From the UHGV virus genome UHGV-1372088: 64,000 bases of DNA; one strand, written 5' to 3'. How positions within the stretch are numbered: the first letter of the stretch is position 1; the number at the start of each line of letters is the position of its first letter. The notes below the pieces were generated by a model that saw nothing but the letters and a program-made list of their open reading frames with translations, did no database searches and was not told the DNA's origin. Positions 1 to 64,000 of this stretch are shown here, in pieces. Both the position numbers and the translations under genes were made by a program. This stretch comes from a virus.

Positions 1-238
1 ACCTTGCCTGGGGCTCTCTTTAAATTGAGAATGTTATGAATCAACTCCTGACCTGACGCGAAATTAATCTGACACGGTCGCTTACTGTTTTTAAAGAAGG
101 CGAGGTTGTCCATCACTTCGTCTATATATTCTTTGGTTAGTGACATGGGTAAATTCTCTTATTCGCTTTTGATGGCTCTTATACTAACAACACTGAAACG
201 GTTTTCACCAAAAGGAAAAAGGGCTCTCGCCCTTTCCT

Positions 239-520
239 TTAGTCCAAATCATCCGGTTCGTACATCGACTCGATATCGGCAATCGTCAGACTGGACGACT
301 TGATCAACTCAAGCCTTCGTTGTCTTCGCGCTCTCTCGATGCGAACACTGTTAACGGCTTTAGCCATATCCTCGGCGGTCATACACTCCAGAAGGAAGTT
401 GAGCGTCTGCGCCTTACTCATAGATAGTCCGTTCTCGGCAAGGCTCGCTCGTATTTTTTCCAGTCTGGCGTTTGCTTGCTGTGAAAGCTTTACCTGACAG
501 GCTATTGGTTTGTCCGACAT
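239..520 (-). CDS. small hypothetical protein, possibly a ribbon-helix-helix-like DNA-binding protein, co-directional with the helicase
   Basis: 93-aa ORF directly downstream of the helicase on the minus strand. Basic/acidic small protein. No recognisable catalytic motifs. Confidence 0.35.
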   Translation of the reverse strand: MSDKPIACQVKLSQQANARLEKIRASLAENGLSMSKAQTLNFLLECMTAEDMAKAVNSVRIERARRQRRLELIKSSSLTIADIESMYEPDDLD

Positions 521-2113
521 TTACTGTTCCCCCCGTAATATCGAATCAAATTTAAATTGCTGGTTTGTTGGCTGTATGCCTTCTGCAAAACCAGGCGTAG
601 ACTCCACTATCGTTTTTCTCTCCATTGAGTGCTGGAGTAGATTTTTATGAAAACCGTCTACAAAATCGGTTATGAAGCAGACATTGGCCTTTCCTTTTTT
701 TGCTCGTAACCCGCGACCGACACGCTGACGAAACTCAACTTCGGCCTTCCCGCCACCGGCAATTATCACTGCTCCGACGCTCGGCACATCGACACCAACG
801 TCGAGGATTGTCGAACCCACCAGCACATCAATCTCACCTACTGCCAGACTTTTTAGCTTCTTCTTGCGAACATCATGGCTGGACTTGCCGTTGATGAAGT
901 CGCAGCGAATGCCTTGCTCACGCATCATTTCGACAAGGATCTGCCCGTGGCGTTCAATCCTAACAAGAGTCATGCAGTTCAACCCTTGCTTTTTGTAGCT
1001 TAAAGCACTAGAAACAATCAGTTTATTACGTGCGAGATTGTATGTAACCCCAAGTTGGTACGCTTTCTGGTAGGGGTCACGAACATTAAGACGAAAATTG
1101 ATGAATTTATCAGCTTTCTCTTTGTTCAGACGGATCTCATCTGGCACGTAGGTCGAATTGTGATATTGAAAATACGGTTTTGCAAGGATGCCGCGATCAA
1201 TTAGATACTTTTCAGTCACTTTGATCTCAATACGACCAGAAACAGCCATTAGGCGCATATTTGCCTCTGTACTGTCCTTCATGAAGGGGGTCGCTGTCAG
1301 TGCAAGTCGGTAGTCAGCGTTCTTGCACAACTTTGCAATATCGTTAAAGCTGTTCCCGGACGACTCATGCGCCTCTTCAAGTATGAGAAGAGTTACATTT
1401 TCGAGGAACTCACGCATTTTCTGACGCCTAGCCATCTGTTTTTTATATTTTGCCGGCTCCAGACTCTTGGATGGCTCGGCCAGCCAGCTGGAGATGGTCT
1501 GCACCGTGGCAACGTTGATGTATCGTGACGGTTTAAATTCGCCAGCTCCGACGACACCAACCTTCTGACCTTTTAAATTCGGCTCCCCATGTGCGGCGCG
1601 GTAGTCGATTGAATCCTGAAAGGCGTCTGCCATCTGGAACATGAGAAGACTTCGAGTGGTCAGGAATAGCGTCATACGGTTGATTCGCGCCGCCGCTTTA
1701 CATGCGACCTGTGACTTTCCGCCACCGGTAGCGATTTGCGCGATCATCCCACCAGACTTAACCATACGCTCAACCGTCTCATCCTGATAGGCGTAGTGCG
1801 GATTAGGTGGGAAGTTGTTGATGATCGGTTTGGCTTTCCCAAGCGGCTCAACCATTGGCTTGCGAAGGTAGGTGCATTCGATGCCTTTGTTTTTCAGGTT
1901 GTTGGCGATGGAACGCGCGAATCCAGCCGGGAAGGAGTTGGTGCTCCATGAGAACATGGTCGACGTACCCTGCCAGCCGCCACCGCCATACGGACTGTAA
2001 GCGCCTTCTTCGACCTGATAGCTCAGCATATCCTGAATCATCTTTCTAACGTCATCCCCAGCACCGCCGACGACAGCGTTCACGGCGTCACAAACAATTC
2101 TGACCATTGTCAA
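521..2113 (-). CDS. superfamily-2 DNA/RNA helicase (DEAD/DEAH-like)
   Basis: 530-aa ORF. Walker A-like ATGGGKSQVA, DExH-like LILEEAHE, and helicase motif VI QRVGRGLR in the C-terminal domain. Confidence 0.75.
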   Translation of the reverse strand: MTMVRIVCDAVNAVVGGAGDDVRKMIQDMLSYQVEEGAYSPYGGGGWQGTSTMFSWSTNSFPAGFARSIANNLKNKGIECTYLRKPMVEPLGKAKPIINNFPPNPHYAYQDETVERMVKSGGMIAQIATGGGKSQVACKAAARINRMTLFLTTRSLLMFQMADAFQDSIDYRAAHGEPNLKGQKVGVVGAGEFKPSRYINVATVQTISSWLAEPSKSLEPAKYKKQMARRQKMREFLENVTLLILEEAHESSGNSFNDIAKLCKNADYRLALTATPFMKDSTEANMRLMAVSGRIEIKVTEKYLIDRGILAKPYFQYHNSTYVPDEIRLNKEKADKFINFRLNVRDPYQKAYQLGVTYNLARNKLIVSSALSYKKQGLNCMTLVRIERHGQILVEMMREQGIRCDFINGKSSHDVRKKKLKSLAVGEIDVLVGSTILDVGVDVPSVGAVIIAGGGKAEVEFRQRVGRGLRAKKGKANVCFITDFVDGFHKNLLQHSMERKTIVESTPGFAEGIQPTNQQFKFDSILRGEQ

Positions 2114-2187
2114 TTTCCTTTTAGGTTTCTTTGTGTTAAAGCGTATGTATAATATGTAAATGGATACTTAAAGGATTATATCAGGAT
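2114..2187. promoter_or_regulatory. divergent intergenic region between the helicase operon (minus) and the ParB-like operon (plus)
   Basis: AT-rich 74 bp containing gtatgtataatatgtaaa. Genes diverge on both sides. Confidence 0.3.
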
Positions 2188-2880
2188 ATGGACATCGAAC
2201 TTAAATTTTTGACGGTTGGCGTCGGCTTGCTCCGGCCCAATCCGTGGAACACGAACACCGTTGGCGCGGCCAATTTTGAGAAGCTGAAAACCTCTATCGA
2301 CCGTCTGGGTTTCTTTAAGCCCGTGCTGGTTCGTGAAGTAGCCGGCGGCTTTTACGAAATCCTTGGTGGCGAACATCGCTGGCGAGCAGCTGTTGAACAA
2401 GGTCGCGAAACTATTGCCATTAACTCGGTGGGCAAGATTGATGACGTTCTGGCTAAGCAAATGTCGCTCGTTGACAACGAACGCTACGGCGAAGACGACG
2501 ATCTGGCACTGCAACGCCTAATCGAAGAGCTCCAGACCTCTCTGGATTACAACTTTTCTGAAATCATCCCAATCGACGACGAGCTGCTGGCCACCGTCTC
2601 TCGCGAAAGCGCTGCCGACTTCGAAAAACTCGAAGAGCTGCTGGCGGAATCTGACGAAGAGGAACTTCCGAAAGACCCGCGCGAGAAGAAAGAGCGTCTG
2701 GGTGTAGACCACCAGACCATGCGCTTCAAGGTCAGCTACGACGTGGCGGAGTCGGTCACCACCATCATCAACCGCATCATCGCGGAGCAGGAAATCAACA
2801 CAGGCAATGAGTCAGAAGACGCAGGGGAAGCGTTGGTGTGGCTTTGCGATCACTACAAGGACGTAACCGATGAAAAATGA
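2188..2880 (+). CDS. ParB N-terminal-domain (ParB/Srx-fold) protein
   Basis: LLRPNPWNTN followed by GGEHRWRAA, which resemble the ParB N-domain signature (NPR box and GxxRxxA motif). Acidic C-terminus. Confidence 0.6.
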   Translation: MDIELKFLTVGVGLLRPNPWNTNTVGAANFEKLKTSIDRLGFFKPVLVREVAGGFYEILGGEHRWRAAVEQGRETIAINSVGKIDDVLAKQMSLVDNERYGEDDDLALQRLIEELQTSLDYNFSEIIPIDDELLATVSRESAADFEKLEELLAESDEEELPKDPREKKERLGVDHQTMRFKVSYDVAESVTTIINRIIAEQEINTGNESEDAGEALVWLCDHYKDVTDEK

Positions 2881-3541
2881 GTTCAAAATCGAGTATCTGG
2901 ACCCCAGGACACTCGTGCCTTACGAAGAAAACGCCAAAATCCACGATGAGCAGCAGATCGCGGACCTGGTTAAAGCCATTCAGAAGCGCGGGTTTGACCA
3001 GCCGATCACGGTAGATGCCAAAATGGTCATCATTACCGGCCACGGTCGTCGCGAGGCTGCAATTCAGGCCGGAATGAAGACGGTCCCGGTGATTGTCCGT
3101 CGCGATCTGTCCGAGGAAGAGACGCGAGCGAAGCGCCTTGAAGATAACCGGCTGGCCAGCACCGATTACGACTCCCTGAAGCTGCAACGTGAGCTGAAAG
3201 AGCTGATTGACGTCGAAATTGACGTATTCGGCTTCTCTGATCGTGAGCTTTCCGTGCTGGTCGAGGATATGACCCGCGATATGGACGTTGACAGCCTGGT
3301 CAGCGATCTGGCAACCGAATCTGAGCGCCAGCGCGAAGAGCACGAAGAGATTAGCTCGACGGTGGCCGCCGGCACTGCGCGTATTACCGACGTTCTGGGC
3401 TTCAAAGAGATCCCCATGAGCGAGGCAATCACTGTCGGAGACCTGATGGCCTACATGGAGGACCAGACCGGTGAGTTCGGCGTCAGCGCCTTCATTGCTT
3501 TTGCTCGCCAGATCAGCGCCGAGATGAATGCCGATGAGTAA
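2870..3541 (+). CDS. second ParB N-terminal-domain-like protein
   Basis: YLDPRTLVPYEEN... ITGHGRREAAIQAG resembles the ParB GxxRxxA region. Overlaps the previous gene by 11 nt. Confidence 0.5.
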   Translation: MKNEFKIEYLDPRTLVPYEENAKIHDEQQIADLVKAIQKRGFDQPITVDAKMVIITGHGRREAAIQAGMKTVPVIVRRDLSEEETRAKRLEDNRLASTDYDSLKLQRELKELIDVEIDVFGFSDRELSVLVEDMTRDMDVDSLVSDLATESERQREEHEEISSTVAAGTARITDVLGFKEIPMSEAITVGDLMAYMEDQTGEFGVSAFIAFARQISAEMNADE

Positions 3542-4178
3542 TTACAACATCAACGTCGCATTCAAGACGCGCGTCAACAAGACCGTTCGAACGCTGGAGA
3601 TCGCCGAGTCCTTTGGGCTCGGCCTCGACGAAAAAGAGTGGGTTCTCTACGACAACCTGGAGCTGAACATCGACCAGGGCGACGTCGTGTACGTTACCGG
3701 TCAGTCCGGCTCCGGCAAATCCGTTGTTCTGCGTGAGCTGCAAAAGCTGATGGCGGCGGAAGGCAAGTCTGTTGCATCCATCGACCAGTTTACCTTTGAG
3801 GACGACAAGAACGTCATCGACCAGATCGGGAAGACCACCAGCGATGCGCTGGGGCTGCTTTCTATGGCTGGGCTGAATGATGCCTATCTGTTCGTCAGAA
3901 AGCCGTCAGAGATGTCTGATGGCCAGAAATACCGTCTCAAAATCGCAAAGCTGATTGAGTCCGGCGCTGATGTCTGGGTGGCCGATGAATTTGGCGCGGT
4001 TCTGGATCGTGTGACGGCGCAGGTTGTGGCATCAAACCTTCAACGAGCGGCAAGGAAAGTGGGGGCAACCGTCATTGTGGCGACGACCCACGAGGATTTG
4101 GTCAATGCGCTGCGGCCGTCAGTGCAGATCACCAAGCACTTCAAGGAACGAGTGAAGGTGGACTATGAAGTTAAGTGA
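3528..4178 (+). CDS. minimal ABC-type ATPase
   Basis: Walker A GQSGSGKS, signature-like SDGQKYRLKIAKL, Walker B VWVADEFGAVLD, H-loop VATTHE. Overlaps the upstream gene. Confidence 0.6.
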   Translation: MPMSNYNINVAFKTRVNKTVRTLEIAESFGLGLDEKEWVLYDNLELNIDQGDVVYVTGQSGSGKSVVLRELQKLMAAEGKSVASIDQFTFEDDKNVIDQIGKTTSDALGLLSMAGLNDAYLFVRKPSEMSDGQKYRLKIAKLIESGADVWVADEFGAVLDRVTAQVVASNLQRAARKVGATVIVATTHEDLVNALRPSVQITKHFKERVKVDYEVK

Positions 4179-4716
4179 TTTGAAAGAGTTCCCAATTCTC
4201 GGCGCACGAGATCAGCGCGAGCTGGTGGACGAAGAGACGTGGAAGGCGTGGATGCGTTCAAAAGGGGCGTATGTGGCCAAGATTGCCCCGTACAACTCCC
4301 GCTTTGCCGTGATGTTTGGTGAAGAGAATTACGTCAACGTCTGCCGTGACCTGTTCTCGCTGGAGATGTCCCAACACATGGAGGGCGCCGGCGGTCTTGT
4401 CACGGTTCCCGGCATGGTCGATTTCGACTACATGCTGCATACCGTGTTCCTGCCGGAAAAATACGATGCGGTGGTTTACTGGCACGAGGCGCTACACCTG
4501 GCGCTGTTTGCGTGTGAAGTGTTCGGCATTAACCCGCTGGAGCAGGAAGCCGTGACCTATCTGCAAGGCCAGATTGTCAAGGATATGGTCTATGCCCGTG
4601 AGCAGTATGTCGCGGACAAGAAGCAGCCCAAGATGGAGGATGAGCCGCCACCGAAGAGTAACCGCAAGCCAAAGGTCGTTGAGACTGAAAAACTGAAGGT
4701 CTGGAGAAAGCAATAA
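4165..4716 (+). CDS. hypothetical protein with an HExxH (HEALH) motif, possible zinc metallopeptidase
   Basis: 183 aa with VYWHEALHLALFACE. Basic C-terminal tail. Confidence 0.35.
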   Translation: MKLSDLKEFPILGARDQRELVDEETWKAWMRSKGAYVAKIAPYNSRFAVMFGEENYVNVCRDLFSLEMSQHMEGAGGLVTVPGMVDFDYMLHTVFLPEKYDAVVYWHEALHLALFACEVFGINPLEQEAVTYLQGQIVKDMVYAREQYVADKKQPKMEDEPPPKSNRKPKVVETEKLKVWRKQ

Positions 4717-5609
4717 TGGACGTCACTATCACGAGGCATCTGCCTGAATCTTTCCCCAAGCACCTCGACTTTATGGAGCGGATCATCGTCACCAGAGGCA
4801 CGGTTGAGGACTGGCATTCACTGAAAGACCTTCACTACAAGACAGACGGTAAGCCGTTTGCGCCAAGTTATTACAAGGCGGAGTTGGATGGTCGGCTGAT
4901 CGGCGTGATGGTGATGGCATTTCCAAAACTGCTGCTGGCCCCGCGCCACCGCATGTTTCCCAAGCTGAAGCCGACCACCAATACGACGGTGGCTAATCAG
5001 TTCTGGGGGCGCAAGGTTAACTCCGAATTTGCGGTCGTCAGCCGTCTGGTTAACGACACGCAGTATCGCGGTCTGGGTCTGTCGTACCGGTTTATGAATC
5101 TGGCGTGTCGTATGCACAACCGCCCGATCCTCGAAATTCAGTCGTCCATGAGCAAATACAACCCATTTGCCATGAAAGCGGGTTTCCAGTTCATCAAACC
5201 AGAAAAGCCCAAGTCTTACGAAAGCGCTCTCAAAGTCTTTCAGCGCCATTTTCGCTCTGATCCTGGCGATAACGAGTCTGTGATGAAAGAACTCTTCACA
5301 ATGGCGGAGGGGCGCAGGAAACGCGCATTGCGAGACTTGGTTGCGGATTACCACAAAAATTCGAGTCTGGCGAAAGCTGGAAGGAACAGAGGCACGACTG
5401 TTCAGGACATTGCTGATTCGCTGGTGGATGAGGCGAGCATTGTGAAGCTGCTGAAAGAGATCCACACACTGAGCTTCACCAGTCCGCTGTATGGCGTGTA
5501 CCGAAACCCGGACTTTGGACGTGAGCTGCCCGACACACTGCCGCTTCTGGCATTTGATAACCAGCCGCTGGACGCGCCGCTGGACTTAACACTTTTGAAA
5601 GGACGCTGA
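4716..5609 (+). CDS. hypothetical protein, possible GNAT-fold acyltransferase
   Basis: 297 aa. EFAVVSRLVNDTQYRGLGLSYRF resembles GNAT motif A (beta-strand followed by R-x-x-G-x-G/A/S). Confidence 0.3.
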   Translation: MDVTITRHLPESFPKHLDFMERIIVTRGTVEDWHSLKDLHYKTDGKPFAPSYYKAELDGRLIGVMVMAFPKLLLAPRHRMFPKLKPTTNTTVANQFWGRKVNSEFAVVSRLVNDTQYRGLGLSYRFMNLACRMHNRPILEIQSSMSKYNPFAMKAGFQFIKPEKPKSYESALKVFQRHFRSDPGDNESVMKELFTMAEGRRKRALRDLVADYHKNSSLAKAGRNRGTTVQDIADSLVDEASIVKLLKEIHTLSFTSPLYGVYRNPDFGRELPDTLPLLAFDNQPLDAPLDLTLLKGR

Positions 5610-5611
5610 AG

Positions 5612-5878
5612 ATGACCTTAACCGACAAACAAAAAGACATTATCAGAACACTGAGCTTGGGCCACGAAAGAGACGAGTTGCTTGATCTGGATGAGTTGCT
5701 TGAGTTGCTGCCCTACACAACAACCAAACAGAGCATTCAGTTTTCGATTCGTATCCTGATTAAGAAAGGTCTGGTCGAGAAGCATGGCATCCGTCAACGC
5801 GCGACGGACGGCCGCCAGCGTCGAGTTTTGGGGTTGACGGCTATCGGCCGAGCGAAAGTGAAGTTGATGCGGATCTAA
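5612..5878 (+). CDS. small hypothetical protein, possible winged-helix DNA-binding protein
   Basis: 88-aa basic protein ending the cassette. Confidence 0.3.
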   Translation: MTLTDKQKDIIRTLSLGHERDELLDLDELLELLPYTTTKQSIQFSIRILIKKGLVEKHGIRQRATDGRQRRVLGLTAIGRAKVKLMRI

Positions 5879-5886
5879 CGTCGAAC

Positions 5887-5946
5887 ACCCCTATATGTTT
5901 TAAAGGATCTTAAAAGAAAGTTATTAAATATATACAGAGCTAGGTC
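5887..5946 (+). repeat. copy A of a ~60-bp repeated element (cccctatatgttttaa..gaaagttattaaatatatacagagctagg)
   Basis: Near-identical copies at 43174-43230 (same orientation) and 43419-43477 (inverted). Confidence 0.8.
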
Positions 5947-6008
5947 TTTTTTATCGCGAAAACAGGATGTTTTAGGCGTAAAGGAACCATAAGGCTAAGG
6001 ATGGCAAG

Positions 6009-6641
6009 ATGAGTACCGAAGTAAAGAAAAAACTCACCCCAGCTCAATGGGTTGAAGTTGAAGTTAAATGGAAATCAGGTGAATACACCCTTTCGGCTCT
6101 GGAAGAAGAGTATGGGCTCAGAACCGAGACTTTCTCTCGTTACTTCAAGAAGAAAGGCATTTCCAAAGGCTCAGACTCTGTTTCGGACATGATCCGTGAG
6201 TCTTTGAAGTCCGATTCGGAACAGCGAGCGCTGGCGCGAGCAAAGCTGGTGGAGGACCGGAGAGACAGCTTCGATAAAATCTCCAACCAGATCGCCGGTT
6301 TGACCATGAAAGAGATTCACGCGGCCAGGAGTGAAAGTCGGCCGCTTTCGGTGATCGAGGATAACCTAAAGTCACTTCAACGCGCCTCAGCGATCATCGG
6401 CAAATGTTTCGACATCTCCAGTCGCGCTTTAGGTCTGGAACGAGAAGAAATGGCAGGCGATGAAATTCCGAATCTGGTCTTCGGTGAATTGACGCCGACG
6501 CAGGTTCAAGAGCTCAGGAAGATGGACGAAGGTAATTCTCTGTCTGACGATCTTGAAGAGCTCGAAGAGCTTGAGAAATCGCTCGGCGCAATCCCGGATG
6601 AGGACGACGAGAGTGAGGACGACGAGGAAGGGGAAGAGTAA
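6009..6641 (+). CDS. terminase small subunit (putative)
   Basis: 210 aa immediately upstream of, and overlapping, TerL. N-terminal helix-turn-helix-like region and acidic C-terminus. Confidence 0.5.
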   Translation: MSTEVKKKLTPAQWVEVEVKWKSGEYTLSALEEEYGLRTETFSRYFKKKGISKGSDSVSDMIRESLKSDSEQRALARAKLVEDRRDSFDKISNQIAGLTMKEIHAARSESRPLSVIEDNLKSLQRASAIIGKCFDISSRALGLEREEMAGDEIPNLVFGELTPTQVQELRKMDEGNSLSDDLEELEELEKSLGAIPDEDDESEDDEEGEE

Positions 6642-7897
6642 TGGCCCTTCCAAGTTCGTTAAGCCTGATTCAGCTGCATTCCGGGCAGATGAAGGTATTC
6701 AAGGCGCCGCACCGCTTTAAGGTGGTGTGTGCTGGTCGTCGTTGGGGGAAGTCGATGCTTTCCATCTCGATGATCATGCGAGCGGCGGCCAAGGACCGTA
6801 AGCAGCGAGTGTGGTACATCGCGCCATCCTACCAGATGGCGAGGCAGATCTTGTGGGACGCGCTGAATGAGGCGATACCGCGCAAGTGGATTATGAAAAA
6901 GAACGACACGACGATGACCATCGTGTTGAGGAACGGTAGCGAGATCTCGCTGAAGGGGGCGGATAAGCCCGACTCCCTGCGCGGTGTTGCATTGAACTTC
7001 GTCGTTCTCGATGAGTTTCAGGATATGAAGCCGGACACCTGGTACAAGGTACTTCGTCCGACGCTGTCCTCAACTCGCGGCGGTGCGCTCATCATCGGTA
7101 CGCCGAAAGGCTTCTCTGAGTTCCACAAGCTGTGGCAGATCGGTCAGGACGAGACGATGCAAGCGCGGGGCCAGTGGAAAAGCTGGCAGTTCGTGACGGC
7201 GGACTCTCCGTTCGTACCAGAGAGCGAAGTTGAAGCCGCGAAAAACGATATGGACCCGAAATCGTTCGCGCAGGAATACCTGGCGTCGTTCGAGAATATG
7301 TCCGGTCGTGTTTATTATCCGTTTGACCGTGATATCCACGTTAAGCCGCTGGCGTTCGACAGTCGTCTTCCAGTCTGGGTAGGTCAGGACTTCAACATCG
7401 ACCCAATGTCGTCTGTGATATTGCAGCCGCAGCCGAACGGGGATTTGTGGGCGATTGATGAGATCGTGCTGTTCTCTTCGAACACGGCAGAAGTCTGCGA
7501 TGAGCTGGAAAGACGCTACTGGCGGCAGAAGTCGCAAATTACCGTCTTCCCTGACCCGGCCGGTGCATATCGCCAGCACGCTCGCGGTGAATCGGATACC
7601 GACATTTTCAAAGAGAAAGGCTTTTTGAGAATCGATCACCCGAAAAAGCACCCGCCTATCGCTGACCGTGTGAACGCCGTAAACCGTCGTCTGATGACGG
7701 CATCCGGGGAGGTACGACTGTATATTGACCCGAAATGTAAGCACCTGATTGAGTCTCTGGAGAAGGTGATTTACAAGCCTGGCAGCCGTGATATCGATAA
7801 AACAGGCAATGTGGAGCACAGCGCCGACGCCCTGGGCTATCCGGTACACCGTAGATACCCGGTGAAAAATCGTGTTATTGTTGGCGGCAGTAGATAA
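6641..7897 (+). CDS. terminase large subunit
   Basis: Walker A VVCAGRRWGKS, Walker B VVLDEFQDM, and a C-terminal nuclease-like region. Sits in the typical TerS-TerL-portal order. Confidence 0.8.
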   Translation: MALPSSLSLIQLHSGQMKVFKAPHRFKVVCAGRRWGKSMLSISMIMRAAAKDRKQRVWYIAPSYQMARQILWDALNEAIPRKWIMKKNDTTMTIVLRNGSEISLKGADKPDSLRGVALNFVVLDEFQDMKPDTWYKVLRPTLSSTRGGALIIGTPKGFSEFHKLWQIGQDETMQARGQWKSWQFVTADSPFVPESEVEAAKNDMDPKSFAQEYLASFENMSGRVYYPFDRDIHVKPLAFDSRLPVWVGQDFNIDPMSSVILQPQPNGDLWAIDEIVLFSSNTAEVCDELERRYWRQKSQITVFPDPAGAYRQHARGESDTDIFKEKGFLRIDHPKKHPPIADRVNAVNRRLMTASGEVRLYIDPKCKHLIESLEKVIYKPGSRDIDKTGNVEHSADALGYPVHRRYPVKNRVIVGGSR

Positions 7898-7929
7898 GTA
7901 AACACATACATACATAGCAAGGATGCGAA

Positions 7930-9483
7930 ATGGGATTAACAAGTAAGGATATTCAGGCACTGGTGAAGCGCCGACACCCTGAATATGAATTGAGAAAGGC
8001 ACATTGGGACTTCATCGCCGCCACCTACGTCGGTGGCCGCGAGTGGTTCAAGCACAATATCTTCCGCTACTTCAAAGAAGGTGACGAAGAGTATCGCGAG
8101 CGCGTTGAACGTGCTTACCGCTTCAACCATTCGCGCGAAGTGGTCAATCTGATCAACAAATACCTCTTCAAAGAGGGGATCACCCGAACCGAGGATGATG
8201 CGCCGGAGGCAATTAAAAACTTCTGGCTGAAGGCAACACGCCAGGGCGTCACCATTGACGAGTTTATGGCGGAGCTGGACCTGCAATCATCCATCTACGG
8301 GCGGATTTGGATTGTTGTCGACAGCACATTGTCTGGTGACGTTGAGTCCGTGGCCGACCAGAAGAAGCAGAATGGTCGGGCATACGCTTATTGGGTTTCT
8401 CCGCAGCAGTTGCTCGACTGCGCGTATGACGACGACGGGCAGCTTATCTGGGCGCTTATCTGCGAAGTGGCGCGTGATGATGCAGATCCTTTCACATCGT
8501 CCGGCAAAGAGTTCCTGCGTTATCGTCTCTGGACCCGCGAGCAGTGGTATCTTTTCCGTGAGGAAGGTAAACGCGCTGGTGGATTGCCTAAAGTCGTTCT
8601 GGACGGCAGTGGCGATCATAATCTTGGCGTCGTGCCGGTCTTCCCGCTGGATTGTTCCGGGCAGGGTGAATCGCCGTACTTCAGCCCATCGCTGATTGAC
8701 GACATTGCGTATCTGGACCGGGCGGTAGCGAACTATCTGTCCAACCTTGATGCGATCATCCAGGACCAGACCTTCTCGCAGCTGGCCATACCGGTTCAGG
8801 CGATGTTGCCAGGCGATGAGAATCACGCAAAGGTGATGGAGATGGGGACCAAGCGCGTTTTCTCCTTTGACGGTGAGAATGGGGCGCAGCCGTTCTATCT
8901 GTCGCCAGATCCGAAGCAAGCCAGCATCATCATTCAGGCCATTCAGCAGATCATCAACGAAATCTACCATTCGGTGGGCGTCGCAGGTGAGCGCACCAAG
9001 CAGGATAATGCCGCCGGCATAGACAACTCTTCTGGCGCGGCGAAGATGTACGACTTCCAGCGCGTGAACTCGTTGCTGGTGGCGAAATCTGGCCGCCTGA
9101 AGCTGGCAGAAGCCCGTATGATTGAACTGGCGGCGAAATGGATGGGTGTTGGTGACATTGACACGGAACGGCTGCTGACATACCCGGAGAGCTTCGACAT
9201 TCGCGGTCTGACGGACGAGTTTGGCGTGGCGACCAATCTCCAGCTGCTGGGCGCACCGGATTCAGCCCGTCGTTACCAGATGGAGCTGTTGCTCGATAAG
9301 GTCTTCCCGAATCTGACCAAAGAGCGAAAAGCGGAAATCGACAGCGACCTGAAGAAGTACCCGCCGCAGCCGGTTGAGCCAGCACCAGCTGGCGGAGCGA
9401 AGAAGCCCGAGCCGACTACCTCTGCCACCAAGGAAGAGAGCGACAAGAAGGCCGAAAACGATAAGGTTCGCAAGAAAGATTAA
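7930..9483 (+). CDS. portal protein (putative)
   Basis: 517 aa directly after TerL. Size and position fit. Ends in a basic/acidic tail. Confidence 0.6.
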   Translation: MGLTSKDIQALVKRRHPEYELRKAHWDFIAATYVGGREWFKHNIFRYFKEGDEEYRERVERAYRFNHSREVVNLINKYLFKEGITRTEDDAPEAIKNFWLKATRQGVTIDEFMAELDLQSSIYGRIWIVVDSTLSGDVESVADQKKQNGRAYAYWVSPQQLLDCAYDDDGQLIWALICEVARDDADPFTSSGKEFLRYRLWTREQWYLFREEGKRAGGLPKVVLDGSGDHNLGVVPVFPLDCSGQGESPYFSPSLIDDIAYLDRAVANYLSNLDAIIQDQTFSQLAIPVQAMLPGDENHAKVMEMGTKRVFSFDGENGAQPFYLSPDPKQASIIIQAIQQIINEIYHSVGVAGERTKQDNAAGIDNSSGAAKMYDFQRVNSLLVAKSGRLKLAEARMIELAAKWMGVGDIDTERLLTYPESFDIRGLTDEFGVATNLQLLGAPDSARRYQMELLLDKVFPNLTKERKAEIDSDLKKYPPQPVEPAPAGGAKKPEPTTSATKEESDKKAENDKVRKKD

Positions 9484-9487
9484 AAAC

Positions 9488-9515
9488 AGCCCGTCTTTTG
9501 ACGGGTTTTTTATTT
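9488..9515 (+). terminator. rho-independent terminator
   Basis: Hairpin cccgtc tttt gacggg followed by a T-run. Confidence 0.6.
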
Positions 9516-9674
9516 ATTTTCTTGCATTAGCCATTTTTATGTGATTCCATTACGCCATCGTATGTAAATGAATACATACTCCATCCGGTTCGAGAAACTG
9601 AACCAAGATAGCCTCAAGGATTGAGGGTTTGCCATCCGAGAAACTGGATAGCGGATAATACAAAAGGAATTGTT

Positions 9675-10550
9675 ATGCCTCTGTGGAAAATTCAACAACT
9701 GATGCACGGCTTTACCGGCTATATGGATGTAGCAGGGAAAGAGGAGCTGCCTGGCGGCGCTGGCGCCGATAAAGCGGAAGTTACCCCTGTAGAGCCTGGC
9801 CAGAAGAGCACCGATCATGCCGGTGAATTTGATAGCCTGTCTCAAGAAGAACTCATTGCTCGCCTGAAAGAAGAGCGTAAAAACTCTGCGGATCTGCTGA
9901 AGGAAAGCATGAAGCGCAAAGGTAACGAGCAGACTCTGAAAGAGAAGCTGGCTCAGTTTGGCGATGTCGATCCTGAACGTGTGAAAACGCTACTTCAGGC
10001 GGAAGCAGAGTCTGAAAAACAGCGTAAGGCTTCTGAAGAAGCTGAGCTGTTACGTCGCGGTGAGTTTGACGCGGTCAAAAAGCAAATGGTTGAAGCGCAT
10101 GACGCGGAAGTCGCAGACCTGCGAGCTCAACTCGAACTGGCCCAAAACGAAGCCAATTCACTGAAGCGCGGCCTGATTGAGAAAACCGTCGGCACCTCTT
10201 TCGGTGAATCCAATTTCTTGCGCGAAAAGGTTCTGATGACCCCGGCTAAAGCGCGAGTGATTTACGGTAGCCACTTTGAAGTTAATGAAGACGGTCAGGT
10301 TGTCGGTTATGACAAACCTGCTGGCGCGAAAGACCGCACCATCCTCGTTGACGGAAGCGGCAACCCTCTGAGCTTTGAACTGGCTATCGAGCGCGTATTA
10401 CGTGCAGATCCAGAGGCTGACGCTCTGCTGCGTAGCGAAGCGAAGCCTGGCGTTGGCTCTCAGACCAAAGCCACCACCAAAGTCACAACCGAAGCGCCTA
10501 AATCAGCACTGGATAAGCTGGCAATGGGCTTGGGTAAATTAGGTAAGTAA
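9675..10550 (+). CDS. scaffolding protein (putative)
   Basis: Acidic, predicted coiled-coil protein between portal and capsid. Start at the ATG (9675) preceded by aaggaattgtt. Confidence 0.5.
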   Translation: MPLWKIQQLMHGFTGYMDVAGKEELPGGAGADKAEVTPVEPGQKSTDHAGEFDSLSQEELIARLKEERKNSADLLKESMKRKGNEQTLKEKLAQFGDVDPERVKTLLQAEAESEKQRKASEEAELLRRGEFDAVKKQMVEAHDAEVADLRAQLELAQNEANSLKRGLIEKTVGTSFGESNFLREKVLMTPAKARVIYGSHFEVNEDGQVVGYDKPAGAKDRTILVDGSGNPLSFELAIERVLRADPEADALLRSEAKPGVGSQTKATTKVTTEAPKSALDKLAMGLGKLGK

Positions 10551-10575
10551 TCTCTAAATATAAGGATATATTGAG

Positions 10576-11448
10576 ATGCCATTATTGCGGGAAGAAGCTG
10601 AAAAGCTGAGTAATAACGAACTTGAGCAGGGCGTTATCGAAACCATTATCGATCGCGAAGACCTGTTTGCGGTTCTGCCGTTCTTCAAAGTGAACAGCAA
10701 AGCCTATCTGTACAACCGTGAAGCAACCCTGTCCGAAGCCGGTTTCATCGACGTGAACGATGTGATCGCTGAAGGCGCAGCAACCTTCACCGAGCACACC
10801 GCGAAGCTGCGTATCATGGCTGGCGATGTGGACGTTGATAAGTTCCTGGCCTCCACTATGGCGGACACCAATAGCCAGATGGCTATTCAGATTTCTTCCA
10901 AAGTTAAAGGTCTGGCCCGCGCGTTCCGTCGTAACCTGATTCTGGGTGACGAAACCAAAGATCCGAAATCCTTCAATGGTATCGGCAAGCTGATGGCTGC
11001 TGACCAGGCGATCGCCGCCAATGCGTCCATGACCTTCTCCATGTTCGATGAACTGGTGGATGCGGTTAAAGACCTGGGCGCCGACTGTCTGATGATGCGC
11101 TCCGAGCACCTTCGTGCGTACCGCGCTCTGCTGCGTACCGTGAACGTCGGCCCGTCCGAAATCATGGTGGCCAACTTCGGTCGTCCGATGCTGACCCACA
11201 ACGGCGTTCCGATCATCATCAACGACTTCATCCCGGTTGTCGACGGCGCTGCTTCCATCTACGGTCTGCACATGTCCGAAGAGAACGGCCTGTCCGGTAT
11301 CTACGGCGGTGATAACGCTGGTATCGTTGTTGAGAATATCGGCACCGTTCAGAACAAAGACGCCATCCGTACCCGTGTTAAATGGTACTGCGGTCTGGTG
11401 AACAAGCACGACAAAGCGATCGCGGCGCTGACCGGCGTTAAGATTTAA
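10576..11448 (+). CDS. major capsid protein (putative)
   Basis: 290 aa at the position after scaffold, followed by a strong terminator. Confidence 0.6.
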   Translation: MPLLREEAEKLSNNELEQGVIETIIDREDLFAVLPFFKVNSKAYLYNREATLSEAGFIDVNDVIAEGAATFTEHTAKLRIMAGDVDVDKFLASTMADTNSQMAIQISSKVKGLARAFRRNLILGDETKDPKSFNGIGKLMAADQAIAANASMTFSMFDELVDAVKDLGADCLMMRSEHLRAYRALLRTVNVGPSEIMVANFGRPMLTHNGVPIIINDFIPVVDGAASIYGLHMSEENGLSGIYGGDNAGIVVENIGTVQNKDAIRTRVKWYCGLVNKHDKAIAALTGVKI

Positions 11449-11478
11449 TTGTCTGGTATGTAAATACATACATACCTA

Positions 11479-11513
11479 AAGGGGGTGGGCTTTCGCCCGC
11501 CCTTTTTTTTTTG
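11479..11513 (+). terminator. rho-independent terminator
   Basis: ggtgggc tttc gcccgcc followed by a T10 run. Confidence 0.75.
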
Positions 11514-11532
11514 AAGAAAACGGGAGAATCAA

Positions 11533-11976
11533 GTGCCAGAGCAAAAGATGCAGATCACGTCAGAACCTTTTGACGATTACACCGGGTCGATGTTTCGTAC
11601 ATCGTTCACCAACTCCATCTCAGACAGCCCAATGTCCGAGCGAGCCCAGGGCGCACTGAAGGCTTGTTTCAAGTCTAAGCCATACGTCGATGCAGCCGCT
11701 GTAATTCACGTCCAGAGCGTAACGGTTGCCCCGAAGACGGCGACTGTGGTGGTGGGTGATACGGTTCAGTTGGCAGGCTCTATTAAGCCTGATGACGCCA
11801 CCGACCGCTCTTACCATTGGGTTACTGAAGATTCCGGCATTGCGACCGTCGATGTGTCTGGCCTGGTGACGGGTATCGCTGAAGGCAGTGTGAAGATTCG
11901 TCTGGTAGCCAATGACGGCTCTGTATTCGGCGAAGCGGCTATCACCGTAAACAATCCAGAGACAGTCCAGGTTTAA
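11533..11976 (+). CDS. Ig-like (Big_2) domain protein, probable capsid decoration protein
   Basis: VTVAPKTATVVVGDTVQLAGSIKP...VTGIAEGSVKIRLVANDGS is a typical bacterial Ig-like group 2 domain. Confidence 0.55.
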   Translation: MPEQKMQITSEPFDDYTGSMFRTSFTNSISDSPMSERAQGALKACFKSKPYVDAAAVIHVQSVTVAPKTATVVVGDTVQLAGSIKPDDATDRSYHWVTEDSGIATVDVSGLVTGIAEGSVKIRLVANDGSVFGEAAITVNNPETVQV

Positions 11977-12017
11977 CCAAAAGGGCGTCATATGGCGCCC
12001 ATATTCAGGGATAGAAA

Positions 12018-12449
12018 ATGAAAAGTGCAAAAGTGAAGTTGCTGGAATCGACCTTTAAGGGATACACCGGTCTGCTTTGTGGCGTTCAGTTCGAAGATGG
12101 TGTTTCTGTCGAAGAGCTACCGTTTGTGGATCAGCAGCGTATCTGCGCGTCGATGCGTGCGGAAACCATCGAAGGGCGCAACGTGAGCGCGTCAGGGCAG
12201 TTCTCAGAGCGTCACAACGTCTCGCTTGAAGATGTGCTTGCCAACGAGCCCAAAGCGCCCGACGTCGCTCCTATGCAGCGTGGCGTGGTAGAGCCAGAAG
12301 TACCAAAGTTCACCCGCGAAGAGCTGGAGTCGCTGGCGGACGAGCAGGGGATCTCCGGTCTGCGTGTAGTCGGTAACCGCCTGGGCGTTAAAGCGAAGGG
12401 TATCGTTGAGATGATCGACGGCATCATGAAAGCACAAGGCGGCGTCTGA
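12018..12449 (+). CDS. hypothetical head-associated protein with a C-terminal HeH/Rho-N-like motif
   Basis: EELESLADEQGISGLRVVGNRLGVKAKGIVEMIDGIMKA resembles the HeH/LEM helix-extension-helix fold. Confidence 0.3.
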   Translation: MKSAKVKLLESTFKGYTGLLCGVQFEDGVSVEELPFVDQQRICASMRAETIEGRNVSASGQFSERHNVSLEDVLANEPKAPDVAPMQRGVVEPEVPKFTREELESLADEQGISGLRVVGNRLGVKAKGIVEMIDGIMKAQGGV

Positions 12450-13279
12450 TGGCTATGTTAGGGGCGTTCGAAAGCAACCAGACGGTCAATATGACCTTCT
12501 CTGTCGATATGCTGACGGTCGATACTCTGACCTACTCAGTGTTTGATAACGCAGGAAACACCTTGTTATCTGAACAACCCGCCACGCTGGATTCTGATTA
12601 CTCGGTTCAGGTGGCGATCCCGGCGGAAGTGAATCAAATCGGGGATGCGGACCGGGCATTACGTCGCGTGAAACTGAAGGCCACCACCGGAACCACTACG
12701 GTCGAGTTCGAAAATGTTTACGTCCTGTTGAACAACTTTGAACTGGCCGTTTTTGAGCAGTCCTTTGCCACGCTCGATGACGCGGCAATGTACGCTATCG
12801 ATATGGTTAAAGGTGATGTGATCCTGAATATGAGCCGGGTCCAGCTGCGTCGTTTGCTGATTGAAGCGACCGTCAGGCTGAAGCAGATGCCTTTCTCCAT
12901 CCGCCGCATCTTTGGCGTCGATTACGACGACTACGACCGACCGATGAACATGCTGAATGTTCATAACGTCTATTGGGGTCAGGAGGGCCAGTATCGTATG
13001 GACCTGATTGACTGGAGCAAAATGTCACCAGAGCTGTATGCAGGATTGCCGGATGATTTCAAGAAGACGTTGCTGGTGGCTACAGTCAACGAGGTTGCCG
13101 AGATTGCTTCAACCACCGATTCACAGTCCGCTCGTGATGAGGGCATCGTATCCGAGTCCATTGGGGAAACGACCATTGCTTATCGTCAGGGTAAGGCAGC
13201 GAATCTTACCGTCAATCGCACAACGTGGCGGCTGCTGGTGAAGTATCTCAATAACCGAACAGTTGTTCGTCGCTCGTAA
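12449..13279 (+). CDS. hypothetical structural protein (head-tail connector region)
   Basis: 276-aa ORF between head and tail genes. Confidence 0.3.
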   Translation: MAMLGAFESNQTVNMTFSVDMLTVDTLTYSVFDNAGNTLLSEQPATLDSDYSVQVAIPAEVNQIGDADRALRRVKLKATTGTTTVEFENVYVLLNNFELAVFEQSFATLDDAAMYAIDMVKGDVILNMSRVQLRRLLIEATVRLKQMPFSIRRIFGVDYDDYDRPMNMLNVHNVYWGQEGQYRMDLIDWSKMSPELYAGLPDDFKKTLLVATVNEVAEIASTTDSQSARDEGIVSESIGETTIAYRQGKAANLTVNRTTWRLLVKYLNNRTVVRRS

Positions 13280-13304
13280 TCGCAGGGAGGCGCAGGGAGG
13301 CGCA

Positions 13305-13652
13305 ATGAACGTAGCGTGGCAGTTGGAAGGCTCTCTTTACCGAAAGAGCAAAGAGCTGGATGTGTACGGGGAGTCGCAGTTGAGGTTTGTCGGCCGCATA
13401 AAGTTGGGCATGGTTCGTTTCGCCGATTCGGTCGAGAAGTCATCCGTCCGCGCGGATAGTTCGGCCAGCCGTGGAAAGGCGGAGCAGGAAGAGTTTGATG
13501 CGGTAATGGTCACGCCGCTCGAATCGAAGGTTCAGCAGGGCGACATTATGCTGGTGGATGGCGTGAAGCTGCGCGTCGACATGATCCACAAGCGATTCGG
13601 GTTACGAGGGAGGCCGGGTCATCTCGAAGTGGGAGCGTCAATATGGGTTTAG
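13305..13652 (+). CDS. hypothetical head-tail joining protein
   Basis: ATG at 13305 sits after the tandem duplicated gcagggaggc gcagggaggc (SD-like). The ORF-track start at 13263 overlaps the previous gene. Confidence 0.3.
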   Translation: MNVAWQLEGSLYRKSKELDVYGESQLRFVGRIKLGMVRFADSVEKSSVRADSSASRGKAEQEEFDAVMVTPLESKVQQGDIMLVDGVKLRVDMIHKRFGLRGRPGHLEVGASIWV

Positions 13653-14131
13653 AGTACAACGTAGGCAAGCTGGGCCGTCTGGCCGATCGCCTGACGAACT
13701 CCCAGAAAGCCTACAAGCGAAGCCTGATTAACGACATGACCAAGCTGGCCGTAACCGCGCAGAGGCTCGCAAGAGCCCTGGCGCCATACGAAACCGGATC
13801 GCTGGAGAACAGCATTTACGCGCGGGTTAACCGAAGCGACCTTGCCAGTCTGTCAATCGAGTTGGTTGTGATGAAAGACAGAGATAGGGTGGGTTCTCTA
13901 AATGGCGGCCGCCGGTACACTGGTGATGCAAAGGTCGGCGATTACGCAGAGTACATGGAGTCTGGCCGATACAGTCTGGGGGCTCGTTCCAGGCTTAAAC
14001 AGGGTGGGAATGCGCTTAGCAGGAAGGTTGGCCGACGTTTCATGGACAGGACTGCCGAGTTTATCCGAAATGAAATGAGGCGGATCATCGCCGACAGCGC
14101 ACAGAAGGCCGGCTTCGGCCGAAGGAGATAA
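13643..14131 (+). CDS. hypothetical head-tail joining / tail completion protein
   Basis: 162-aa ORF in the head-tail joining region. Confidence 0.3.
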   Translation: MGLEYNVGKLGRLADRLTNSQKAYKRSLINDMTKLAVTAQRLARALAPYETGSLENSIYARVNRSDLASLSIELVVMKDRDRVGSLNGGRRYTGDAKVGDYAEYMESGRYSLGARSRLKQGGNALSRKVGRRFMDRTAEFIRNEMRRIIADSAQKAGFGRRR

Positions 14132-14132
14132 C

Positions 14133-14507
14133 GTGATCATAGAACAGTTCGCGACATTGCTGGAAAAGAAGGGTGTTGGCAAGGTGGGAAAGACCATCTT
14201 CGCTAATGCGATGGGGGCGGAGGTAAAGTCTGGCGTCATGGTGGTGACTACAGGCATTGAGATTGATGGGGATCTGCACGACTTCTATCAGGACAATATG
14301 ATTGTGGTAGTCCGGGACGCCAGTATCGGCGCTGCAATGAAGCGAGCTGACCTGATTATGGCCGCTTTGCCGATGTGGGATGAGGAAGAGGCCGGTGTTC
14401 GTTTTCGTTACGTCAGGCCGCTGAATTTGCCGACTTTATTCCCAAGGAACGATGCATCTCTGTTTGAGGTGGGAATTTCCGTTGAGTTTGCCGCCCATTT
14501 GTTGTAA
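14133..14507 (+). CDS. hypothetical tail completion protein
   Basis: 124-aa ORF preceding the major tail protein. Confidence 0.3.
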   Translation: MIIEQFATLLEKKGVGKVGKTIFANAMGAEVKSGVMVVTTGIEIDGDLHDFYQDNMIVVVRDASIGAAMKRADLIMAALPMWDEEEAGVRFRYVRPLNLPTLFPRNDASLFEVGISVEFAAHLL

Positions 14508-14585
14508 TGGTTTTATAAGTATGTGTATACTTACCGTGCTTTAGATTAAGCACCCACAATTAAAGGTAAAAGGAGTTTACCGACA

Positions 14586-15077
14586 ATGGCTAATACCCAT
14601 GTAAAGAATATCAAGTTAGGCGCCTGTGCTGTTTCTTTCGGCGGCACCGATCTTGGCTACACCAAAGGCGGTGTTGAGGTAGAGATTTCCACCGAGACGC
14701 TGAAAGTCACCGTCGACCAGCAGGGCCAGACCACTCTGTCCGAGCTGGTTCAGGGTCGTAACGTCAAAGTTACCGTTCCGCTGGCCGAAAGCGTTCTGGA
14801 GAACATCGTCAACCTGATGCCTGGCTCTACCATTAGCACGGATAAGAAATCCATCTCCATCACCACCGCTCAGAGCGTGAATCTGATCGACGTGGCGCAG
14901 CAGCTGGTTCTTACCCCGCAGGATGGCACCGACTTCATTCTGACCCTGCCGAAAGCGGCCACCGCCGGCAACTTCACTATGGCGTATAAGTTCGATGACG
15001 TCCGCGTGTTCTCTGTCGAGTTCAATGCGTACCCGGATGACGCTGGTGTTTTGGGTAGCCTCACCAGCCCAAAGTAA
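14586..15077 (+). CDS. major tail (tube) protein, zero-frame product
   Basis: 163 aa preceding the chaperone and tape measure genes. Strong SD aaaggag. Ends at TAA directly after the slippery heptamer C_CCA_AAG. Confidence 0.6.
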   Translation: MANTHVKNIKLGACAVSFGGTDLGYTKGGVEVEISTETLKVTVDQQGQTTLSELVQGRNVKVTVPLAESVLENIVNLMPGSTISTDKKSISITTAQSVNLIDVAQQLVLTPQDGTDFILTLPKAATAGNFTMAYKFDDVRVFSVEFNAYPDDAGVLGSLTSPK

Positions 15078-15331
15078 GTGTGACGGGTGTGACTGTGGCG
15101 CCGGCAACTGCGTCGGTCAGGGTCGGTGCAACGACCACGCTGGCCAAAACAGTTTCCCCGTCTAACGCTGACGATCAAACCGGCACCTGGACATCCAGTA
15201 ACCCTGCCATCGCAACCGTTGATACCAAGGGCGTTGTGAGAGGGGTTGCCGCCGGTAATGCAACGGTGACGTTTGTTACGAAAGATGGTGGCTTCTCTGC
15301 CAAGTCTACCGTGACTGTGACGGCATCTTAA
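15059..15331 (+). CDS. -1 frameshift extension of the major tail protein, adding a C-terminal Big_2 Ig-like domain
   Basis: The -1 frame is open from 15059 (after the TAG at 15056-58). The heptamer C_CCA_AAG at 15068-15074 sits in the zero frame just before the stop. The extension contains VTVAPATASVRVGATTTLAKTVSP...ATVTFVTKDGG (Big_2). Confidence 0.6.
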   Translation, partial: PHQPKVSVTGVTVAPATASVRVGATTTLAKTVSPSNADDQTGTWTSSNPAIATVDTKGVVRGVAAGNATVTFVTKDGGFSAKSTVTVTAS

Positions 15332-15340
15332 TCAAATCAA

Positions 15341-15362
15341 GGCCCAGAAATGGGCCTCTTTA
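15341..15362 (+). terminator. hairpin ggccca gaaa tgggcc with a weak T tract
   Basis: Stem-loop immediately after the frameshift-product stop. Confidence 0.4.
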
Positions 15363-15375
15363 ACGAGATAAAAGT

Positions 15376-15693
15376 ATGGCTAAGTTACTAAATCTGGACA
15401 CGCTGGTTCCCGCCGTTAAGCAGGTTCAAATCGGCGGAAAGCAATATCCGATTGTAGAGATGAGTGTAGGTCTGTTCGCGGAAATTAAGCGCTTCGAAGG
15501 TAGCGAAATTGAATCCATGAGCATTGCTGATCAGGTTGCTGCGTATGCGGTTCTGGTTCAGAAGCTGATTCCCTCTCTGCCGCAGAATGTGTTGGACGAT
15601 CTCTCCGTTATCAACCTTCAGCAAATTTTCACCTTCGCACTGAACGTTGCGGATGAAACGAACGAAGCCGCCGCTGGCGACGAAGTAAAGTAG
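15376..15693 (+). CDS. tail assembly chaperone (lambda gpG-like)
   Basis: 105 aa between the major tail protein and the tape measure. Confidence 0.5.
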   Translation: MAKLLNLDTLVPAVKQVQIGGKQYPIVEMSVGLFAEIKRFEGSEIESMSIADQVAAYAVLVQKLIPSLPQNVLDDLSVINLQQIFTFALNVADETNEAAAGDEVK

Positions 15694-15716
15694 AAACCCG
15701 CGATGAATCCGATGAG

Positions 15717-16043
15717 GTGGTTTTGTCCATCGACTTCGGGTTCTATTTCAGTCGTGTAGCTGCTTATTACTCCTTGCCACCGAAACAACTACTGGAAATA
15801 CCGCTTGAGACATTCTGGATGATGAGTCGAAACATCGAACGAATCCAGTCAGAGCGCGACTTGAGAGATTTTCAGGTCGCCAGGGTCGCTCAGGCCGGTG
15901 TTGAAGATGCTAAGGCGTTCATGGAGGGTTTGCAGCTAAGGATTGGAAGACCTGTCATCACTGATAGGGTGTACAACCCAGAACGAGTCAAAGCAGACCC
16001 TGACGCCAAAGCGCAATTAATGGCAGTCTTTGGAAAAGGATAG
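15717..16043 (+). CDS. tail assembly chaperone T-like ORF (in the -1 frame relative to the G-like ORF)
   Basis: Frame relationship typical of gpG/gpGT. The -1 frame is open from 15657. No canonical X_XXY_YYZ heptamer was found in 15657-15690. Confidence 0.4.
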   Translation: MVLSIDFGFYFSRVAAYYSLPPKQLLEIPLETFWMMSRNIERIQSERDLRDFQVARVAQAGVEDAKAFMEGLQLRIGRPVITDRVYNPERVKADPDAKAQLMAVFGKG

Positions 16044-16046
16044 GGA

Positions 16047-19000
16047 ATGTCCGACAATATCGTAGATTTTAAGCTGATCCTCAATGATAAGGAGTTCGAG
16101 GTATCAGCTAAAAATGCCGGGAAGTTACTCAAACAGCTGAGTGTGGATGCGGGTTTAGCGTCCAAGAAAATCTCCAACCTTGATGTTTCTGTCAACTCTC
16201 TGACGCGAAACATCAAAATCTTCACCGTAGCAGTGGGTAAAGCGGCCTCGGAACTCCAGGATTTGGGAGTCGGGGCCGAACTCGCTGGCAATGCGCTTCG
16301 TGATATTCGTACTCACATTGCCGCAATCAGTCGCAGCTTAACAGTATTCAACGACCGCGTTGGCAAAACCACAACCGCACTGAAAGGTATGGCGAGTGAG
16401 CTGCGCAAGGTTCAGTCTGAACTTTCCGACTTCAGTGATTATGCCAACCACGCAGGCAAGTCTACGCGCGACCTGACCGCGAACGTAGACGATCTCAATA
16501 AGAAAGCCTCCACCACAAATCGTCGCTTAAACAATACGACAAAGGCACTGGCCGGCTGGAAGGACTCTGGTGACAAGGCGAAGGACGCGCTGAAAGAAAT
16601 CATCAGCCAGATGGATACGCTCATTGACCGTCAGAAAGAGCTGAAGGGTTTGGGACGTGCTGATGTTGGCGGGCCAGGTCGCGGCGGTAGTGGCGGTAGT
16701 GGCGGTCGTGGCGGTAGTGGCGGCGGTCGCCACCATAGCAGTTCTTTTGGCGGCGTAAGAGGGACCATCTTTGCTTTAGGCGAAGTGGGTGATGCAGCCC
16801 GAAACGTCAGAGATATGCTGTTTGGCTGGCAAGCGCCCATCATCGAGGCAGCAGCTGAAATGCAGAAGATGCAGATGCTTCTGCAAGGTATAAACAAGGA
16901 TGCAGCCGATCCATTTGCCGCAGCGGCGAAGGATATGGACTACATCATCGCCACCGCTAAAAGTGCGCCTTTTGCGATTGGCGAGTTGACGGGCTCATTC
17001 GTCAAATTCAAGTCGGCAGGATTAGATCCGACGAATGGCTCGTGGAAGACGCTGATCGACTCCGTTGCCCGATTCGGCGGCAGTAGTGAAACGCTTGACC
17101 GCGCAGCCGTCGCTATCCAGCAGATGGCAGGTAAAGGCGTCATCTCGATGGAAGAGCTGCGTCAGCAGCTGGGTGAGGCTGTTCCTACCGCAATGAAGGC
17201 GATGGCGGACGGCATGGGCGTTACTGTAGCCGAGCTTACAAAGCAGATCTCTACCGGCACAGTGAATGCTCAGGAAGGTTTGCGTCTCATGTTCGTTGGT
17301 ATGGATGCCATGAACCGTGGCGCCGCGAAGAGCATGATGGTCACCTACATTGGCGCCCTGGCTCAGATGAAGACCGCCTTCATTCAGTTCTCTAAGACGG
17401 TTGGCGATTCCGGCTATCTCGAAGCTATGTCAAAGAGTCTCAACGAGATCACCGCGTTGATGAATAGCACAGATGGCAGGATGTTTGCCGCGTCTCTGGG
17501 CCAAAACCTGGCGACCGCGATCACGTCTCTGACGTCTATGGCCAGGTGGCTTGTCCAGAATCGAGAGCTGATTATCAATCTCGGCGCAGCTATTGCGGCG
17601 TTCGTAGGCTTCAGGTTGCTTCGCTCTGGGATCTTGGAGGTGATTAGCGTCGGCAGCCAGATGGTGTCTGTGCTCGGTAAAAGCGTAACCGGATTACAGG
17701 CTCCATTTAATCTCCTGTCAGCCTCAGTGACCAGATTTAGTCGAGCGTCAAGGCTTGGACTTGGGACTATCCCAGCTCTCCTGTTCTCGATCAGGGGTGG
17801 TCTGACGGCAGTTAAGGTGGCGTTTGCTTCTCTGTCTGCGTTCATCGTCTCCAACCCGATTGGGGCCGCATTGCTTGCGATATCGACTGCCGTAGGCGTT
17901 ATCGTTTGGGCGATGGGGAAGCTGAGAGATAAGACCGCGCAGACCGTAGAAGAGCTCAAGAAGATGCCTGAGGCGATGACGCAGATCCAGCGCACTCAGA
18001 TTCTGCTCGATGTCAAGAAGCGAAACGCGGAGATTGAGCGTGACGAGAATCTTCTTCAGTCAATCAAATCAGGCAAGCTCTCGGCGGACGCTCTGCCGGC
18101 AGACATCGCAACGGGCAGACAGCTGACTGTTAAAGATGTCGAAAACAGAGTTAAAACAAACAAGGCGATAAATGGCGACTACACTGGCCTGGTCACGAAA
18201 AGCGACGAGATAAAGGCCAAGGAGACGGCATCAGGCGTAACTAAGGCGGTGTTCGAAGACATTGAGAAGCGGCTCAATGTCGGTATGGCTAAATTCGCGG
18301 CAGGTCAGATGCGAGAGAATGAGGCCAAAAGGATCGCTTTGGACGCCGACAAATCTCTCTCCAAGGAAGAGAAGGATAAGCGCCGGGATGAGATAAACCG
18401 CTCAGAGGCAAACGCTCAAGCCGACCTCTACAAGAAGGCCGCTGACGAGATGGAAGCGCGGGTTAAAAGTGTCGCCACACAGGTTAAAAACTTGGATGAG
18501 GCGCTGAGTAAACCTGGCCTGAGTGAAGATCAGAGAAAAATCCTGACCGCTCAAAAGTACGGTTACGCGAGCAACTATGAAGAGTCGAAGCAGCAGCTCG
18601 ACGACATGCGCAACAAGGAAAAAGATACCCGAAACAGTCGCCACGGTATCCCTGACGCCAGCGGCGAATATTCCAGCGCATCCGGGGCTAAAGCCGATCA
18701 CCAGGTTTACGTAGCCAGAGTTAAGAACGACTTCAAGAACGGCGCAACGAGCATCATCGGCGAAGATGGCCAGATCGCCAAGGATGTTTTGGGTAATGAC
18801 ATCGAGGGCATTAACCAGTTCAGAGCCAACGAGACTATCATCTCCAAATACGGCTCAAACGTAACCGGGGAACAGCGTAAGAAAGCCGAGGAAGCGTTGA
18901 CGGCTGCCATTTTGCGAGACACCCAGATCCGCACAAAGGCAGCCGAAACGGCAAGCAAGAAAGAAGAAAGTGCTAACAACAAGGCGCAAAAGGCGGCCGA

Positions 19001-20672
19001 GCGTAAGCAGAGGGAACTTCAGAAAGAGGCTGATGGCTACAACAAGACGCTGAACTCTTCTGAGCAGATGATCTCCATGATGGAGACGGGCTCTAAGAGA
19101 ACCGTTTCGTTTGCCCAGAACGTCGAGAAGACGTCCGTGTCGCTTGAGAAGCTGGCTAACTCTTCCCCTACCGAGCTCATCACGCAGGAGATGATCGACA
19201 AGGCGAAAGAGTATCTGGAGACAATGAAGACGCTGTCTCCTGACTATCTGAAGCGACTGGAGAAGAAGGCCGCCAAGAAAGATTTGGACGATGTCGCGCC
19301 AAATGCAGCCGGTATCATTAGTTCCGGGCTTGATGGTTCGCAATCCAGAGACGAGCAGGTTGAGGCGTTCAGGACCAAGTATGACGAAAGTCTGAACGCG
19401 CTTGAGAGCCGTCGCAAGCAGTACATGAGTCAGTTGAAAGACGACCCAAGTATGCAGGTTTACGTTGAAGAGTCGACCAAGCGGATCAATCAGCTGATTA
19501 AATCTGGCAACGTCGCGCTCATCAAAGAAACCGGCACCGCCACGCAGAAGCTGGCGCTGGAGTATGGCGATCTGGCTACGCAGATTGAAAGCGTTTGGGC
19601 GGATACCTTCTCTGGTTTGACCGACACGCTGACCGAGTTCTTCTCGACGGGCAAGGCGAGCTTCAGTGACTTCGCCTCGTCGATTATGAAGGACATCACC
19701 AAAATGATCGTGAAGAGCCAGATCACACTGCCTCTCATGAACATGTTGGGGATGGGCTCGGGACAGACGGCCATGCAGCAGACGGGCCAAGGCAATCTGA
19801 TGTCGTCCCTTGCTAACCAGGGCGTCTCTCTGTTTTCTGGCGCAGCAACGAATGGCGGCGGCACCAACGTTGTTAATGGCGACGGTAACGTGGCCACCAA
19901 CAGCAAAACGGCCTCGCAGTCCGTTGGTAAGTTAGGCTCGACAACCGCATCGACGACGGAGGGTGTGAGCTCTCTTGGGACGGCGGTGGTCGGAGTCGGC
20001 GGTGCGTTAAGCAATGTGAGCACGGCGGTAGGTTCCCAGACCAAGGCGATCATGTCGAACATCTTCAGCATGAAGGGGCTACAGACCGCCTCCAATGCGC
20101 TGATGTTCACCTTCGCCGCAATGTCAGCCAGTTCCTCGTCCAAAACGAGCAAGTGGTTGGGCTTCGCGGGTACGGTAGCTTCTGGGGTCGCCTCGATATA
20201 TGCCGGTGGTGGATTCAGTGGCGGCGGTTCTGGTGAATCTCCTGGCGGCGGAACGGCGATTCAGAATGCCGGGGCAAACTATAAATTCGCCAAGGGCGGG
20301 ATTATGGGGCCGGATGGTGCTCTGCCGCTGCACAAGTATGCCAAGGGCGGGATTGCAACGTCGCCTCAGCTGGCGCTTTTCGGCGAGGGCTCTCATAACG
20401 AGGCATATGTCCCGCTGCCGGACGGCCGGTCCATTCCTGTCACGATGTCCGCCGAAAAGACAGCTGGTCTTGGCGCTGGTGCTGGTGTGGTGGCCCCTGT
20501 TTCCATCTCCATCAACGTTCAGGCTGACGGTGTCTCTTCTGCAAGCGGCGCTGACTCGACCCAGGGGTGGAAGGATGCAGCTGAGAAGATGAAGGCGATC
20601 GCGCTCGACACCATCCGTCAGGAGAAGCGACCTGGCGGATCGCTTAACGCAAACACTACGGGCAACCGTTAA
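16047..20672 (+). CDS. tail tape measure protein
   Basis: 1541 aa, coiled-coil rich, Gly-rich (GGS)n tract. C-terminal AKGGIMGPDG...YAKGGIATSPQLALFGEG motif. Positioned before the M/L/K/I/J homologues. Confidence 0.85.
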   Translation: MSDNIVDFKLILNDKEFEVSAKNAGKLLKQLSVDAGLASKKISNLDVSVNSLTRNIKIFTVAVGKAASELQDLGVGAELAGNALRDIRTHIAAISRSLTVFNDRVGKTTTALKGMASELRKVQSELSDFSDYANHAGKSTRDLTANVDDLNKKASTTNRRLNNTTKALAGWKDSGDKAKDALKEIISQMDTLIDRQKELKGLGRADVGGPGRGGSGGSGGRGGSGGGRHHSSSFGGVRGTIFALGEVGDAARNVRDMLFGWQAPIIEAAAEMQKMQMLLQGINKDAADPFAAAAKDMDYIIATAKSAPFAIGELTGSFVKFKSAGLDPTNGSWKTLIDSVARFGGSSETLDRAAVAIQQMAGKGVISMEELRQQLGEAVPTAMKAMADGMGVTVAELTKQISTGTVNAQEGLRLMFVGMDAMNRGAAKSMMVTYIGALAQMKTAFIQFSKTVGDSGYLEAMSKSLNEITALMNSTDGRMFAASLGQNLATAITSLTSMARWLVQNRELIINLGAAIAAFVGFRLLRSGILEVISVGSQMVSVLGKSVTGLQAPFNLLSASVTRFSRASRLGLGTIPALLFSIRGGLTAVKVAFASLSAFIVSNPIGAALLAISTAVGVIVWAMGKLRDKTAQTVEELKKMPEAMTQIQRTQILLDVKKRNAEIERDENLLQSIKSGKLSADALPADIATGRQLTVKDVENRVKTNKAINGDYTGLVTKSDEIKAKETASGVTKAVFEDIEKRLNVGMAKFAAGQMRENEAKRIALDADKSLSKEEKDKRRDEINRSEANAQADLYKKAADEMEARVKSVATQVKNLDEALSKPGLSEDQRKILTAQKYGYASNYEESKQQLDDMRNKEKDTRNSRHGIPDASGEYSSASGAKADHQVYVARVKNDFKNGATSIIGEDGQIAKDVLGNDIEGINQFRANETIISKYGSNVTGEQRKKAEEALTAAILRDTQIRTKAAETASKKEESANNKAQKAAERKQRELQKEADGYNKTLNSSEQMISMMETGSKRTVSFAQNVEKTSVSLEKLANSSPTELITQEMIDKAKEYLETMKTLSPDYLKRLEKKAAKKDLDDVAPNAAGIISSGLDGSQSRDEQVEAFRTKYDESLNALESRRKQYMSQLKDDPSMQVYVEESTKRINQLIKSGNVALIKETGTATQKLALEYGDLATQIESVWADTFSGLTDTLTEFFSTGKASFSDFASSIMKDITKMIVKSQITLPLMNMLGMGSGQTAMQQTGQGNLMSSLANQGVSLFSGAATNGGGTNVVNGDGNVATNSKTASQSVGKLGSTTASTTEGVSSLGTAVVGVGGALSNVSTAVGSQTKAIMSNIFSMKGLQTASNALMFTFAAMSASSSSKTSKWLGFAGTVASGVASIYAGGGFSGGGSGESPGGGTAIQNAGANYKFAKGGIMGPDGALPLHKYAKGGIATSPQLALFGEGSHNEAYVPLPDGRSIPVTMSAEKTAGLGAGAGVVAPVSISINVQADGVSSASGADSTQGWKDAAEKMKAIALDTIRQEKRPGGSLNANTTGNR

Positions 20673-20720
20673 CAACCAAAGTGCCGCAGAGATGCGGCAC
20701 ACAACTCAAGGATGAGGAAA

Positions 20721-21056
20721 ATGGCCAGAGAAACATTTGGGTGGAACCCTGATTCGCAATCGAAAAAGACCATAAAGCCGAACGTGACCGTACTGAAGTT
20801 CGGTGACGACTATGAGCAACGCCAGACCATTGGTCTCAACCGCGTGAAGGAAGAGTGGAGCCTGACGTTCCAAAGGCAGCGATCGGAAGTTGAGAAAATG
20901 GACGTTTTCCTGACGAAGAGAGCTGGCGTGGAATCGTTCTACTGGAAGACGCCGCGCAACCAGACAATCATTGTGGTTTGCGACACCCACGATGTTGAGT
21001 ACGACAGAGGGGCGGCGAAGTTGACCTGCACATTCAGACAGGTTTTTGAGTCTTGA
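20721..21056 (+). CDS. M: minor tail protein M (lambda gpM-like)
   Basis: FGDDYEQRQ and SFYWKTP match the lambda M motifs FGDGYSQR and SFLWTPP. ~110 aa. Confidence 0.7.
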   Translation: MARETFGWNPDSQSKKTIKPNVTVLKFGDDYEQRQTIGLNRVKEEWSLTFQRQRSEVEKMDVFLTKRAGVESFYWKTPRNQTIIVVCDTHDVEYDRGAAKLTCTFRQVFES

Positions 21057-21113
21057 TATGTATGTGCTTACATATTAACATGGATCAAATTAAGGCTTAA
21101 CTCACGGAAGATT

Positions 21114-21815
21114 ATGGGAATCAAAAAGGAAATACAAAGCCTGTCACCTTCGTCGGTGATAGAGCTTTTCATTTTGGATATGTCCGTTACCACCTCTGGC
21201 GGTAAGCGGTATTTCCACGCAGGTACGAACGAGATCCGCGACAGCATCGTCTGGCAGGGCGTGGTTTACGAGCCCTGGCCACTCAAAGCGACCGGGTTCG
21301 ATATCTCCGGGCAGGGCACTCTGCCTTCACCGAAAATGTCCATCGCGAACTTTGGCGGAAGCATTTCAGCTGAAGTCCAGGCTAACGATGATTTGGTCGG
21401 CTGTACCGTCATTCGTAAACGCACACTGGCTCGCTTCCTCGATGCGGTCAACTTCTCAAGTGGCGTCAATCCAACCGCCGATCCATCTCAGTTCTTCCCG
21501 GACGAAAGCTGGTTCGTCGAGCAAAAGACGCTGGAGACTTTCGAGGTCGTCGAGTTCGAGCTGTCCAGCGTATTCGAACTGATGGGCGTGAAGCTGCCGT
21601 ATCGCCAGATCATCAAGAACACCTGCCCGTGGAAATATCGCGGCACAGAGTGTGGTTACACGGGTCCGTACTTCGACAAAGACGATAAGCAGACCTCCAT
21701 TTCTGGATCTGACTACTGCACTAAACGTCTCGACTCCTGCCGCGCCCGTAAAAACTACTTTGCGAACGGCATTATCCACTTCGGCGGTTTTCCGGGGGCC
21801 ACTCGTGTCTCTTGA
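21114..21815 (+). CDS. L: minor tail protein L (lambda gpL-like)
   Basis: ARFLDAVNF and CPWKYRGTECGYTGP match lambda L (ARFLDAVNF, CTWTYRGDECGYSGP), including the Cys cluster. Confidence 0.8.
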   Translation: MGIKKEIQSLSPSSVIELFILDMSVTTSGGKRYFHAGTNEIRDSIVWQGVVYEPWPLKATGFDISGQGTLPSPKMSIANFGGSISAEVQANDDLVGCTVIRKRTLARFLDAVNFSSGVNPTADPSQFFPDESWFVEQKTLETFEVVEFELSSVFELMGVKLPYRQIIKNTCPWKYRGTECGYTGPYFDKDDKQTSISGSDYCTKRLDSCRARKNYFANGIIHFGGFPGATRVS

Positions 21816-22608
21816 TAGCAAGTTCATCATTGGTGAGGCGCTATCTGGCGCCTTTATGTCCTGTGCTGCCAAAAACTACCCGAATGAAGCGTGTGGCTTT
21901 GTCGTTTCTGGCGCGGGTGGGAAGTATCTCTTCGTTGAAGCCAGAAACACGTCAGAAGACCCACAGGAGCGTTTCGTTATGCACCCTGACGACGTTATGG
22001 CTGCGGAGGATAAAGGGGATGTGGTGGCTGTGTGGCACTCTCACACTGACCAACCCGCGACACCATCAGAAGCGGATCTGGCTGGCTGCGAAGCGACGCA
22101 GCTGCCCTGGGTTATTACCGCCATTCACAAAAACTACGACGACAGCATTGATGTCGATTTCGTCTTTTCAAGTCCCGTCGTTTTCCATCCCACAGGATTC
22201 GAGATGCCTTACACCGGCCGCATTTATGCGTTCGGCGTTTTCGACTGCTGGACCCTGTGTCGCGACTATCTTGGCCGCGAATTTGGAATCAGTCTGAACC
22301 TCCACGAAAAGTTTCGCATCCCCAACTGGAGCGAAGGCGATGTGGACATTCTCGGCGACAACTTCGCTGGTGAAGGTCTGGTTCGCCTGGCGAATGGTGA
22401 GGAACCTCAGAAGGGCGACATCTTCTTCATGCAGTACGGAAAGATGCCGGATCACTGCGCCGTCTACATCGGTGACGACCAAATTCTCCATCACCACAAG
22501 GACCGTCTCAGCTGCCGAGCCGTCTTTGGTGGGATGTACAAAAAGCATGTGACGCACCACCTGCGCCACCGGAATCTACTTTCAGGGAAAGAGAAATGTC
22601 TGAATTAG
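21805..22608 (+). CDS. K: tail assembly protein K (lambda gpK-like; MPN/JAMM + NlpC/P60)
   Basis: ACGFVVSG, the JAMM motif HSHTDQPATPSEAD, and a Cys/His NlpC-like part. GTG start at 21805 overlaps the end of L (the ORF-track start at 21652 is an upstream artefact). Confidence 0.7.
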   Translation: MSLDSKFIIGEALSGAFMSCAAKNYPNEACGFVVSGAGGKYLFVEARNTSEDPQERFVMHPDDVMAAEDKGDVVAVWHSHTDQPATPSEADLAGCEATQLPWVITAIHKNYDDSIDVDFVFSSPVVFHPTGFEMPYTGRIYAFGVFDCWTLCRDYLGREFGISLNLHEKFRIPNWSEGDVDILGDNFAGEGLVRLANGEEPQKGDIFFMQYGKMPDHCAVYIGDDQILHHHKDRLSCRAVFGGMYKKHVTHHLRHRNLLSGKEKCLN

Positions 22609-23183
22609 TTCACGTTCAATTGGGCGGTGCGCTGGCGACCAACTTCGGTCGCCATTGGCATTTAAACGTCCGAAACGCCAAACAAGCCTTTGATTTGATC
22701 GACGCCAATAAGCCTGGGTTTAAGGCGTGGATTCGCAAACACGCGAAGTCGATTAGCAAGTACCACATCCAGATTACAAACAAGCAGGGCCACAAGTATT
22801 CAATGGATGAAACCGAGTTTCAGATGATGGGTGAAAGCGACAACATCGCCAAAATCCGCATCACGCCAGTTCCGCATGGTAGTGGCGGGAAGGGCTTTGC
22901 GTGGTTTGAAACCGTTGTTGGGGCTGCACTTTTGGTTGCCTCGATTTTCATTCCAGCGCTGGCCCCTTTAGGCATAGCTCTCCTGATGGCCGGCGTCCAG
23001 GGGCTTCTCTCCCCACAAGCGAAGAAAGCACAGGGGCCGGCTAACAACTCTGATGCGACCTACTTTGACGGCCCACAAAACACGACGAATCAGGGCAACC
23101 CGGTTCAGCTTAATTACGGTGAAGAAATTCTCGTCGGATCTCAGACCGTGTCCTCATCAATCACCATTGAACAGACCGCATAA
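22596..23183 (+). CDS. I: tail assembly protein I (lambda gpI-like)
   Basis: 195 aa with a hydrophobic segment AALLVASIFIPALAPLGIALLMAG. Positioned between K and J. Confidence 0.6.
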   Translation: MSELVHVQLGGALATNFGRHWHLNVRNAKQAFDLIDANKPGFKAWIRKHAKSISKYHIQITNKQGHKYSMDETEFQMMGESDNIAKIRITPVPHGSGGKGFAWFETVVGAALLVASIFIPALAPLGIALLMAGVQGLLSPQAKKAQGPANNSDATYFDGPQNTTNQGNPVQLNYGEEILVGSQTVSSSITIEQTA

Positions 23184-23191
23184 GGGCGTAC

Positions 23192-26100
23192 ATGGAACAG
23201 TTCAAAAAAAGAAAACTGCCTGAAATTATCGCAGGTGCTGGCGGCAAGAAGTCGTCCGGCTCGTCAAGGACACCGGTAGAGGCGGACGACACCGTTAACT
23301 CGAATGTCAAAGTATCCATTCTGGACTTGCTGGGTGAGGGCGTTATTGGCGGTCTGAAGGACGGCGCGAAGTCGATCTTCCTTAACGACCTGCCATTGCA
23401 GAACTCTGACGACACTTACAACCACTCAGGCGTAACCTGGTGGTTCCGTGATGGCTCTCAGGACCAGAGCATCATCGAAGGCTTCGACTACACCGAAACG
23501 CCTAAAACCATCGGCTTGCAGGTCAAGAAAACGAGCGCCGTTACGATGGCGGTCGACAGTGACAGCGCTGACCGCTTCCGCGTCATTCTGAAATTCCCAT
23601 CGCTGAAATCTGTCGACAAAAAGACGGGTGACACCAGCGGTACTTCTGTCACGTACAAATTCCAGGTGAGCAGTGCCGGCGGCGCATTTGTTGACGTGGC
23701 GCCAGAGGGCGAGTCCTCCGGGACCGTTACGCTGACCGCGAAGAAGGCCGGCGTTTATTATCGAAGCTACATACTCAACCTGCCGAAGCCGGGCTCTAAG
23801 TATCAGGTTCGTGTTGTTCGTGTTACCGACGACAACAAAGACACGACCTACCTTGCCAACGATATCTATGTGGATACCGTCGGGGAGATCATCAACACCA
23901 ACATGAACTACCCGAACTCTGCGCTGGTCGGCCTTCGCGTCAACTCAGAGCAGTTCGGCTCGTCCATGCCGTCTCGTTCGTACCTGATTAGCGGTATGAA
24001 GATCCGCGTCCCGTCAAACTACGATGAAGTCACCAACGAATACCGAGGGACATGGGACGGTTCGTTCAAACTGATGTCGTCCAGTAACCCGGCATGGATT
24101 CTGTATGACCTCGTGACCAATAAGCGCTATGGTCTGGGTGAGTTCGTCAGAGAGTCAATGTTTGACCTTGGCCAGCTTTATCAGATCGGCCGGTACTGCG
24201 ATGCGCTGGTTGACGACGGCTTTGGTGGCAAAGAGAAACGATTCGCCATCAACACGCAGATCACCACGCTTCAGGACGCCTATCGCTGCGTTCAGGATAT
24301 TGCTGGTGCTTTCCGTGGGATGGTTTATTGGGCCGGCGGCATGGTTCATGTGACGCAGGATAGCCCGTCAGACCCGATCGCCATCTACTCAAACTCCAAC
24401 GTAATTGATGGTCGATTCTCCTACAAAGGCTCTGCCCGTAAGGATCGCCCTTCTGTCGCGCTTATCACCTACAACAACAAAGAAGACAATTACAAGCAGA
24501 ATATTGAGTATGTCGAAGACTTAGAAGCCATTGAGCGCTACGGGATACGCAAGACGGAGTCTGTAGCGTTTGGTTGTACTTCTCGTGGCATGGCTCATCG
24601 TGTGGGCTTGTGGACGCTTTATACAGGGCGTATGGAGTCGGACGTTATCACGTTCCAGACAGGGATGGACTCAGCATTCCTCGTTCCGGGCGACGTCATC
24701 CTGATTCACGACAAGTTCCGCGCCGGCCGTCGTAATTCTGGTCGTGTTGTCGCATCCACCGCAAACAGCATTACACTGGACTCTACGGTCGACATGACCA
24801 AGGCTGGCACCATCACCTTCATTAACGCTGAAGGCCGGATGATTAGCCGCGACATCCTTGAATCTGGCGTAGTGAGCAAAGTCACCTTTAAAGATGCAGT
24901 GAACGAGGCCGACCGCCCGGTTGCTGATGGCATCTGGGTGATTTCTCAAAGCGATCTGAAACCGCTTCAGGCTCGCGTAGTTGGTGTTACCCAGGGTGAA
25001 GACGGCGTTGGTAGCACGATCACCTGTATCCAGAATAACCCGTCCAAATATGCTGCCATTGATGACGGCGCCGTGCTCATCCCGCAAAACACGACCGTCC
25101 TTGATCCGACATTCTCGAAACCCGAGAACCTGAAGATCACTGAAGGAACATACCTGTCCTCTCCGGGCAACCTAAACGTATCGCTGACGGCGACATGGGA
25201 AGGTAAATCCGCAGAGTATTGGGTTAGCTGGCGCCGATCCGATGCCGGTAATGTGTCCAACTGGCAGACGGCCAAAGTTAACGAAGAGCAGTTCGAAGTT
25301 AAGCCGGTCGCGGAGAGCGGCAAATACGACTTCCAGGTGTACGGCGTTTCCGTCTCCGGGCGTAAGACCGAAATCCTCAGCACAACGTATCAGGTTCTGG
25401 GAACCATGACGCCTCCGGGCGCTCCATCGTCTCTGACTGCCGTTGGCGACTACCGCCAGATTATCCTTGGCTGGTCTAACCCGTCGTCCGTCGATTTGGA
25501 TCACATCCAGATTTACGCCTCGAAGACCAACGACGTCACCAAGGCGACTCTGCTGGCTAAATCCACGACCACCAACTTCACCCACAGCGGTCTGGAAGAT
25601 TCGGTAACGTGGTACTACTGGATTCGCTCGGCCAACAAACGCGGCATGACCAGTGACTGGAGCTCGAAGCTCGGTACGTCGGCAATGACGCGCGATGTAT
25701 TGTCGTTCCTGCAAAACAAGATCACCGAATCCGAGCTCGCCAAAGACCTTCTGGCTGATATCGACAGCAAGGCGGTTGCTGCTGAGGTTGATGCTTCCAT
25801 TGAAGACGCGAAGTCCGAAGCTACCGCGCAGGTTGAGGCCGCCAAGAAAGAGGCGTCCAGCGCCTTAAGCGCAGCCCAGGTCACGCTGAACAACGCCATC
25901 AATCAGGAAGCGACTGACCGCAATAATGCTGTTGCTGACGAAGCTAAGCAGCGCTCCCAGGCTATTTCGGCAGAAGCTGATGCGCGTACCAAGGCTATCT
26001 CCGATGAGGCTATCGCTCGCGCTGACGCAATTACAAAAGAGTCCGACACTCGCACGAGGGCAATGGCCGACGAAGTCACCGCCCGAAACAAGGCTGTCGC

Positions 26101-29100
26101 TGACGAAGCCGCCGCCCGGACAAAGGCTGTGTCTGACGAGGCTGTCGCTCGCGCCAAGGCTGTGTCTGATGAGGTGGCGGCCAGAACCAAAGCTGTCGCA
26201 GATGAGGCCACCGCTCGCGCCAAGGCGATATCTGACGAAGCCGCCGCACGCGCTACGGCAATTAGCGATTCGGTGGCGGTTGAGGCTACCGCTCGCGCGA
26301 AGGCTATCGCAGACTCCGCGTCGTCTCTCAGCGACAAAATTGAAAAAGAGGTCACCGATCGCGTCAAGGCTGTTTCCGATCTGGACACCAAAACCGCAAA
26401 CGCGATCTCGTCCGAATCATCAAGCCGCATCGCTGCCATTTCTGATGAGGCAAAGACTCGCGCTGACGCTATTCTTCAGGAGAAGAACAGCCGCCAGGCG
26501 GAAATTAAAAATGTGTCCGCTCAAATGCAGACCGCCAACGAGTCTCTGGCGCAGCAGATTTCACAGGTCGCAGCGGGAACAGGCGAGCAGTTCGACAGTC
26601 TCAAGATCTGGTATTTCGATGCACAGACAACTGAAGGGTGGAGCGGCAACAAGAGCGCTATTCTGTCTGCTGACGGGTGGATTCGCTCAGGCAATGGCGT
26701 GGATGCATGGCTGACATCGCCAGCAGGTCTTGCTATCGCCGGCGCATCCTATCGCTTCATGAAGATGCGTATCCGAAAAGTGGGTAATCCAGTTTGGGAA
26801 GGTGCAATTCGCTGGATCACCAAAAGCGGCGATAGCTTCAACAACACCAATTTCATCACGGTAAGCGAACCGGAGTACAACGCCCAGGGTGTTGCTACGC
26901 TGACGGCAAGCGATATCAAGTGGAATAACGATACCGTTCACCAGATTCGTCTTGATCTTTCCATCTCGACCGATGATTCAAACTACATCGAAGTCGACTG
27001 GATCGCCGTCGGCCGACCAACTCCGGGCGCCGGCATGGCCGCTCTGCAAGATGAGAAGACCGCCCGTACCAACGCTGATGCAGCAGAAGCAGCCAGCCGC
27101 TCAACTCTGGCAACACAGCTGCGTGGCTCTTATGACGGGACTGACATTACAAAGCTGAGCTCTGGCCTCATCTTCCAGGAGCAGCAAGCGCGTGTAACTG
27201 CCGATAAAGTAGAGGCGACCGCACGTCAGTCACTGGAAACCAAAGTGAATGACAGCGTATCGAGTATCAACAAGTCGCTCGATACGCTGAACACGAAAGA
27301 CCAGGCGATGGCGTCAGACATCACCGGCCTTAAATCTTCTTTAGACGACAAAGCTGATGCGTCGGCCGTTCAGACACTCAAGGCGACGGTCGAGCAGCAG
27401 GGCTCGAATATCTCTACTCAGGGACAGTCGATCACCAAGCTTCAAGGCGATCTGAATACCACCAACACCAATGTTGGGAAGAAAGCCGACCAGACGGCCA
27501 TGACCGCGTTACAGGGAACTGTGACCCAGCAGGGCAAGGATATCGCGGCAGCCAACAGCAGCATCTCCACCCTGAAGTCTTCTCTGGACACTACGAACGA
27601 TGCGGTGGCCAAGAAAGCTGATGCGACGGCGGTCAGCGATCTGTCTTCTCGCGTAAGCGCGACAGAAGGTAGCGTGTCCAGTCAGGGCGACAGCATTGTC
27701 CAGCTGAATAACTCACTGAGCAACGCTCTGGCGGACTCTGACGCTTCAGCCAAGACTCCGAACAACCTGATCGTCAACCCATCGTTTGAGCGTGGTATGG
27801 ACGGTTATATTGGCGCATCCAGTCTCAGTACGGTCGTTACTGTTCAGATACCGCATGTCGGCACAAAAGCACTGAAAATTGACCCAGGTAGCTCCGTATC
27901 TCCGGGCCAGTACATCGATTTTGTCAAAGGCCGTACTTATGAGATCGGCGTCTGGGTTAAACAGGTTTCTGGAACAACAGATAATGGGCAGGGCAACAAC
28001 AAGCTGCGAGTGGGTAATAGTGCTGGAGCGCCAGTGTTTGAGGTCCCGTTCGCAAACCTCACCATTGACTGGACGAAAGTTAGCAAACGATGGAAGGCTA
28101 CCGAGACGGGAAGTCTGCCCGTTACGCTGAGCAACTATCTGACCGCCGGCAACCGCTACTTCGATGACTTCTACGTTATCGACGTAACCGACGCCGTGAA
28201 CATCGATGCGAGCGCCTCCGCGATTTCTTCGTTGCAGAGTACCGTCACGCAACAAGGTAAAGACATTTCGTCGCAGTCCACCAGCATCGCTGGCCTGAAC
28301 AACAGCCTGAACACAACCAACGAAAACGTCGCGAAGAAGGCTGATTCCTCTGCGGTCCAGACGTTGCAAAATACTGTGACGCAGCAGGGCAAGGATATCT
28401 CTGCCGCCAATAGCGACATCACCAATCTGAAAGGCAGTCTGGATGCGACAAACGATAAAGTCGCTACCAAGGCTGACGCTTCAGCAATGAGTGATCTGGC
28501 GTCTCGCGTATCCCAGAATGAGAAAGGCATTGCCACGCAATCCGACTCTCTGACCAAATTGAGTAACAAGGTGTCCAGCATTGACGTCGGCGGTGTGAAC
28601 CTCATCACCAACGGCGATATGAGTGCGGCGCCGGTATCTCTGCTTTCCACTACGACCAGCTTTAAATCGTTCGATCGTACCGTGACTGCCGATGTCCGTG
28701 GCATGTCAGTGGTGACGCCTCGCTCAATAACGCTGTCCGTATGGTTTAAAGAGCTGTCCTCTGGGTTCGGGACGACGAAGCCGTTCACCAGTGTTGTGAT
28801 TGGTAAAAGCGCTGCCGGCGATAATTGGGGCGTTCGTTTCTATGCCAGCAACGGAAGTGTGTCGCAGAAAGGGGATATGTTCGTCTGGACCGGTACGATT
28901 AACCTGAAAGCCGGCGACACGCTGTTCAATGACCCGACGACGATCCGCTTCATTCTGGAAGATAAAACCCAGAAGACTGGCGCCATCTTCTACCGCGTTA
29001 AGTTGGAAAACGGCAACATCGCAACCGACTGGTCCGCAAGCCCGGACGAAGTGAAGTCAGGTCTGGATGCCAATGCGTCTGCACTGAATGCACTAACGAC

Positions 29101-32100
29101 GCGCGTTGCCTCAACCGAGGGTAATGTTGAATCTCAGGGCAACAGCATCACTTCTCTGAAGAACGACCTGGCGACAACCAACGCCAACGTTTCGAAGAAA
29201 GCTGACTCGTCCGCTGTAGCGACAATCCAGAGCACGGTAACGCAGCAGGGCAAGGACATTGCATCCTCCGCGTCCGACATCTCATCGCTGAAGAATAGTC
29301 TCGCCACAACGGACAGCAACGTCGCGAAGAAGGCGGACGCCTCAGCACTGCAAACTCTGCAAAACACGGTAACACAGCAGGGTAAAGATCTGACCAGCGT
29401 TGGCAATCGTGCAACGGCGCTGGAGAACAGCCTCAAAACGACGAACGACAATGTTGCGACCAAGGCCGATGCCTCCGCGCTGTCAACGCTTCAGAATACC
29501 GTATCACAGCACGGTGATTCCATTGCGTCTCAGAGCGACTCAATAACCAGTCTGAAAAACAGCGTCGGTTCTTTGGTTAACATGGGCGACAATCTGGTTC
29601 AGGACTCCAGCTTTGACAACGGCGGGCAAACGTTCAGGACTCAGCAAAATTCTGGAACATCTGGAAGTATTGTTGCGTTTGGCGCGTTTGGTGAAAACTC
29701 GGCCGGTGTGCGTATGGTTAAAGTCAACGGTACGTCGCCTGGTCTGTTCGCTAACGGCAAACTGCCAGTTCCGGTAAATGGCGCGAGAAAATACCGTTAC
29801 ATTGTTCGCGCGAAGGGTGTTTCCGGGGCAATGAATATGCTGCTGCGCCGCTGGAATTTTAACGGCAATACGGAAGGGGCGTATGAAGACAAGAACAATA
29901 CGCTGACAACCGACTGGCAAACCATCACCTGGGACACATCCTTCTCGCCGAAAGACGGCGTTGACGGTCAGTCCTTTGGCATCTACTGCCATCCGAACAA
30001 TGGCGAGATCTGGATTGATTCATTCCAGGTGTTCGACATTACCGATGCGACCAACAATGAGACGACGGCCAGCGCGTTAAGCAATCTGTCGACGACCGTT
30101 TCCAGGCAGGGTGAAACCGTCACCTCTCAGGGTACGGCGATCACCAAGTTGCAGAATGACCTCAGCTCCACCAAGACCGATCTGGCTAAGAAAGCGGATG
30201 CATCGGCGCTTCAGACACTGCAAAGCACCGTGACCGATCAGGGTAAGACGCTGACCAGCCAGGGTGATGCGATCACGGCGCTGAATAACACCGTTAATAC
30301 GGTGAAAGGTGATGTGGCAAAGAAAGCCGACTCCTCTGCGCTTCAGAATCTTCAGAGCACCGTAACACAGCAGGGTAAAGACATCTCCACCAATGCCAGC
30401 AACATCACGGCGCTGACTGGAAACCTTGCCACCACAAACGCTGCCGTCGCAACGAAAGCTGATGCTTCTGCGTTGAACAACCTCACAACGAGAGTGACCC
30501 AGAACGAGAAGAACATCTCTTCTCAAAGTGACGCCGTAACGAAGCTGTCCAACACGGTAAGCAACATCGCGGTAGGTAGCGCAAACCTGATTCCGAACTC
30601 CGGCACAATGGAGGGATGGTCTGACGTCATTAGCGACACCTATCGTGGCAACAAGGTCTTCTCGTTCACGAGAAAAGCCAACAGCTCAAGCTACGTTCAG
30701 TCGAACGAGATTGTGCTGGCCGGCCCGGTGGACTCCGACAGCTACGTCTACAGCTTCTGGGCGAAAGCCGCGAAGGATGGCACTGTCATCAACGCCTACT
30801 TCTACAACCCAAGCAACACGACCGGTTCTGAAACAAGCCAGGGTGTTAAGGGTAGCAGTTCTGATGGCTCTGCGGCGATCACACTGACCACCTCATGGGC
30901 GCGTTATTGGGTTAAGTGGACTCATTCTCCGACAACCGGAACGAAGCGCTTCATTCCGGCGCGACTGAACAATTCCTCAACTGCCGACCAGACTGTCTTC
31001 ATCAGCTCGCCGCAGCTGGAAACCGGCAACGTCGTAACCGACTGGAAAGCGGCAGACAGTGATTTCGCCTCAGCCTCCGCGCTCAGTACGCTGACCAGCC
31101 GTGTAACCTCGGATGAAGGCGTTATTTCATCTCAGGGTTCGGCAATCGCCGATCTGAAAAACAGTCTGGCGACAACAAACTCGACCGTTGCAACAAAGGC
31201 GGACGCTTCAGCGTTGAGTTCGCTTCAGAACACCGTAACCAAGCAGGGTACGGACCTGAAGTCGGCGTCTGATTCCATCACGACGCTGAAGAACAGCATC
31301 GCGGCGACTGATGCCAATGTTGCCAAGAAAGCGGACGCATCCGCTCTCCAGACGCTCCAGAGCACCGTCTCTACGCAAGGGGATAAGATTGCCAGTCAGG
31401 GTAATTCTATCACCAGCCTGGGCAACTCACTGGACACCGTGAAGGGCGATGTTGCGAAGAAGGCGGACACTACGGCTTTGAATAACCTTTCTACTCGGGT
31501 TAGCAATGCCGAAGATAAGATCAGCAGCAGCAGTGACGCCATCACTTCGCTGAACAGCTCGCTGAATCAGCAGTCTAAGCGCGGCGCAAACATCCTGCCA
31601 GACGGGACGTTCGAGAGCTATTCGAGCGGGTACAATATCACCAATGGTCGCGTCATCGTGACTGCTGACGATTCTCACGGCGGAAACAAATGCATCCGTG
31701 TGACACGTCCGAACGACTACACTAATTATACAGATAACAGTGACAACCACATCTTCAGCGGCTTCCAGGTTCGCGACAACGCGGTATTCTATGTTGAGTG
31801 CTGGGTTAAGCTGGACGCCAAGAGCACGACGATGGATGGCTCGGTGCAGATTGCGGTCGGCATGTCGTTGCAGTATCAGGATAACTCCTGGCAGTGGCCG
31901 GCACTCATTAAGTCGGCAAAAGATCTGTCCGCAGACACCTGGACGAAAGTCAGTGGCTATCTGAAGAGCAGCAAGAGCGGTATCAAACAGGCGATGGTGC
32001 GGATCTCCATACCAAACGTATCGACTGTTAAGGCGGGTAACTCCTTCCTCGTCGATGATTTTGTCATTACCGACGTGACAGACGCCTATAATGCCCAGCA

Positions 32101-35100
32101 GACGGCTGATGCCACTGCGAGCGCGGTATCAACGCTTCAGACGACTGTGTCCAGGCAGGGCGACAGCATCACCTCGCAGGGCGACAGCATCACAACCCTG
32201 AATAATGGCCTGGCCACGGCGAACAAAGCCATTGGCACCAAGGCTGATGCCTCCGCGCTGTCATCGCTGCAAAACACCGTTACCCAGCAGGGTGAAGACG
32301 TTGCTGCCAACACCAACAATATCACTGCGCTGTCAAATCAGGTTGTCAACGGCAAGCAGGACACTTGGGCTCGCCGCATCTACAAGTGCCAGCTTGCCAA
32401 CGCCGGCACCGAACCGACGTTTAGCGACATTCAGGGGCTTTCCCCGGTATTTATGGATGAAGTGGCCGACGCAGCCAGGATGGACTTCTCTGGCGCCGGA
32501 TCGTATGTAGTCGCGCATTACAAGGCGATGGTTCGTGTTGCTGCGGATACCACCATCTCTGTGTCGCCTGGCTCTCGTGTGTTTGATGACTCCGGTGCGG
32601 TGTATGTGAATGGTGTTCGTCAGGCTGCTGCGTTGTCTGGAACAGCTGTACTCAATTTCACACTGTCCGCCGGCTGGAATACTGTAGAGTTTCTGGTTAA
32701 CCAGTGGACCGGTAATGCCTATGTCAATCTGGGCTTCAAGCTGGGCGACAAGGTTGCCGAGCTGTATTCTGGTCTGGGCGTCTCTTCACTGTCTTCGGCG
32801 CTGAACTCGATCAGCTCCAACGTCAGCAAGGTGGGTGATCAGGTTTCCAGCAACAGCACGGCGATCACCTCTCTGAAGAACGGCCTGAGCGATACCAACT
32901 CTACCGTTGCGAAGAAAGCGGACGCTTCGGCTCTTCAGACGCTGCAAAACACGGTTACTCAGCAAGGTAAGGATATTGCAAGCCAAAGCGACAGTGTTAC
33001 GAATCTCAGCAACGCACTAAGTAACGTTTCTATTGGTGGCGTCAACCTGATCAAAAACTCAGGCGACATGGCCGGGTGGTCTGGTAAAACCAATGAAATC
33101 TTCCGTGGCAATGCGGTGATTAGCGCGACTACTAAAGCGGGCAGTTCCTACCGAGATCTCAAGGAGATTACTCTCGACGCTCCAGTCGACAATGCAGAGT
33201 ACGTTTACAGTTTCTTTGCAAAAGGCGGTGAGAACGGCCAGAGCATGACCGCTTACTTCTACAATCCTAACTCGACGATATCTAGTGTTAGTAGCCAGGG
33301 TGTGTCAGGCGGTGATGTCGATGGTCGTATGTCATTCACTTTGACAACTGAGTGGGTTCGTTATTGGGTTAAGTGGAAGCAGAAGCCGGGAACTGGATCT
33401 AAGAGACTAATCCTTGCTCGCATCCAAGCATCTTCGACGAAAGATCAGACCGTCTCTATCACCAGCCCTAAGCTGGAAGTTGGCAATATGCCTACAGAGT
33501 GGTCTCCGGCGCCGAGCGATATGGCATCGTCTAACGATCTGTCATCGCTGAAGACTACGGTTGACGCGAATAGCGGCGCTATTCAGTCTGTAACCTCTCG
33601 CGTCCAGAAAACTGAAGACAATATCTCCACGCAGAATACCGCGATCACTAAGCTTCAGGGTGATTTGTCGACCACCAACAATCTGTTTTCCACGAAGGCT
33701 GATTCCACCGCGCTTCAGACGCTGTCAGGTCGCGTCGATAAGACGGAGTCCAGCATCAGCACCCAGAACGATGCAATAACCAAGCTGAACAGCAGCCTTG
33801 ATACCACAAATAAAGCTGTGGCTAAAAAGGCGGAGCAGTCGTCTCTCGATACGCTGAGCGGCCGGGTATCCAGCACTGAAAATGGGATCACGGCGGCGAA
33901 CTCCAGCATCACGTCTCTGAATGCGGCTATTCGCGCAGAGAACGCGAGCAGTGGGGATTTGATTACTAACCCTACATTTGACCCTCAGTACGCTCAGATG
34001 GGCTTTACCGTCGTCACAACCGACACAGATGGTGTTCCAGCAAACTGTCCATTCAGATATGCGGCTAAACTTGCGTCCCGTGACCATCATCCGAACTTCA
34101 ACGCCATCGTTGCAACATTGGGCGATGTGTTTGAGATTTCGGTGCTGGTGGCGTGCGGCGCTGGGAATGCTGACTTTAACCTCTATCTTTGCACAGCAAA
34201 CGGCCCAACTGGTGGGATAGGTGCCCCGCTTTATAATGGCGGAAATACCAAAGCTACAAGCACCTGGACTCGCGTAACATGGAAGTTCACTGTTAGCCAG
34301 GCAATGGTTGACAAAGGCTACATTCGTCCGTTCCTGCAAATCAACCAGTCTTCACCGTTCGGTACGATCTGGTACGTCACTGACTGGCATATGCGCAACA
34401 TCACTGCGGCATCAAAGGCGCAGGATACGGCGAATGCCACCTCTAAGGCGGTCGATTCTCTGACGTCCACGGTGAACCAACAGGGCAGCGATATTTCCTC
34501 GATCGGCTCTCGTACAACGTCGCTTGAGAATGGTCTTAGCACCACAAACGCCAACGTTTCGAAGAAGGCTGATTCTTCTGCGCTTCAGACGCTACAGAAC
34601 TCGGTAACACAGCAAGGCAATGACATTTCTGGCCAAGGTTCTCGCGTAACGTCTCTGGAAAATAACCTGACGGCCGGAGCAAACCTCATTCCTAACCCAG
34701 CGATGCTTAACGGCGCTCAGGGTTGGGGTGGTTCTGAGACAACTGTTGATGGTTACGCGGCGGTCGTCAGCAGCTCAGGCTGGGGACCATCGTCGTCCTA
34801 CTTCCAAGTGACGCCAGGCGACATTATCGATTTGAGCCTGATGAGCCAGAGCGCGGGCGCAGCATCCATCTCATGGGGACTCCGCTTCGACGGCCCTGGA
34901 CTGAGCAATTTCTGTCTCTACGCCCCTGCGTTGACCTTCGCGGCTGGCGAGAAGAAGAGTGTATCTGCGGCTATTACCGTACCTGCTGGCGCAACAAAGG
35001 CGATGTTCCAGGCAAGCGCTAGGGCGACTTCCGCACGTACCGTATATAACATCATTGCTACCCGCCGTGATGCTGGAACCAAAGCCAACAGCTCTGCGAT

Positions 35101-38100
35101 TGATACGTTGAACAGCACCGTCAAAACGCAAGGTGACACGCTTAGCTCGATCGGAAGTCGTACAACTTCGCTGGAAAATGGGCTGAGTAGCGCTAACAGC
35201 GCTCTCTCACTGAAAGCGGACGCGTCGGCACTGTCATCGCTGACAAATACAGTGACCCAACAAGGCAAGGATCTGGATGCAGCAGAAGCCAATATAACTG
35301 CGGCGAACACCAGCATCACCTCCATGCAGGCGTCTCTGACTCGTCGCACTGTATTTACGGTAACGGCGAAAGGCAACGGTAACAGCGCTAATCACGGTTT
35401 CTTTGATGAGTCAGGTAAAAATCTGTTTACGCCTGGTCGCAGCTATGCGCTGATCACGTTTAAAGCGAATAGCGACGGCTCGACGGTCATTAATACCAGC
35501 AAAACCTATGACGTTTTTGGCTCTGCCAACAACGGGAAGGCGATGTCTGACGATATTGCGGCTCTGGCTAATGGCGTTTACGTTTGCGTGATGACTTATG
35601 ACGAGCCGTCGGGTCAGCGTAACTCGATTGCATCTGCCTTAGAGTTGCTCGGTGGCACAACTGAAGTTATTAACTCTCTGCCATATCGCGGCGCGTACAT
35701 TCTCCTTGGCCGTAAAGGCATGAAGGCCGGCGACGGTCTGGAGTTACGCGCACCTACAGGTGGTGACTCCAGCGCATTTATTTCCACGTCCGTTGAGTTT
35801 GTGAACGGGGTAATGATGGGGTTGGGCGCCGCCGGCGGTGTGATGATGAAGGCGGATGCGAACGCCAGTGCAATCACCACTCTGCAAAACACCGTTAAGC
35901 AGCAGGGCGACACTATCGCTTCGAGCAGTAGTGCCATCACCTCTCTGCAAAACGACATGAGGACGGTTAATGACAATGTCTCTAAAAAGGCAGATGCATC
36001 GGCGCTTCAGACTTTGCAGAACACGGTAACGCAGCAGGGTAAAGATATCTCTACCCAAAGCGCGTCGCTGACGCAGCTCAATAACAGCCTCAGCGCGACG
36101 AATGCCAGCATCGATGCGTCGGGCAAGATCCCTGGGAACCTGATCGTCAACTCGTCATTCGAGCGCGATAAAGATGGCTACACCGGCTGGAGCTCTATCG
36201 CCTCCGTCATCGCAGCGTCGGTGCCACACTCAGGAAGTAAAATCCTCAAGCTGGCTGCCGGCGGATCTGTGTTAGTCGGGCAGGACGTTACCTATCTGAA
36301 GGGTCGCACCTATAAAATCGGCGCATGGGCTAAGCAGGATTCAGGCACCGTTATTCAGGCTGCGGACAACACGAAGTTCCGTATCGCGGATAGCACAGGT
36401 TTGCTGGCTAGTAGTGTTTACGGTCCTTTCACGTCAAACTGGCAGGAGATTAGCTTCACCTGGAGGCCGGGTAAAGATGTGACAGCGGCGACACAGATCA
36501 CCGCCTACCTGTCCGCCGGTGCGATGTATTTCGACGACTTCTACGTTATCGACATCACCGACCGCGTCGATCTGGATGCCACGGTGTCTGCGGTTTCCGG
36601 TCTGACGACGAGAGTGTCCAATGCTGAAGGGAATATTTCTTCCCAATCCGACAGCATCACCACTCTGAACAACGGTCTTAGCACTCTGAACAAGACGGTC
36701 AGCACCAAGGCCGATGCCACGGCGCTGTCTTCACTTCAGAATACCGTGACGCAGCAGGGCAAGGATATTTCGTCGGCGAGCGGAAGCATCACCAGCCTTC
36801 AGAGCAGCCTGAATACGATCAAGGTTCAGAGCAACCCTTGGATTGACGGTACGTTTGAAACCTATGACAACAATCAGCAGCTGGGCGGCAGCACTGCGAT
36901 TGTAACGACGGACTTCAAGAACAGCGGCAACAAATGTCTGAAGGTTACTCGCCCAGCCAATACCAGCGGGAATTCCGACAAGACGATCGGCTCCTATTCT
37001 GCGGTGCGCCAGAGCGCGAAATATCGCGTTGAGTTTTGGGCTATGATGCCGGCAAGTGAAGCCCCGCCGTCTGGCTGGACTGTGGTCGTTGGTCTGCACT
37101 CCATCAACAAAGATGGTGGGAATGACTGGCAGGGCATTGCGTTCGACGAGGCTGGTCTTGGCGGTCGCGACCAGTGGGTTAAGTTTACTGGTGTAGTGAA
37201 AGTGAGTCCGAGCGTTACCCGTAGCCATGTATGGATTTCTACTCGTGGTCAGAGTGGCTCCAACACACCTGGATACGCGGTGTACATTGATGATTTCGTC
37301 ATTACCGATATCACTGATGCTGCGGATGCACAGGCTACGGCGGATGCGAACGCAACAGCAATCTCATCGTTGCAGACGAAGGTCAGCGATATCGATGGGA
37401 AAGTGACTGCCCAAACGTCGCAACTGTCTTCCATGCAGTCGAAGGTAGATGCGTCTTCTTCGAAAGTGGATCAGCTGTCTAAGACCATTTCGGACAGTCA
37501 GAGCACTCAGGCATCGTTGAACACCAGTCTTCAGTCTCAGATTGATGCCCAGGCTTCGGCCAACATCAAAAACCAGGCTGATCTGAACTCGGCGGCCACG
37601 AGCATTGCGACCATTAAGTCTACGCAGTCCACACAGGCTACGCAGCTTAGCGCAATTGCCAAGCAGCAAACCGATATGACGGCATCGCTGGACAATCAGT
37701 CGGCATCTATTCAGACGCTTCAGGAGTCTGTCGCGAACAACGATTCTCTGAAGAGCACCTGGATGGTGAAGATGGAGACGAACAGCGCCGGCCAGAAATA
37801 TGCAGCGGGTATCGCGCTGGGTGTGGATGGGAAGAGCCAGCAAAGCCAGTTCTTGGTTCAGGCAGATCGCTTCGCGCTGATTAATACCAGCAACGGCAAT
37901 ACGACGACACCGTTTGTGATCGATAACGGTGTGACGTACATGAATGCCGCTTACATCAAAGATGGGGCGATCACGAACGCGAAAATTGGTGGTGAGATTA
38001 GGTCTGACAACTTCGTAGACGGATCTCAGGGCTGGCGTGTCGGAAAGGATGGTTCTTCTCAGTTCCACAACGTCGTTGTCCGAGGACATGTTGAGGCCAA

Positions 38101-38704
38101 CAGTGGATCGTTCAGAGGCGCTGTTTATGCTACTGACGGTTGGTTCCAGGGCACCGTATACGCGAACCGTATTGAGGGCGACATTGGTTCCTTCGCCATC
38201 AACATCGCACAGCACCGCACGCGTAAAGTGCCGAAGGCGACATGGCAATGGTTCGAGCTGGCCAGATTCCGTCGCCAGAGCTTCGACCAGGTGATCAACA
38301 TTCGCGGCGGTCTATTGCAGACCGACAGCATCACCATCGACGGCGGCGCGAAACTCCGGGCGGGTATGTCGTATTCTTCCGGCGCAGATGGAGGCCTTAA
38401 TCCAGGATTCCTGTCACACGCCATGTTGTTGCGTGCCACTGGCGCAACTTCTGGCGGCGGCAGCATGGAGATCGGCATTGAGCTTATGTACGAAACAGGT
38501 GGGTGGGACCGCCTGCTGACGGCACAAGGGGAGATGAACGTCGACAATATGTCGTTTGTTGTTCCAGCTGGCAGTGGGGATGCAGTTCTTCGTTATGGTT
38601 GTTATCTTGACCGTAACGGGCAAATGGTATTAACCATCCTTTCACGATTCGACGCTTTTTCGGCGCGGAATAACAATGTAATTCGTGGATCGTCCACACC
38701 GTAA
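23192..38704 (+). CDS. J: giant central tail fibre / tip attachment protein J homologue (5170 aa) with inserted tandem CBM4_9-like modules
   Basis: N-terminal ~850 aa are collinear with lambda gpJ (NYPNSALVGLRVNSEQFGS, FN3 region). C-terminal ~330 aa match the gpJ C-terminal region (WMVKMETNSAGQKYAAGIALGV...FLVQADRFALI). Between them lies ~3.9 kaa of repeats. Confidence 0.85.
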   Translation: MEQFKKRKLPEIIAGAGGKKSSGSSRTPVEADDTVNSNVKVSILDLLGEGVIGGLKDGAKSIFLNDLPLQNSDDTYNHSGVTWWFRDGSQDQSIIEGFDYTETPKTIGLQVKKTSAVTMAVDSDSADRFRVILKFPSLKSVDKKTGDTSGTSVTYKFQVSSAGGAFVDVAPEGESSGTVTLTAKKAGVYYRSYILNLPKPGSKYQVRVVRVTDDNKDTTYLANDIYVDTVGEIINTNMNYPNSALVGLRVNSEQFGSSMPSRSYLISGMKIRVPSNYDEVTNEYRGTWDGSFKLMSSSNPAWILYDLVTNKRYGLGEFVRESMFDLGQLYQIGRYCDALVDDGFGGKEKRFAINTQITTLQDAYRCVQDIAGAFRGMVYWAGGMVHVTQDSPSDPIAIYSNSNVIDGRFSYKGSARKDRPSVALITYNNKEDNYKQNIEYVEDLEAIERYGIRKTESVAFGCTSRGMAHRVGLWTLYTGRMESDVITFQTGMDSAFLVPGDVILIHDKFRAGRRNSGRVVASTANSITLDSTVDMTKAGTITFINAEGRMISRDILESGVVSKVTFKDAVNEADRPVADGIWVISQSDLKPLQARVVGVTQGEDGVGSTITCIQNNPSKYAAIDDGAVLIPQNTTVLDPTFSKPENLKITEGTYLSSPGNLNVSLTATWEGKSAEYWVSWRRSDAGNVSNWQTAKVNEEQFEVKPVAESGKYDFQVYGVSVSGRKTEILSTTYQVLGTMTPPGAPSSLTAVGDYRQIILGWSNPSSVDLDHIQIYASKTNDVTKATLLAKSTTTNFTHSGLEDSVTWYYWIRSANKRGMTSDWSSKLGTSAMTRDVLSFLQNKITESELAKDLLADIDSKAVAAEVDASIEDAKSEATAQVEAAKKEASSALSAAQVTLNNAINQEATDRNNAVADEAKQRSQAISAEADARTKAISDEAIARADAITKESDTRTRAMADEVTARNKAVADEAAARTKAVSDEAVARAKAVSDEVAARTKAVADEATARAKAISDEAAARATAISDSVAVEATARAKAIADSASSLSDKIEKEVTDRVKAVSDLDTKTANAISSESSSRIAAISDEAKTRADAILQEKNSRQAEIKNVSAQMQTANESLAQQISQVAAGTGEQFDSLKIWYFDAQTTEGWSGNKSAILSADGWIRSGNGVDAWLTSPAGLAIAGASYRFMKMRIRKVGNPVWEGAIRWITKSGDSFNNTNFITVSEPEYNAQGVATLTASDIKWNNDTVHQIRLDLSISTDDSNYIEVDWIAVGRPTPGAGMAALQDEKTARTNADAAEAASRSTLATQLRGSYDGTDITKLSSGLIFQEQQARVTADKVEATARQSLETKVNDSVSSINKSLDTLNTKDQAMASDITGLKSSLDDKADASAVQTLKATVEQQGSNISTQGQSITKLQGDLNTTNTNVGKKADQTAMTALQGTVTQQGKDIAAANSSISTLKSSLDTTNDAVAKKADATAVSDLSSRVSATEGSVSSQGDSIVQLNNSLSNALADSDASAKTPNNLIVNPSFERGMDGYIGASSLSTVVTVQIPHVGTKALKIDPGSSVSPGQYIDFVKGRTYEIGVWVKQVSGTTDNGQGNNKLRVGNSAGAPVFEVPFANLTIDWTKVSKRWKATETGSLPVTLSNYLTAGNRYFDDFYVIDVTDAVNIDASASAISSLQSTVTQQGKDISSQSTSIAGLNNSLNTTNENVAKKADSSAVQTLQNTVTQQGKDISAANSDITNLKGSLDATNDKVATKADASAMSDLASRVSQNEKGIATQSDSLTKLSNKVSSIDVGGVNLITNGDMSAAPVSLLSTTTSFKSFDRTVTADVRGMSVVTPRSITLSVWFKELSSGFGTTKPFTSVVIGKSAAGDNWGVRFYASNGSVSQKGDMFVWTGTINLKAGDTLFNDPTTIRFILEDKTQKTGAIFYRVKLENGNIATDWSASPDEVKSGLDANASALNALTTRVASTEGNVESQGNSITSLKNDLATTNANVSKKADSSAVATIQSTVTQQGKDIASSASDISSLKNSLATTDSNVAKKADASALQTLQNTVTQQGKDLTSVGNRATALENSLKTTNDNVATKADASALSTLQNTVSQHGDSIASQSDSITSLKNSVGSLVNMGDNLVQDSSFDNGGQTFRTQQNSGTSGSIVAFGAFGENSAGVRMVKVNGTSPGLFANGKLPVPVNGARKYRYIVRAKGVSGAMNMLLRRWNFNGNTEGAYEDKNNTLTTDWQTITWDTSFSPKDGVDGQSFGIYCHPNNGEIWIDSFQVFDITDATNNETTASALSNLSTTVSRQGETVTSQGTAITKLQNDLSSTKTDLAKKADASALQTLQSTVTDQGKTLTSQGDAITALNNTVNTVKGDVAKKADSSALQNLQSTVTQQGKDISTNASNITALTGNLATTNAAVATKADASALNNLTTRVTQNEKNISSQSDAVTKLSNTVSNIAVGSANLIPNSGTMEGWSDVISDTYRGNKVFSFTRKANSSSYVQSNEIVLAGPVDSDSYVYSFWAKAAKDGTVINAYFYNPSNTTGSETSQGVKGSSSDGSAAITLTTSWARYWVKWTHSPTTGTKRFIPARLNNSSTADQTVFISSPQLETGNVVTDWKAADSDFASASALSTLTSRVTSDEGVISSQGSAIADLKNSLATTNSTVATKADASALSSLQNTVTKQGTDLKSASDSITTLKNSIAATDANVAKKADASALQTLQSTVSTQGDKIASQGNSITSLGNSLDTVKGDVAKKADTTALNNLSTRVSNAEDKISSSSDAITSLNSSLNQQSKRGANILPDGTFESYSSGYNITNGRVIVTADDSHGGNKCIRVTRPNDYTNYTDNSDNHIFSGFQVRDNAVFYVECWVKLDAKSTTMDGSVQIAVGMSLQYQDNSWQWPALIKSAKDLSADTWTKVSGYLKSSKSGIKQAMVRISIPNVSTVKAGNSFLVDDFVITDVTDAYNAQQTADATASAVSTLQTTVSRQGDSITSQGDSITTLNNGLATANKAIGTKADASALSSLQNTVTQQGEDVAANTNNITALSNQVVNGKQDTWARRIYKCQLANAGTEPTFSDIQGLSPVFMDEVADAARMDFSGAGSYVVAHYKAMVRVAADTTISVSPGSRVFDDSGAVYVNGVRQAAALSGTAVLNFTLSAGWNTVEFLVNQWTGNAYVNLGFKLGDKVAELYSGLGVSSLSSALNSISSNVSKVGDQVSSNSTAITSLKNGLSDTNSTVAKKADASALQTLQNTVTQQGKDIASQSDSVTNLSNALSNVSIGGVNLIKNSGDMAGWSGKTNEIFRGNAVISATTKAGSSYRDLKEITLDAPVDNAEYVYSFFAKGGENGQSMTAYFYNPNSTISSVSSQGVSGGDVDGRMSFTLTTEWVRYWVKWKQKPGTGSKRLILARIQASSTKDQTVSITSPKLEVGNMPTEWSPAPSDMASSNDLSSLKTTVDANSGAIQSVTSRVQKTEDNISTQNTAITKLQGDLSTTNNLFSTKADSTALQTLSGRVDKTESSISTQNDAITKLNSSLDTTNKAVAKKAEQSSLDTLSGRVSSTENGITAANSSITSLNAAIRAENASSGDLITNPTFDPQYAQMGFTVVTTDTDGVPANCPFRYAAKLASRDHHPNFNAIVATLGDVFEISVLVACGAGNADFNLYLCTANGPTGGIGAPLYNGGNTKATSTWTRVTWKFTVSQAMVDKGYIRPFLQINQSSPFGTIWYVTDWHMRNITAASKAQDTANATSKAVDSLTSTVNQQGSDISSIGSRTTSLENGLSTTNANVSKKADSSALQTLQNSVTQQGNDISGQGSRVTSLENNLTAGANLIPNPAMLNGAQGWGGSETTVDGYAAVVSSSGWGPSSSYFQVTPGDIIDLSLMSQSAGAASISWGLRFDGPGLSNFCLYAPALTFAAGEKKSVSAAITVPAGATKAMFQASARATSARTVYNIIATRRDAGTKANSSAIDTLNSTVKTQGDTLSSIGSRTTSLENGLSSANSALSLKADASALSSLTNTVTQQGKDLDAAEANITAANTSITSMQASLTRRTVFTVTAKGNGNSANHGFFDESGKNLFTPGRSYALITFKANSDGSTVINTSKTYDVFGSANNGKAMSDDIAALANGVYVCVMTYDEPSGQRNSIASALELLGGTTEVINSLPYRGAYILLGRKGMKAGDGLELRAPTGGDSSAFISTSVEFVNGVMMGLGAAGGVMMKADANASAITTLQNTVKQQGDTIASSSSAITSLQNDMRTVNDNVSKKADASALQTLQNTVTQQGKDISTQSASLTQLNNSLSATNASIDASGKIPGNLIVNSSFERDKDGYTGWSSIASVIAASVPHSGSKILKLAAGGSVLVGQDVTYLKGRTYKIGAWAKQDSGTVIQAADNTKFRIADSTGLLASSVYGPFTSNWQEISFTWRPGKDVTAATQITAYLSAGAMYFDDFYVIDITDRVDLDATVSAVSGLTTRVSNAEGNISSQSDSITTLNNGLSTLNKTVSTKADATALSSLQNTVTQQGKDISSASGSITSLQSSLNTIKVQSNPWIDGTFETYDNNQQLGGSTAIVTTDFKNSGNKCLKVTRPANTSGNSDKTIGSYSAVRQSAKYRVEFWAMMPASEAPPSGWTVVVGLHSINKDGGNDWQGIAFDEAGLGGRDQWVKFTGVVKVSPSVTRSHVWISTRGQSGSNTPGYAVYIDDFVITDITDAADAQATADANATAISSLQTKVSDIDGKVTAQTSQLSSMQSKVDASSSKVDQLSKTISDSQSTQASLNTSLQSQIDAQASANIKNQADLNSAATSIATIKSTQSTQATQLSAIAKQQTDMTASLDNQSASIQTLQESVANNDSLKSTWMVKMETNSAGQKYAAGIALGVDGKSQQSQFLVQADRFALINTSNGNTTTPFVIDNGVTYMNAAYIKDGAITNAKIGGEIRSDNFVDGSQGWRVGKDGSSQFHNVVVRGHVEANSGSFRGAVYATDGWFQGTVYANRIEGDIGSFAINIAQHRTRKVPKATWQWFELARFRRQSFDQVINIRGGLLQTDSITIDGGAKLRAGMSYSSGADGGLNPGFLSHAMLLRATGATSGGGSMEIGIELMYETGGWDRLLTAQGEMNVDNMSFVVPAGSGDAVLRYGCYLDRNGQMVLTILSRFDAFSARNNNVIRGSSTP

Positions 38705-38707
38705 CAT

Positions 38708-38730
38708 GGCGCCCCGGAAGGGCGCCCTTT
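38708..38730 (+). terminator. hairpin ggcgccc cggaa gggcgcc followed by ttta
   Basis: Stem-loop 4 nt after the J stop. Confidence 0.5.
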
Positions 38731-38757
38731 ATACCGAATTAACTAAAGGAAGAGATA

Positions 38758-40263
38758 ATGAGTATGTACGAAGTTGGCACCGTAGCGGGTGCCGCAAATC
38801 AGGCGAAAGTGACTGGTACGACGACGAAATGGTCCAATGCCGCGCTGGGTGTCCAGCAAGGTTCTATTCTGGTTGTTTACAGGAGCGGCAATGCAGATCT
38901 GTATGCGATCAAGTCTGTCGATAGCGACACACAGTTAACGCTGTCCAGAAATATCACTGTCGCTTTCTCTGGCGCGTCGTATGGCATTATTACGTCAGAG
39001 ACAGCCAGCACGTCAGCTTTTGCCAATCAGCTCGCCAGCGCGTTCTCCCTTTGGCGTAGCGTCGTCGAAGGATGGTCTGCTGCGCTGACGTCGACGGGCA
39101 ACATTACGATGACAGATCCCATCACAGGAGTGTCAGTTACGGTCCCTGCCATTAATGGCATGGCCAGGATTGCCGGCGGCAACAACTTAACCGGAACGCA
39201 GAGCCTCGACAGCGACGACTCCGGTTTTATCCTCGGAAAAAATGGCGACATAGGTCTTATCAAGAAAAGCGGAACCTATGGGAAGGTTATGGTGGGAAAA
39301 TCGTCTCGATTCTCAGTCGTTCGAAGCGACAAAGACCGGATATCGGCAACTGACGAACAGACTGAAATTTTTGGCGTTGAAGCTAACGGTGACGTCAAAG
39401 TCGCGAACTCACTTTATGCTAAAGGTGTTCTACAAAGTGATTATCAGGTTAAAGCGCAAAGTATCGAGCTTTCCTATACAACACCGTATATCGACTTCCA
39501 TTATGGGAATAGCACGGCAGACTATACTCACCGAATTATTGCGGATGACCCGGTCGCATTAGGGTTCGAGTGCAGTCTTCGAGTTGCCAAAAATATTCGC
39601 GCGCAGGAGGGTATCAAAGCCGATTTATATGTGCGTGCCGCCAGTCGTGCCGGCATCATAGCGCAATATGACAGTGACCCCGGCGGAAATATCGGTGATC
39701 TTCGAGTTGCCCCAATCGTATGCAGTCAATTCGCAACTGTAGGCGCTGATGGAAACGGGAACGCTGGCGCGAATTTTTGGTTTGAGGAACACATAGGTTA
39801 CAACCACCGTCTGGTAACTCAGGTCAAGGGATATGGTGCGGCGGTTCAGTATTGGCATCATCGCAGCGATGGGATGATTTGGAATAGTCAACGTGGGGAT
39901 GTGGCATGGGCTGCAACCTCTGATAAAAATCTCAAGCATGATATTAAGCCCACAGACGGTCGACAGTCTCTGGATAACATCAACGCTATGGACCTCGTTA
40001 CGTTTGTTTATAACGATGACGAAAAAGGCAGAACGAGACGTGGCGTGATAGCGCAGCAACTTCAGGAGATTGACCCATGCTATGTGAAGGTTAGTCGTGG
40101 CGAAATACTCAAAGATGAAACTGAAGACGGCACGGGGACTCCGGTTGTTGTTGAGAAGCTCGTTCTGGACACCAACCCTCTCTTGATGGATGCACTGAGT
40201 GCCATTCAGGTTTTGTCGAGAGAGATTGAATCCCTAAAAGCTGAGTTAGCCTTGCGCTCTTAG
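38758..40263 (+). CDS. tail fibre / tailspike with a C-terminal intramolecular-chaperone (peptidase S74-like) domain
   Basis: C-terminus DKNLKHDI...GVIAQQLQEIDPCYV...LLMDALSAIQVLSREIESLKAEL resembles the autoproteolytic chaperone domain of endosialidase-type fibres. Confidence 0.6.
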   Translation: MSMYEVGTVAGAANQAKVTGTTTKWSNAALGVQQGSILVVYRSGNADLYAIKSVDSDTQLTLSRNITVAFSGASYGIITSETASTSAFANQLASAFSLWRSVVEGWSAALTSTGNITMTDPITGVSVTVPAINGMARIAGGNNLTGTQSLDSDDSGFILGKNGDIGLIKKSGTYGKVMVGKSSRFSVVRSDKDRISATDEQTEIFGVEANGDVKVANSLYAKGVLQSDYQVKAQSIELSYTTPYIDFHYGNSTADYTHRIIADDPVALGFECSLRVAKNIRAQEGIKADLYVRAASRAGIIAQYDSDPGGNIGDLRVAPIVCSQFATVGADGNGNAGANFWFEEHIGYNHRLVTQVKGYGAAVQYWHHRSDGMIWNSQRGDVAWAATSDKNLKHDIKPTDGRQSLDNINAMDLVTFVYNDDEKGRTRRGVIAQQLQEIDPCYVKVSRGEILKDETEDGTGTPVVVEKLVLDTNPLLMDALSAIQVLSREIESLKAELALRS

Positions 40264-40350
40264 GTTGCGATGATATGTAAGTGTATACATACTAGCCTAG
40301 TGCGGCTATCATACAGGCTGGAATCGGTTTGACAGACATGGAGGACGAAA

Positions 40351-40665
40351 ATGTCAAACGAAATGCACGGTGTGAGCCGCACGGAAGTGGAGCGCATTGC
40401 GCAAATTGTCGCACGAGAGGTCTTGCAGGGCTTGCGCGACGAGGTTGGGGAAGAGGTCGATAAGCGTCTTAAGGCTTATCTCGGAGACATGACGTCGACG
40501 CAGCACAGCATTCAACACGCGAATCTGGACAAGCTGCTCAACCGAATGGACGCCATCTCAAGCGGATTTTTCGGTGGGGTCGTTTCGAAGGTGACGTCTT
40601 TCCTGATCACAGCATTGCTGCTGGGGCTTGCAGCATACGGCGTTAAAAGTGGAATTGGACAGTAA
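40351..40665 (+). CDS. small membrane protein, possible holin
   Basis: 104 aa with a single C-terminal TM segment. Directly upstream of the lysis genes. Confidence 0.3.
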   Translation: MSNEMHGVSRTEVERIAQIVAREVLQGLRDEVGEEVDKRLKAYLGDMTSTQHSIQHANLDKLLNRMDAISSGFFGGVVSKVTSFLITALLLGLAAYGVKSGIGQ

Positions 40666-40675
40666 GGGGAAAAGG

Positions 40676-41365
40676 ATGACTCCAAGAGGTATTCGTAACA
40701 ACAACCCAGGCAATCTGGATAACACGAACCCGTGGCAAGGTCTTGTGGCCAACAAGAACGAATCGCGGTTCGCAACATTCAAGGATGCGACATGGGGGAT
40801 TCGTGCATTGGCGGTCACGCTGATCACTTATCACGACAAGCGCAAAGCGAAAGACGGCTCTCGAATCGACACGATCCGCGAAGTTGTCGAGCGCTGGGCG
40901 CCACCGTCCGAAAACGACACCACGGCCTACGTTAAGGCGGTGTCCAAGGCGGTTGGCGTGTCGCCAGATATGGAAATCGATTTGCACCAGTACCAGATTC
41001 TGAAGCCTACCGTCGAGGCGATTATTCGTCACGAGAACGGGCAGGGTCCGCTGAAGACGGCAAATACGTGGTATTCCGACGACGTCATCGACGAAGGTTT
41101 ACGCCGTGCCGGTGTTGTGAAGCCGACCAAGGCAGTGAAGTCCATCCCTGTTACCAAGGAGACGGCCGGCGCTTCATTGACCGCCTCTCTCGGTATTGCG
41201 CAGCTGGCGCAGATTGCACCGCAGATCAACGATGCAATGAACAAGGCGCAGGACAACATTTCCAGCGGTGATTGGGTGCGCATTGGGTTTGGTGTCGCGA
41301 CGATCGTGATTGCCGGCTTCATTGCCTGGTCGCAGGTTCGCAAGTATCAGAAAGGGACAATCTGA
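40676..41365 (+). CDS. putative cell-wall hydrolase/endolysin-like protein with a C-terminal TM segment
   Basis: Position before the spanins. N-terminal GIRNNNPGNL...WQG region of unrecognised family. C-terminal hydrophobic helix WVRIGFGVATIVIAGFIAW. Confidence 0.3.
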   Translation: MTPRGIRNNNPGNLDNTNPWQGLVANKNESRFATFKDATWGIRALAVTLITYHDKRKAKDGSRIDTIREVVERWAPPSENDTTAYVKAVSKAVGVSPDMEIDLHQYQILKPTVEAIIRHENGQGPLKTANTWYSDDVIDEGLRRAGVVKPTKAVKSIPVTKETAGASLTASLGIAQLAQIAPQINDAMNKAQDNISSGDWVRIGFGVATIVIAGFIAWSQVRKYQKGTI

Positions 41366-41622
41366 TGGGTGTAGTAGTCGCTTTGATTAGTAAGTTCAAA
41401 GTGGCGCTGGCGACGGCTTCGGCCGTCGTTTTAGTGCTTTTCGGCGCTTACATGTTAGGTGGTCGCTATGCTCGGCGAGCGGTCGAAATTAAAGAGATCC
41501 GCGAAGAAGGTCTTCGCAATAAGAAAATCGTAGAGGCAAAGGTTGAAACATCAAAGCAAGTTGCAAGTCGGTCTGATGATGCCGTGCATTCTGAGCTTCA
41601 GTCTGATTGGATGCGCGATTAA
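41365..41622 (+). CDS. i-spanin (Rz-like)
   Basis: ATG overlaps the upstream TGA (TGATG). N-terminal TM segment followed by a charged coiled region. Confidence 0.6.
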   Translation: MGVVVALISKFKVALATASAVVLVLFGAYMLGGRYARRAVEIKEIREEGLRNKKIVEAKVETSKQVASRSDDAVHSELQSDWMRD

Positions 41623-41776
41623 AAAGCCGGTCACAATAGGCTTTTGTGACGTGTCGGCACCAATATACGCAAGTCGATCCGATCTCATGACGCCGGAAAC
41701 GGAGCGTCAGATCCTCGAACATAATTTACTAGGTAAGAGACTGTGTGCTTGGGGAAAAAAGAAATCCGTTGATTGA
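41576..41776 (+). CDS. o-spanin (Rz1-like lipoprotein) embedded in/overlapping the i-spanin in the +1 frame
   Basis: Signal sequence with lipobox MMPCILSFSLIGC. Start lies inside the i-spanin ORF. Confidence 0.55.
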   Translation: MMPCILSFSLIGCAIKKPVTIGFCDVSAPIYASRSDLMTPETERQILEHNLLGKRLCAWGKKKSVD

Positions 41777-41781
41777 TGGCT

Positions 41782-41815
41782 GAGCGCCCGCATTTAGAGG
41801 CGCTCGTTTTTTTTG
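41782..41815 (+). terminator. rho-independent terminator
   Basis: gagcgcc ... ggcgctc followed by T10. Confidence 0.75.
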
Positions 41816-42045
41816 TTAGTTGCAGCCTGATTAATGTCTGCACATCGTCGCAACGTAACGCATTTTGAGACGTTCTAATCGTTACTGGTACGTTTGCTTA
41901 TCGACCCTCTCTCCATGCCACCAGCACCCCAATCCCTTCGTTTAAAACGACACCCAAGCCAAGCTATTGCATTTTACAGCGAATCGAAAAGCGGCTAGTA
42001 TTCCCTAAACAAGAAAACAACATGTTTACTAACGAGGCAGTGTAT

Positions 42046-42711
42046 ATGCAAACTACCGTTATAGTTGTTGGTGGAACAAAAGGCGGACCGGGCAAATCAA
42101 CAATCGCCCAGCAAATAGCCGCCTATCTCATCCTGAAAAAGAAAAAAACCGTGTTCATTCTCGACATCGACCCCCAGATGACGACCGCTCGCTGGTGCGA
42201 AGACCGCTCTGAGAATGAAGATTTGACCATCATCCCATTCGCCGCCAAACAGCACGATATCGATCAGACTATCGCCAGCTTGCGAGGAAGATATGACTTT
42301 GTGGTTATCGATGCAGGGGGCTTTGACTCCGACATTCAGCGACATGCTCTGAGACACTCTGACGTCGTTCTTCTGCCGCTAAGACCGAAACGTCGCGATC
42401 TGCGTTCACTTGGCGATGTGGATACCGTTGTCGCGGCAGCCAGAGCGTCTAATCCAGATCTGAAAGCCTACGTCGTCATGAATCAGTGTCCGTCATTGCC
42501 GTCTCAGGCGAAGCGCATTCTGGTGGCGAAGGATGTATGTGAGACGTTTGGTCTGGAAACCACACCGGTCAATCTTTACAACCGCAACGTGTACGACGAT
42601 GCAGAGTGGGCGGGGCGTTCCATCTTTGAAGTGACTGGCTCTGAACGTGATCCGAAAGCGGAAGCGGAAATTCAAGAAGTCACCAATTTTATTCTTTCTG
42701 GAGGTAATTAA
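42046..42711 (+). CDS. parA: ParA/MinD-family partition ATPase (small type Ib-like)
   Basis: Deviant Walker A GGTKGGPGKST, A-prime box LDIDPQ, Walker B VVIDAGG. Confidence 0.75.
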   Translation: MQTTVIVVGGTKGGPGKSTIAQQIAAYLILKKKKTVFILDIDPQMTTARWCEDRSENEDLTIIPFAAKQHDIDQTIASLRGRYDFVVIDAGGFDSDIQRHALRHSDVVLLPLRPKRRDLRSLGDVDTVVAAARASNPDLKAYVVMNQCPSLPSQAKRILVAKDVCETFGLETTPVNLYNRNVYDDAEWAGRSIFEVTGSERDPKAEAEIQEVTNFILSGGN

Positions 42712-42713
42712 GC

Positions 42714-43154
42714 ATGGCGGACGATTTGAAGAAGGCTGGTGGGTTTGGTGACTTGACAAGCGGTGCTCGTCAATCGAAGCGCATCGAAGAAGCCGACAAA
42801 CCGGCTCGCGTATCAAACAAGACCCAAGGCGCTCCACTGAAAGGTAAGACGGCAATCAGAAGTCGCACCATCAGCCTGGAAGAAGAGTACGTTGAGTTCA
42901 TGGAAATTCTGGTTAAGCGCCTTCCTGACCTAAGTCTGTCACGATCAGATATCGTCCGTGTTGCACTGGTCGCTCTCAGCAAGATGAAAGCCGAGAAGCT
43001 GAAGTCTGTCATCGAACAGAACCGTTTGACCACCAGCAATGAAGTCGGTCTTCGCATTACCGAACTGGAACGAGAGTTCGACAAAGCCGAACGAGAAGAG
43101 CTGTTGAAGACTATCACGCCGGAAGAGTTGGAAAGGCTAATTGACCGCAGCTGA
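42714..43154 (+). CDS. small partition partner protein (ParG/ParB-like, putative centromere-binding)
   Basis: 146 aa immediately downstream of parA. Basic N-terminus and coiled C-terminus. Confidence 0.45.
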   Translation: MADDLKKAGGFGDLTSGARQSKRIEEADKPARVSNKTQGAPLKGKTAIRSRTISLEEEYVEFMEILVKRLPDLSLSRSDIVRVALVALSKMKAEKLKSVIEQNRLTTSNEVGLRITELEREFDKAEREELLKTITPEELERLIDRS

Positions 43155-43173
43155 TTTTGGAAAGCTGGCCTAC

Positions 43174-43477
43174 CCCTATATGTTTTAAGATCTTTTAAAA
43201 GAAAGTTATTAAATATATACAGAGCTAGGCTTTTTAACGCATTCAAAAGGCTTGAAAAGACAACACCCAGATACCTTTCAGGTACTGGCTGTTAACGTCA
43301 AAACCCAGAGTCAAAACCACGGAGTAAGGCATCTGAAAGATGCCTGGCTCCGTTCAGTTAAAGACGGTTCTGGGGTACTTGTTTTAAGTCAAAGCCCAGC
43401 CTTTTCTTCCTTCAAAAAGACCTAGCTCTGTATATCTTTTAATACTTTCTTTTAAAGTCTTTAAAAACATATAGGGG
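43174..43477. repeat. inverted pair of the 60-bp element (43174-43230 and 43419-43477) flanking a ~190-bp hairpin-rich core
   Basis: The arms are reverse complements of each other. The core contains aggcatc tgaaa gatgcct and ccagatacct ttc aggtactgg hairpins. Confidence 0.8.
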
Positions 43478-43609
43478 TATTCGACGTTCACCCCAGACCT
43501 CAAAAAGAAGCCGCCAAAGAACCTACATTTCCCACTTTTAAAAATCACGCAGCCACATTACACTTGGCACAATTGTAAGTATGTAAGTGTATACATAGGC
43601 ATCATAAAA

Positions 43610-44332
43610 ATGATAAAGCTGCACATGGCGCTGGATTTCGAAAAGTACGACATTCTGGAGACGATGGATACCGCGACAATGGACTTGTGGGTATCCCAGC
43701 ACGTCGGTCTTTCCCGATGCAAGGCTGAATCGTCGCTGTACACCAGTAAGTGGTTCGACTACCGCACCATGCACCCTCTTGTGGCCACCTGTCTTTTTAC
43801 CGAAGTGTATAAGCTCAAACACTCCCAGATTACCCGTACCCACGGAAGAGAGGATCTGGTGAAAGCCTACTTTACCACAGGTTTGAAGAGAGTTTCATAC
43901 CTTGACATGTCGAAGGCGAACATCACGTCTCTTTGGAAAGCGAGACAGGTGGCGGACAGGTACTGCGTCCCATACGACTACTTTGTCGAGACCATCCTCA
44001 GCATCGCAGCATCGAGACTATGGGATAAGCTGCCGCGACCGCAGCATATGTGGCAGGAAGATCTCATTGAGATTTTTGAAGAGAAGATGAAGACGCGCAT
44101 GAAGACCACCTTCGACGATTCCGATTTCAGCTTCCAGAACGCATCCCAGATTGTCAACCGTGAAATTCAGATGGCTTATTGCCAGTGGATCATCAACCGC
44201 GTGAAGGATATGCCGTCCAGCAAGCGTGTTTACGCTATCGCTAATGTCGCCGTCCTGAATCGCCTCGTGCCGATGTCCGTCATGCAGAAGTGCTTTCCGG
44301 CCGAGTCGGAGAGAGCTCAGGTCTTCTGTTGA
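43610..44332 (+). CDS. hypothetical protein, first gene of the replication module
   Basis: 240-aa ORF. No recognised motifs. Confidence 0.35.
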   Translation: MIKLHMALDFEKYDILETMDTATMDLWVSQHVGLSRCKAESSLYTSKWFDYRTMHPLVATCLFTEVYKLKHSQITRTHGREDLVKAYFTTGLKRVSYLDMSKANITSLWKARQVADRYCVPYDYFVETILSIAASRLWDKLPRPQHMWQEDLIEIFEEKMKTRMKTTFDDSDFSFQNASQIVNREIQMAYCQWIINRVKDMPSSKRVYAIANVAVLNRLVPMSVMQKCFPAESERAQVFC

Positions 44333-44397
44333 TGCCCTTGTGTAGTTTGAAATAATTAACCCATGAAACAAGTTGTTTAGGAAATAAGAGAAAGGAC

Positions 44398-45747
44398 ATG
44401 TCAGAAGATACCAGCGTATTGCACACCGGTAAGCCACTGTCTGAAGAGTTTAACGACGACTTTCAGAACCGCCTGGCCGCCTATTTTTGTCGCGACTTCC
44501 AGTTCACCAGCCGCGCCGGTGATTTGGTTGAGCCCGATCAGTTTTCAAGTGCAGCCAACGGCTTTCTGGTAGACCTGGTCGGTTCGTACTTCAAGATGTA
44601 CCGCAGCATTCCTTCGACGAAGGTGCTGGTCGAGCTTGTTCTTCAGGCCAACAAAAAGGGTCGCATCCGCGCCGAGCTCATGCCAGATATTAAGGCGGCG
44701 ATTGCCCGCTGCATCAAAGAGCCGCTGACGGACACGAATTACATGGTCGATAAGGTGGCCACGTTCGCTCGTTCCTGTGCTTTCGATGACGCGCTGATCA
44801 AAGCCGCCACGCTGAAGGAGAAGGGCGAGTTCGAGAAAGCGATGGTCGTCATGAACAAGGTCAACATGGTTGGCGCTTCAGGCGCAGACGATGTTTACGA
44901 TTATCTGGCCCGTGAAGAGGAACGTCTGGCCGCGCGTGACTTTGAAGCGTCGGATGATTACGTGCCAAACTCCATCCCGACCGGCGTCCGCATTCTGGAT
45001 AAGACGCTTTATCAGAAGGGCTGGGGCCGCCGTGAGATGGTTCTGATTATGGGCTTCGCTAAAGCAGGTAAGTCGACTGCGATGGGCGAGTTCGCAGTAA
45101 ACGCAATTCTGGCGGGTTATAACGCGCTCTACGTCTCTCTGGAAGTGCACACATCCATTTTGTCAGACAGGTTCGATGCGCGTCTCTCTGAGCTTCCTAT
45201 GGAGAAATTGACGGAACGACGCGATGAGGTGCATCGGAAGCTACGCGATATCGGCGCGGATGGGAAACTCGGTTCGCTATGGATTGTCGAGCGTCCGTCT
45301 GGTTCCTTCTCTCCGGCAGACCTGGACCGTCTTATCGATAGCATGGGAGCATCCGGGAAGAAGGTCGATATGGTTGTTGTCGACTATGCCGATCTGATGA
45401 GAGCGACGAACCCATCCAAAGACGACCGCGTTGATGTGAAGAACATTTACACCGATCTTCGTGCCGTGTTCGATAAACATAACGTTGCAGGTATGACTGC
45501 TTCGCAGACAAACCGTGACGGTGGAAGTGCAGAAACAGCGACCATGATGCACGCCGCAGACAACATCGAGAAGGTCCGTATCGCCGACCTGATTATCTCA
45601 ATCAACAAAACGGAAGAGGAAGCGGAGAAAGGCGAAGCGCGTTTGTTCTTTGCGGGCTCTCGTAACCAGAAAGGCGGGTTTGCTCTGCGTGTCCAGCAAG
45701 ATCTGGAGCAAATGCGATTCATTAAGAGCGTGTTAGGCGTCATCTAA
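44398..45747 (+). CDS. replicative DNA helicase (DnaB/RecA-fold family)
   Basis: Walker A GFAKAGKST. RecA-like core. Adjacent to the primase. Confidence 0.55.
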   Translation: MSEDTSVLHTGKPLSEEFNDDFQNRLAAYFCRDFQFTSRAGDLVEPDQFSSAANGFLVDLVGSYFKMYRSIPSTKVLVELVLQANKKGRIRAELMPDIKAAIARCIKEPLTDTNYMVDKVATFARSCAFDDALIKAATLKEKGEFEKAMVVMNKVNMVGASGADDVYDYLAREEERLAARDFEASDDYVPNSIPTGVRILDKTLYQKGWGRREMVLIMGFAKAGKSTAMGEFAVNAILAGYNALYVSLEVHTSILSDRFDARLSELPMEKLTERRDEVHRKLRDIGADGKLGSLWIVERPSGSFSPADLDRLIDSMGASGKKVDMVVVDYADLMRATNPSKDDRVDVKNIYTDLRAVFDKHNVAGMTASQTNRDGGSAETATMMHAADNIEKVRIADLIISINKTEEEAEKGEARLFFAGSRNQKGGFALRVQQDLEQMRFIKSVLGVI

Positions 45748-45751
45748 AAAA

Positions 45752-45785
45752 AAGGTGCGGGCTGAGGCTACGCACCTTATTTCAG
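45752..45785 (+). terminator. rho-independent terminator
   Basis: aaggtgcg ... cgcacctt hairpin followed by atttc. Confidence 0.55.
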
Positions 45786-45878
45786 TATCGAAATCAAACT
45801 TAACCGGTTTTTTGGAACCGAGAAAATACACATGAGATTAAATCTTACCAAAAGCGCCATTTCTGGCAAGAGGTAGAT

Positions 45879-46997
45879 ATGTCAGAGCTTCAGGAATTAT
45901 CGGAAGAGCTGGACTTCGAGCAGTGGCTTGACTCCGAGGGCGTAACGTATCGTCGCGGTTCTGTTTCGTCTCGCGGTCGAGAGCTGAATATCAAAGAGTG
46001 TCCGCACTGCGGCAGCGCCGGCTGGAAACTTTATTTCAACGTAACGACCGGCCTGGGTAAGTGCTTCGCGGGCGATCACCCGGAAGACGTTCAGTTTAAC
46101 AAGCTGACATTCATGAAAAGCCATTTAGGTTGCAACTGGACGCAGCTTAAACAGACGATCAAAGACGAGCTCCGTCAGCAGGGCTGGAAGCCAAAGACAA
46201 CCGAAGAAGAGACGCTGGAAAGCAAGCGGGAGCTGGTCAGCGATCTGACGTTGCCATTTCACTACATGCTTCCCATCGAGGGCCAGCTGCCAACGTATCT
46301 GGTGGGGCGAAACGTGGGCGTCGACCTGACCACGTATTTCGATTTGCGCTACTGCGTGAACGGCCAGCACGTCTATCTCGACTATGTGACGAAGAAGCCG
46401 AAGATGCAGTGTTTCGATATGCGCATCCTGATCCCCGTCTACAGTCTCGATGGTGAGATGAAGACGTTCCAGGGGCGTGACGTCACCGGCGTAGCGGAGA
46501 AGCGCTATCTCTTCCCCAACGGACTGCCGGCGTCGGGGAAATTTCTCTACAACGGCCACAATGCGATTGGCAAAAAGACGGTCGTCGTTTGTGAAGGTGT
46601 TTTCGATGTCATAGGGGCCAAGCGAGCGCTGGCGACGGAAATATCCATCAGAGAGCTTGTGGAGCCAGTGGGGACGTTCGGTATGCACTTGAGTGGAAAC
46701 GTCCGTGGTGAGGATGAAGACCAGCTGGGGGCGTTTCTGGAGCTCAAAAAGCAGGGGCTGGAAACCGTCGTCATGATGTGGGATAGCGAGAAGCAAGCGA
46801 TACACAACACGTTTGGCGCGGCCAGACGTCTTATTTCGATTGGGTTGAAAGTCAGGATCGCCTGTTTGGGCGAGGAAGGACTCGACCCAGGCTCAGCAAC
46901 TAACGAGCAAATCATCCGGGCCTTCTATCGTGCCAAGCAGTACACCAAGGCACTGGAAATGATGGCAATGTTAAAAGGAATCGAGGCGTTAAAATGA
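45879..46997 (+). CDS. DNA primase (zinc-binding + TOPRIM)
   Basis: CPHCGSAGWKLYF zinc ribbon near the N-terminus. VVVCEGVFDV TOPRIM-like acidic motif. Confidence 0.55.
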   Translation: MSELQELSEELDFEQWLDSEGVTYRRGSVSSRGRELNIKECPHCGSAGWKLYFNVTTGLGKCFAGDHPEDVQFNKLTFMKSHLGCNWTQLKQTIKDELRQQGWKPKTTEEETLESKRELVSDLTLPFHYMLPIEGQLPTYLVGRNVGVDLTTYFDLRYCVNGQHVYLDYVTKKPKMQCFDMRILIPVYSLDGEMKTFQGRDVTGVAEKRYLFPNGLPASGKFLYNGHNAIGKKTVVVCEGVFDVIGAKRALATEISIRELVEPVGTFGMHLSGNVRGEDEDQLGAFLELKKQGLETVVMMWDSEKQAIHNTFGAARRLISIGLKVRIACLGEEGLDPGSATNEQIIRAFYRAKQYTKALEMMAMLKGIEALK

Positions 46998-47809
46998 AAG
47001 AGATCAGAGCGTTTGTCGAAAGAGAGGCGAAGTTCGTATTCGCGCACTTGCTTGAAAATAAGGGGATCACCGCGAAAAGACGACAGACCATCGAAGAGCG
47101 AAGCATTGATTACGCGGTCAACTTGCTACCTCGCAAAGAAATTTTTGATGACGTGATAATGATGACGCAACCCGGATGCATCGCAGCAGTGAGCATGGCG
47201 CGGTTTGGGCCTCACTACCTTGTTGCGCTCTCCGACGACTTCCCTATGACGGCCGAGGCGTCCAAATGTTCATTCCTGATTGTGTTGATGGAAAGACGAA
47301 ACAGAGGTCAGTATTTGCCAAAATCAAATACGTCGCTGGTCTTTACTCGTGACGAGTATTCCGACACCGCCTCCATGTTTAACGAGTCGATTGATCATTT
47401 CAGACCGATCGATGAAAAATTGAGAGGCTTAACTGTAGACAGTGAGATGCCTAGCGTCATCATCGAAAGACCCAAAGATTTACTGTCTCGTATTGGGACG
47501 GAGGATAAGGGGGCGATCGCGGCGAGCATCAATCAGCACATTCACACCGCACTGGATAACGCCTTCTCTGACTTTGAGCCGGACGCAATGAATATCATCT
47601 CTTCAGCCAGTCGATTTGTTGGTGGCATGTTGGGCGAGTATGGCCGGGAGTTCGTTCGCAAGGCAACACATATAGAAACTCTTCTCGTGCAGACGCGATC
47701 CAATCTCGCTGGCCGCGTCGAAGAGCTTATTGCCTCAACCGCATTAGATGAATCAAGGCTGTCGTCCGACAAGCCACAAGGCTTTAGCCACCTCTGGGGC
47801 ATGTTCTAA
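46994..47809 (+). CDS. hypothetical protein
   Basis: 271-aa ORF overlapping the primase stop. Confidence 0.35.
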   Translation: MKEIRAFVEREAKFVFAHLLENKGITAKRRQTIEERSIDYAVNLLPRKEIFDDVIMMTQPGCIAAVSMARFGPHYLVALSDDFPMTAEASKCSFLIVLMERRNRGQYLPKSNTSLVFTRDEYSDTASMFNESIDHFRPIDEKLRGLTVDSEMPSVIIERPKDLLSRIGTEDKGAIAASINQHIHTALDNAFSDFEPDAMNIISSASRFVGGMLGEYGREFVRKATHIETLLVQTRSNLAGRVEELIASTALDESRLSSDKPQGFSHLWGMF

Positions 47810-47888
47810 CCTCAACAATTCACTGCCATGCCGTTGCACTTCGTTTATGATATATGTATAAGTAAGTGCATACATAGGTGCAACGAGC

Positions 47889-48332
47889 ATGAGCAAGATA
47901 AATATCAGCAAACTTCCTTCAATTTCCAACAACAGCTATTACCTGAAGTGCTCTGCGCCGTCTGCGAACGGCAAAGATATGGGGTGTAGCTACACGGTAT
48001 GTCAACACACTGTCATTACGTTTCAGGCCGGAAAACTTAAGGGATTTGATGGTTGTCGCAAGGCGATCGCTGAGCGCAAATGCAAAGCCGTTGGAATGAT
48101 GGTCGAGGAAATTAAGTCGGGGGTTCCGATTTACTTCGTCGATAGCGCTGAAGAAATCCGTCTCGTTGAAGAGGAACGAGCCAGGTCAAGCATCTTCGCC
48201 GCGCGGAAAAAATCGTCTCCGACGTTCGCATCTCGTATCGCCAAAACCGAATCAGTGCCGGCCGCTAAGCCAGCGGCTCCAATCGTAGATATTTACGCGG
48301 AGCTCGTCGCGGCCGAATTGTCCAGTAAATAA
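47889..48332 (+). CDS. hypothetical Cys-rich protein
   Basis: 147 aa with N-terminal C...C...C..C spacing. Confidence 0.3.
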   Translation: MSKINISKLPSISNNSYYLKCSAPSANGKDMGCSYTVCQHTVITFQAGKLKGFDGCRKAIAERKCKAVGMMVEEIKSGVPIYFVDSAEEIRLVEEERARSSIFAARKKSSPTFASRIAKTESVPAAKPAAPIVDIYAELVAAELSSK

Positions 48333-48360
48333 GCTGTTTACATAATAAGAGAGAGTACAC

Positions 48361-48852
48361 ATGAAACTGTCATATACGCCAGTTGTAGGCGAGCTATGCC
48401 AAATATCCGCGCAGTATCTTGGTGCCGGGTGGTTTGACTGCCAGGTGCTGGCGATGTCGGAGTTCGGTATTTGTGTGAATGTTACGAAGGAAGACGGGAA
48501 GAACTTCTTCTGGATTGACTCGACCGACGAGAGCGTGGCGGCCGACTTCCGTCGCAGCCTGTCTTTCCATCTCCACTGGGCCAACAAAGAGACTAACGAC
48601 CGTGTCGAGATGATATGTGTCGCCGACGACGCAACGACGCCTGAGAGCCGCACAAACAAGATTGTCGCATATATCGATCGTACTTCCGGCGTTGTGTCTT
48701 GCCTCCAGTCTAATGACTTCCTCGACAGATTCGAACGTGTGGAGGGTTTAGACGACTTCCCATCCGCTCCGCAGCCTCAAGACGGTTGCGACATTCTGGA
48801 ATCTCAAGACGACCCGATCATCACATCAGCCACACTGGAGGCCACTGCCTAA
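48361..48852 (+). CDS. hypothetical protein
   Basis: 163-aa ORF. Stop overlaps the ligase start (TAATG). Confidence 0.3.
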   Translation: MKLSYTPVVGELCQISAQYLGAGWFDCQVLAMSEFGICVNVTKEDGKNFFWIDSTDESVAADFRRSLSFHLHWANKETNDRVEMICVADDATTPESRTNKIVAYIDRTSGVVSCLQSNDFLDRFERVEGLDDFPSAPQPQDGCDILESQDDPIITSATLEATA

Positions 48853-50180
48853 TGGAAAAGCTGATCGCATTACGTGACAAACTGGACGCCATTAAAGCGA
48901 TGGGGACCAATGCCAAAAAAGTCGCCCTGGCTGAGCTGAACGAGTTTGAGCAAAGCATGGTGTCAATGATGCTCAACCCGTTCATCCGATTCGGGGTGAA
49001 GAAATACAGCGTCGCGGAGCCAGCGCTGGAGAATAAAATCCCTGATGAAGACGCTATCGATATTCTCAACTCCCTGGCCAGCCGTAAGCTCACTGGTAAC
49101 AGCGCTATTGCGATGGTGGAGCAAGCTATTTCAGACATGACAGAGGAAGGGCAAGACGTGTTCCGCCGCTTCCTGATTAAAGATCCGAAGGCCGGCATCG
49201 GCATTAGCCTGTGCAATAAAATCTTCGACAACCCGATTCCGGTGTTCGAGGTTCAGCTGGCCACGTCGTACAAAGAAAAAGGCGACAAGTATCCGTTTAA
49301 GGAAAACCCGAAAGCCAAATTCCCGATGATTGCCAGCCTCAAGCTGGACGGGATGCGCGTCATTGCCGAAGTCATCGTTGACGAGGAAGAGGTTAACTTC
49401 CTGTCCCGCACCGGCAACCCGGTAACGTCTCTCGACCATCTGAAGCCAGCAGTATTAGATTTGGCGCGTATGACGCCGCATAAGCACATCTTCTTTGATG
49501 GTGAAGCGACGGCCGGTTCGTTCAACGATTCCATCTCAGCGCTGCGTAAAAAAGGCGTATCAGCTATTGGAGCGGTGTTCCACGTCTTCGATTACTTCTT
49601 GCCTGAATGGAAAGCCATTGCCAAAACGAAGGAGTACAAAAAGACCGGCCGCGTCCTGAAAGATCGCCATATCGATTTGTGCAGCTGGACTAACTGGAAA
49701 CGTCGACCGGACAACCAATACAAAGGCGACGTGCGACTACATCCCTTCCAGCTGGTGCATAGCCATAAAGAGTTTATCGATCTGTTTATGGCGGCGCTGG
49801 ACGCCAACGAAGAGGGGTACATGGCGAAAGACCCGTTCTCCGTTTATGAATTTAAGCGCACCAAAAGCTGGTGGAAGATGAAGGATGAGATTGAGGCCGA
49901 TGGTGAAATTGTCGGGTTCAAGCCAGGTAAAGAGGATTCGGCATTCGCCCACACTCTCGGCTCGGTAACTATTCGCCTGGAGAACGGCGTGGAAGTTGAA
50001 GCATCCGGCATCAAGCATATGTACCTGGATGAGATCTGGAACAATCAGGAAAAGTATATGGGGCGTATCGTGAAGGTTAATGCCCACGAAGAGACGCCAG
50101 ACGGCAGTTTACGCCATCCGCGCCTTAAATGGCCATCCTGTCTGCGCGACACCGAAGATCGTATTGGTGACAAAGAATGA
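48852..50180 (+). CDS. ATP-dependent DNA ligase
   Basis: Adenylation motif I KLDGMR (KxDGxR). Start at ATG 48852 (ORF-track start 48786 is an upstream extension). Confidence 0.7.
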   Translation: MEKLIALRDKLDAIKAMGTNAKKVALAELNEFEQSMVSMMLNPFIRFGVKKYSVAEPALENKIPDEDAIDILNSLASRKLTGNSAIAMVEQAISDMTEEGQDVFRRFLIKDPKAGIGISLCNKIFDNPIPVFEVQLATSYKEKGDKYPFKENPKAKFPMIASLKLDGMRVIAEVIVDEEEVNFLSRTGNPVTSLDHLKPAVLDLARMTPHKHIFFDGEATAGSFNDSISALRKKGVSAIGAVFHVFDYFLPEWKAIAKTKEYKKTGRVLKDRHIDLCSWTNWKRRPDNQYKGDVRLHPFQLVHSHKEFIDLFMAALDANEEGYMAKDPFSVYEFKRTKSWWKMKDEIEADGEIVGFKPGKEDSAFAHTLGSVTIRLENGVEVEASGIKHMYLDEIWNNQEKYMGRIVKVNAHEETPDGSLRHPRLKWPSCLRDTEDRIGDKE

Positions 50181-50355
50181 TGGACGGTTTGGCTGGAGTT
50201 GGCTTGTTGGCCTTTCTTCTGGGTTTCTTTCTGGGCAGCATGATGCTCATATCGATAAAGAAAGACAACGTTGAGGCCGGGTTCATGGGGTTCAGGGGCC
50301 GGATTTATCGGATCGTGGATGTGACACATGTTGTAAAAGCCCAGAGCGGGGAGTA

Positions 50356-50568
50356 GTGATTCAGCTAACGAAGCGGGAGCTGGCCACACTGTTCGAAATT
50401 GATAAGTGTGGTTACTTCCTGGAAAACTGGCGACCAAAGACAAGGGCGCGTTTAGAGCGCGTCCGTTTGGTTGATATGAAGGAGTCGAACGGAGAGATAC
50501 GCTACAAGCTGTCCGACGTCGGCAGAGAACTGATTTTGGCTTTAATGGAATCAAAAGGGAGTGTTTGA
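50356..50568 (+). CDS. small hypothetical protein
   Basis: 70-aa ORF. Confidence 0.25.
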   Translation: MIQLTKRELATLFEIDKCGYFLENWRPKTRARLERVRLVDMKESNGEIRYKLSDVGRELILALMESKGSV

Positions 50569-50806
50569 AATGATGGATATTGTTTTGTATGCGGCGGTAG
50601 TCGTCAGCTTGTTTTACACGTCGGCCAGTCTCGTTGGGTGGCTGTTCAATCTGTTCTCTGCAAAGTGCCTGGCAGATAAGAAAACCGTTCAGAATGGTGC
50701 ATCCAAGCTTATTAGCCTGGTGATTCTGCGCTGGGGCGAGCTCAGGAAAGAGACCGCTTATGAGATCGTCACAGGCGGCTATGTCGTGACAATCAAAAAA
50801 AAATAG
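50561..50806 (+). CDS. small hypothetical membrane protein
   Basis: 81 aa with an N-terminal hydrophobic helix. Confidence 0.25.
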   Translation: MFEMMDIVLYAAVVVSLFYTSASLVGWLFNLFSAKCLADKKTVQNGASKLISLVILRWGELRKETAYEIVTGGYVVTIKKK

Positions 50807-51238
50807 CGGTTTAGATATATAAGTGTTTACATACATGCTCGTAATGTATAAGATTGTTTTGTTTTCGGAGTGATGCGATTTTTGCGGAGTTTTAGAAACT
50901 GACCACAAAGATAAATGCAAACGATGATGTAGTTCTGATGGCGGCTTAATAGCCTATAAGTCAGTGAGGTCTTCCGATTCCTCATTAACAAATTCGGCGC
51001 ACTGATCCGGTGTGATTAATAATGGATAGCGGAGACTTGCTGGTGAATAGGCGATACTGACCCACGTACCCTTAACCACGCGATAGAGTCAGACGGCGAG
51101 TCTCTGCGAACATGGGTGATGGCCTTTTAGTTTGTCGATTAGCTGTGCATAGCGTCGGCGAGCGAAGTCTGGTGACTTAAAGGTTTATTCCGATGCCTGA
51201 TGTGTGAAATGCAAATAGCATATTTGAGGCTGAGGATT

Positions 51239-51267
51239 GCGGGTTCGATTCCCGCGTCACTCTCCCA
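51239..51267 (+). other. tRNA-like T-arm plus acceptor 3-prime fragment (gcgggttcgattcccgc gtcactc t ccca)
   Basis: Canonical T-stem/loop (GTTCGATTC). No convincing full cloverleaf upstream. Confidence 0.4.
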
Positions 51268-51797
51268 CGTTTCAGCTGTTTGGGTGGTTAGGAGCATTTC
51301 CAATAACCATATCCCGGTTTCAGCCCGCAACTGACCGCCCAAACAGCTGCGTCGTGTGTGATTACTTAATGTCTCATTTCATCTTGGGTTAATTTGAAAT
51401 TGCGACGTAGCGCCTTTCTCAAAACATGAAGAGGGTTTTGAGAAAGTGCGTGCTTACGATCGGGCTTTCTTTTGCCATTGACAGTCTTCTTCAACGACTT
51501 GATATGTTGATCATAAGCCCAGCCGGGGGTGGCGTGATAACACCGGCTGATTGAGATGTTTGTCTAAGGAAGGAGACTTTGGTATTGGTCTCCGATCTCA
51601 CCTCCAGGCCATCGAATATGCCTCCGCTGTTTGGTGACAGGCTCAGTCCGTTCCCTCTTAACGATAAAAGAGGTGCAAGCAAACAAAGCAGTCTGGTTGA
51701 CTGCGGCCGAGGAAGACGTCTTATCCGGCAGAGAGTGGTTAGATTCCGCTTGTTTGCGCCAACCTAAAGGGCTTTTTCGAGAGTCCTTCAGATTGGA

Positions 51798-51871
51798 TAC
51801 CCAATGCGACAAAACGGTAAGTCGAGAGGATGCTGAGTCCGATGATGCAGGTTCGAGTCCTGCTTGGGTGA
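51798..51871 (+). tRNA. tRNA-like gene, possibly degenerate (weak anticodon stem)
   Basis: Acceptor tacccaa/ttgggtg, D-stem cgac/gtcg, T-arm gcagg ttcgagt cctgc. The anticodon stem forms only 3 bp (loop tgctgag). Confidence 0.3.
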
Positions 51872-52079
51872 CTTATCTAAGATGATGTGATTCCATACAT
51901 CACTTAGTGTCGAGGTCTAAATGGTGCGGCCATCAACCGCGTAAACAGCCATTAGATCCGAGCCACAAGCCTCGTCTGGCACTAACGTAAAGTGCAAGTG
52001 ACGTGAAATTCAGGCTGTACGGCCAGAAGAGTAGCGTCGCGAACCATAGATCAACTTCATAATTTAAAAGAGAATACAC

Positions 52080-52691
52080 ATGTCTGAAGTCAAGAAGGTC
52101 ATTACCGTAGCTGAACGCTCCACCAAAACTCTGGTTAAAATCGTTGCTGATGGCCAGAAGGTGCTTGCTGAACTGGCCTCTATGGCTGATTCAAACGTTA
52201 TTCTGGCCGAAGAGATTGAGTTTAAACAAGGTCAGCTGGCTGATATCGAAAACCAGATCGCCTCTACCGAGCGTGAAGCTAAAGCCCAGCTGCGTCTGCG
52301 TGTAATCGAAAACGAAGACAAAGTTCTGGCCGATCTGATGAAAGCGCGTGGCTATGCCGTCATCACCTTCTCTGATCTGGATTCTCTGAACTCTGAACTG
52401 GTCGCGGCCAAAACCGATAACGAGTACGCAGTATCCGAAGCGCGTGAAGCTGGTTATCAGGCAGCAGCTGCTAAATTTGGCGCAGAGAACCGTGAACTGG
52501 CATCCCAGCACAAAGTTGAACTGGCAGAGTTTAAGGCTCAGGCGGTTGCTAAAAACCAACGCATCTCTGACCTGGAAGCGCAGGTTTCCGAACTGCGTGG
52601 TCAGATCACCGCAGAGCGTGAAACTCGTCTGGAGATCGCTAAAGCTGATGCTGGTCGTGCAGGTGTGGTTGTGAACGCCGGCAAGAACTAA
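52080..52691 (+). CDS. hypothetical coiled-coil protein
   Basis: 203 aa followed by three consecutive hairpins (52700-52716, 52723-52752, 52826-52848). Confidence 0.4.
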   Translation: MSEVKKVITVAERSTKTLVKIVADGQKVLAELASMADSNVILAEEIEFKQGQLADIENQIASTEREAKAQLRLRVIENEDKVLADLMKARGYAVITFSDLDSLNSELVAAKTDNEYAVSEAREAGYQAAAAKFGAENRELASQHKVELAEFKAQAVAKNQRISDLEAQVSELRGQITAERETRLEIAKADAGRAGVVVNAGKN

Positions 52692-52825
52692 TGTCGACTT
52701 GGCCTCTTCGGAGGCCATAGCCGAAAGACTGATTGCGATTGTTCTTTCGGCTGTGACTCGACCCATAGCAACTCCATTGTATCGAGATAGACACGATAGA
52801 AACTTTTGTTCGCGCAAAAACCAAA

Positions 52826-52848
52826 GGAGCCGAAAGGCTCCTTTTTTG
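52826..52848 (+). terminator. rho-independent terminator
   Basis: ggagcc gaaa ggctcc followed by T6. Confidence 0.7.
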
Positions 52849-52862
52849 TATCAGGAGAAAGG

Positions 52863-53684
52863 ATGACCAGCAAAACTATCAACCCACCGCTGAAGTGGCC
52901 AGGCGGGAAGCGAACCGTGATGGGGTTCATCAACCAACACTTCCCAGAGGGCCGGCGACTCATCGAGCCATTCGTCGGTGGCGGTTCCGTTTTCCTGAAT
53001 GCCGGGTTTGACCGCAATCTACTGAATGACGTCAACCCGGATCTGATTAACTTTTACCGCCAGCTGGTGGCCGGTGGCGCCGGTTTCGTTGAAATGGCGA
53101 GAGAGCTGTTTTCCAAAAACAGTGAAGGCGAGTATTACGACATCCGTGAGAAATTTAGAGCGCGAGATTCTGCGCCGGATATTCAAGCAGCCTACTTCCT
53201 GTATCTCAACCGGCACTGTTTCAACGGGCTGGTCCGCTACAACCAGGCTGGTGCGTTTAATGTCGGGTATGGGAAATACAAAGCGCCCCATTTCCCAGAG
53301 GCAGAGATGCTTGCGTTGATCCAGATGGCTGGCTTGCGAGAACTGGCGTTTGTTTGTGGCGACTTCGACAGTGTCATAGAGGAAGCGGGGGATGGTGACG
53401 TTGTATTCTGCGATCCGCCATACGAACCCATGCCAGATAAAAATGGCTTCACAGCGTACTCAGGGGCGACCTTCAGCTTCGCGGACCAAGAGCGTCTGAC
53501 TCGTCTGCTGATCGCGGCCACGGAGCGTGGGGCGCGTGTGATGATAACCAATAGCGGAGCGCCAAAGATTCTGGAGCTGTACCACAACAACGGATTCACG
53601 CAGCGCCGGTTATCCGCTCGTCGCTCCATCTCATGCTCAGATTCCGGGCGTGAGACGGTAAGTGACGTGTTGGCCATTATTTGA
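52863..53684 (+). CDS. DNA adenine methyltransferase (Dam-like)
   Basis: NPPLKWPGGKR N-terminus and DPPY motif (CDPPYEP). Confidence 0.75.
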   Translation: MTSKTINPPLKWPGGKRTVMGFINQHFPEGRRLIEPFVGGGSVFLNAGFDRNLLNDVNPDLINFYRQLVAGGAGFVEMARELFSKNSEGEYYDIREKFRARDSAPDIQAAYFLYLNRHCFNGLVRYNQAGAFNVGYGKYKAPHFPEAEMLALIQMAGLRELAFVCGDFDSVIEEAGDGDVVFCDPPYEPMPDKNGFTAYSGATFSFADQERLTRLLIAATERGARVMITNSGAPKILELYHNNGFTQRRLSARRSISCSDSGRETVSDVLAII

Positions 53685-53763
53685 AACACGAATATATGTA
53701 ATGACATACATATGTGATAGCGGTATATTCCAGATGTCACTCATCAATTAAAGGGATTTTAAA

Positions 53764-54519
53764 ATGGGTTTACCACGTAAGAAGGCTCGCAAAGCAGGGA
53801 AAGGGGATCACGCATTACGCGGTCGTCGCGCTGATTACATCATTGTCGATGATCTGGCAGACGTCCAGACCCCGCGCTCCAAGCGGGACAATACACCCAT
53901 TGAAGCACGTAATGAGGCTCAGGGTCATTACCTGGCCAACATTCAAGCCAAGTCGCTAATCATCGCCACCGGCGAAGCCGGCTGCGGCAAAACGTTCCTG
54001 GCCACCGCGTATGCTGCGGACCGTCTGCTTGCGAAAGACGTCCAGCGCATTATTGTTACCCGCCCCGTACTGCAAGCTGAAGAAGATTTGGGCTTTCTTC
54101 CGGGTGATGTGGGTGAGAAGTTTGCCCCCTACTTCCGACCCGTCTATGACGTTCTCCAGAAGCGTCTGGGCGCGTCCTTCCTCGAATACTGTCTCAAGCC
54201 AGAAGTCGCCAAAGTAGAGATCGCCCCGTTCGCTTATATGCGTGGCCGGACGTTTGAGGACGCTGTGGTCATTCTGGATGAAGCGCAAAACGTTACACCG
54301 TCACAGATGAAAATGTTCCTGACCCGCATGGGCGAGAATGTCACCGTCATTGTGAACGGCGATGTGACACAGTGCGACCTTCCGTTGGAGATTGAGTCCG
54401 GTCTGGACGATGCTCTTCGCCGCTTCAAACCCAGCCGTGATGTGGGGATGGTCGAGTTCTCGTTAGAAGATTGCGTCCGCTCTGACCTCTGTAAAGTTGC
54501 ACTAGATGCCTACCAGTAA
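53764..54519 (+). CDS. PhoH-like ATPase
   Basis: GEAGCGKTFLATAYAADRL Walker A and a PhoH-like core. Confidence 0.6.
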   Translation: MGLPRKKARKAGKGDHALRGRRADYIIVDDLADVQTPRSKRDNTPIEARNEAQGHYLANIQAKSLIIATGEAGCGKTFLATAYAADRLLAKDVQRIIVTRPVLQAEEDLGFLPGDVGEKFAPYFRPVYDVLQKRLGASFLEYCLKPEVAKVEIAPFAYMRGRTFEDAVVILDEAQNVTPSQMKMFLTRMGENVTVIVNGDVTQCDLPLEIESGLDDALRRFKPSRDVGMVEFSLEDCVRSDLCKVALDAYQ

Positions 54520-55075
54520 GGAAACACAAATGTCCAGAGTGGTATTGCCGAAATATCAAAGCATTAAAGTTGTGGAGGCGGCCAAGATTGCGAGAATCCA
54601 CGGTCAGGTAATGCTGTTATCCTTCTGCAATCATGTAACACGCTCTGAATTGGGCCACGTTACCAAAGTTGAAGTAGAACAGAATTACATCGACAAACAT
54701 CAGCCGCAAGTTGGCGGATATTACGTTCGTTACGAAGATGGATATGAGTCCTACTCACCACAAGACCCATTTGAATCAGGTTATTTGCCGCTCGAAACCG
54801 CTATCCATGCCGCCAAAGTCGGTGCATCTTTTGGTATTGCGATCGAGATGCTGAAAGACGGCCATCGCGTCGCTCGCAAAGGCTGGAACGGCAAAGGTAT
54901 GTTCTTGCGCATGGTGTCAGGCAAACAGTACGACGTCGCTTGCGGCATTGCTCGTGATCTGGAGCTGGCGCCCTGGATTGGGATGAAAACAGCGGACGAT
55001 AAGTTTGTTCCCTGGCTGGCCAGCCAGAGCGATATGCTGGCTGAGGATTGGGTGATTGTGGAGGTCGCTAAATGA
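54506..55075 (+). CDS. hypothetical protein (KGWNGKG...SQSDMLAEDW motif)
   Basis: 189-aa ORF. The conserved-looking C-terminal motif was not assigned to a family. Confidence 0.3.
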   Translation: MPTSKETQMSRVVLPKYQSIKVVEAAKIARIHGQVMLLSFCNHVTRSELGHVTKVEVEQNYIDKHQPQVGGYYVRYEDGYESYSPQDPFESGYLPLETAIHAAKVGASFGIAIEMLKDGHRVARKGWNGKGMFLRMVSGKQYDVACGIARDLELAPWIGMKTADDKFVPWLASQSDMLAEDWVIVEVAK

Positions 55076-55317
55076 AAGACCAGCACACCAAAATCAAAGG
55101 CTATCGTGATCTGTCGGCTGAGGAAATCGCGCTGATGAACGAAGGCAAAGAGCTGGCCCAGAAAGTCGGCGAGTTCGTTGAGAAGCTGGAGCGTGCTGAG
55201 TTTGCCAAAACTGGCGATGAAGTACCGGACAAACGCTGGCTTGCCATCGGTAAAACCGACCTGCAAAAAGGCTTTATGTCTGTGATCCGCAGCATCGCAA
55301 AACCAACAACTTTCTGA
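55072..55317 (+). CDS. small hypothetical protein
   Basis: 81-aa ORF. Confidence 0.25.
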   Translation: MKDQHTKIKGYRDLSAEEIALMNEGKELAQKVGEFVEKLERAEFAKTGDEVPDKRWLAIGKTDLQKGFMSVIRSIAKPTTF

Positions 55318-55324
55318 GGCTGAG

Positions 55325-55543
55325 ATGACTCCAGAACAATTTGCATATTGGTTACAAGGGTTCGTCGAGCTCAATGGCCAGCAACCGACTGACGCGCAGT
55401 GGGACAGCATTAAAGAGCACCTGCAAACCGTGTTTAAAAAGGTGACGTCGTCCGTGCCGCCTACAGGTCCAGTCCCTCGTGGTGGCCTGGAGCAGCTTCG
55501 TGGCTCGGCACTTGATCAAACTCTCTTATCATTATCTTGCTAG
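55325..55543 (+). CDS. small hypothetical protein
   Basis: 72-aa ORF. Confidence 0.25.
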   Translation: MTPEQFAYWLQGFVELNGQQPTDAQWDSIKEHLQTVFKKVTSSVPPTGPVPRGGLEQLRGSALDQTLLSLSC

Positions 55544-55551
55544 GAAAACGC

Positions 55552-55800
55552 ATGAAAATTACCATCTACGGTAAAGAAGACTGTTCATACTGCAAACGTG
55601 CGGTTGAGCTCTCCAAACAGCTTATCGAACGTGGTTGCGCGGATTCGTACACCTACTTCAACATCGTCGAAGAGGGGTTCGACGCGGCGACACTCAGTAT
55701 TATTTTGGGCCGACCGGTCCGAACCGTTCCGCAGATCCTTGTCGATGGGGTCGCCATCGGCGGGTATACGGAACTGGCCACACTCGCTACAACGCTTTAA
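55552..55800 (+). CDS. glutaredoxin/NrdH-like redoxin
   Basis: KITIYGKEDCSYCKRA has the CxxC active site in a glutaredoxin-like context. Confidence 0.6.
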   Translation: MKITIYGKEDCSYCKRAVELSKQLIERGCADSYTYFNIVEEGFDAATLSIILGRPVRTVPQILVDGVAIGGYTELATLATTL

Positions 55801-55807
55801 GTCACAA

Positions 55808-55835
55808 AGGCCCGGTCTAACCGGGCCTTCTTCTC
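55808..55835 (+). terminator. hairpin aggcccgg tcta accgggcct followed by a T-rich tract
   Basis: Stem-loop after the redoxin gene. Confidence 0.5.
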
Positions 55836-55918
55836 CCCGCACCGCCTTCCTCAATTTGTAGACACGAACGCAAAAAGAGATTAAATTAGCTCTAAATTTA
55901 GAGTTAATCGGAGGTTTT

Positions 55919-56170
55919 ATGTTCACTGAAACGGTACTGGCCAAACGCACATCGTCTATTAGCGAGTTCAAGAAGAACCCGTCCGCCGCAATGAGTGAGT
56001 CGCATGGCGAGCCTGTCGCTGTCCTGAGCCACAACAAGCCGGCCTTTTACTGCGTCCCACCTGCTCTGTTTGCCCTCATGATGGACCAGATTGGCGACCA
56101 GCTCCTTCTGGATAAGGCTATGTCTCGACTGGATGATGATGAGGTGGAAGTCACCCTGGATCAGCTTTAA
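55919..56170 (+). CDS. Phd/YefM-family antitoxin
   Basis: 83 aa. The N-terminal pattern (TETVLAKRTSSISEFKKNPSA...GEPVAVLSHNKPAFYCV) is typical of Phd/YefM. Confidence 0.6.
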   Translation: MFTETVLAKRTSSISEFKKNPSAAMSESHGEPVAVLSHNKPAFYCVPPALFALMMDQIGDQLLLDKAMSRLDDDEVEVTLDQL

Positions 56171-56493
56171 TGGGCGACAATTTTACAACAAAGCTGACGT
56201 TCAAAAGGCTTGCTCTGGCCGAGTGGGAGTCGCTATCCACACCCATAAGGGATAAGTTCAAGAAGGTTTTGGCTAAGCGTCTGGAGTCACTGGATTCGCT
56301 GACGATGCCGAAAAATAGGCTCTCTCTTCAGCATAATTGCTACAAGATTAAGCTGAAGAACGACGGCTATCGTTTGGCCTATACGGTAAAAAATGACGAG
56401 TCCGGCACCGTCACCGTCGTAGTAACTGTCGTTGCGGTGGACCGCCGTGATGAAATTTACAATGAGTTGAAAAAGAGACTTAATGACGAATAG
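56170..56493 (+). CDS. RelE/ParE-family toxin
   Basis: 107 aa. YKIKLKNDGYRLAYTV...VVTVVAVDRRDEIY fits the RelE/ParE fold pattern. Translationally coupled to the antitoxin (TAATG). Confidence 0.55.
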   Translation: MGDNFTTKLTFKRLALAEWESLSTPIRDKFKKVLAKRLESLDSLTMPKNRLSLQHNCYKIKLKNDGYRLAYTVKNDESGTVTVVVTVVAVDRRDEIYNELKKRLNDE

Positions 56494-56842
56494 AGAACGG
56501 GAAAATAAACCCGCTCTGGGCATAAGGCAGAACATGACCACCGAAGAAATGCGCGACTTCCTTTTGCAAAACAACTTTATGCGCGTCAGACAGCTGGAGG
56601 ATGGAAGTTGGATCGGCACGATGAAGTTGATGTTCACCACGTCAGTTTGCATGGACATCGATGAGCTTTCCCCCTTCCGCTATCGCTGGTGCTTCGCGGA
56701 CCCGGAGGAAGCGAATCACTTCTTTGATACGGCAGTCGACTTTGACGAAGTTCCGACTCGTCGAACGTCACTGAAAGGACACCGGTATCGGGGAGAGCCT
56801 TTGCTGCGCGAAAAAGACGAATTTGGATTTGATAAATGGTAG
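56483..56842 (+). CDS. hypothetical protein
   Basis: 119-aa ORF. Confidence 0.3.
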   Translation: MTNRERENKPALGIRQNMTTEEMRDFLLQNNFMRVRQLEDGSWIGTMKLMFTTSVCMDIDELSPFRYRWCFADPEEANHFFDTAVDFDEVPTRRTSLKGHRYRGEPLLREKDEFGFDKW

Positions 56843-56878
56843 GCGCAAGCCTGCCAGAATCCACCATAACCCACCTTC

Positions 56879-56909
56879 TTGATTCCATACTTATATAGTA
56901 TGGAATCAA
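56879..56909. other. perfect 31-bp palindrome ttgattccatac ttatata gtatggaatcaa (12-7-12), candidate recombinase core site
   Basis: 12-bp inverted arms flanking a 7-bp AT spacer, 60 bp upstream of the tyrosine recombinase gene. Confidence 0.6.
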
Positions 56910-56968
56910 AGGTAAAATGAAGCTATATTTGGCATCATCCTGCCACCCATTTCCTATCAGGGAGCGTT

Positions 56969-57991
56969 ATGAGCCTCGACCTCGATCACCAAAAAGCCAT
57001 CGAAAACAGTTCAGTTGAGACAGTCGCCTATCTGGAACAGTGTCGGGCGATGTCCGGCAAGCAGCTGCTGGACGCCCCGGACGAAATGACATTTGAGATG
57101 GGCTTCCGCATTTTCACCAGGCTTTCACTTCTCGTCACCCGGCGCCGGCCGGAGATAGCGGTCCACTGTGTCCTGATTCACATCATGCCGATGTTGCAAT
57201 CAAAACAAATTGCCGCCATAAAGCGATCCGACATTAACAAAATCATAAATGGCCTGGTGCTGGACGGCAAGATTGTCCAGAGCCGACGAGTCTTTTCTGT
57301 TATGAAACAGTTCCTTAGCTGGTGCGAGTTCCAGGGCCACATCGAGACGTCGCCCCTGGCGTCCATCTCGCTAAATAAGGTTGCCGGCGGCGTTCGCATG
57401 AAGCCGAGAGAGCGGATCTTGAGCGACGAAGAGATAAACCTGTTCTGGACGATGTGGGATTTGGCCGACGTTGACGACTGCACCAAGTGGGCCGCCCGCC
57501 TCATTCTCTGTTCAGCCAGAAGACCGGATGAGGTGCTAAGGGCCAGGCGCAGTGAGTTCGATCTTGATAGAGATGTATGGAATCAGGGTACGCGCAACAA
57601 GTCCGCAAGACGACACACACTCCCCATAAGTCCAATTATGAGGGAGTGTATTGAGTCATTGTTTTTGGCCGGAGGTAACAGCGAGTGGCTGGTTCCGTCA
57701 AAAAGAAGGGAGGGCAATCCGGTATCCAAAGTGCTGATTTCTCAGGCATCACGTCGGATACAGGGATTGTCCTACAGTGGATTTAATGAACCTTTTGAGA
57801 TTCGAGACTTAAGGCGCACAGCCAGAAGTGCGTTTTCGCGCCTTAAGATCTCTCAAGAGGTAGCACGACAAATTATGAATCACTCGCCAGAAGGTCTGGA
57901 TAACGTATACAACAAGCACGACTACTTGGATGAAATGGCCGAAGCTATGTTGAAATATTCAACCTTTTTAAGAAGTTGCATTAAAGGGTAG
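56969..57991 (+). CDS. int: tyrosine recombinase / integrase
   Basis: RDLRRTARSAF (R box) and HSPEG...NVYNKHDY (H-x-x-R-like region and catalytic Y). Confidence 0.7.
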   Translation: MSLDLDHQKAIENSSVETVAYLEQCRAMSGKQLLDAPDEMTFEMGFRIFTRLSLLVTRRRPEIAVHCVLIHIMPMLQSKQIAAIKRSDINKIINGLVLDGKIVQSRRVFSVMKQFLSWCEFQGHIETSPLASISLNKVAGGVRMKPRERILSDEEINLFWTMWDLADVDDCTKWAARLILCSARRPDEVLRARRSEFDLDRDVWNQGTRNKSARRHTLPISPIMRECIESLFLAGGNSEWLVPSKRREGNPVSKVLISQASRRIQGLSYSGFNEPFEIRDLRRTARSAFSRLKISQEVARQIMNHSPEGLDNVYNKHDYLDEMAEAMLKYSTFLRSCIKG

Positions 57992-58361
57992 ACTTCAGAC
58001 GCTCTATCTCCGCCGTCAACTCTTCTTTGGATTTCTTCAGTAGTTCGTTTTCTTTACGGAGTGCGTCGAGGTCTGCCTCGAACTTCTTCACCATCTTCTC
58101 TTCACGGGTGGCGAAGTGGTTGAAAATGGCAGGCTCGCGTTCTTCCAGAACCATCATCATAAATTTGTGGCCGTTGATTCCAGTTGCATAGGCAAATGGA
58201 AGGACGCGGTCGAATGATAGATGTGTTTTCCCGGCCTTGATAATTGAGAGAGTGTTTACGTTGGGGAACCCCACTTCAGTCGCTATTTGACCTTGTGTTT
58301 TTCCAGAGTCGATTATAGCCGCATCCATGAGGGGGCGGTATTTGCCGATATCTACTGTCAT
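57981..58361 (-). CDS. HTH (XRE-family) repressor-like protein
   Basis: TQGQIATEVGFPNVNTLSIIKAGK helix-turn-helix and a C-terminal coiled coil. Convergent with int. Confidence 0.55.
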   Translation of the reverse strand: MTVDIGKYRPLMDAAIIDSGKTQGQIATEVGFPNVNTLSIIKAGKTHLSFDRVLPFAYATGINGHKFMMMVLEEREPAIFNHFATREEKMVKKFEADLDALRKENELLKKSKEELTAEIERLKSTL

Positions 58362-58699
58362 TTAATTCACCTTTTCGATGATATTTGAAGTTTGCTGCTT
58401 GTTTGTTGTTCTATGAGAATATCTTAACTAAGTAAGTACATACAATATAGCACAGATAAATATACAGATACACAGCATAAAAACAAGTTAAGGTCATCGC
58501 CTCAATAACTACTTGTTTAGGTAGGTTTTTTTAACTTGACAACCATCAAGGCCAGTAACAATCTTTTACAAAATGGCAGAATTATGTCAAAAATGTGAAT
58601 TTATTAACTTAAGAATATTCCTTTTATTGTAATTGCAGAGTATATTCACGCTTATATTTTTGATAGATGTGAGACTTACAGGGATAAGGTTTTTGAAAT
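58362..58699. promoter_or_regulatory. AT-rich switch/promoter region
   Basis: ~340 bp, very AT-rich, with ttgacaacca and multiple tacaga/tacaca repeats, between the repressor-like gene (minus) and plus-strand genes. Confidence 0.4.
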
Positions 58700-58921
58700 A
58701 TGCAAGATACAATCAATTCGCTGGAAAATTTGAAGGTTATGACCTCCCTTATCCTTTCGCGGGAGGTGGCGGCAACACTAAGTGTTGATTATCAATTCAC
58801 CCCTATCAACGAGCAATGTCAGGATCTTCTGGCCTCTGTTCTGACGTCCGGCGACAAGAAGTTCGCGGTCATGCAGCACCCCATCAACAGCACCCTGGCC
58901 ATCATCTACCGCTTCGTTTAG
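58700..58921 (+). CDS. small hypothetical protein
   Basis: 73-aa ORF. Confidence 0.25.
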   Translation: MQDTINSLENLKVMTSLILSREVAATLSVDYQFTPINEQCQDLLASVLTSGDKKFAVMQHPINSTLAIIYRFV

Positions 58922-59005
58922 TACGCCCCCTTACTTTGATCGTTGAGTGCCGCTGTAAGATGTTTATACTTAGTTTATAAGTAAACACTTACAGAGGCAT
59001 TAGAT

Positions 59006-61072
59006 ATGGCAACCGCGCAGCAAGTATCCATTTTCCGTGACGCAATTAAGAAAGTAACAACCATCCTTGCTGGTAAAGACTTGCCTGTCATTGAGCGTGG
59101 GCGAAAAGCCTATGTTCGATATCACAACGACGAGCCCGTCGAAATCTGCATCCCATCCATACCGGATGACGCAAGCGAGAAGTTCATGGAGGCGATTCGT
59201 GGATTTGTCGATCATGAAGTCGCGCACATACTTTTCACCGACAACAAGGCCATCACGGCAGCCACTGGCGGGAAGAAGATTAAGGCGTTTTTCATCCTGA
59301 ATGCGGTAGAGGACGTCTTCATTGAAAAGAAGATGTCGAAGCTGTTTGCCGGTTCCAACGCCAACCTCATCGCCACCCGTCGTCACGTCATTGAGGACGT
59401 TTTCACGCCTCGCTTACGCGATGCTCTGGCCCAGAGTGCAGATGAGGTCCAGCTGTTCCGTAACTTCTTCCTTGTGCCAGCGCTACGTTCGTGGGGCGGC
59501 CAGTTGGACTTCATCTCCTTCATGGAGGAGCACGGAAAGCATGTAGGCGAAGTCTGCGCTTTCCTTGAAGGCAAAGGTATTCGCGCTGATATTGAGAACC
59601 TGGATAAGAGTCTCGATTCGCTGGCGCTCGCCGGAAAAATCACCAAGTGGCTCAATGAGTTTTCGGATCTGAAAGAGAAAGACGAACCAGAAAAAGAGAA
59701 GTCCGAGGCGAAAGAAAAGCCTGAAGAATCGGAGGAAGAAGCCGAGGAAGATCAGCCAGACGAAGAAGTTGAAGATGCTGATGAGGGCGACGAAGAGGTT
59801 GGCGAAGACGAAGACGAAGATGAATCCGAAGCCGAAGATGCTGACGAAGACGCTGACGAAGCCGAAGACGCTGACGAAGCCGAAGAGGGTGACGAAGCCG
59901 AAGAGAGTGACGAAGCCGAAGAGAGTGACGAAGCCGAAGAGAGTGACGAAGCCGAAGACGCTGACGAAGCCGAAGAGGATGATCTGCCTTCTCTCATCGA
60001 CGCTCTTATGAAAGCTGAAAGCAGCGATGGTGATGATCTGTCTATCGAAAAGGCGCTGAATGAAATCATGGGCATTGAGGAAGTGATGTCCACTGAAGAC
60101 AAAAGCTACCGCCCTTTTGAGCGCACTAGCGACTATATGGGGCCTCTGGAAGACGCAGACGCCTTTATGCGAAAAGTATTTGGAGACCCAGAGAACAGCC
60201 GTCTGTACGTGGCTCCATATGGCGTTGAAGGCTATAAAATTGAGGACGACGAGAGATGTCTTCGTACCTTTTCTCGGATCGGCAAAAAAATGGACGCAGG
60301 TGATGATACCGCAGCGGCGATAGCCAAAGACCTGGAACGCGCCATCGCATCCAAAAACAGGACCATGTTTATCCCCGGCCAAAAGAAAGGGAAGGTTCAT
60401 GGGCCGAGTCTGTATCGCCTCAACATGAATGATGACCGCGTGTTCCGCCAGAAGGACGAGAAGCGAGCGGTTAATGCGTGTGTGCAGCTGGCGATCGATA
60501 TGTCGGGCTCAATGTCGGGCGAGCGCATCCATATGGCGGCAATGGCAGCATATACGATGGCAAAGGCGCTGGATGCCATCAAGGTTCCTTGCATCGTTAC
60601 TGGCTTCACCACTGGCACAATGCCAAGAGGGAGTTGGCATAACGAGTCCACCAGCAGACCCTTCACACGATTTGAATCGCTTTTCCTTCCTATCCTGAAA
60701 GGATGGAATCGCAAGGCAGACTCTCTGGAAACTCGTCGTAATTTGGGCCACGTTATGAAAGGCGTACCACTGCTCAACAATGTCGACGGTGAAAGCATTC
60801 GCTCTCTTTCGCGTCACTTCAATGATCGCAAAGAGGACCGCAAGATAATGATTGTGCTCAGCGACGGTGAACCACATGCAGTTGGTCGCGGATTCGCCAA
60901 CGACTTGAGGAAAGCGGTTGGCGACATTGAGCAAACTGGCATCGACCTGTATGGCGTGGGCATCCAGACCACTGCACCAAAAAGGTTCTACACAAAGTCG
61001 GTCGTTATCCACAATCTGCCAGACCTTGGCAAAGAATTAATCAGACTGATTGCGGGATCTCTGATCGAGTAA
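59006..61072 (+). CDS. VWA-domain protein with a long acidic repeat (CobT-like)
   Basis: Central region encoded by 18-bp tandem repeats (DEAEESDEAEE...). C-terminal VWA/MIDAS-like DMSGSMSG. Confidence 0.6.
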   Translation: MATAQQVSIFRDAIKKVTTILAGKDLPVIERGRKAYVRYHNDEPVEICIPSIPDDASEKFMEAIRGFVDHEVAHILFTDNKAITAATGGKKIKAFFILNAVEDVFIEKKMSKLFAGSNANLIATRRHVIEDVFTPRLRDALAQSADEVQLFRNFFLVPALRSWGGQLDFISFMEEHGKHVGEVCAFLEGKGIRADIENLDKSLDSLALAGKITKWLNEFSDLKEKDEPEKEKSEAKEKPEESEEEAEEDQPDEEVEDADEGDEEVGEDEDEDESEAEDADEDADEAEDADEAEEGDEAEESDEAEESDEAEESDEAEDADEAEEDDLPSLIDALMKAESSDGDDLSIEKALNEIMGIEEVMSTEDKSYRPFERTSDYMGPLEDADAFMRKVFGDPENSRLYVAPYGVEGYKIEDDERCLRTFSRIGKKMDAGDDTAAAIAKDLERAIASKNRTMFIPGQKKGKVHGPSLYRLNMNDDRVFRQKDEKRAVNACVQLAIDMSGSMSGERIHMAAMAAYTMAKALDAIKVPCIVTGFTTGTMPRGSWHNESTSRPFTRFESLFLPILKGWNRKADSLETRRNLGHVMKGVPLLNNVDGESIRSLSRHFNDRKEDRKIMIVLSDGEPHAVGRGFANDLRKAVGDIEQTGIDLYGVGIQTTAPKRFYTKSVVIHNLPDLGKELIRLIAGSLIE

Positions 61073-61182
61073 CGTTCTTTTTTCCAACCTAAAAATATGT
61101 ATGTACTTACTTGCTTACCTATATCGAGTAAGTACAATTCATATAACTAAACGACATTACTCAAATAACGACGGAGATACGC

Positions 61183-62412
61183 ATGGATCAGGTTAAAGAA
61201 GTTGCTGCGGAAAACGAAGGTTCTGAGTGCATTCAGTGCTCGTGGTGTGGCGAGTATAGCCACCACATAGGCCAGCATCTTCTTAAAGGTCGCTGCAACA
61301 ACATTCCTGCGGAGCTCGTTGGTCTGGAGCCAGCCGAACTGTTCAAAAAGTACAAGGCGATGCATCCAGACGCCCCAACCATGAGCCAGCTGGCGGCGGC
61401 GAAGATCCGCGAAGCATACAAGAAGGCAGATGGGAAAGTGTCGGCGAAGGATGAGGTTGTCAGCTACGCCATTGCCGAATTTAAAACAGAGCTAGTGCCA
61501 GCTCACGGGGTGTTTGGGTTAAAGCTGTCGGCACTCTCTCGCAGCAATGGCGAGCCGCTGATGGTCAACGTAAACGTCAATACGCCGTTCCCAGAACTGG
61601 TCCCGGAGATCCGCGAGGACTATGTCTTCGGTGATGTCGAGTTGCTGAAAGATGTCCTGATGATGCTGGAAACCGGTATCCCAGGCTACATCTTCGGCCA
61701 CGCTGGTACTGGCAAAAGCACAATTATTTCGCAGGTTTGCGCTCGCCTTAATCGTCCGATGATCCGCGCCCAACATACAGCGTCGACTGAAGAGTCGCAA
61801 ATCGTCGGCCAGATTCTGGCGAAAAACGGCAGCACTTACTTCGAGCCTGGTCTTCTGTCTCTGGCTATGCGCTTAGGTTGGGTTTATCTGGCGGATGAGT
61901 ACGACTTTGCCTACCCACAAATCCTCGGAATCTATCAGCCGGTTCTTGAAGGCGAGGCGCTGACGTTGAAAGAGGCCACTCCAGAGTGGAGAACCGTTAA
62001 ACCACACGCCAAGTTCGCTTTCATCGGTACTGGTAACACCAACGGATCAGGCGATGAAACCGGTCTGTATCAAGGTACGAACATTCAGAACGCCGCCAAC
62101 TTCTCACGCTTTGGCATCGTGGCTGAATCCCAATACATGAAGGCGGCGCAGGAAATCGACATGCTGGTCAATATCGGCGTCGACTTCGATTCGGCTAAGA
62201 ATCTGGTGAAGTTCGCGACGGAAGTTCGCTCCGCTTACATCTCAGGAAAGGTGTCGCAGCCAATCGGTCCGCGTGAGCTGAAGCTGGCAGCCATCGTCGG
62301 TCTGGCACGAGGCAATCTCTCTCTTGGCATCAACAAGGCATACGCCAACAAGATGCCGTCCGTCAGCGCCCAGGTCGTCCGTGAAATAGCCCAGCGCATC
62401 TTCGGTGTCTAA
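61183..62412 (+). CDS. AAA+ ATPase (MoxR/CobS-like)
   Basis: Walker A GHAGTGKST. Adjacent to the VWA partner. Confidence 0.6.
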   Translation: MDQVKEVAAENEGSECIQCSWCGEYSHHIGQHLLKGRCNNIPAELVGLEPAELFKKYKAMHPDAPTMSQLAAAKIREAYKKADGKVSAKDEVVSYAIAEFKTELVPAHGVFGLKLSALSRSNGEPLMVNVNVNTPFPELVPEIREDYVFGDVELLKDVLMMLETGIPGYIFGHAGTGKSTIISQVCARLNRPMIRAQHTASTEESQIVGQILAKNGSTYFEPGLLSLAMRLGWVYLADEYDFAYPQILGIYQPVLEGEALTLKEATPEWRTVKPHAKFAFIGTGNTNGSGDETGLYQGTNIQNAANFSRFGIVAESQYMKAAQEIDMLVNIGVDFDSAKNLVKFATEVRSAYISGKVSQPIGPRELKLAAIVGLARGNLSLGINKAYANKMPSVSAQVVREIAQRIFGV

Positions 62413-62415
62413 TCC

Positions 62416-62607
62416 ATGAATAAAGGCTGCTTCGGATCATACGTCGTGGCGTCTGAAGTGAATGAGGTTTGTCTGGCTTGCCCAGACAAGCCTCTTTGCC
62501 ACGAAAAGGTAAAAGAGACGCTGAAAGAACATTTCGGGGATGTTGAAGGCTTCCCCATCGACAACATAGGAAAGCGCAGAAAAAGCGCTAAGGCTAAAAA
62601 CACATGA
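62416..62607 (+). CDS. small Cys-rich hypothetical protein
   Basis: 63 aa with CFGSY...CLACPDKPLCH. Confidence 0.25.
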   Translation: MNKGCFGSYVVASEVNEVCLACPDKPLCHEKVKETLKEHFGDVEGFPIDNIGKRRKSAKAKNT

Positions 62608-64000
62608 AAACTTTACTCATTCGCACCGACTTTTCTTTGGGCGAATCGTCTCTTAAGGCGAACAGAGCGCCCATCGTTGCAGCGGAGAAAGGTTACACCT
62701 CGATCATTGTCGCAGATACCAACAATATCGCAGCCATTATCCCGGCCCAGCAGAATGCGCCTGAAGGATTCGATGTGATCGCCGGCGTTCGGGTGCTACT
62801 CGTTGACGACGTGGAGTATGAGCATCGCTTACGTGAAGAAGGGATCGCCAAGAAGGATGCGCCAGCGCCAGTGAGAAAGCGGATGTATAGCTTTACCATT
62901 CTCGTGAAGAACGACGCAGGGTATGGCGATGTGTGCGAGCTACTGACTATCGCCAATATGCGCGAAAACTTTTATATGGTTCCTCGACTGTCTATCGACC
63001 ATTTGGCCGCCATCTATGCTCGCGGCAATGTGATCATCATGAACAGCGATCGCGACAGTGTTTTCCACCGCGACGACTTCGTTAAAATCATTTCTGCGTT
63101 GGTCCGTTCCGGCGGCGCAGAGAACTTCTACAGCGTCGTTTACCCGATCTCCACTCCATTGTATGACCAACTCAATTCACGCGCTCTGAAGGTCGCACAA
63201 GCGCTTAAATTGAATCCTGTGGCCATGTACCCCGCTTACTACGAAAGTGAGGAAGATGCTGACCTGAAAGACGTCGCGCACCTCGTCATCAACAACATCA
63301 AACTCGATCAGGATTATCGCTTCCGCTTCCCGTATCAGCGCGACAACGGCATTCAGGATCGCAAGCATTTACTGACCCGGCTGAAAGAGTTTTCTATCCG
63401 CATGGGCGTACCGGTTCATCCTGATATGGTCACGGTCAATCAGGACAAAATGACGGAAGCATGTGCGTGGCGGTGGAAGCCAATGCCAGTCACGCTGCCA
63501 AAGCTGGCAGACAACGAGGCGAAAGCGCTGACGGAGCTGGCCATCGCCGGCTTGCGTAAGCGTTTAACGACAATCCAGTTTGGCTACAAGCCGAATACAA
63601 AAGACTTCGGCATATACACCGCTCGCCTGAAGTACGAACTGGAAACGCTTATCAAGTTGGGTTTCTGCGGTTACTTCCTGATGGTGGAGAATCTGATCAG
63701 CTGGGCGCGGAGTAACGACATTCCGACCGGCCCAGGTCGTGGTTCTGCGGCGGGTTCGTTGGTGGCGTGGGCCATTGGTATTACTAACATCGATCCGATT
63801 CGCCACGGCTTGCTGTTTGAGCGATTCATCAACCCAGAGCGTCTCGACTTACCGGACGTCGATGCCGACTTCAGTCAGGTCCATCGCCCACGAGTTCTGG
63901 AGTATCTGGAATCCCATTACGGCGAAGAGTATGTGGCCGGCATCCCCAACTTCACCTATCTGGGGATGGCGTCGGCATTGCGCGATACAGGTCGTATCTT
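62604..64000 (+). CDS. dnaE: DNA polymerase III alpha (DnaE-like), N-terminal part; reading frame interrupted by a -1 shift near 63597-63602
   Basis: Frame 0 (62604-63629) encodes a PHP-like N-terminus collinear with DnaE. Frame 2 from 63560 encodes LGFCGYFLMV...PGRGSAAGSLVAWAIGIT..DP...LLFERFINPER, the DnaE palm region. The two frames overlap over 63560-63626. Confidence 0.7.
   Translation, partial: MKTLLIRTDFSLGESSLKANRAPIVAAEKGYTSIIVADTNNIAAIIPAQQNAPEGFDVIAGVRVLLVDDVEYEHRLREEGIAKKDAPAPVRKRMYSFTILVKNDAGYGDVCELLTIANMRENFYMVPRLSIDHLAAIYARGNVIIMNSDRDSVFHRDDFVKIISALVRSGGAENFYSVVYPISTPLYDQLNSRALKVAQALKLNPVAMYPAYYESEEDADLKDVAHLVINNIKLDQDYRFRFPYQRDNGIQDRKHLLTRLKEFSIRMGVPVHPDMVTVNQDKMTEACAWRWKPMPVTLPKLADNEAKALTELAIAGLRKRLTTIQFGYKPNTKDFGIYTARLKYELETLIKLGFCGYFLMVENLISWARSNDIPTGPGRGSAAGSLVAWAIGITNIDPIRHGLLFERFINPERLDLPDVDADFSQVHRPRVLEYLESHYGEEYVAGIPNFTYLGMASALRDTGRI

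What the first reader, a model, noticed from the sequence alone, without database searches (positions are those of the whole stretch)
2188..5878. Uncharacterised cassette: two ParB-N-like proteins, a minimal ABC ATPase, an HExxH protein, a GNAT-like protein and a small DNA-binding protein
Six co-oriented, overlapping or tightly packed genes lie between the helicase operon and terS.
- Two consecutive proteins carry the ParB/Srx-type N-domain signatures (GGEHRWRAA; ITGHGRREAA). In ParB proper this is a CTP-binding/nuclease-like fold.
- They are translationally coupled to a 216-aa stand-alone ABC ATPase (Walker A/B, signature SDGQKYRL, H-loop).
- Next come a 183-aa HEALH protein (possible zincin), a 297-aa protein with a GNAT-like motif A, and an 88-aa basic protein.

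This domain combination does not correspond to a named defence, anti-defence or modification system that I can recall. ParB-like proteins do occur in DNA-modification clusters such as Dpd, where DpdB is ParB-like, so a DNA-modification or anti-restriction role is plausible. No transglycosylase partner is visible in this window.
Basis: partly seen in the sequence, partly recalled or inferred. Interest (0 to 1): 0.7.

Follow-up and report, generated by a model that had tools for sequence, protein, structure and literature searches.

The report
Phage ParB–ABC–GNAT module before terminase
The cassette is real, and its core (ParB-like proteins plus an ATPase and an acyltransferase) is a widespread phage gene module placed just before the DNA-packaging genes; others have predicted on paper that it chemically modifies phage DNA, but nobody has tested this.

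Summary
All six ORFs and the quoted motifs are present at the stated coordinates. The window is an SSU5-like phage-plasmid relative.

The cassette is not six equal parts.
- **Core:** ParB1, ParB2, ABC ATPase, GNAT-fold protein and a small probable winged-helix protein.
- **One family, split in two:** the ABC and GNAT genes are the two halves of a protein family that is usually fused (COG2401-type, "ABC ATPase with acetyltransferase domain").
- **Cargo:** the HExxH gene sits in a variable slot at the split point. It occurs in about 30% of SSU5-like loci and nowhere else. No zincin fold was found.

"ParB-like → ABC–GNAT → (terS) → TerL → portal" recurs in phages of Enterobacteria, Pseudomonas, Rhizobium, Stenotrophomonas, Pasteurella, Streptococcus, Gordonia and Leptospira. 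In archaeal proviruses the fused gene directly follows TerL, without ParB.

Aravind's group had already predicted, by computation only, that ABC-coupled GNATs acylate a DNA base. A phage ParB-like protein has since been shown to activate another DNA-modifying enzyme on dsDNA.

Best reading (confidence about 0.45): a late-expressed, ATP-driven DNA-acylation module. Partition, Dpd and known defence systems are rejected.

It is a new member of a known but untested kind.

The parts
2188..2880 (+). ParB1: ParB/Srx N-terminal domain protein of the chromosomal-ParB/Noc type, with an acidic C-terminal half and no detectable HTH
   Evidence: Pfam ParB_N covers residues 14-97, E 2.7e-12. PHROG 723, E 8.8e-60. 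The best PDB sequence hits are Caulobacter ParB, Spo0J and Noc, over residues 14-102 only. In that alignment GGEHRWRAA pairs with GERRWRAA and DNERYGE with ENVQRAD.
2870..3541 (+). ParB2: second ParB/Srx N-domain protein, of the type fused to phage DNA methyltransferases; overlaps ParB1 by 11 nt
   Evidence: Pfam ParB_N, E 1.2e-8. PHROG 930, E 2e-89, and the N-terminal part of PHROG 498 'DNA methyltransferase', E 1.9e-33. PADLOC MTase_II N-terminal region, E 5.5e-19. It is only 26% identical to ParB1 over 102 aa.
3528..4178 (+). Soluble ABC ATPase: the N-terminal half of the split ABC-GNAT protein; overlaps ParB2 by 14 nt
   Evidence: ABC_tran, E 1.7e-12. Walker A, signature, Walker B and H-loop are all present in the translation. 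It matches positions 2-210 of the HMM of fused ABC-GNAT proteins, E 7.5e-89. It is the only member of the split ABC-GNAT family found in the 64-kb window: jackhmmer seeded with this ORF matched no other window ORF.
4165..4716 (+). HExxH protein: accessory cargo in the variable slot between the ABC and GNAT genes; not part of the conserved core
4716..5609 (+). GNAT-fold acyltransferase (about residues 20-165) plus a family-specific helical/beta C-terminal domain: the C-terminal half of the split ABC-GNAT protein
5612..5878 (+). Small basic protein, probably winged helix-turn-helix; conserved last gene of the module in the SSU5 / nickie / BUCTxx99 group
   Evidence: PHROG 900, E 2.1e-36. Present in 81 of 82 SSU5-like loci. 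The weak profile hits are all wHTH domains: CRP family E 0.04, MarR, cullin WH-B. Other weak hits: Lrs14 and Sta1, PadR.
6009..7897 (+). Context: terS-like DNA-binding protein (6009-6641) and TerL (6641-7897), the conserved downstream neighbours
   Evidence: PHROG 867. TerL is Terminase_6N, E 2.2e-7. The gene order PPA(H)GsSL holds in 75 of 86 loci of the SSU5-like set plus the three outgroup phages.
521..2113 (-). Context: divergently transcribed SF2 (ResIII/DEAD, UvsW-like) helicase, the conserved upstream neighbour
   Evidence: Pfam ResIII and Helicase_C. Orthologues of 38-46% identity sit in the same position in nickie, RHEph10 and BUCTxx99.

Best explanation
The core of the cassette is the SSU5-group version of a widespread phage module. 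The core comprises ParB1, ParB2, the ABC ATPase, the GNAT-fold protein and the small wHTH-like protein.

**Proposed mechanism (inferred, not shown)**
1. The ABC ATPase and the GNAT domain work as one enzyme. They are one polypeptide in most relatives.
2. ATP-driven dimerisation of the ABC heads clamps or remodels duplex DNA.
3. The GNAT domain then transfers an acyl group from an acyl-CoA-type donor to an exocyclic amine of a base.
4. The two ParB/Srx N-domain proteins act as NTP-binding loaders or activators that make dsDNA accessible. A phage ParB-like protein does this for a T-dioxygenase.
5. The small wHTH protein may target or regulate the module.
6. The module is transcribed with, or just ahead of, terS-TerL. 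Progeny DNA would therefore be modified before or while it is packaged, which would protect it from restriction in the next host.

**Shown**
- The folds, motifs, split/fused relationship and conserved synteny.
- No listing among highly expressed genes in a lysogen.

**Inferred**
- The substrate (DNA), the chemistry, the role of ParB and the biological benefit.

The HExxH gene is unrelated cargo.
For: - **One enzyme, split:** the ABC and GNAT genes are the split form of fused ABC-GNAT proteins.
- **Catalytic motifs intact:** Walker A/B, signature and H-loop are present. GNAT motifs A and B are at invariant columns.
- **GNAT fold confirmed:** Mom, a DNA-adenine-modifying GNAT, is among the top hits.
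- **ParB-like gene directly upstream, often overlapping,** in 8 of 12 sampled phage lineages:
  - SSU5-like, nickie, RHEph10 and BUCTxx99;
  - S. pyogenes 315.4, Gordonia Mariokart and Leptospira LE4;
  - Pasteurella Pmp13.
- **ParB2 type:** it resembles the ParB-N domain fused to phage DNA methyltransferases.
- **Published prediction:** DNA-base acylation by ABC-coupled GNATs in phages (PMC7824862).
- **Experimental precedent:** a phage ParB-like protein lacking a DNA-binding domain is required for a DNA-modifying enzyme on dsDNA (PMC13229309).
- **Lineage-specific neighbours point to acyl/amide chemistry:**
  - ASCH domain. YqfB-type ASCH proteins hydrolyse N4-acylcytosines (PMC6972931).
  - Amidoligase_2.
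  - A formyltransferase-like gene.
[quoted passage not shown] The ParA/MinD-like CYRAN_99 is (PMC9928086 Table 1).
Against: - No modified base has been reported for any phage carrying the module, and no paper in the searched library tests it.
- GNATs acylate proteins, small molecules and RNA far more often than DNA. Nothing in the sequence identifies the acceptor.
- Mom scores no better than dozens of ordinary GNATs.
- ParB is almost absent from the archaeal and fused-form loci: 4 of about 160. ParB is therefore not obligatory for the enzyme.
- The tight coupling to TerL fits a packaging role equally well: 72 loci have a -4 to +7 nt junction.
- SSU5 already encodes two ordinary DNA methyltransferases.
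- The ABC domain is closest to transporter-type and ABC-F NBDs, not to DNA-clamping SMC/Rad50/RecF types.
- The ASCH neighbour occurs in only one of the fetched loci.
Confidence: 0.45

Rival explanations
1. Packaging accessory. The ABC-GNAT enzyme, with ParB-like proteins in bacterial phages, acts on or with the terminase. It might mark or prepare the pac/cos region, remodel concatemers for TerS-TerL, or acetylate a packaging or virion protein. It would not modify bases genome-wide.
For: - The fused gene directly follows a Terminase_6N TerL in 72 of about 150 archaeal and viral loci, with -4 to +7 nt spacing.
- It lies 0-3 genes upstream of TerL in 11 more loci. It also lies immediately before terS-TerL-portal in at least 8 bacterial phage lineages and before TerL in Firmicute prophages.
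- The window's TerL is also Terminase_6N.
- One relative carries an intein in the ABC domain. From general knowledge, inteins are typical of essential phage DNA-handling enzymes.
Against: - A separate terS-like gene is present, so the module does not replace TerS.
- The gene is not near a terminase in Nonlabens P12024S (replication module), Tenacibaculum pT24, Aeromonas PX29 and the Porphyromonas phage.
- 30 archaeal or viral loci with room on both sides keep ABC-GNAT without a TerL in the BLAST cluster.
- The region before terS is a common site for DNA-modification genes in siphoviruses (my own knowledge), so position alone does not discriminate.
- Window TerL and archaeal TerL are only weakly similar when compared directly (E 2e-4).
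Confidence: 0.17
2. Protein or small-molecule acylation for host takeover or anti-defence. Possible targets are host RNA polymerase (as with phiKMV Rac), aminoacyl-tRNA, a nucleotide signal or a defence protein. The ABC ATPase and ParB proteins would serve as regulators or as sensors of DNA.
For: - Most characterised GNATs act on proteins or small molecules.
- Phage GNATs that modify host proteins are known (PMC7824862).
- The variable slot inside the module carries cargo-like genes.
Against: - Obligate coupling to an ABC ATPase and the recurrent ParB partner point to a nucleic-acid substrate.
- The module sits at the head of the structural/packaging gene block and is not among the highly expressed lysogen genes. 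Host-takeover genes are usually early.
- The module is conserved across very different hosts, including archaea, which argues against a host-specific protein target.
Confidence: 0.2
3. Plasmid-partition system of the phage-plasmid. The two ParB proteins would be centromere-binding proteins and the ABC ATPase the motor.
For: - ParB_N is present in both proteins, and ParB1 is closest to chromosomal ParB, Spo0J and Noc.
- The element is related to SSU5-type phage-plasmids.
Against: - There is no ParA/MinD-type ATPase. CbiA scores only E 0.0012, below the Pfam cut-off.
- Similarity to ParB stops at about residue 105, so no HTH or dimerisation domain is detected.
- No parS-like repeats occur in 1-9500.
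- The same module occurs in about 110-kb phages of Pseudomonas, Rhizobium and Stenotrophomonas and in small prophages of Streptococcus, Pasteurella and Gordonia, always next to the terminase.
- The cassette orthologues are not listed among genes expressed in the LF82 lysogen, whereas a MinD/ParA-like gene elsewhere is.
- RHEph10 has a separate ParA-like gene.
Confidence: 0.03
4. An anti-phage defence system carried by the phage-plasmid, that is, an ABC-ATPase-based immune module.
For: The ABC ATPase gives PADLOC hits to mad3 and mad8 (E 2.1e-15 and 4e-10). It also gives weak hits to PtuA, LmuB and similar ATPases.
Against: - These are generic ABC-domain hits. No second component of any PADLOC system is present.
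- The module is conserved at a fixed position in the core genome of many phage lineages.
- It is not listed among genes highly expressed in the lysogen.
Confidence: 0.04

Closest known systems
Phage ABC ATPase-coupled GNAT, predicted DNA-nucleobase acylation system (Iyer, Zhang, Burroughs, Aravind 2013 NAR 41:7635, as summarised in Iyer et al. 2021, PMC7824862); COG2401-type 'ABC-type ATPase fused to a predicted acetyltransferase domain' (MK0520-like)
   Same: - Same protein family. An HMM of fused proteins matches the window's ABC at E 7.5e-89 and its GNAT at E 3.5e-44.
- Tenacibaculum phage pT24, the example named in the 2021 paper, is recovered by tblastn with the fused query P0166, a member of the alignment used to build that HMM.
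- JGI and GenBank annotators use the COG2401 name for the orthologues.
   Different: - Here the enzyme is split into two genes, with a variable cargo slot at the junction.
- It carries an extra C-terminal domain of about 130 aa, shared with the archaeal subfamily but absent from the 366-397-aa forms in the Pmp13, LE4, P12024S and Mariokart phages.
- It has two ParB-like partners instead of one, plus a small wHTH-like protein.
- The published function is a prediction only. I could not read the 2013 paper.
ParB-dependent phage thymine dioxygenases (5mYOX clade E plus cognate ParB; O'Toole et al. PNAS 2026, PMC13229309)
   Same: - A short phage ParB-like protein with an N-terminal NTP-binding domain and no obvious DNA-binding domain is encoded next to a DNA-modifying enzyme.
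- It is needed when the substrate is dsDNA.
- Terminase genes frequently co-occur in those contigs.
   Different: - The partner enzyme there is an Fe(II)/2OG dioxygenase, not an ABC-GNAT.
Phage Mu Mom (GNAT-fold DNA adenine methylcarbamoylase)
   Different: - There is no sequence-level relationship, and Mom scores no better than generic GNATs.
- Mom has no ABC ATPase or ParB partner.
Dpd 7-deazaguanine DNA-modification system (DpdA/DpdB/DpdC)
   Same: It uses a ParB-like ATPase (DpdB) as helper of a DNA-modifying enzyme (as summarised in PMC12839542).
   Different: - There is no TGT/DpdA or DpdC in the cassette or its conserved neighbours.
- The enzyme here is an acyltransferase.
TmcA/NAT10-type ATPase-coupled GNAT (RNA cytidine N4-acetyltransferase)
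   Same: The logic is the same: an NTPase domain is coupled to a GNAT that acetylates a nucleobase. This comparison is from my own knowledge and was not tested here.
   Different: The ATPase there is a helicase-type P-loop, not ABC. No sequence match was seen in the Pfam or NCBIfam scans.

Membership tests
Phage ABC-GNAT (COG2401-type) predicted DNA-acylation module | Soluble ABC ATPase domain with intact Walker A, signature, Walker B and H-loop, and no membrane domain | tested here: met
   The motifs are in the translation. ABC_tran is found. These positions are invariant or nearly invariant in fused relatives. The A3 HMM matches at E 7.5e-89.
Phage ABC-GNAT (COG2401-type) predicted DNA-acylation module | GNAT-fold domain with acyl-CoA-binding motif immediately C-terminal to the ABC domain | tested here: met
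   The GNAT fold is confirmed. The Q/RxxGxG and N..A...GF motifs are invariant. The order ABC then GNAT is kept, but as two genes separated by a cargo slot. The A3 HMM matches positions 212-457 at E 3.5e-44.
Phage ABC-GNAT (COG2401-type) predicted DNA-acylation module | Phage or provirus context with a ParB-like neighbour | tested here: met
   ParB lies directly upstream in 8 of 12 sampled phage lineages. It is largely absent from the archaeal loci.
Phage ABC-GNAT (COG2401-type) predicted DNA-acylation module | Acylation of a DNA nucleobase | not testable with these tools
   This is a prediction in the literature only. No experimental paper was found in the library.
ParABS partition system | ParA/MinD-type deviant Walker ATPase partner | tested here: not met
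   The adjacent ATPase is ABC-type. CbiA/ParA scores E 0.0012, below the cut-off.
ParABS partition system | ParB with central HTH DNA-binding domain and C-terminal dimerisation domain | tested here: not met
   Similarity to solved ParB, Spo0J and Noc ends at about residue 100-135. Pfam finds only ParB_N. No structure model was made of these two proteins.
ParABS partition system | Repeated parS-like centromere sites nearby | tested here: not met
   No meaningful direct or inverted repeat family occurs in 1-9500.
Dpd 7-deazaguanine DNA-modification system | DpdA (tRNA-guanine-transglycosylase homologue) and DpdC next to the ParB-like DpdB | tested here: not met
   No TGT or DUF328 hit was found for any of the nine proteins between 239 and 6641. 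None is annotated in half of the SSU5 genome. The rest of the window was not scanned.
Mom-type DNA-modifying GNAT | Specific sequence or structure similarity to Mom beyond the generic GNAT fold | tested here: inconclusive
Zincin / gluzincin metallopeptidase (HExxH protein only) | HExxH on a helix plus a downstream Glu or His third ligand | tested here: met
   WHEALH (107-111) and E128 in EQEAxTYLQG are invariant in 8 sequences. In the model both lie on consecutive long helices.
Zincin / gluzincin metallopeptidase (HExxH protein only) | Zincin fold recognisable by structure comparison | tested here: not met
Known anti-phage defence systems (PADLOC) | Match of two or more components to one system | tested here: not met
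   Only generic ABC-domain hits (mad3, mad8, PtuA) and a ParB-N hit to MTase_II were found.

The most novel reading that the evidence does not exclude
The ParB-ABC-GNAT module writes a so far unknown acyl mark on phage DNA, for example N4-acyl-cytosine or N6-acyl-adenine. It would do so in step with terminase-driven packaging. That would make SSU5-like phage-plasmids, many temperate phages of pathogens (S. pyogenes, Pasteurella, Klebsiella, E. coli, Salmonella) and Bathyarchaeia proviruses carriers of a new DNA modification made by a new class of ATP-dependent DNA acyltransferase.
Probability: 0.3. Interest if true: 0.85.

Novelty: new member of a known kind. Interest (0 to 1): 0.5.

Why it matters
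If the prediction holds, this would be only the second class of acyl-type DNA base modification enzymes after Mom.

It would also be the first such enzyme driven by an ABC ATPase and helped by ParB-like proteins.

It would be present in clinically common Enterobacterial phage-plasmids and in streptococcal prophages.

That bears on three things:
- how these elements escape restriction;
- how their DNA behaves in sequencing and cloning;
- what non-partition ParB proteins do.

The module is easy to test. Culturable phages (SSU5, Cyrano, nickie, RHEph10, Mariokart, LE4) carry it, and the split/fused and ParB-plus/ParB-minus variants are natural controls.

If the module is instead a packaging factor, it would be a new, widely conserved terminase accessory.

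Tried and rejected
- **Megablast of the cassette against phages:** no hit. Relatives are about 70% identical at the nucleotide level.
- **Sequence-profile searches of the GNAT-like and HExxH families against PDB:** nothing usable.
- **HExxH fold searches:**
  - Foldseek against PDB gave nothing significant.
  - The afdb50 library was unavailable.
- **Literature searches:**
  - COG2401 and 'ABC-type ATPase fused' returned nothing.
  - Iyer et al. 2013, Iyer et al. 2009 and Krishnan et al. 2020 are not held in the library. The original prediction could therefore only be read second-hand.
- **parS-like repeats and promoter/terminator scans in and around the cassette:** nothing above chance.
- **TTAAAGGAT motif:** it is shared by the two flanking intergenic regions but is not conserved in relatives, so it was rejected as chance.
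- **Specific co-evolution with one TerL lineage:**
  - Single-linkage clustering put the window's TerL and the archaeal TerLs together.
  - The direct comparison is weak (E 2e-4), so I do not claim it.
- **ASCH as a general partner:** it occurs in only one of the fetched loci.
- **Partition, Dpd and PADLOC defence readings:** rejected, as set out in the membership tests.

Full report
**1. Observation**

| ORF | Coordinates | Length |
|---|---|---|
| ParB1 | 2188-2880 | 230 aa |
| ParB2 | 2870-3541 | 223 aa |
| ABC ATPase | 3528-4178 | 216 aa |
| HExxH protein | 4165-4716 | 183 aa |
| GNAT-like protein | 4716-5609 | 297 aa |
| Small protein | 5612-5878 | 88 aa |

- **Spacing:** successive genes overlap by 11, 14, 14 and 1 nt, then a 2-nt gap follows. 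Translational coupling is therefore plausible.
- **Flanks:** a divergent SF2 helicase (521-2113, minus strand) lies upstream. A terS-like gene (6009-6641), TerL (6641-7897, Terminase_6N) and an SPP1-type portal (7930-9483) lie downstream.
- **Pfam:** ParB_N in both ParB proteins and ABC_tran in the ATPase. Nothing is found for the other three.
- **PHROGs:** every ORF belongs to an established phage protein family, so these are real genes.
- **Signals:** no promoter-like site, and no more terminator-like sites than in shuffled sequence, occur inside the cassette.

**2. What the element is**

- The cassette has no close nucleotide match among deposited phages.
- It is about 70% identical over 80-83% of its length to SSU5-type phage-plasmids of Klebsiella, E. 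coli and Salmonella.
- The GNAT-like protein is 81-82% identical to theirs.
- A 97%-identical copy of the HExxH protein is on record from Klebsiella pneumoniae.
- A 6.9-kb IMG/VR contig carries a 100%-identical GNAT-like gene (L006).

**3. Core versus cargo**

The conserved order is: helicase(-) | ParB, ParB, ABC, [slot], GNAT, small protein, terS-like, TerL, portal.

- **Same order in other phages:** it is found in E. coli Cyrano and Klebsiella ST13-OXA48phi12.3. It is also found in much more distant phages of about 110 kb: Pseudomonas nickie, Rhizobium RHEph10 and Stenotrophomonas BUCTxx99.
- **How common:** across 86 loci (the SSU5-like set plus nickie, RHEph10 and BUCTxx99), the order PPAGsSL or PPAHGsSL holds in 75.
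- **The slot between ABC and GNAT is variable**:
  - empty in 19 loci;
  - an unrelated 84-aa ORF in 38 loci;
  - the HExxH ORF in 25 loci;
  - a 111-aa hypothetical protein in nickie;
  - DUF2829 plus a hypothetical protein in RHEph10.
- **HExxH protein, distribution:** it has only nine database homologues. It is found in no locus outside the SSU5-like set.
- **HExxH protein, motifs and fold:**
  - WHEALH and a downstream EQEAxTYLQG are invariant and lie on two consecutive long helices of a moderate model (pLDDT 76.8).
  - I treat it as cargo of unknown function with a metal-site-like motif, not as part of the system.

**4. The ABC and GNAT genes are one enzyme, split**

- **GNAT motifs:** the acyl-CoA pyrophosphate-binding motif (QYRGLG) and motif B (YNPFAMKAGF) lie at invariant or near-invariant columns.
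- **Fused relatives:**
  - A search of 1.84 billion representatives found 861 relatives. Many are 450-500 aa long, with the GNAT-like part at about residues 200-480.
  - All ten such proteins scanned carry ABC_tran N-terminal to the GNAT-like part.
- **Shared motifs:** the ABC part of the fused proteins has the window ATPase's idiosyncratic motifs: FGLG, GDxVYxTGxSGSGKS and LSDGQKYR.
- **HMM test:** an HMM of 40 fused proteins matches the window's ABC at E 7.5e-89 (positions 2-210) and its GNAT protein at E 3.5e-44 (positions 212-457).
- **Existing name:** JGI and some GenBank annotators already label the orthologues 'ABC-type ATPase fused to a predicted acetyltransferase domain' / MK0520, that is COG2401.

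**5. Distribution and context of ABC-GNAT**

*Bacterial phages.* tblastn with a fused protein finds 95 phage records. I sampled twelve lineages.

| Lineages | Context |
|---|---|
| SSU5-like, nickie, RHEph10, BUCTxx99, S. pyogenes prophage 315.4, Gordonia Mariokart (genes 1-4 at the left genome end), Leptospira LE4, Pasteurella Pmp13 | ParB-like gene immediately upstream (usually overlapping); terS/TerL/portal immediately downstream |
| Nonlabens P12024S | Replication module, between primase and an SF2 helicase |
| Tenacibaculum pT24 | Near a helicase |
| Aeromonas PX29 | Neighbours all annotated as hypothetical proteins |
| Porphyromonas phage | After the tail genes, next to a formyltransferase-like gene |

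Firmicute prophages show a different order: ABC-GNAT, Amidoligase_2, a 90-aa ORF, TerL, SPP1 portal, with no ParB.

*Genomes.*
- A scan of species-representative genomes found 548 loci.
- The best 80 are mostly Bathyarchaeia MAGs, often with several copies per MAG.
- My ORF clustering shows the fused gene at the end of a head-tail gene block (tail tube, HK97-gp10-like, YQBQ-like). It lies directly after a Terminase_6N TerL in 72 loci, with junctions of -4 to +7 nt.
- 30 loci with room on both sides lack that TerL.
- ParB-like ORFs are nearly absent there: 4 of about 160 loci.
- Direct similarity between the window's TerL and an archaeal TerL is weak (E 2e-4). I therefore claim a positional link, not co-evolution.

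**6. The ParB proteins and the small protein**

- **ParB1:** it aligns with Caulobacter ParB, Spo0J and Noc over residues 14-102 only. GGEHRWRAA pairs with GERRWRAA, and DNERYGE with ENVQRAD.
- **ParB2:** it resembles the ParB-N module fused to phage DNA methyltransferases (PHROG 498 E 1.9e-33; PADLOC MTase_II E 5.5e-19).
- **Relationship:** the two are only 26% identical to each other.
- **Missing partition features:** neither shows a detectable HTH or dimerisation domain. No parS-like repeats occur nearby.
- **Small protein:** it is conserved in the SSU5, nickie and BUCTxx99 groups. It gives only weak matches, all of them to winged-helix domains.

**7. Literature**

- **Prior prediction:** Iyer et al. 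[quoted passage not shown] They cite Iyer et al. 2013 and name phage pT24 as an example. My tblastn search with a fused family member recovers pT24. The 2013 paper is not in the library.
- **ParB precedent:** O'Toole et al. 2026 (PMC13229309) show that a phage ParB-like protein with an NTP-binding domain and a C-terminal domain, but no DNA-binding domain, is required for its cognate thymine dioxygenase. In vitro the requirement applies only on dsDNA.
- **ASCH chemistry:** YqfB-type ASCH proteins hydrolyse N4-acylcytosine derivatives (PMC6972931). An ASCH gene sits two genes downstream of the ABC gene, before the terminase genes, in prophage 315.4. It occurs in none of the other fetched loci.
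[quoted passage not shown] It does include a MinD/ParA-like gene.
- **No experimental test:** I found no experimental study of the module in the library.

**8. Mechanism**

- **Best-supported reading (0.45):** a late-expressed DNA-acylation machine.
  - The ABC-GNAT enzyme uses ATP to engage DNA and an acyl-CoA-type donor to modify a base.
  - The ParB-like proteins load or activate it on duplex DNA.
  - The wHTH protein targets or regulates it.
  - Placement next to terS-TerL times the reaction to progeny DNA before encapsidation.
- **What is shown:** only the folds, motifs, the split/fusion relationship, the synteny and the lysogen expression hint.
- **What is inferred:** the substrate, the chemistry and the benefit.
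- **Main rivals:** a packaging accessory (0.17) and protein or small-molecule acylation (0.20).
- **Effectively excluded:** partition (0.03) and a defence system (0.04).

**9. Novelty and score**

- The cassette is a new, split, two-ParB member of a module that has been described computationally but never characterised.
- Three points may go beyond what is published. I could not verify this without the 2013 paper.
  - The extent of the terminase linkage.
  - The archaeal proviral copies.
  - The variable cargo slot at the split point.
- Interest is 0.5. A specialist would not be surprised by the gene content. However, the module is widespread, sits in tractable and clinically relevant phages, and offers a direct route to a possibly new DNA modification.

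Noticed in passing
window 23192-38704 (+): A single 5170-aa ORF. It has GpJ-type FNIII-A and Phage-tail_3 domains at the N-terminus and a Phage_Tail_Tip domain near the C-terminus. This is an unusually long central tail fibre / tip attachment protein.
   Followed up: partly
window 4165-4716 and the same slot in L001-L085: The junction between the split ABC and GNAT genes is a variable cargo slot. Among SSU5-like loci it is empty in 19, holds an unrelated 84-aa ORF in 38, and holds the HExxH ORF in 25. nickie and RHEph10 carry still other small genes there.
   Followed up: yes
L086-L165 (e.g. L122:132-9383, L109:30-9365): Bathyarchaeia MAGs carry several copies each of a block of about 9 kb: putative head and tail genes, terS-like (HTH_38/GcrA-like), Terminase_6N TerL and fused ABC-GNAT. 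Some copies lack TerL. They could be proviruses, defective proviruses or domesticated elements.
   Followed up: partly
P0181, P0187, P0214: One ABC-GNAT relative has a LAGLIDADG intein inside the ABC domain. Two others are fused to, or merged with, a family B DNA polymerase.
   Followed up: no
L087:9510-10400; L246:5981-6358; L252:5023-5496: ABC-GNAT has lineage-specific neighbours. Firmicute prophages carry Amidoligase_2 (4 loci). S. pyogenes prophage 315.4 carries an ASCH-domain protein. A Porphyromonas phage carries a formyltransferase-like gene. These may hint at the acyl donor or at a reader/eraser.
   Followed up: partly
window 5879-6008: The AT-rich intergenic region between the small protein and terS contains a block (ATATAC..AAGC.GG) that is at least 90% conserved across 48 distinct SSU5-like sequences. 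It could be a late promoter or a packaging-related site.
   Followed up: no
window 2168-2176 and 5900-5908: TTAAAGGAT occurs only twice in the 64 kb, once in each intergenic region flanking the cassette (4 of 100 shuffles reach 2). It is not conserved in relatives, so it is probably chance.
   Followed up: yes
window 239-520 (-) and 521-2113 (-): The UvsW-like SF2 helicase and the small gene behind it (PHROG 1466) are conserved divergent neighbours of the module in all four groups of about 110-kb phages. SF2 helicases also lie near ABC-GNAT in P12024S and pT24. A functional link was not tested.
   Followed up: partly

Follow-up and report, generated by a model that had tools for sequence, protein, structure and literature searches.

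The palindrome TATGTA-N6-TACATA, which recurs between the genes of an SSU5-like Klebsiella phage-plasmid, is best explained as a dispersed operator that would be bound by dimers of a lysogeny repressor, the XRE protein encoded at 57981-58361; we place the probability of this reading at roughly 60%. The window, the whole 64,000-nucleotide stretch analysed here, is part of such an element (size ~104 kb), with CP110757.1 as a 99%-identical complete genome. We infer both that the XRE protein is the binder and that binding represses, the link between protein and sites being correlative.

A Recurrent Intergenic Palindrome

Six exact copies are present in the window, at 9561, 11457, 21057, 40274, 43580, and 53695, as the original prediction held, and none was found in 100 dinucleotide-preserving shuffles; allowing up to two mismatches raises the count to 16, where 0.7 would be expected. 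When the element's own sites were used to build a weight matrix (threshold at least 17.6 bits, non-redundant sites counted), 14 sites were retrieved from the window, every one intergenic, among them all of the degenerate sites listed earlier. One listed copy has to be redrawn: the supposed N12 spacing at 47854-47877 is really an N6 site, TAAGTAAGTGCATACATA (47859-47876), with a stray TATGTA in front of it. The general form TAnGTA-N6-TACnTA occurs 19 times in the 19.3 kb of unannotated DNA of CP110757.1, compared to 0.024 expected from shuffles of those regions, and is absent from its 84.6 kb of annotated coding sequence. The claim that sites avoid confident coding sequences is borne out, and the motif does not reach a similar density in coding or shuffled sequence. 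The full genome carries ~24 (about 25) sites.

The general form occupies the corresponding gene junctions in SSU5, pHCM2, Cyrano, E. coli, Enterobacter, Citrobacter, Cronobacter, and two further Klebsiella lineages, as well as in Acinetobacter plasmids, which carry it as ATTATTAGTAAGCGCTTACTAATAAT (n = 29). This conservation across lineages indicates that the palindrome is functional. The compositions of the left and right arms are mirror images out to the flanking A/T, and the central YR step and its flanks are dyad-symmetric. Of 24 sites, 12 have complementary bases at positions 3 and 16, compared to 12.9 expected under independence, and only 4 of the 14 window copies fold better as RNA than shuffles (-6.5 to -9.6 kcal/mol, z < -3). 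Independent arms, together with the lack of an RNA fold in most copies, argue for a DNA site bound by a dimer and against a hairpin.

Placement Relative to Genes and Promoters

Most copies coincide at least in part with a sigma-70-like promoter on the gene strand. When 75 sites were scored for the best sigma-70 element overlapping the palindrome, the gene strand outscored the mirror strand (Wilcoxon p = 5e-5), with 45 and 14 sites, respectively, scoring at least 8 bits. Between 40 and 60 kb of the window, 5 of 13 plus-strand promoter-like matches lie on or against sites, as does 1 of 4 on both strands between 1 and 20 kb; some predicted -10 elements (TATCAT) contain the downstream start codon and are therefore not real promoters for that gene. 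Two arrangements, TTGATA-17-TAnnAT around the palindrome and TTGTAA-18-TATACT through it, are kept across lineages despite the changing position 3. A second recurrent palindrome, AAACAA-N-TTGTTT, also occurs at promoters and is dominant in the accessory and early region, where TATGTA-type sites are nearly absent.

Ahead of the major tail gene, TAAGTATGTGTATACTTA (14516-14533, plus strand; 25.0 bits; a promoter-tool match), is overlapped by TTGTAA (14502-14507) and, 18 nt on, TATACT (14526-14531); its -35, palindrome, and -10 are nearly invariant across five lineages. Between two minor tail genes, TATGTATGTGCTTACATA (21057-21074, plus strand; 28.4 bits) fills the 17-nt spacer between TTGATA (21053-21058) and TAACAT (21076-21081), which scores 10.7 bits as a promoter, an architecture that recurs in kp2 (TTGATA-17-TAATAT), SSU5, and Cyrano. 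At 40274-40291, between a tail-fibre gene and the downstream lysis cassette, TATGTAAGTGTATACATA (plus strand; 27.3 bits) is associated with the promoter-tool match TATACA-17-TATCAT (40284-40312). The redrawn site at 47859 (plus strand; 26.4 bits; a promoter-tool match) starts 7 nt past the -10 of CTGCCA-17-TATGAT (47823-47851) and lies 12 nt 5' of the start codon at 47889, a spacing noted in the original prediction and confirmed here. The right arm of TATATAAGTGTTTACATA (50816-50833, plus strand; 23.3 bits; a promoter-tool match) constitutes the -35 of TTTACA-17-TAAGAT (50826-50854), and orthologues in SSU5 (41774), kp2 (47589), and Cyrano (38253) share the TAAGAT -10. Between the Dam methylase and PhoH genes, TATGTAATGACATACATA (53695-53712, plus strand; 23.1 bits) is overlapped by ATGACA-17-TATATT (53701-53729), the region's best promoter-tool match (10/12 matches). 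Further along the plus strand, TAAGTAAACACTTACAGA (58978-58995; 17.6 bits; a promoter-tool match) starts 7 nt past the -10 of TTGAGT-16-TATACT (58943-58970) and 10 nt 5' of a VWA (CobT-like) gene. The site TATGTATGTACTTACTTG (61096-61113, plus strand; 23.0 bits), with overlapping registers shifted by 4 nt and orthologues in SSU5 (45125) and kp2 (63878), has the promoter-like TTGCTT-16-TACAAT (8.1 bits) just 3' of it and a MoxR-like AAA ATPase gene (61183) downstream.

The remaining sites, apart from that of the XRE gene itself, are given here with no strand. TATGTAAATGGATACTTA (2153-2170; 22.4 bits) lies in a 74-bp divergent region between a DEAD-box helicase gene (minus) and the first ParB-N-domain gene (2188, plus), with promoter-like hexamers on both strands; it is kept in kp2 (1880), Cyrano (105108), and Acinetobacter (110407), and weakly in SSU5 (99799). 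TATGTAAATGAATACATA (9561-9578; 25.8 bits) is 3' of the portal stop codon and a terminator-like hairpin (9488-9507) and 5' of a scaffold-like gene; its equivalents in SSU5, kp2, and Cyrano fall within the portal gene at its 3' end, and the location is thus retained even where the DNA is coding. The large terminase gene takes its stop codon from the first three bases of TAAGTAAACACATACATA (7895-7912; 25.6 bits), which is why position 3 is A rather than T, and the portal start follows 17 nt further on. This junction is orthologous in SSU5 (2032), E. coli, Enterobacter, kp2, Cyrano, and Acinetobacter, with no overlapping promoter-like element in any lineage. Likewise, no such element overlaps TATGTAAATACATACATA (11457-11474; 28.4 bits), which lies 8 nt past the major capsid stop codon; a strong intrinsic terminator of 13 pairs (11478-11507) follows after 3 nt. 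The predicted placement between a stop codon and a terminator was thus confirmed, and the same order is found in E. coli L008 (24669), SSU5 (5472), kp2 (11041), Cyrano (5444), and Acinetobacter (7429). Finally, the second copy of TATGTAAGTGTATACATA (43580-43597; 27.3 bits), also free of an overlapping promoter-like element, has the start codon at 43610 12 nt downstream, again as predicted; that gene is the first past a ParA-like partition operon (42022-43154) and lies upstream of a DnaB-like helicase gene. Orthologous junctions are present in SSU5 (33601), kp2 (40064), and Cyrano (31297), where the site marks the border between lysogen-expressed (CYRAN_29, CYRAN_30) and silent genes.

A Candidate Binder

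The candidate-binder gene (57981-58361, minus strand) overlaps the end of the integrase gene (56969-57991) and encodes 126 residues with a predicted XRE/Cro-C1-type HTH and a long C-terminal helix. An AlphaFold2 model (pLDDT 91) consists of a five-helix domain followed by a helix spanning residues 77-125, and its best Foldseek matches are XRE HTH proteins. The protein matches PHROG 8, "transcriptional regulator" (E = 1.5e-7); the window sequence does not reach Pfam HTH thresholds, and the Acinetobacter homologue scores above the HTH_3 cut-off. Homologues were found in 833 plasmids, always adjoining an integrase and with the genus profile of the SSU5-like family; they occur in essentially all plasmid-form relatives, and also in Acinetobacter, in the fixed order integrase, XRE, small divergent ORF, and VWA gene. 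The original prediction had named this protein as the candidate, a choice that the comparative evidence supports through its distribution, the expression of its Cyrano orthologue, the site upstream of its gene, and the co-variation of its helix.

The orthologue, CYRAN_45 ("putative repressor"), is expressed 10-fold above background in the Cyrano lysogen (PMC9928086). The 13 other Cyrano genes expressed in the lysogen all lack an upstream site, which is consistent with a repressor, although by estimate not significant alone. The lytic isolate SSU5 grows with the sites in place but without the integrase and XRE genes, which is evidence against the XRE protein acting as an activator. Upstream of the XRE gene itself, the weaker palindrome TAAGTAAGTACATACAAT (58429-58446, minus strand; 18.0 bits) lies 67 nt 5' of the start codon, within a 338-bp region shared with the divergent small ORF (58700-58921), and promoter-like scores are 8.4 on the minus strand versus 5.7 on the plus; it is likely an autoregulatory operator. 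All enterobacterial lineages examined have a palindrome with the motif core 5' of the XRE gene: it is GGTAAGYRCTTACC or nearly so in eight lineages (31-44 nt from the start where measured) and of the TAAGTAAG type in kp2 and Kp_103584, and Acinetobacter has half-sites only. These proximal sites are poorer motif matches than many distal ones, and two lineages with T-type sites across the genome have a proximal site that is not T-type.

The predicted recognition helix of the XRE protein co-varies with motif position 3. Helices of the type N-x-N-N accompany A or G at this position (eight enterobacterial lineages and Photorhabdus), N-V-N-T, as in the window, accompanies T (33 T, 13 A, 3 G, and 1 C), Y-Q-N-Q in lineage L024 accompanies TATGTA left arms, and N-P-N-I a mixture of A, G, and T. 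In L024, T is mostly in the left arm and A in the right, an asymmetry that would be odd for a homodimer and speaks against an XRE dimer.

Alternative Binders

A different element-encoded binder, such as a Cro-like lytic regulator or a middle/late activator with the XRE gene as a regulon member, is possible but doubtful. Sites precede replication, nucleotide-metabolism, and morphogenesis genes and are sparse in the accessory/early region, which looks like a temporal class; SSU5 retains all of them without the XRE gene, whose proximal sites are the weaker ones; and many Acinetobacter sites have a perfect TATAAT at their end but lack a -35, suggesting factor-dependent promoters. However, the palindrome varies in position from -4 to +38 relative to the predicted -10, a spread that is common among repressors and uncommon among activators, at many sites the palindrome takes up the spacer of the core promoter, no other conserved HTH candidate emerged among the scanned proteins (a minority of the proteome), and it is the XRE recognition helix that co-varies. 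ParB-family global regulators have precedents, and the sites could be dispersed centromere-like or silencing sites of the two ParB-N-domain proteins (2188-2880 and 2870-3541), much like the KorB operators of RK2 or the SopB sites scattered along N15. In favour of this, the element is a plasmid, and this operon is kept in all lineages, including Acinetobacter, always with a good site 17-20 nt 5' of its first gene, so that the argument from a gene's own promoter is not unique to the XRE gene. This assignment is nevertheless improbable: both proteins match only the N-terminal ParB/sulfiredoxin-like domain, under NCBIfam cut-offs, with no HTH or C-terminal dimerisation region detected, the ParA-like partition operon is separate from this gene pair, and ~25 promoter-overlapping sites are unlike a centromere pattern.

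The motif could instead act in RNA, through hairpins for processing, stability, or translational control, and RNA hairpins were also the alternative offered in the original prediction. The sites always lie on the transcribed strand of co-directional genes, several are 2-17 nt upstream of start codons or directly before a terminator, and four copies form hairpins, but the remaining 10 of 14 show no folding advantage over shuffles, half of the sites lack a pair at position 3:16 and no tendency toward compensation is seen, and the stem sequence is kept rather than its pairing. Given also the dyad symmetry expected for a protein dimer on DNA, distances to start codons from 2 to >100 nt, and the lack of an Rfam match for the motif, this proposal now appears very unlikely. 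A host factor such as LexA or another enterobacterial regulator is less plausible still. Except for the outer C/G, TGTA-N6-TACA has the geometry of the LexA box CTGT-N8-ACAG, and the relative Cyrano is induced by ciprofloxacin (PMC9928086), but the invariant C of the SOS box is A in the motif, CTGT-N8-ACAG does not occur in the window, and the motif is kept in Acinetobacter, a different order. Moreover, lineages sharing the host K. pneumoniae differ at position 3 (T, A, or mixed A/G/T), which argues for an element-encoded binder.

A Model for Dispersed Repression

Under the XRE repressor model, the protein would occupy ~24 sites across replication, nucleotide-metabolism, lysis, and morphogenesis genes in the plasmid state. 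At most of these, an 18-20 bp palindrome is inside or directly against a predicted sigma-70-type promoter, where it would fill the spacer, supply the -35 or -10, or cover the start site, so that RNA polymerase would be kept out by a bound dimer. The weaker site 5' of the repressor gene would provide negative autoregulation, and loss or inactivation of the repressor would free all promoters together. Simple promoter occlusion does not explain the conserved promoter-less sites, one of them directly before a terminator. Those at the terminase/portal junction, between the capsid stop codon and terminator, and at the first gene past the partition operon may act as roadblocks to read-through or as cooperative auxiliary sites, the most speculative step of the mechanism. 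Against the XRE protein, the true master repressor could be one that uses AAACAA-N-TTGTTT as its operator.

The comparison with a P1-type master repressor holds for the layout and logic of dispersed operators only: the XRE protein has a Cro/C1-type HTH and is not a homologue of P1 C1, and the site is palindromic in contrast to the asymmetric P1 operator. No published description of such a layout was found for the SSU5-like family. If the model is correct, one HTH repressor would keep a Klebsiella phage-plasmid silent via ~25 sites, a dispersed-operator layout that is apparently new for this widespread family.

A Conserved Palindrome at Gene Junctions

Sequence comparison by megablast shows the window to be a piece of an SSU5-like phage-plasmid, with 99.1% identity over 22 kb to the circular plasmid pINF102.5 of Klebsiella pneumoniae (CP110757.1; 103,831 bp). 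Only four records are as close as this plasmid; across the rest of the family, identity in the terminase and portal genes is 60-80%. Yersinia pestis plasmids, including the 96-kb CO92 plasmid NC_003134.1, were matched in the portal/terminase and XRE searches. Nearly all genes of the window lie on the plus strand, in the order ParB-N-domain genes, terminase, portal, capsid, tail genes, lysis genes, ParA-like operon, helicase, primase, ligase, Dam, PhoH, toxin-antitoxin pair, integrase, XRE gene (on the minus strand), VWA gene, and MoxR-like gene.

Three features of this layout may be recorded here. A single open reading frame of 5170 aa (23192-38704), annotated as a phage tail protein in CP110757.1, far exceeds the J-like tail proteins of SSU5, a lytic isolate, and of Cyrano, the phage-plasmid of Escherichia coli LF82 (~1400-1600 aa). 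A tRNA-Gln gene (anticodon CTG, 51798-51872) lies within the 1.2-kb gap following site 50816, in a place occupied by tRNA-Asn in SSU5 and Cyrano and, in the latter, also by Thr and Ser tRNAs. Finally, an operon kept from Acinetobacter to Klebsiella (2188-5878) lies immediately upstream of the small terminase gene, with a DEAD-box helicase gene diverging from it. Its products are an ABC-type ATPase, three proteins of unknown function, and two ParB-N-domain proteins in which no helix-turn-helix (HTH) was detected. A ParA-like partition operon is located separately, at 42022-43154.

Exact copies of TATGTA-N6-TACATA number six in the window and none in 100 shuffles, and matches with at most two mismatches number 16, compared to 0.7 expected. 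A symmetrized weight matrix identified 14 nonredundant sites scoring at least 17.6 bits, all 14 of them intergenic, and recovered every degenerate site named in the original prediction. The complete genome of the near-identical plasmid contains 24 sites over 104 kb. Its 19.3 kb of unannotated DNA holds 19 copies of the general form TAnGTA-N6-TACnTA, whereas 0.024 are expected when the same regions are shuffled, and its annotated coding sequences (84.6 kb) hold none. The AT-richness of the gaps is therefore not the cause of the pattern, and the comparison with coding and shuffled DNA bears out the earlier placement of the copies outside confident coding sequences.

Positions T1, A2, G4, T5, and A6 of the motif and their mirror partners are nearly invariant, and the GTA (positions 4-6) and TAC (13-15) triplets, 9 bp apart from center to center with the half-sites on one face of the helix, are invariant. 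Variation is found at positions 3 and 16; among the arms in this genome, T is found there 33 times, A 13 times, G three times, and C once. Counting the flanks, the dyad reaches ~20 bp (A-TAnGTA...TACnTA-T), a pyrimidine-purine step is preferred at the center, and the composition of the left arm matches that of the complemented right arm in three lineages. The sequence has a 4-nt periodicity, (TAAG)n or (TATG)n, such that registers shifted by 4 nt score as well.

The motif is preserved in distant relatives. SSU5 has 24 sites of the form TA(A/G)GTA-N6-TAC(T/C)TA; kp2 (NZ_AP024176), from a second Klebsiella lineage, has 27 of the form TAAGTAA-N4-TTACTTA; Cyrano has 24; and the motif is also present in pHCM2, in Citrobacter, Cronobacter, and K. 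michiganensis elements, and in further E. coli and Klebsiella plasmids. An Acinetobacter baumannii relative, whose portal gene is only ~67% identical, carries 29 copies of ATTATTAGTAAGCGCTTACTAATAAT. The junctions occupied are shared as well: at the terminase stop codon ahead of the portal gene; upstream of the scaffold gene (in SSU5, kp2, and Cyrano this site falls inside the coding sequence of the portal); between the capsid stop codon and its terminator; ahead of the major tail gene; in the gap between two minor tail genes; following the tail fiber genes; ahead of the first gene after the partition operon; ahead of nrdA and thyA; and in the divergent region between helicase and ParB-like genes. 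The motif is thus real, functional, and family-wide.

Conservation of the palindrome resides in its sequence and not in its pairing, a distinction that bears on the suggestion, made alongside the operator proposal, that the copies are RNA processing or translational-control hairpins. Positions 3 and 16 are complementary in 12 of the 24 sites of this genome, compared to 12.9 expected under independence, in 15 compared to 10.6 in SSU5, and in 21 compared to 21.6 in the second Klebsiella lineage. When the 14 window copies were folded as RNA, four beat their shuffles and ten folded no better (z above -1.5), and no Rfam family matches the palindrome. The hairpin reading was rejected on unconserved pairing, weak folds, and the lack of an Rfam family. 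A conserved sequence without a conserved structure is the signature of a dimeric DNA-binding protein.

Promoter-Like Elements Overlapping the Palindromes

A sigma-70 -10 element at a fixed distance from the sites was considered and rejected, as the positional profile consists mainly of the palindrome's own symmetric flanks (TGA-TA...TA-TCA) and has no single register. Full -35/-10 promoters overlapping the palindrome were scored instead, and each palindrome's own mirror strand served as the control. Across 75 sites from three lineages, the gene strand scored higher than the mirror strand (mean 8.3 versus 6.6 bits; Wilcoxon p = 5e-5), and scores of at least 8 bits were reached at 45 sites on the gene strand versus 14 on the mirror strand. 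Because some predicted TATCAT hexamers include the start codon of the next gene and cannot be real, the promoter assignment is statistical and unproven site by site.

Several arrangements are preserved. TTGATA-17-TA(A/T)(C/T)AT, with the palindrome as the spacer, is kept across lineages at tail M/L and nrdA; five lineages show an almost unchanged TTGTAA-18-TATACT upstream of the major tail gene, running through the right arm; and an architecture in which the right arm TTTAC(A/T) serves as the -35, 17 nt before TAAGAT, is likewise kept across lineages. An independent promoter scan agrees with the directional signal. In the region from 1 to 20 kb it returned 4 matches compared to 11.9 ± 3.3 expected. 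This depletion of the late, morphogenesis region suggests selection against spurious promoters in the late operon. One of the four matches is the TTGTAA-18-TATACT element running through site 14516. Between 40 and 60 kb, five of the 13 plus-strand matches lie on, or at most 7 nt from, sites 40274, 47859, 50816, 53695, and 58978. Sites 7895, 9561, 11457, and 43580 have no overlapping promoter-like element, either in the window or in their orthologues.

Upstream of the major tail gene, a GC hairpin (14534-14585) directly follows the putative operator and the predicted -10. The hairpins in orthologous loci fetched from relatives (L004 9086-9136, L007 14095-14137, L012 9037-9087, and L008 27784-27834) differ in sequence; examples of the stems at this gene are GTGCTT...AAGCAC, GCACC...GGTGC, and CGTC...GACG, followed by an invariant ribosome-binding site, AAAAGGAG. 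The element resembles a 5'-UTR stem-loop in which the structure is preserved and the sequence is not.

The XRE Protein as Candidate Binder

The candidate proposed for reading the sites is the product of the XRE gene (57981-58361, minus strand). The window protein alone gave no Pfam HTH match at threshold and matches PHROG 8, "transcriptional regulator." An AlphaFold2 model (28-sequence alignment, pLDDT 91) predicts the five-helix HTH_3 DNA-binding domain (helices 8-19, 23-30, 37-42, 50-60, and 64-75) and one long helix comprising residues 77-125. The best Foldseek matches are of the XRE type, namely the controller proteins C.BclI and C.Esp1396I, the 434 repressor, P22 c2, SinR, and Stl, with target TM scores of 0.7-0.8 and weak E-values of about 1e-2. 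The Acinetobacter homologue at the same gene position matches Pfam HTH_3 with 37 bits (cut-off 23), and the family profile yields E = 5e-18. A RecA-cleavable S24 peptidase domain, as in lambda CI or LexA, is lacking: no peptidase family was matched, and the predicted C-terminus is the single long helix.

A tblastn search found homologues in 833 plasmids, which span the genus profile that the terminase/portal search gave, except for Acinetobacter, and the gene order (integrase, XRE on the opposite strand, small divergent ORF, VWA gene) is constant throughout. The orthologue in E. coli LF82, CYRAN_45, bears the annotation "putative repressor," its transcript stands 10-fold above the prophage background in the lysogen, and ciprofloxacin induces Cyrano (PMC9928086). 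The lytic isolate SSU5 has no integrase, XRE, or PhoH homologue and keeps the VWA gene and all of its sites. XRE, if it is the binder, is therefore dispensable for lytic gene expression, which in turn favors repression over activation. The PhoH, integrase, and XRE genes (53764-58361 in the window) occur in every plasmid-form relative and are absent from the SSU5 loci (L004-L006); SSU5 looks like a deletion derivative no longer able to lysogenize.

All enterobacterial lineages examined have a palindrome with the motif core ahead of the XRE gene: Cyrano, pHCM2, and Citrobacter carry ctgGTAAGTGCTTACcga; two Klebsiella lineages carry GTAAGTACTTAC and a second site, GTAAAGTCTTAC; kp2 carries two TAAGTAAG-type sites in tandem; and the window carries TAAGTAAGTACATACAAT at 58429-58446, where a minus-strand TTGTAT-18-TATTCT can be read around the site. 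Acinetobacter has half-sites only.

The putative recognition helix provides a further link. Eight enterobacterial lineages and Photorhabdus have N-(A/S/P)-N-N and A or G at motif position 3; the window has N-V-N-T and T; the E. coli lineage L024 has Y-Q-N-Q and TATGTA left arms; and two Klebsiella lineages have N-P-N-I and a mix of A, G, and T. The variable residues fall at the start of helix 3, which by analogy would match the base-reading part of 434-type repressors. The contexts of P0073, which is not a phage-plasmid, and of P0002, whose contig is too short to inform, were set aside. Sequence comparison hints that the helix changes in step with position 3, a co-variation that is only suggestive because the independent changes are few and the T of L024 is found mainly on one arm.

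In the Cyrano lysogen, none of the 13 genes expressed besides CYRAN_45 has an upstream site, and sites 31180 and 31297 lie right at the border between the partition-operon genes, which are expressed, and the helicase operon, which is silent; the orthologue of this border in the window is site 43580. This expression pattern is consistent with the model and not significant alone (roughly 7-8% by our own estimate). Support for XRE as the repressor is correlative, consisting of the site upstream of its own gene, the co-variation, expression in the lysogen, and absence from the lytic isolate.

Possible Alternative Readers of the Sites

The sites could be bound by another factor of the element, and the XRE gene would then be just one gene under its control. 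The distribution of the motif fits such a factor: it is nearly absent from the accessory region, which is dominated by a different palindrome, AAACAA-N-TTGTTT. Among the possible binders, the two ParB-N-domain proteins are conserved and have a conserved site upstream of their operon; however, domain searches detected only their N-terminal domain and no DNA-reading HTH. Binding by a host factor is unlikely because the position-3 base differs among lineages of the same host species. LexA was rejected, since its box is similar in geometry but the motif has A in place of the key C, and CTGT-N8-ACAG has zero matches in the window, which is thus without an SOS box. Of the SSU5 regulators gp054, gp116, and gp121, only gp121 is common to the lineages, and weakly, and no site is linked to it.

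A phage-encoded sigma factor was likewise rejected, its Acinetobacter gene being a weak Pfam match without a homologue in the enterobacterial elements. That gene, annotated as sigma-70 family (L018 28641-29306; NZ_CP121372.1 53646-54311), lies just after the VWA and MoxR-like pair; its Sigma70_r2 match (E = 0.0026) is below the cut-off, and tblastn found no homologue in enterobacterial relatives. Many of the motif copies in Acinetobacter have a perfect TATAAT at their end and no -35. Two further observations concern the SOS response: a perfect LexA box, ACTGTATATAAATACAGT, is present in a Serratia relative (reverse-complement coordinate 8855 of contig L030), and CYRAN_98 of Cyrano (record 89311-89700; L027 39311-39700) is a "LexA-like peptidase S24" protein that stands alone. 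Both are possible links between the SOS response and induction.

AAACAA-N-TTGTTT occurs in 9 copies in this genome, 11 in SSU5, and 13 in kp2, and these cluster in the accessory and early region, in which few TAnGTA sites occur. The window copy (44366-44378), upstream of the helicase gene, follows a TG-extended promoter-like site (44329-44356) by 9 nt. The others, at 55484, 71728, 76370, 77005, 79918, 80352, 83565, and 85212 of CP110757.1 (reverse-complement coordinates) and at 81, 30449, 42729, and 80773-94525 of SSU5 (L004-L005, record coordinates), include copies followed by a GATAAT-like -10 or placed 12-19 nt ahead of start codons. This second palindrome is probably the operator of a different regulator.

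Comparison with Known Systems

Several independent comparative lines support the view that the sites are putative operators of a master repressor, with XRE as the candidate; the label "P1-type" holds for layout only. As with C1 of P1, the plasmid prophage is ~100 kb in size, a single repressor would act through many putative operators (24 sites over 104 kb) dispersed at separate promoters rather than clustered in one switch, and the proposed role is the maintenance of lysogeny. P1 operators are asymmetric 17-mers of the ATTGCTCTAATAAATTT type, read by a monomer of a C1-family protein. The sites here, in contrast, are dyad-symmetric palindromes of 18-20 bp, and the candidate binder is predicted to be a Cro/C1-type HTH protein with a coiled-coil-like tail. 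By its site and its candidate binder, the system falls outside the P1 family and resembles it in logic only.

Formally, Streptomyces phage phiC31 comes closest to an arrangement of palindromic, dispersed, and intergenic sites: its repressor binds a 17-bp palindrome (CIR, conserved inverted repeat) recurring in many intergenic regions. Phage, host, and repressor protein are unrelated, however, a sequence relation is not expected, and phiC31 integrates. For the promoter-less sites, the closest analogue is mycobacteriophage L5, in which gp71 binds stoperators, asymmetric 13-mers in strict orientation relative to transcription. L5 has 20-30 such sites in short gaps of co-directional operons, some promoter-less and proposed to block elongation. 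The cluster A arrangement of sites in short gaps of long co-directional operons, some without promoters, is also found here, and window sites 7895, 11457, and 43580 fit the L5 pattern. Unlike stoperators, the window sites are dyad-symmetric, without one orientation, and most overlap promoters.

With the lambdoid repressors (CI/Cro, 434, P22 c2), the candidate shares a predicted DNA-binding fold, dyad-symmetric (here putative) operators, invariant triplets at similar spacing (about 9-10 bp in lambdoid operators and 9 bp here), and a repressor gene divergent from the lytic genes with an operator in between. It differs in the lack of an S24 domain, in ~24 dispersed operators compared to clustered OL/OR, and in the plasmid state of the prophage. 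A short palindrome scattered over a plasmid for global repression also recalls KorB/OB of IncP plasmid RK2 and the SopB sites of N15, but those binders are ParB-family proteins with an HTH, whereas the ParB-like proteins here show only the N-terminal domain.

Implications for SSU5-Like Phage-Plasmids

In a tentative model, to which we assign a probability of roughly one in four, a palindrome kept from Acinetobacter to pHCM2 and other enterobacterial SSU5-like elements would do two jobs. Most sites would be classical operators over promoters. At a conserved promoter-less subset (overlying the stop codon of the terminase gene, directly preceding the terminator of the capsid gene, and 12 nt ahead of the gene that follows the partition operon), the bound repressor would act as a transcription roadblock or termination modulator and shield plasmid genes active in the lysogen from the lytic genes. 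Immunity specificity between Klebsiella lineages that circulate together would be decided by single recognition-helix residues, at positions 35 and 37. If true, the system would represent a palindromic, XRE-based counterpart of the mycobacteriophage stoperators.

SSU5-like elements are among the commonest phage-plasmids of clinical Enterobacteriaceae; the family includes pHCM2 of Salmonella Typhi, hundreds of Klebsiella, E. coli, and Enterobacter plasmids, and the related Acinetobacter group. No description of this motif, its operators, or a regulon was found in the literature on these elements, and, to our knowledge, their silence in the plasmid state and their switch to lytic growth are essentially unstudied. 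A defined motif, a named candidate repressor, and ~24 mapped sites per genome open the question of silencing to direct experiment, and the motif gives annotators a marker for transcription units in SSU5-like genomes. The lineage-specific base at position 3 could explain which SSU5-like plasmids are able to coexist in one cell.

Follow-up and report, generated by a model that had tools for sequence, protein, structure and literature searches.

The tail-tube gene and the frame behind its stop codon

The window, by which we mean the whole stretch of 64,000 nucleotides of UHGV virus genome UHGV-1372088, carries a short major tail gene whose stop codon is overlapped by a second open frame in the -1 register. 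The features at this locus and in the flanking tail genes are the following:

14133-14507: tail terminator (PF12691), upstream of the tube gene
14586-15077, + strand: short tail-tube (major tail) protein ORF from the ORF list, 163 aa, with the C-terminal end SPK-TAA
15068-15074, + strand: slippery heptamer C_CCA_AAG in X_XXY_YYZ register, by direct reading (zero-frame codons AGC CCA AAG)
15075-15077, + strand: zero-frame stop TAA directly 3' of the heptamer (a 'shifty stop' context)
15074-15331, + strand: -1 extension after the slip, 85 codons plus stop, Big_2 Ig-like, with the domain at about 15086-15325
15376-16043: G/T-like chaperone ORFs, downstream of the tube gene
16047-20672: tape-measure gene, 1541 aa, downstream of the chaperone ORFs

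In a profile comparison, the 163-aa ORF matched positions 1-163 of phrog_1280 (E=6e-89) and, weakly, phrog_885, described as 'major tail protein' (E=4e-7). Pfam holds no family for the 163-aa tube domain, and sequence and profile searches of the PDB with this domain returned nothing meaningful. An AF2 model of the tube domain built on a 69-sequence alignment reached a pLDDT of 81.8; an earlier model from a shallow 20-sequence alignment (pLDDT 52.8) was set aside. When the AF2 model was submitted to Foldseek, it matched solved phage tail-tube proteins with a prob of 1.00, TM values of 0.5-0.65 and a best E of 4e-6. These matches include the tube proteins of siphoviruses, myoviruses and tailocins, plus Hcp. 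The neighbours of the gene, the tail terminator on one side and the chaperone and tape-measure genes on the other, are those expected of a tube gene. The major tail identity given in the original prediction therefore agrees with the predicted fold, with the gene position and with the phrog_885 match.

By direct reading, the 3' end of the 163-aa ORF in the zero frame is CTC ACC AGC CCA AAG TAA. The -1 frame is closed upstream by a TAG at 15056-58, opens at 15059 and runs to a TAA at 15329-31, which gives 90 sense codons. The heptamer, its register, the end of the tube ORF and the limits of the -1 frame had all been located correctly in the original prediction, and the Big_2 Ig-like domain that it placed in this frame is present at full length (PF02368, E=9e-21; 74 bits with the gathering score at 22.8; the match spans 2-79 of the 79 profile positions). 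The -1 ORF also matches phrog_1280 at positions 164-246 (E=1.6e-15), and the 248-position profile is covered by the two ORFs one after the other, the zero frame up to 163 and the -1 frame from 164 to 246. Additionally, the Big_2 domain matches the C-terminal domain of the lambda major tail protein V, residues 159-245 (PDB 2l04, 9mfe), with an E of about 3e-7. In the window, this domain is reachable only via the -1 frame. The predicted fusion reads ...LTSPK-VSVTGV... (junction ...LTSPK-VSVTGVTVAPATASVR) and would be 248 aa long, which is the length of the in-frame orthologue of SSU5. The profile match, the AF2 model with its Foldseek matches, the gene order and the gpV-like Big_2 together support the assignment of the gene, in part on a modelled fold, as a major tail (tube) protein with an Ig-like decoration domain.

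In-frame and split relatives and the selection acting on them

A near-identity DNA search of the phage collection returned nothing, and the close relatives were found in the plasmid collection. Over 14000-16100, the window shares at least 99.5% identity with each of four complete plasmids of Klebsiella, which are 104-114 kb long and come from Nigeria, Australia and the UK. At the protein level, the window finds SSU5-like phage-plasmids, and by these similarities it is an SSU5-like Klebsiella phage-plasmid.

The SSU5 orthologue is gp012 (YP_006906644, 'Ig domain containing protein', 248 aa; phrog_1280), which has the same module with a tube part about 75% identical to that of the window. The in-frame comparison set comprised SSU5 and, from IMG/VR and GTDB genomes, about 80 other loci. 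In all of them a single in-frame product of 245-253 aa contains both domains, which meet at the same Pro-Lys; this junction is shared by gp012 and its orthologues in E. coli, Klebsiella and Salmonella phage-plasmids. Because these orthologues carry the same two domains, the -1 ORF of the window is read as the normal C-terminal domain of the tube protein. The SSU5 type differs in that Big_2 follows in frame (GGC CCA AAG CCG GTT AAA), so every SSU5-type subunit carries the domain. Its heptamer is not conserved, and the Ig domain of SSU5 is only 42.5% identical to that of the window. A capsid-associated Big_2 at 11704-11949 was tried as the duplicated source of the tail Big_2; at 40% identity it is no closer than the SSU5 tail Ig, so the comparison is uninformative as to this origin. 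The complete genomes of E. coli yielded only the in-frame SSU5 type, which matches in the tube part alone (75% identity), and in the more distant relatives, from Pseudomonas, Halomonas and alphaproteobacterial elements, the tube protein is 160-180 aa long and lacks Big_2.

The split arrangement was found at 25 loci from at least eight diverged lineages. All of them carry xxC CCA AAG plus a stop and an intact Big_2 in the -1 frame, with the following junctions:

window and L002-5: AGC CCA AAG TAA
L006/7, L029-33 and L042: GCC CCA AAG TAG
L041: GCC CCA AAG TAA
L043/44: GCC CCA AAG TAA
L109/110: AAC CCA AAG TAA
L111/112: AAC CCA AAG TAG
L113-115: AAC CCA AAG TGA
L116/117: AAC CCA AAG TAA

The -1 frame with its intact Big_2 spans 84-87 codons in 25 of the 25 loci. 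The stop stands at the exact post-heptamer position in every split-type lineage, with TAA, TAG and TGA all in use, and C_CCA_AAG is invariant (25/25 loci, at least eight lineages near synonymous saturation). The residue before the proline varies (AGC for Ser, GCC for Ala, AAC for Asn), and the last base of its codon is always C. Given the amino acids and the codon usage, the heptamer would be expected at about 0.046 per independent lineage; in the in-frame relatives, the same codons drift among CCA AAG, CCA AAA, CCT AAA and CAA AAG. On a neighbour-joining tree, in which L109/L110 (P0024) were not placed, the split lineages fall into one clade, which also holds the in-frame L008 type with its 9-residue linker. 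Since the placed split lineages share one clade, the split arrangement may have arisen only once.

Between lineages, the dN/dS of the -1 ORF is 0.10-0.16 at a dS of 0.5-1.5, and that of the tube domain is similar, at 0.02-0.10. The -1 ORF is under purifying selection. The locus could be mistaken for a frameshift-inactivated pseudogene, in which a 1-nt indel removed the Ig domain and only the short tube protein matters. In six PLSDB plasmid tables, one locus tag is missing at precisely the tube gene, which suggests that automated annotation called a pseudogene there, and the distant relatives with tubes of 160-180 aa lacking Big_2 imply that the domain is dispensable in principle. However, a decayed domain does not fit a -1 ORF that stays open for about 85 codons in all 25 loci at this dN/dS, up to a dS of 1.5, nor a heptamer and adjacent stop that are both conserved. 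The selection analysis effectively refutes the pseudogene reading, which we consider highly improbable.

We give almost no credence to a sequencing or assembly error at the C3 and A3 runs, or to transcriptional slippage by RNA polymerase, for which the presence of these short homopolymers is the one point in favor. The junction is identical in independent complete plasmids and in hundreds of contigs, the exact 163-aa ORF being found on 367 contigs and the downstream ORF on 194. As these contigs and the four plasmids share the junction, an assembly error is ruled out, and the conservation of the junction across diverged lineages speaks against both explanations. RNA polymerase slippage is known at runs of about 7-9 A or T (reviewed in PMC5009743), and the 3-nt runs at this site are far below the length known to slip.

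The codons around the slip site are constrained as well. Synonymous variation, measured as the share of same-amino-acid codon pairs that differ in codon, was 0.20 in the nine codons centred on the slip site versus 0.49 in the whole gene. This interval was the second-lowest in the gene, only the start-codon region being lower, and the variation was back to 0.5-0.6 within about five codons of the slip site. From a comparative standpoint, these data show translation of the -1 ORF and selection on the slip site.

Probable slippage at C_CCA_AAG and its candidate stimulators

The tube gene very probably yields a short and a long isoform of its protein through a conserved programmed -1 ribosomal frameshift at its 3' end. 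Most ribosomes would read ...Ser-Pro-Lys and terminate at the TAA, giving an undecorated tube subunit of 163 aa. Some ribosomes would slip back one base on C_CCA_AAG, with tRNA-Pro moving from CCA to CCC and the single tRNA-Lys(mnm5s2UUU) from AAG to AAA. Reading would then continue as GTA AGT GTG... and give a 248-aa subunit with a C-terminal Big_2, predicted to be equivalent to the C-terminal domain of lambda gpV. The original prediction had proposed this -1 frameshift and the Big_2 that it appends, and the proposal is upheld by the fold and position of the tube protein, the invariant site, the dN/dS of 0.10-0.16 and the efficiency of the heptamer in E. coli. The slippage itself and the function of the Ig-like domain are what we infer from these sequences.

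When all 64 heptamers were assayed for -1 frameshifting in E. coli, C_CCA_AAG ranked first, at 54% when combined with the IS3 pseudoknot (PMC4066793). The heptamer has been called 'highly shift-prone', and its shiftiness is attributed to the weak pairing of the single tRNA-Lys with AAG (PMC5009743). Reporter assays in E. coli put heptamers without a stimulator at only 2-10x a background of about 0.05% (PMC4066793), so that the tube gene is expected to have a stimulator, on which the efficiency would depend.

The GC-rich segment at 15096-15125, offered as the stimulatory structure in the original prediction, found no support in this role. Its core starts 15 nt after the heptamer, and the fold just 3' of the site (15075-15135), much like the check proposed along with it, gave -21.8 kcal/mol with z=-0.63, no better than shuffled sequences. 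No conserved or covarying downstream RNA structure was found in the eight lineages by single-sequence folds with shuffles, by RNAalifold on the close and on all lineages, or by pair counting, methods that cover nested (pseudoknot-free) structures. The RNAalifold consensus contained one further element:

15081-15163, + strand: predicted long-range stem (U)GACGGG / CCCGUC(A) around the GC-rich hairpin

In the window and its closer relatives, this stem begins 6-7 nt downstream of the heptamer, and the fold of 15078-15160 has an energy of -37.2 kcal/mol (z=-1.8). The RNAalifold covariation term was positive for the all-lineage alignment, and explicit pair counting gave a covariation score of 0.124, which was reached by 405 of 500 shuffles. 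The stem tracks conserved amino acids (VTG, SPS) and is broken without compensation in L109 and L113, two of the eight lineages. It was rejected as a conserved element and is a candidate stimulator in the lineage of the window only. Upstream, a Shine-Dalgarno-like GGG(A/U) lies 11-14 nt from the site; it falls on the codons of a conserved Leu-Gly, which the in-frame relatives share, and is thus uninformative.

The adjacent stop codon is the only conserved 3' feature of the split-type loci (8/8 lineages), and it may stimulate the slip, since slow termination would leave time for it. The 'shifty stop' concept is credited to Weiss et al. 1987 in PMC5009743. A slip of tRNA-Lys by itself, from AAG to AAA in the P site with the stop codon in the A site, would dispense with a structure-driven tandem slip, and this single-tRNA route agrees with the stop that follows the heptamer immediately in every split-type lineage and with the outcome of the structure searches.

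The chaperone genes downstream offer a parallel. The chaperone-like gene at 15376-15693 ends GTA AAG TAG, and the T-like -1 frame does not open before 15657 and extends to 16043. The A_AAG at 15687-15690, directly before the stop, is the only shifty motif in the G/GT overlap. Family-wide, in a comparison that took in members with in-frame tubes and elements of Xenorhabdus and Photorhabdus, the chaperone gene terminates in (G)NA AAG TAA/TAG, with KV(I/V/E)(S/T)R(D/E)E encoded in the -1 frame. Tandem slip is impossible at this site because GCA or GTA precedes AAG, and A_AAG plus a stop alone appears sufficient there. By this comparison, A_AAG plus stop appears to serve the phage family at two sites within about 650 nt.

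At the tube gene, however, the first four bases, C_CC-A, do not vary either, and the codon before the proline keeps its final C despite the change of amino acid, which argues for re-pairing of tRNA-Pro too. Tandem slippage is, moreover, the accepted mechanism for C_CCA_AAG (PMC4066793). We regard the single-tRNA slip as a possible but somewhat doubtful account of the tube site.

The Big_2 ORF might instead be translated alone, by termination and re-initiation at the GTG at 15080, 3 nt past the stop, to give a free Ig-like protein of 83 aa. This GTG, two codons past the slip point, is invariant in 8/8 split-type lineages, the Big_2 ORF is often a separate call by gene callers, and purifying selection on it fits any mode of translation. 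But no upstream Shine-Dalgarno-like sequence was found in any split-type lineage, and the GTG encodes the Val of the V-T-G motif, which also occurs in the in-frame L008-type proteins. Re-initiation would leave the invariant C_CCA_AAG and the conserved wobble bases unexplained. Furthermore, the domain is covalently linked to the tube part, at the same Pro-Lys, in every in-frame orthologue, and a free Big_2 is without evident means of attachment to the tail. Independent translation is very unlikely on these grounds.

Proposed tube decoration and comparison with known systems

With a programmed frameshift, the short and long forms would co-assemble in the tail tube, as both share the tube fold. 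A tail tube that bears less than one Ig-like domain per subunit would result. To judge from other phage Ig-like domains, those of the tube would probably give weak adhesion to carbohydrate on the cell surface.

Auzat et al. are said to have described in 2008 how Bacillus phage SPP1 makes gp17.1 and gp17.1* via a +1 frameshift. Ig-like domains appended by frameshifting are a recurrent theme in phage virions, and related phages can carry the same domain in frame (PMC5009743). The examples include Lactobacillus phage A2 (-1), the T3 capsid protein 10B (-1) and the major tail proteins of Listeria phages A118, A500 and PSA (+1) (PMC5009743); they bear out the statement in the original prediction that such domains are a known phage theme. 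In A2, T3, the Listeria phages and SPP1, there is likewise a short form and a longer form with a C-terminal Ig domain, and the frameshift lies near the stop codon. The window differs from them in its host group, the Enterobacteriaceae, in being a phage-plasmid and in the use of C_CCA_AAG with an adjacent stop. Additionally, the tail-protein cases named in PMC5009743 are +1, whereas the site in the window is predicted to be -1.

Lambda gpV likewise combines an N-terminal tail-tube domain with a C-terminal Big_2; however, it is a single in-frame protein, and its N-terminal domain is without detectable sequence similarity to the tube of the window. The lambda-type G/GT pair is likewise a conserved -1 frameshift in the tail module, and the pair in the window, about 600 nt downstream, has its own A_AAG plus stop, like the tube site. 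The G/GT product is an assembly chaperone absent from virions, whereas the product of the tube frameshift is predicted to be a structural isoform.

In E. coli, copA reportedly uses the same C_CCA_AAG heptamer, as Meydan et al. are said to have found in 2017. Frameshifting in copA of E. coli is documented (PMC9548414), and E. coli dnaX (A_AAA_AAG) and copA likewise represent an enterobacterial -1 slip on X_XXA_AAG, with weak pairing of tRNA-Lys to AAG (PMC5009743). In these two genes, the frameshift truncates the protein and depends on defined stimulators (a Shine-Dalgarno-like element with a hairpin, or a pseudoknot). At the window site, in contrast, the shift would extend the protein, and the stop codon is the only conserved flanking feature.

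The SSU5-like family as a whole might set its density of Ig decoration by recoding at the shared Pro-Lys, extending the protein in some members and truncating it in others; the C-terminus of the tube protein would then be a conserved hotspot of recoding, with the ratio of the forms under selection. Many in-frame members keep C_CCA_AAG and then meet a -1 stop within 1-2 codons: past the heptamer, the -1 frame reads CCC AAA GCC GGT TAA in SSU5 and CCC AAA GCC TAA in the L008 type. By this account, in-frame members would truncate by frameshift in a dnaX-like manner and obtain some undecorated subunits. The relatives from Xenorhabdus and Morganella have A_AAA_AAG at the same position, with a short acidic tail behind it. 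'Reverse' (truncating) frameshifting in the in-frame relatives was not adopted, since the heptamer is gone from about 20 of their loci, which read CCT AAA. We consider the family-wide setting of decoration density unlikely.

The 248-aa fusion product was absent from a collection of 15 billion proteins. In hundreds of Klebsiella phage-plasmid assemblies, the gene is left unannotated, is entered as two hypothetical ORFs or is apparently flagged as a pseudogene. Once the recoding site is recognised, the major tail protein can be annotated correctly in these phage-plasmids, a group that is common in the clinic. In the literature searched, no paper described the site or linked SSU5-like elements with frameshifting. 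The general picture is unchanged, since frameshift-appended Ig-like domains on phage structural proteins are well established; what is new is a probable case of this kind, so far unannotated, in the SSU5-like family. A C_CCA_AAG beside a stop, without conserved RNA structure, is useful for telling tandem from stop-dependent slippage. Finally, the in-frame and frameshift versions within one close family form a natural comparison for the selective advantage of partial decoration.

Tail assembly chaperone pair and other features of the window and related loci

In the window, a -1 slip at the bare tetramer A_AAG, immediately ahead of the stop codon, seems to fuse the G-like and T-like tail assembly chaperone ORFs.

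Window 15376-16043: chaperone pair, whole region
Window 15376-15693: G-like ORF, tail assembly chaperone
Window 15687-15690: putative shift tetramer A_AAG in the G-like ORF
Window 15691-15693: stop TAG of the G-like ORF, directly 3' of A_AAG
Window 15657-16043: T-like -1 frame, open
Window 14186-14192: highly shift-prone heptamer G_GGA_AAG, located within the tail terminator gene (14133-14507) and in register
Window 11704-11949: second Big_2, in frame, at the C-terminus of an upstream structural (capsid-associated) protein

The predicted GT fusion comprises 222 aa, with the junction ...GDEVK|VETRDESDEVV... Throughout the SSU5-like family, both the G-like gene end, (G)NA AAG TAA/TAG, and the -1 reading past it, KV(I/V/E)(S/T)R(D/E)E, were kept. 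The chaperone site shares its 'A_AAG plus stop' design with the tube site, C_CCA_AAG. The G_GGA_AAG heptamer is probably incidental, because the -1 frame following it ends after 6 codons. The capsid-associated Big_2 showed 40% identity to the tail Big_2.

Tube-Big_2 junction in SSU5-like loci

Many in-frame orthologues, with the tube domain and Big_2 in one protein, retain C_CCA_AAG (SSU5, which is L001, plus L008 and L049-L069).

L001 3480-3500: SSU5 gp012 junction
L103 2974-3197: SSU5-type locus, IMGVR_UViG_3300014614_000001

In these in-frame orthologues, a -1 stop follows the heptamer within 1-2 codons (CCC AAA GCC GGT TAA/TGA or CCC AAA GCC TAA), and a slip there would yield a tube-only protein, a product that would liken them to dnaX. 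The heptamer may be an ancestral residue, since other in-frame lineages have lost it and carry CCT AAA instead. L103 looks like a true defective variant: an internal deletion right behind the Pro-Lys junction shifts a truncated Big_2 into the +1 frame, in contrast to the conserved -1 class.

Existing annotation of the tube gene

We used the annotated tables of five plasmids, CP037443, CP056499, CP110757, NZ_CP155713, and NZ_CP103584 (L002, L004, L005, L006, and L007, respectively). In each table, exactly one locus tag is skipped where the tube gene lies (BMD99_028105 and ABDC16_RS00065 are two such tags), and PGAP probably called the gene a frameshifted pseudogene in all five. In other annotations, the downstream (Big_2) ORF is labelled 'head outer capsid protein' or 'YjdB'.

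Distant tube orthologues

The C-termini of three more distant tube orthologues were located as follows.

L015 about 2975-3090: X. hominickii
L016 about 2980-3090: Xenorhabdus szentirmaii
L017 about 2960-3120: Morganella psychrotolerans

L016 and L017 harbor A_AAA_AAG at the equivalent C-terminal position, with the gene ends GCA AAA AAA AAG TAA and GGA AAA AAG GTG TGA, respectively; the product of their -1 ORF is an acidic tail of 32-48 aa and not Big_2. In L015, a homologous acidic tail is placed in the +1 frame by a run of about 10 A. The tube C-terminus may be a recurrent spot of recoding or slippage.
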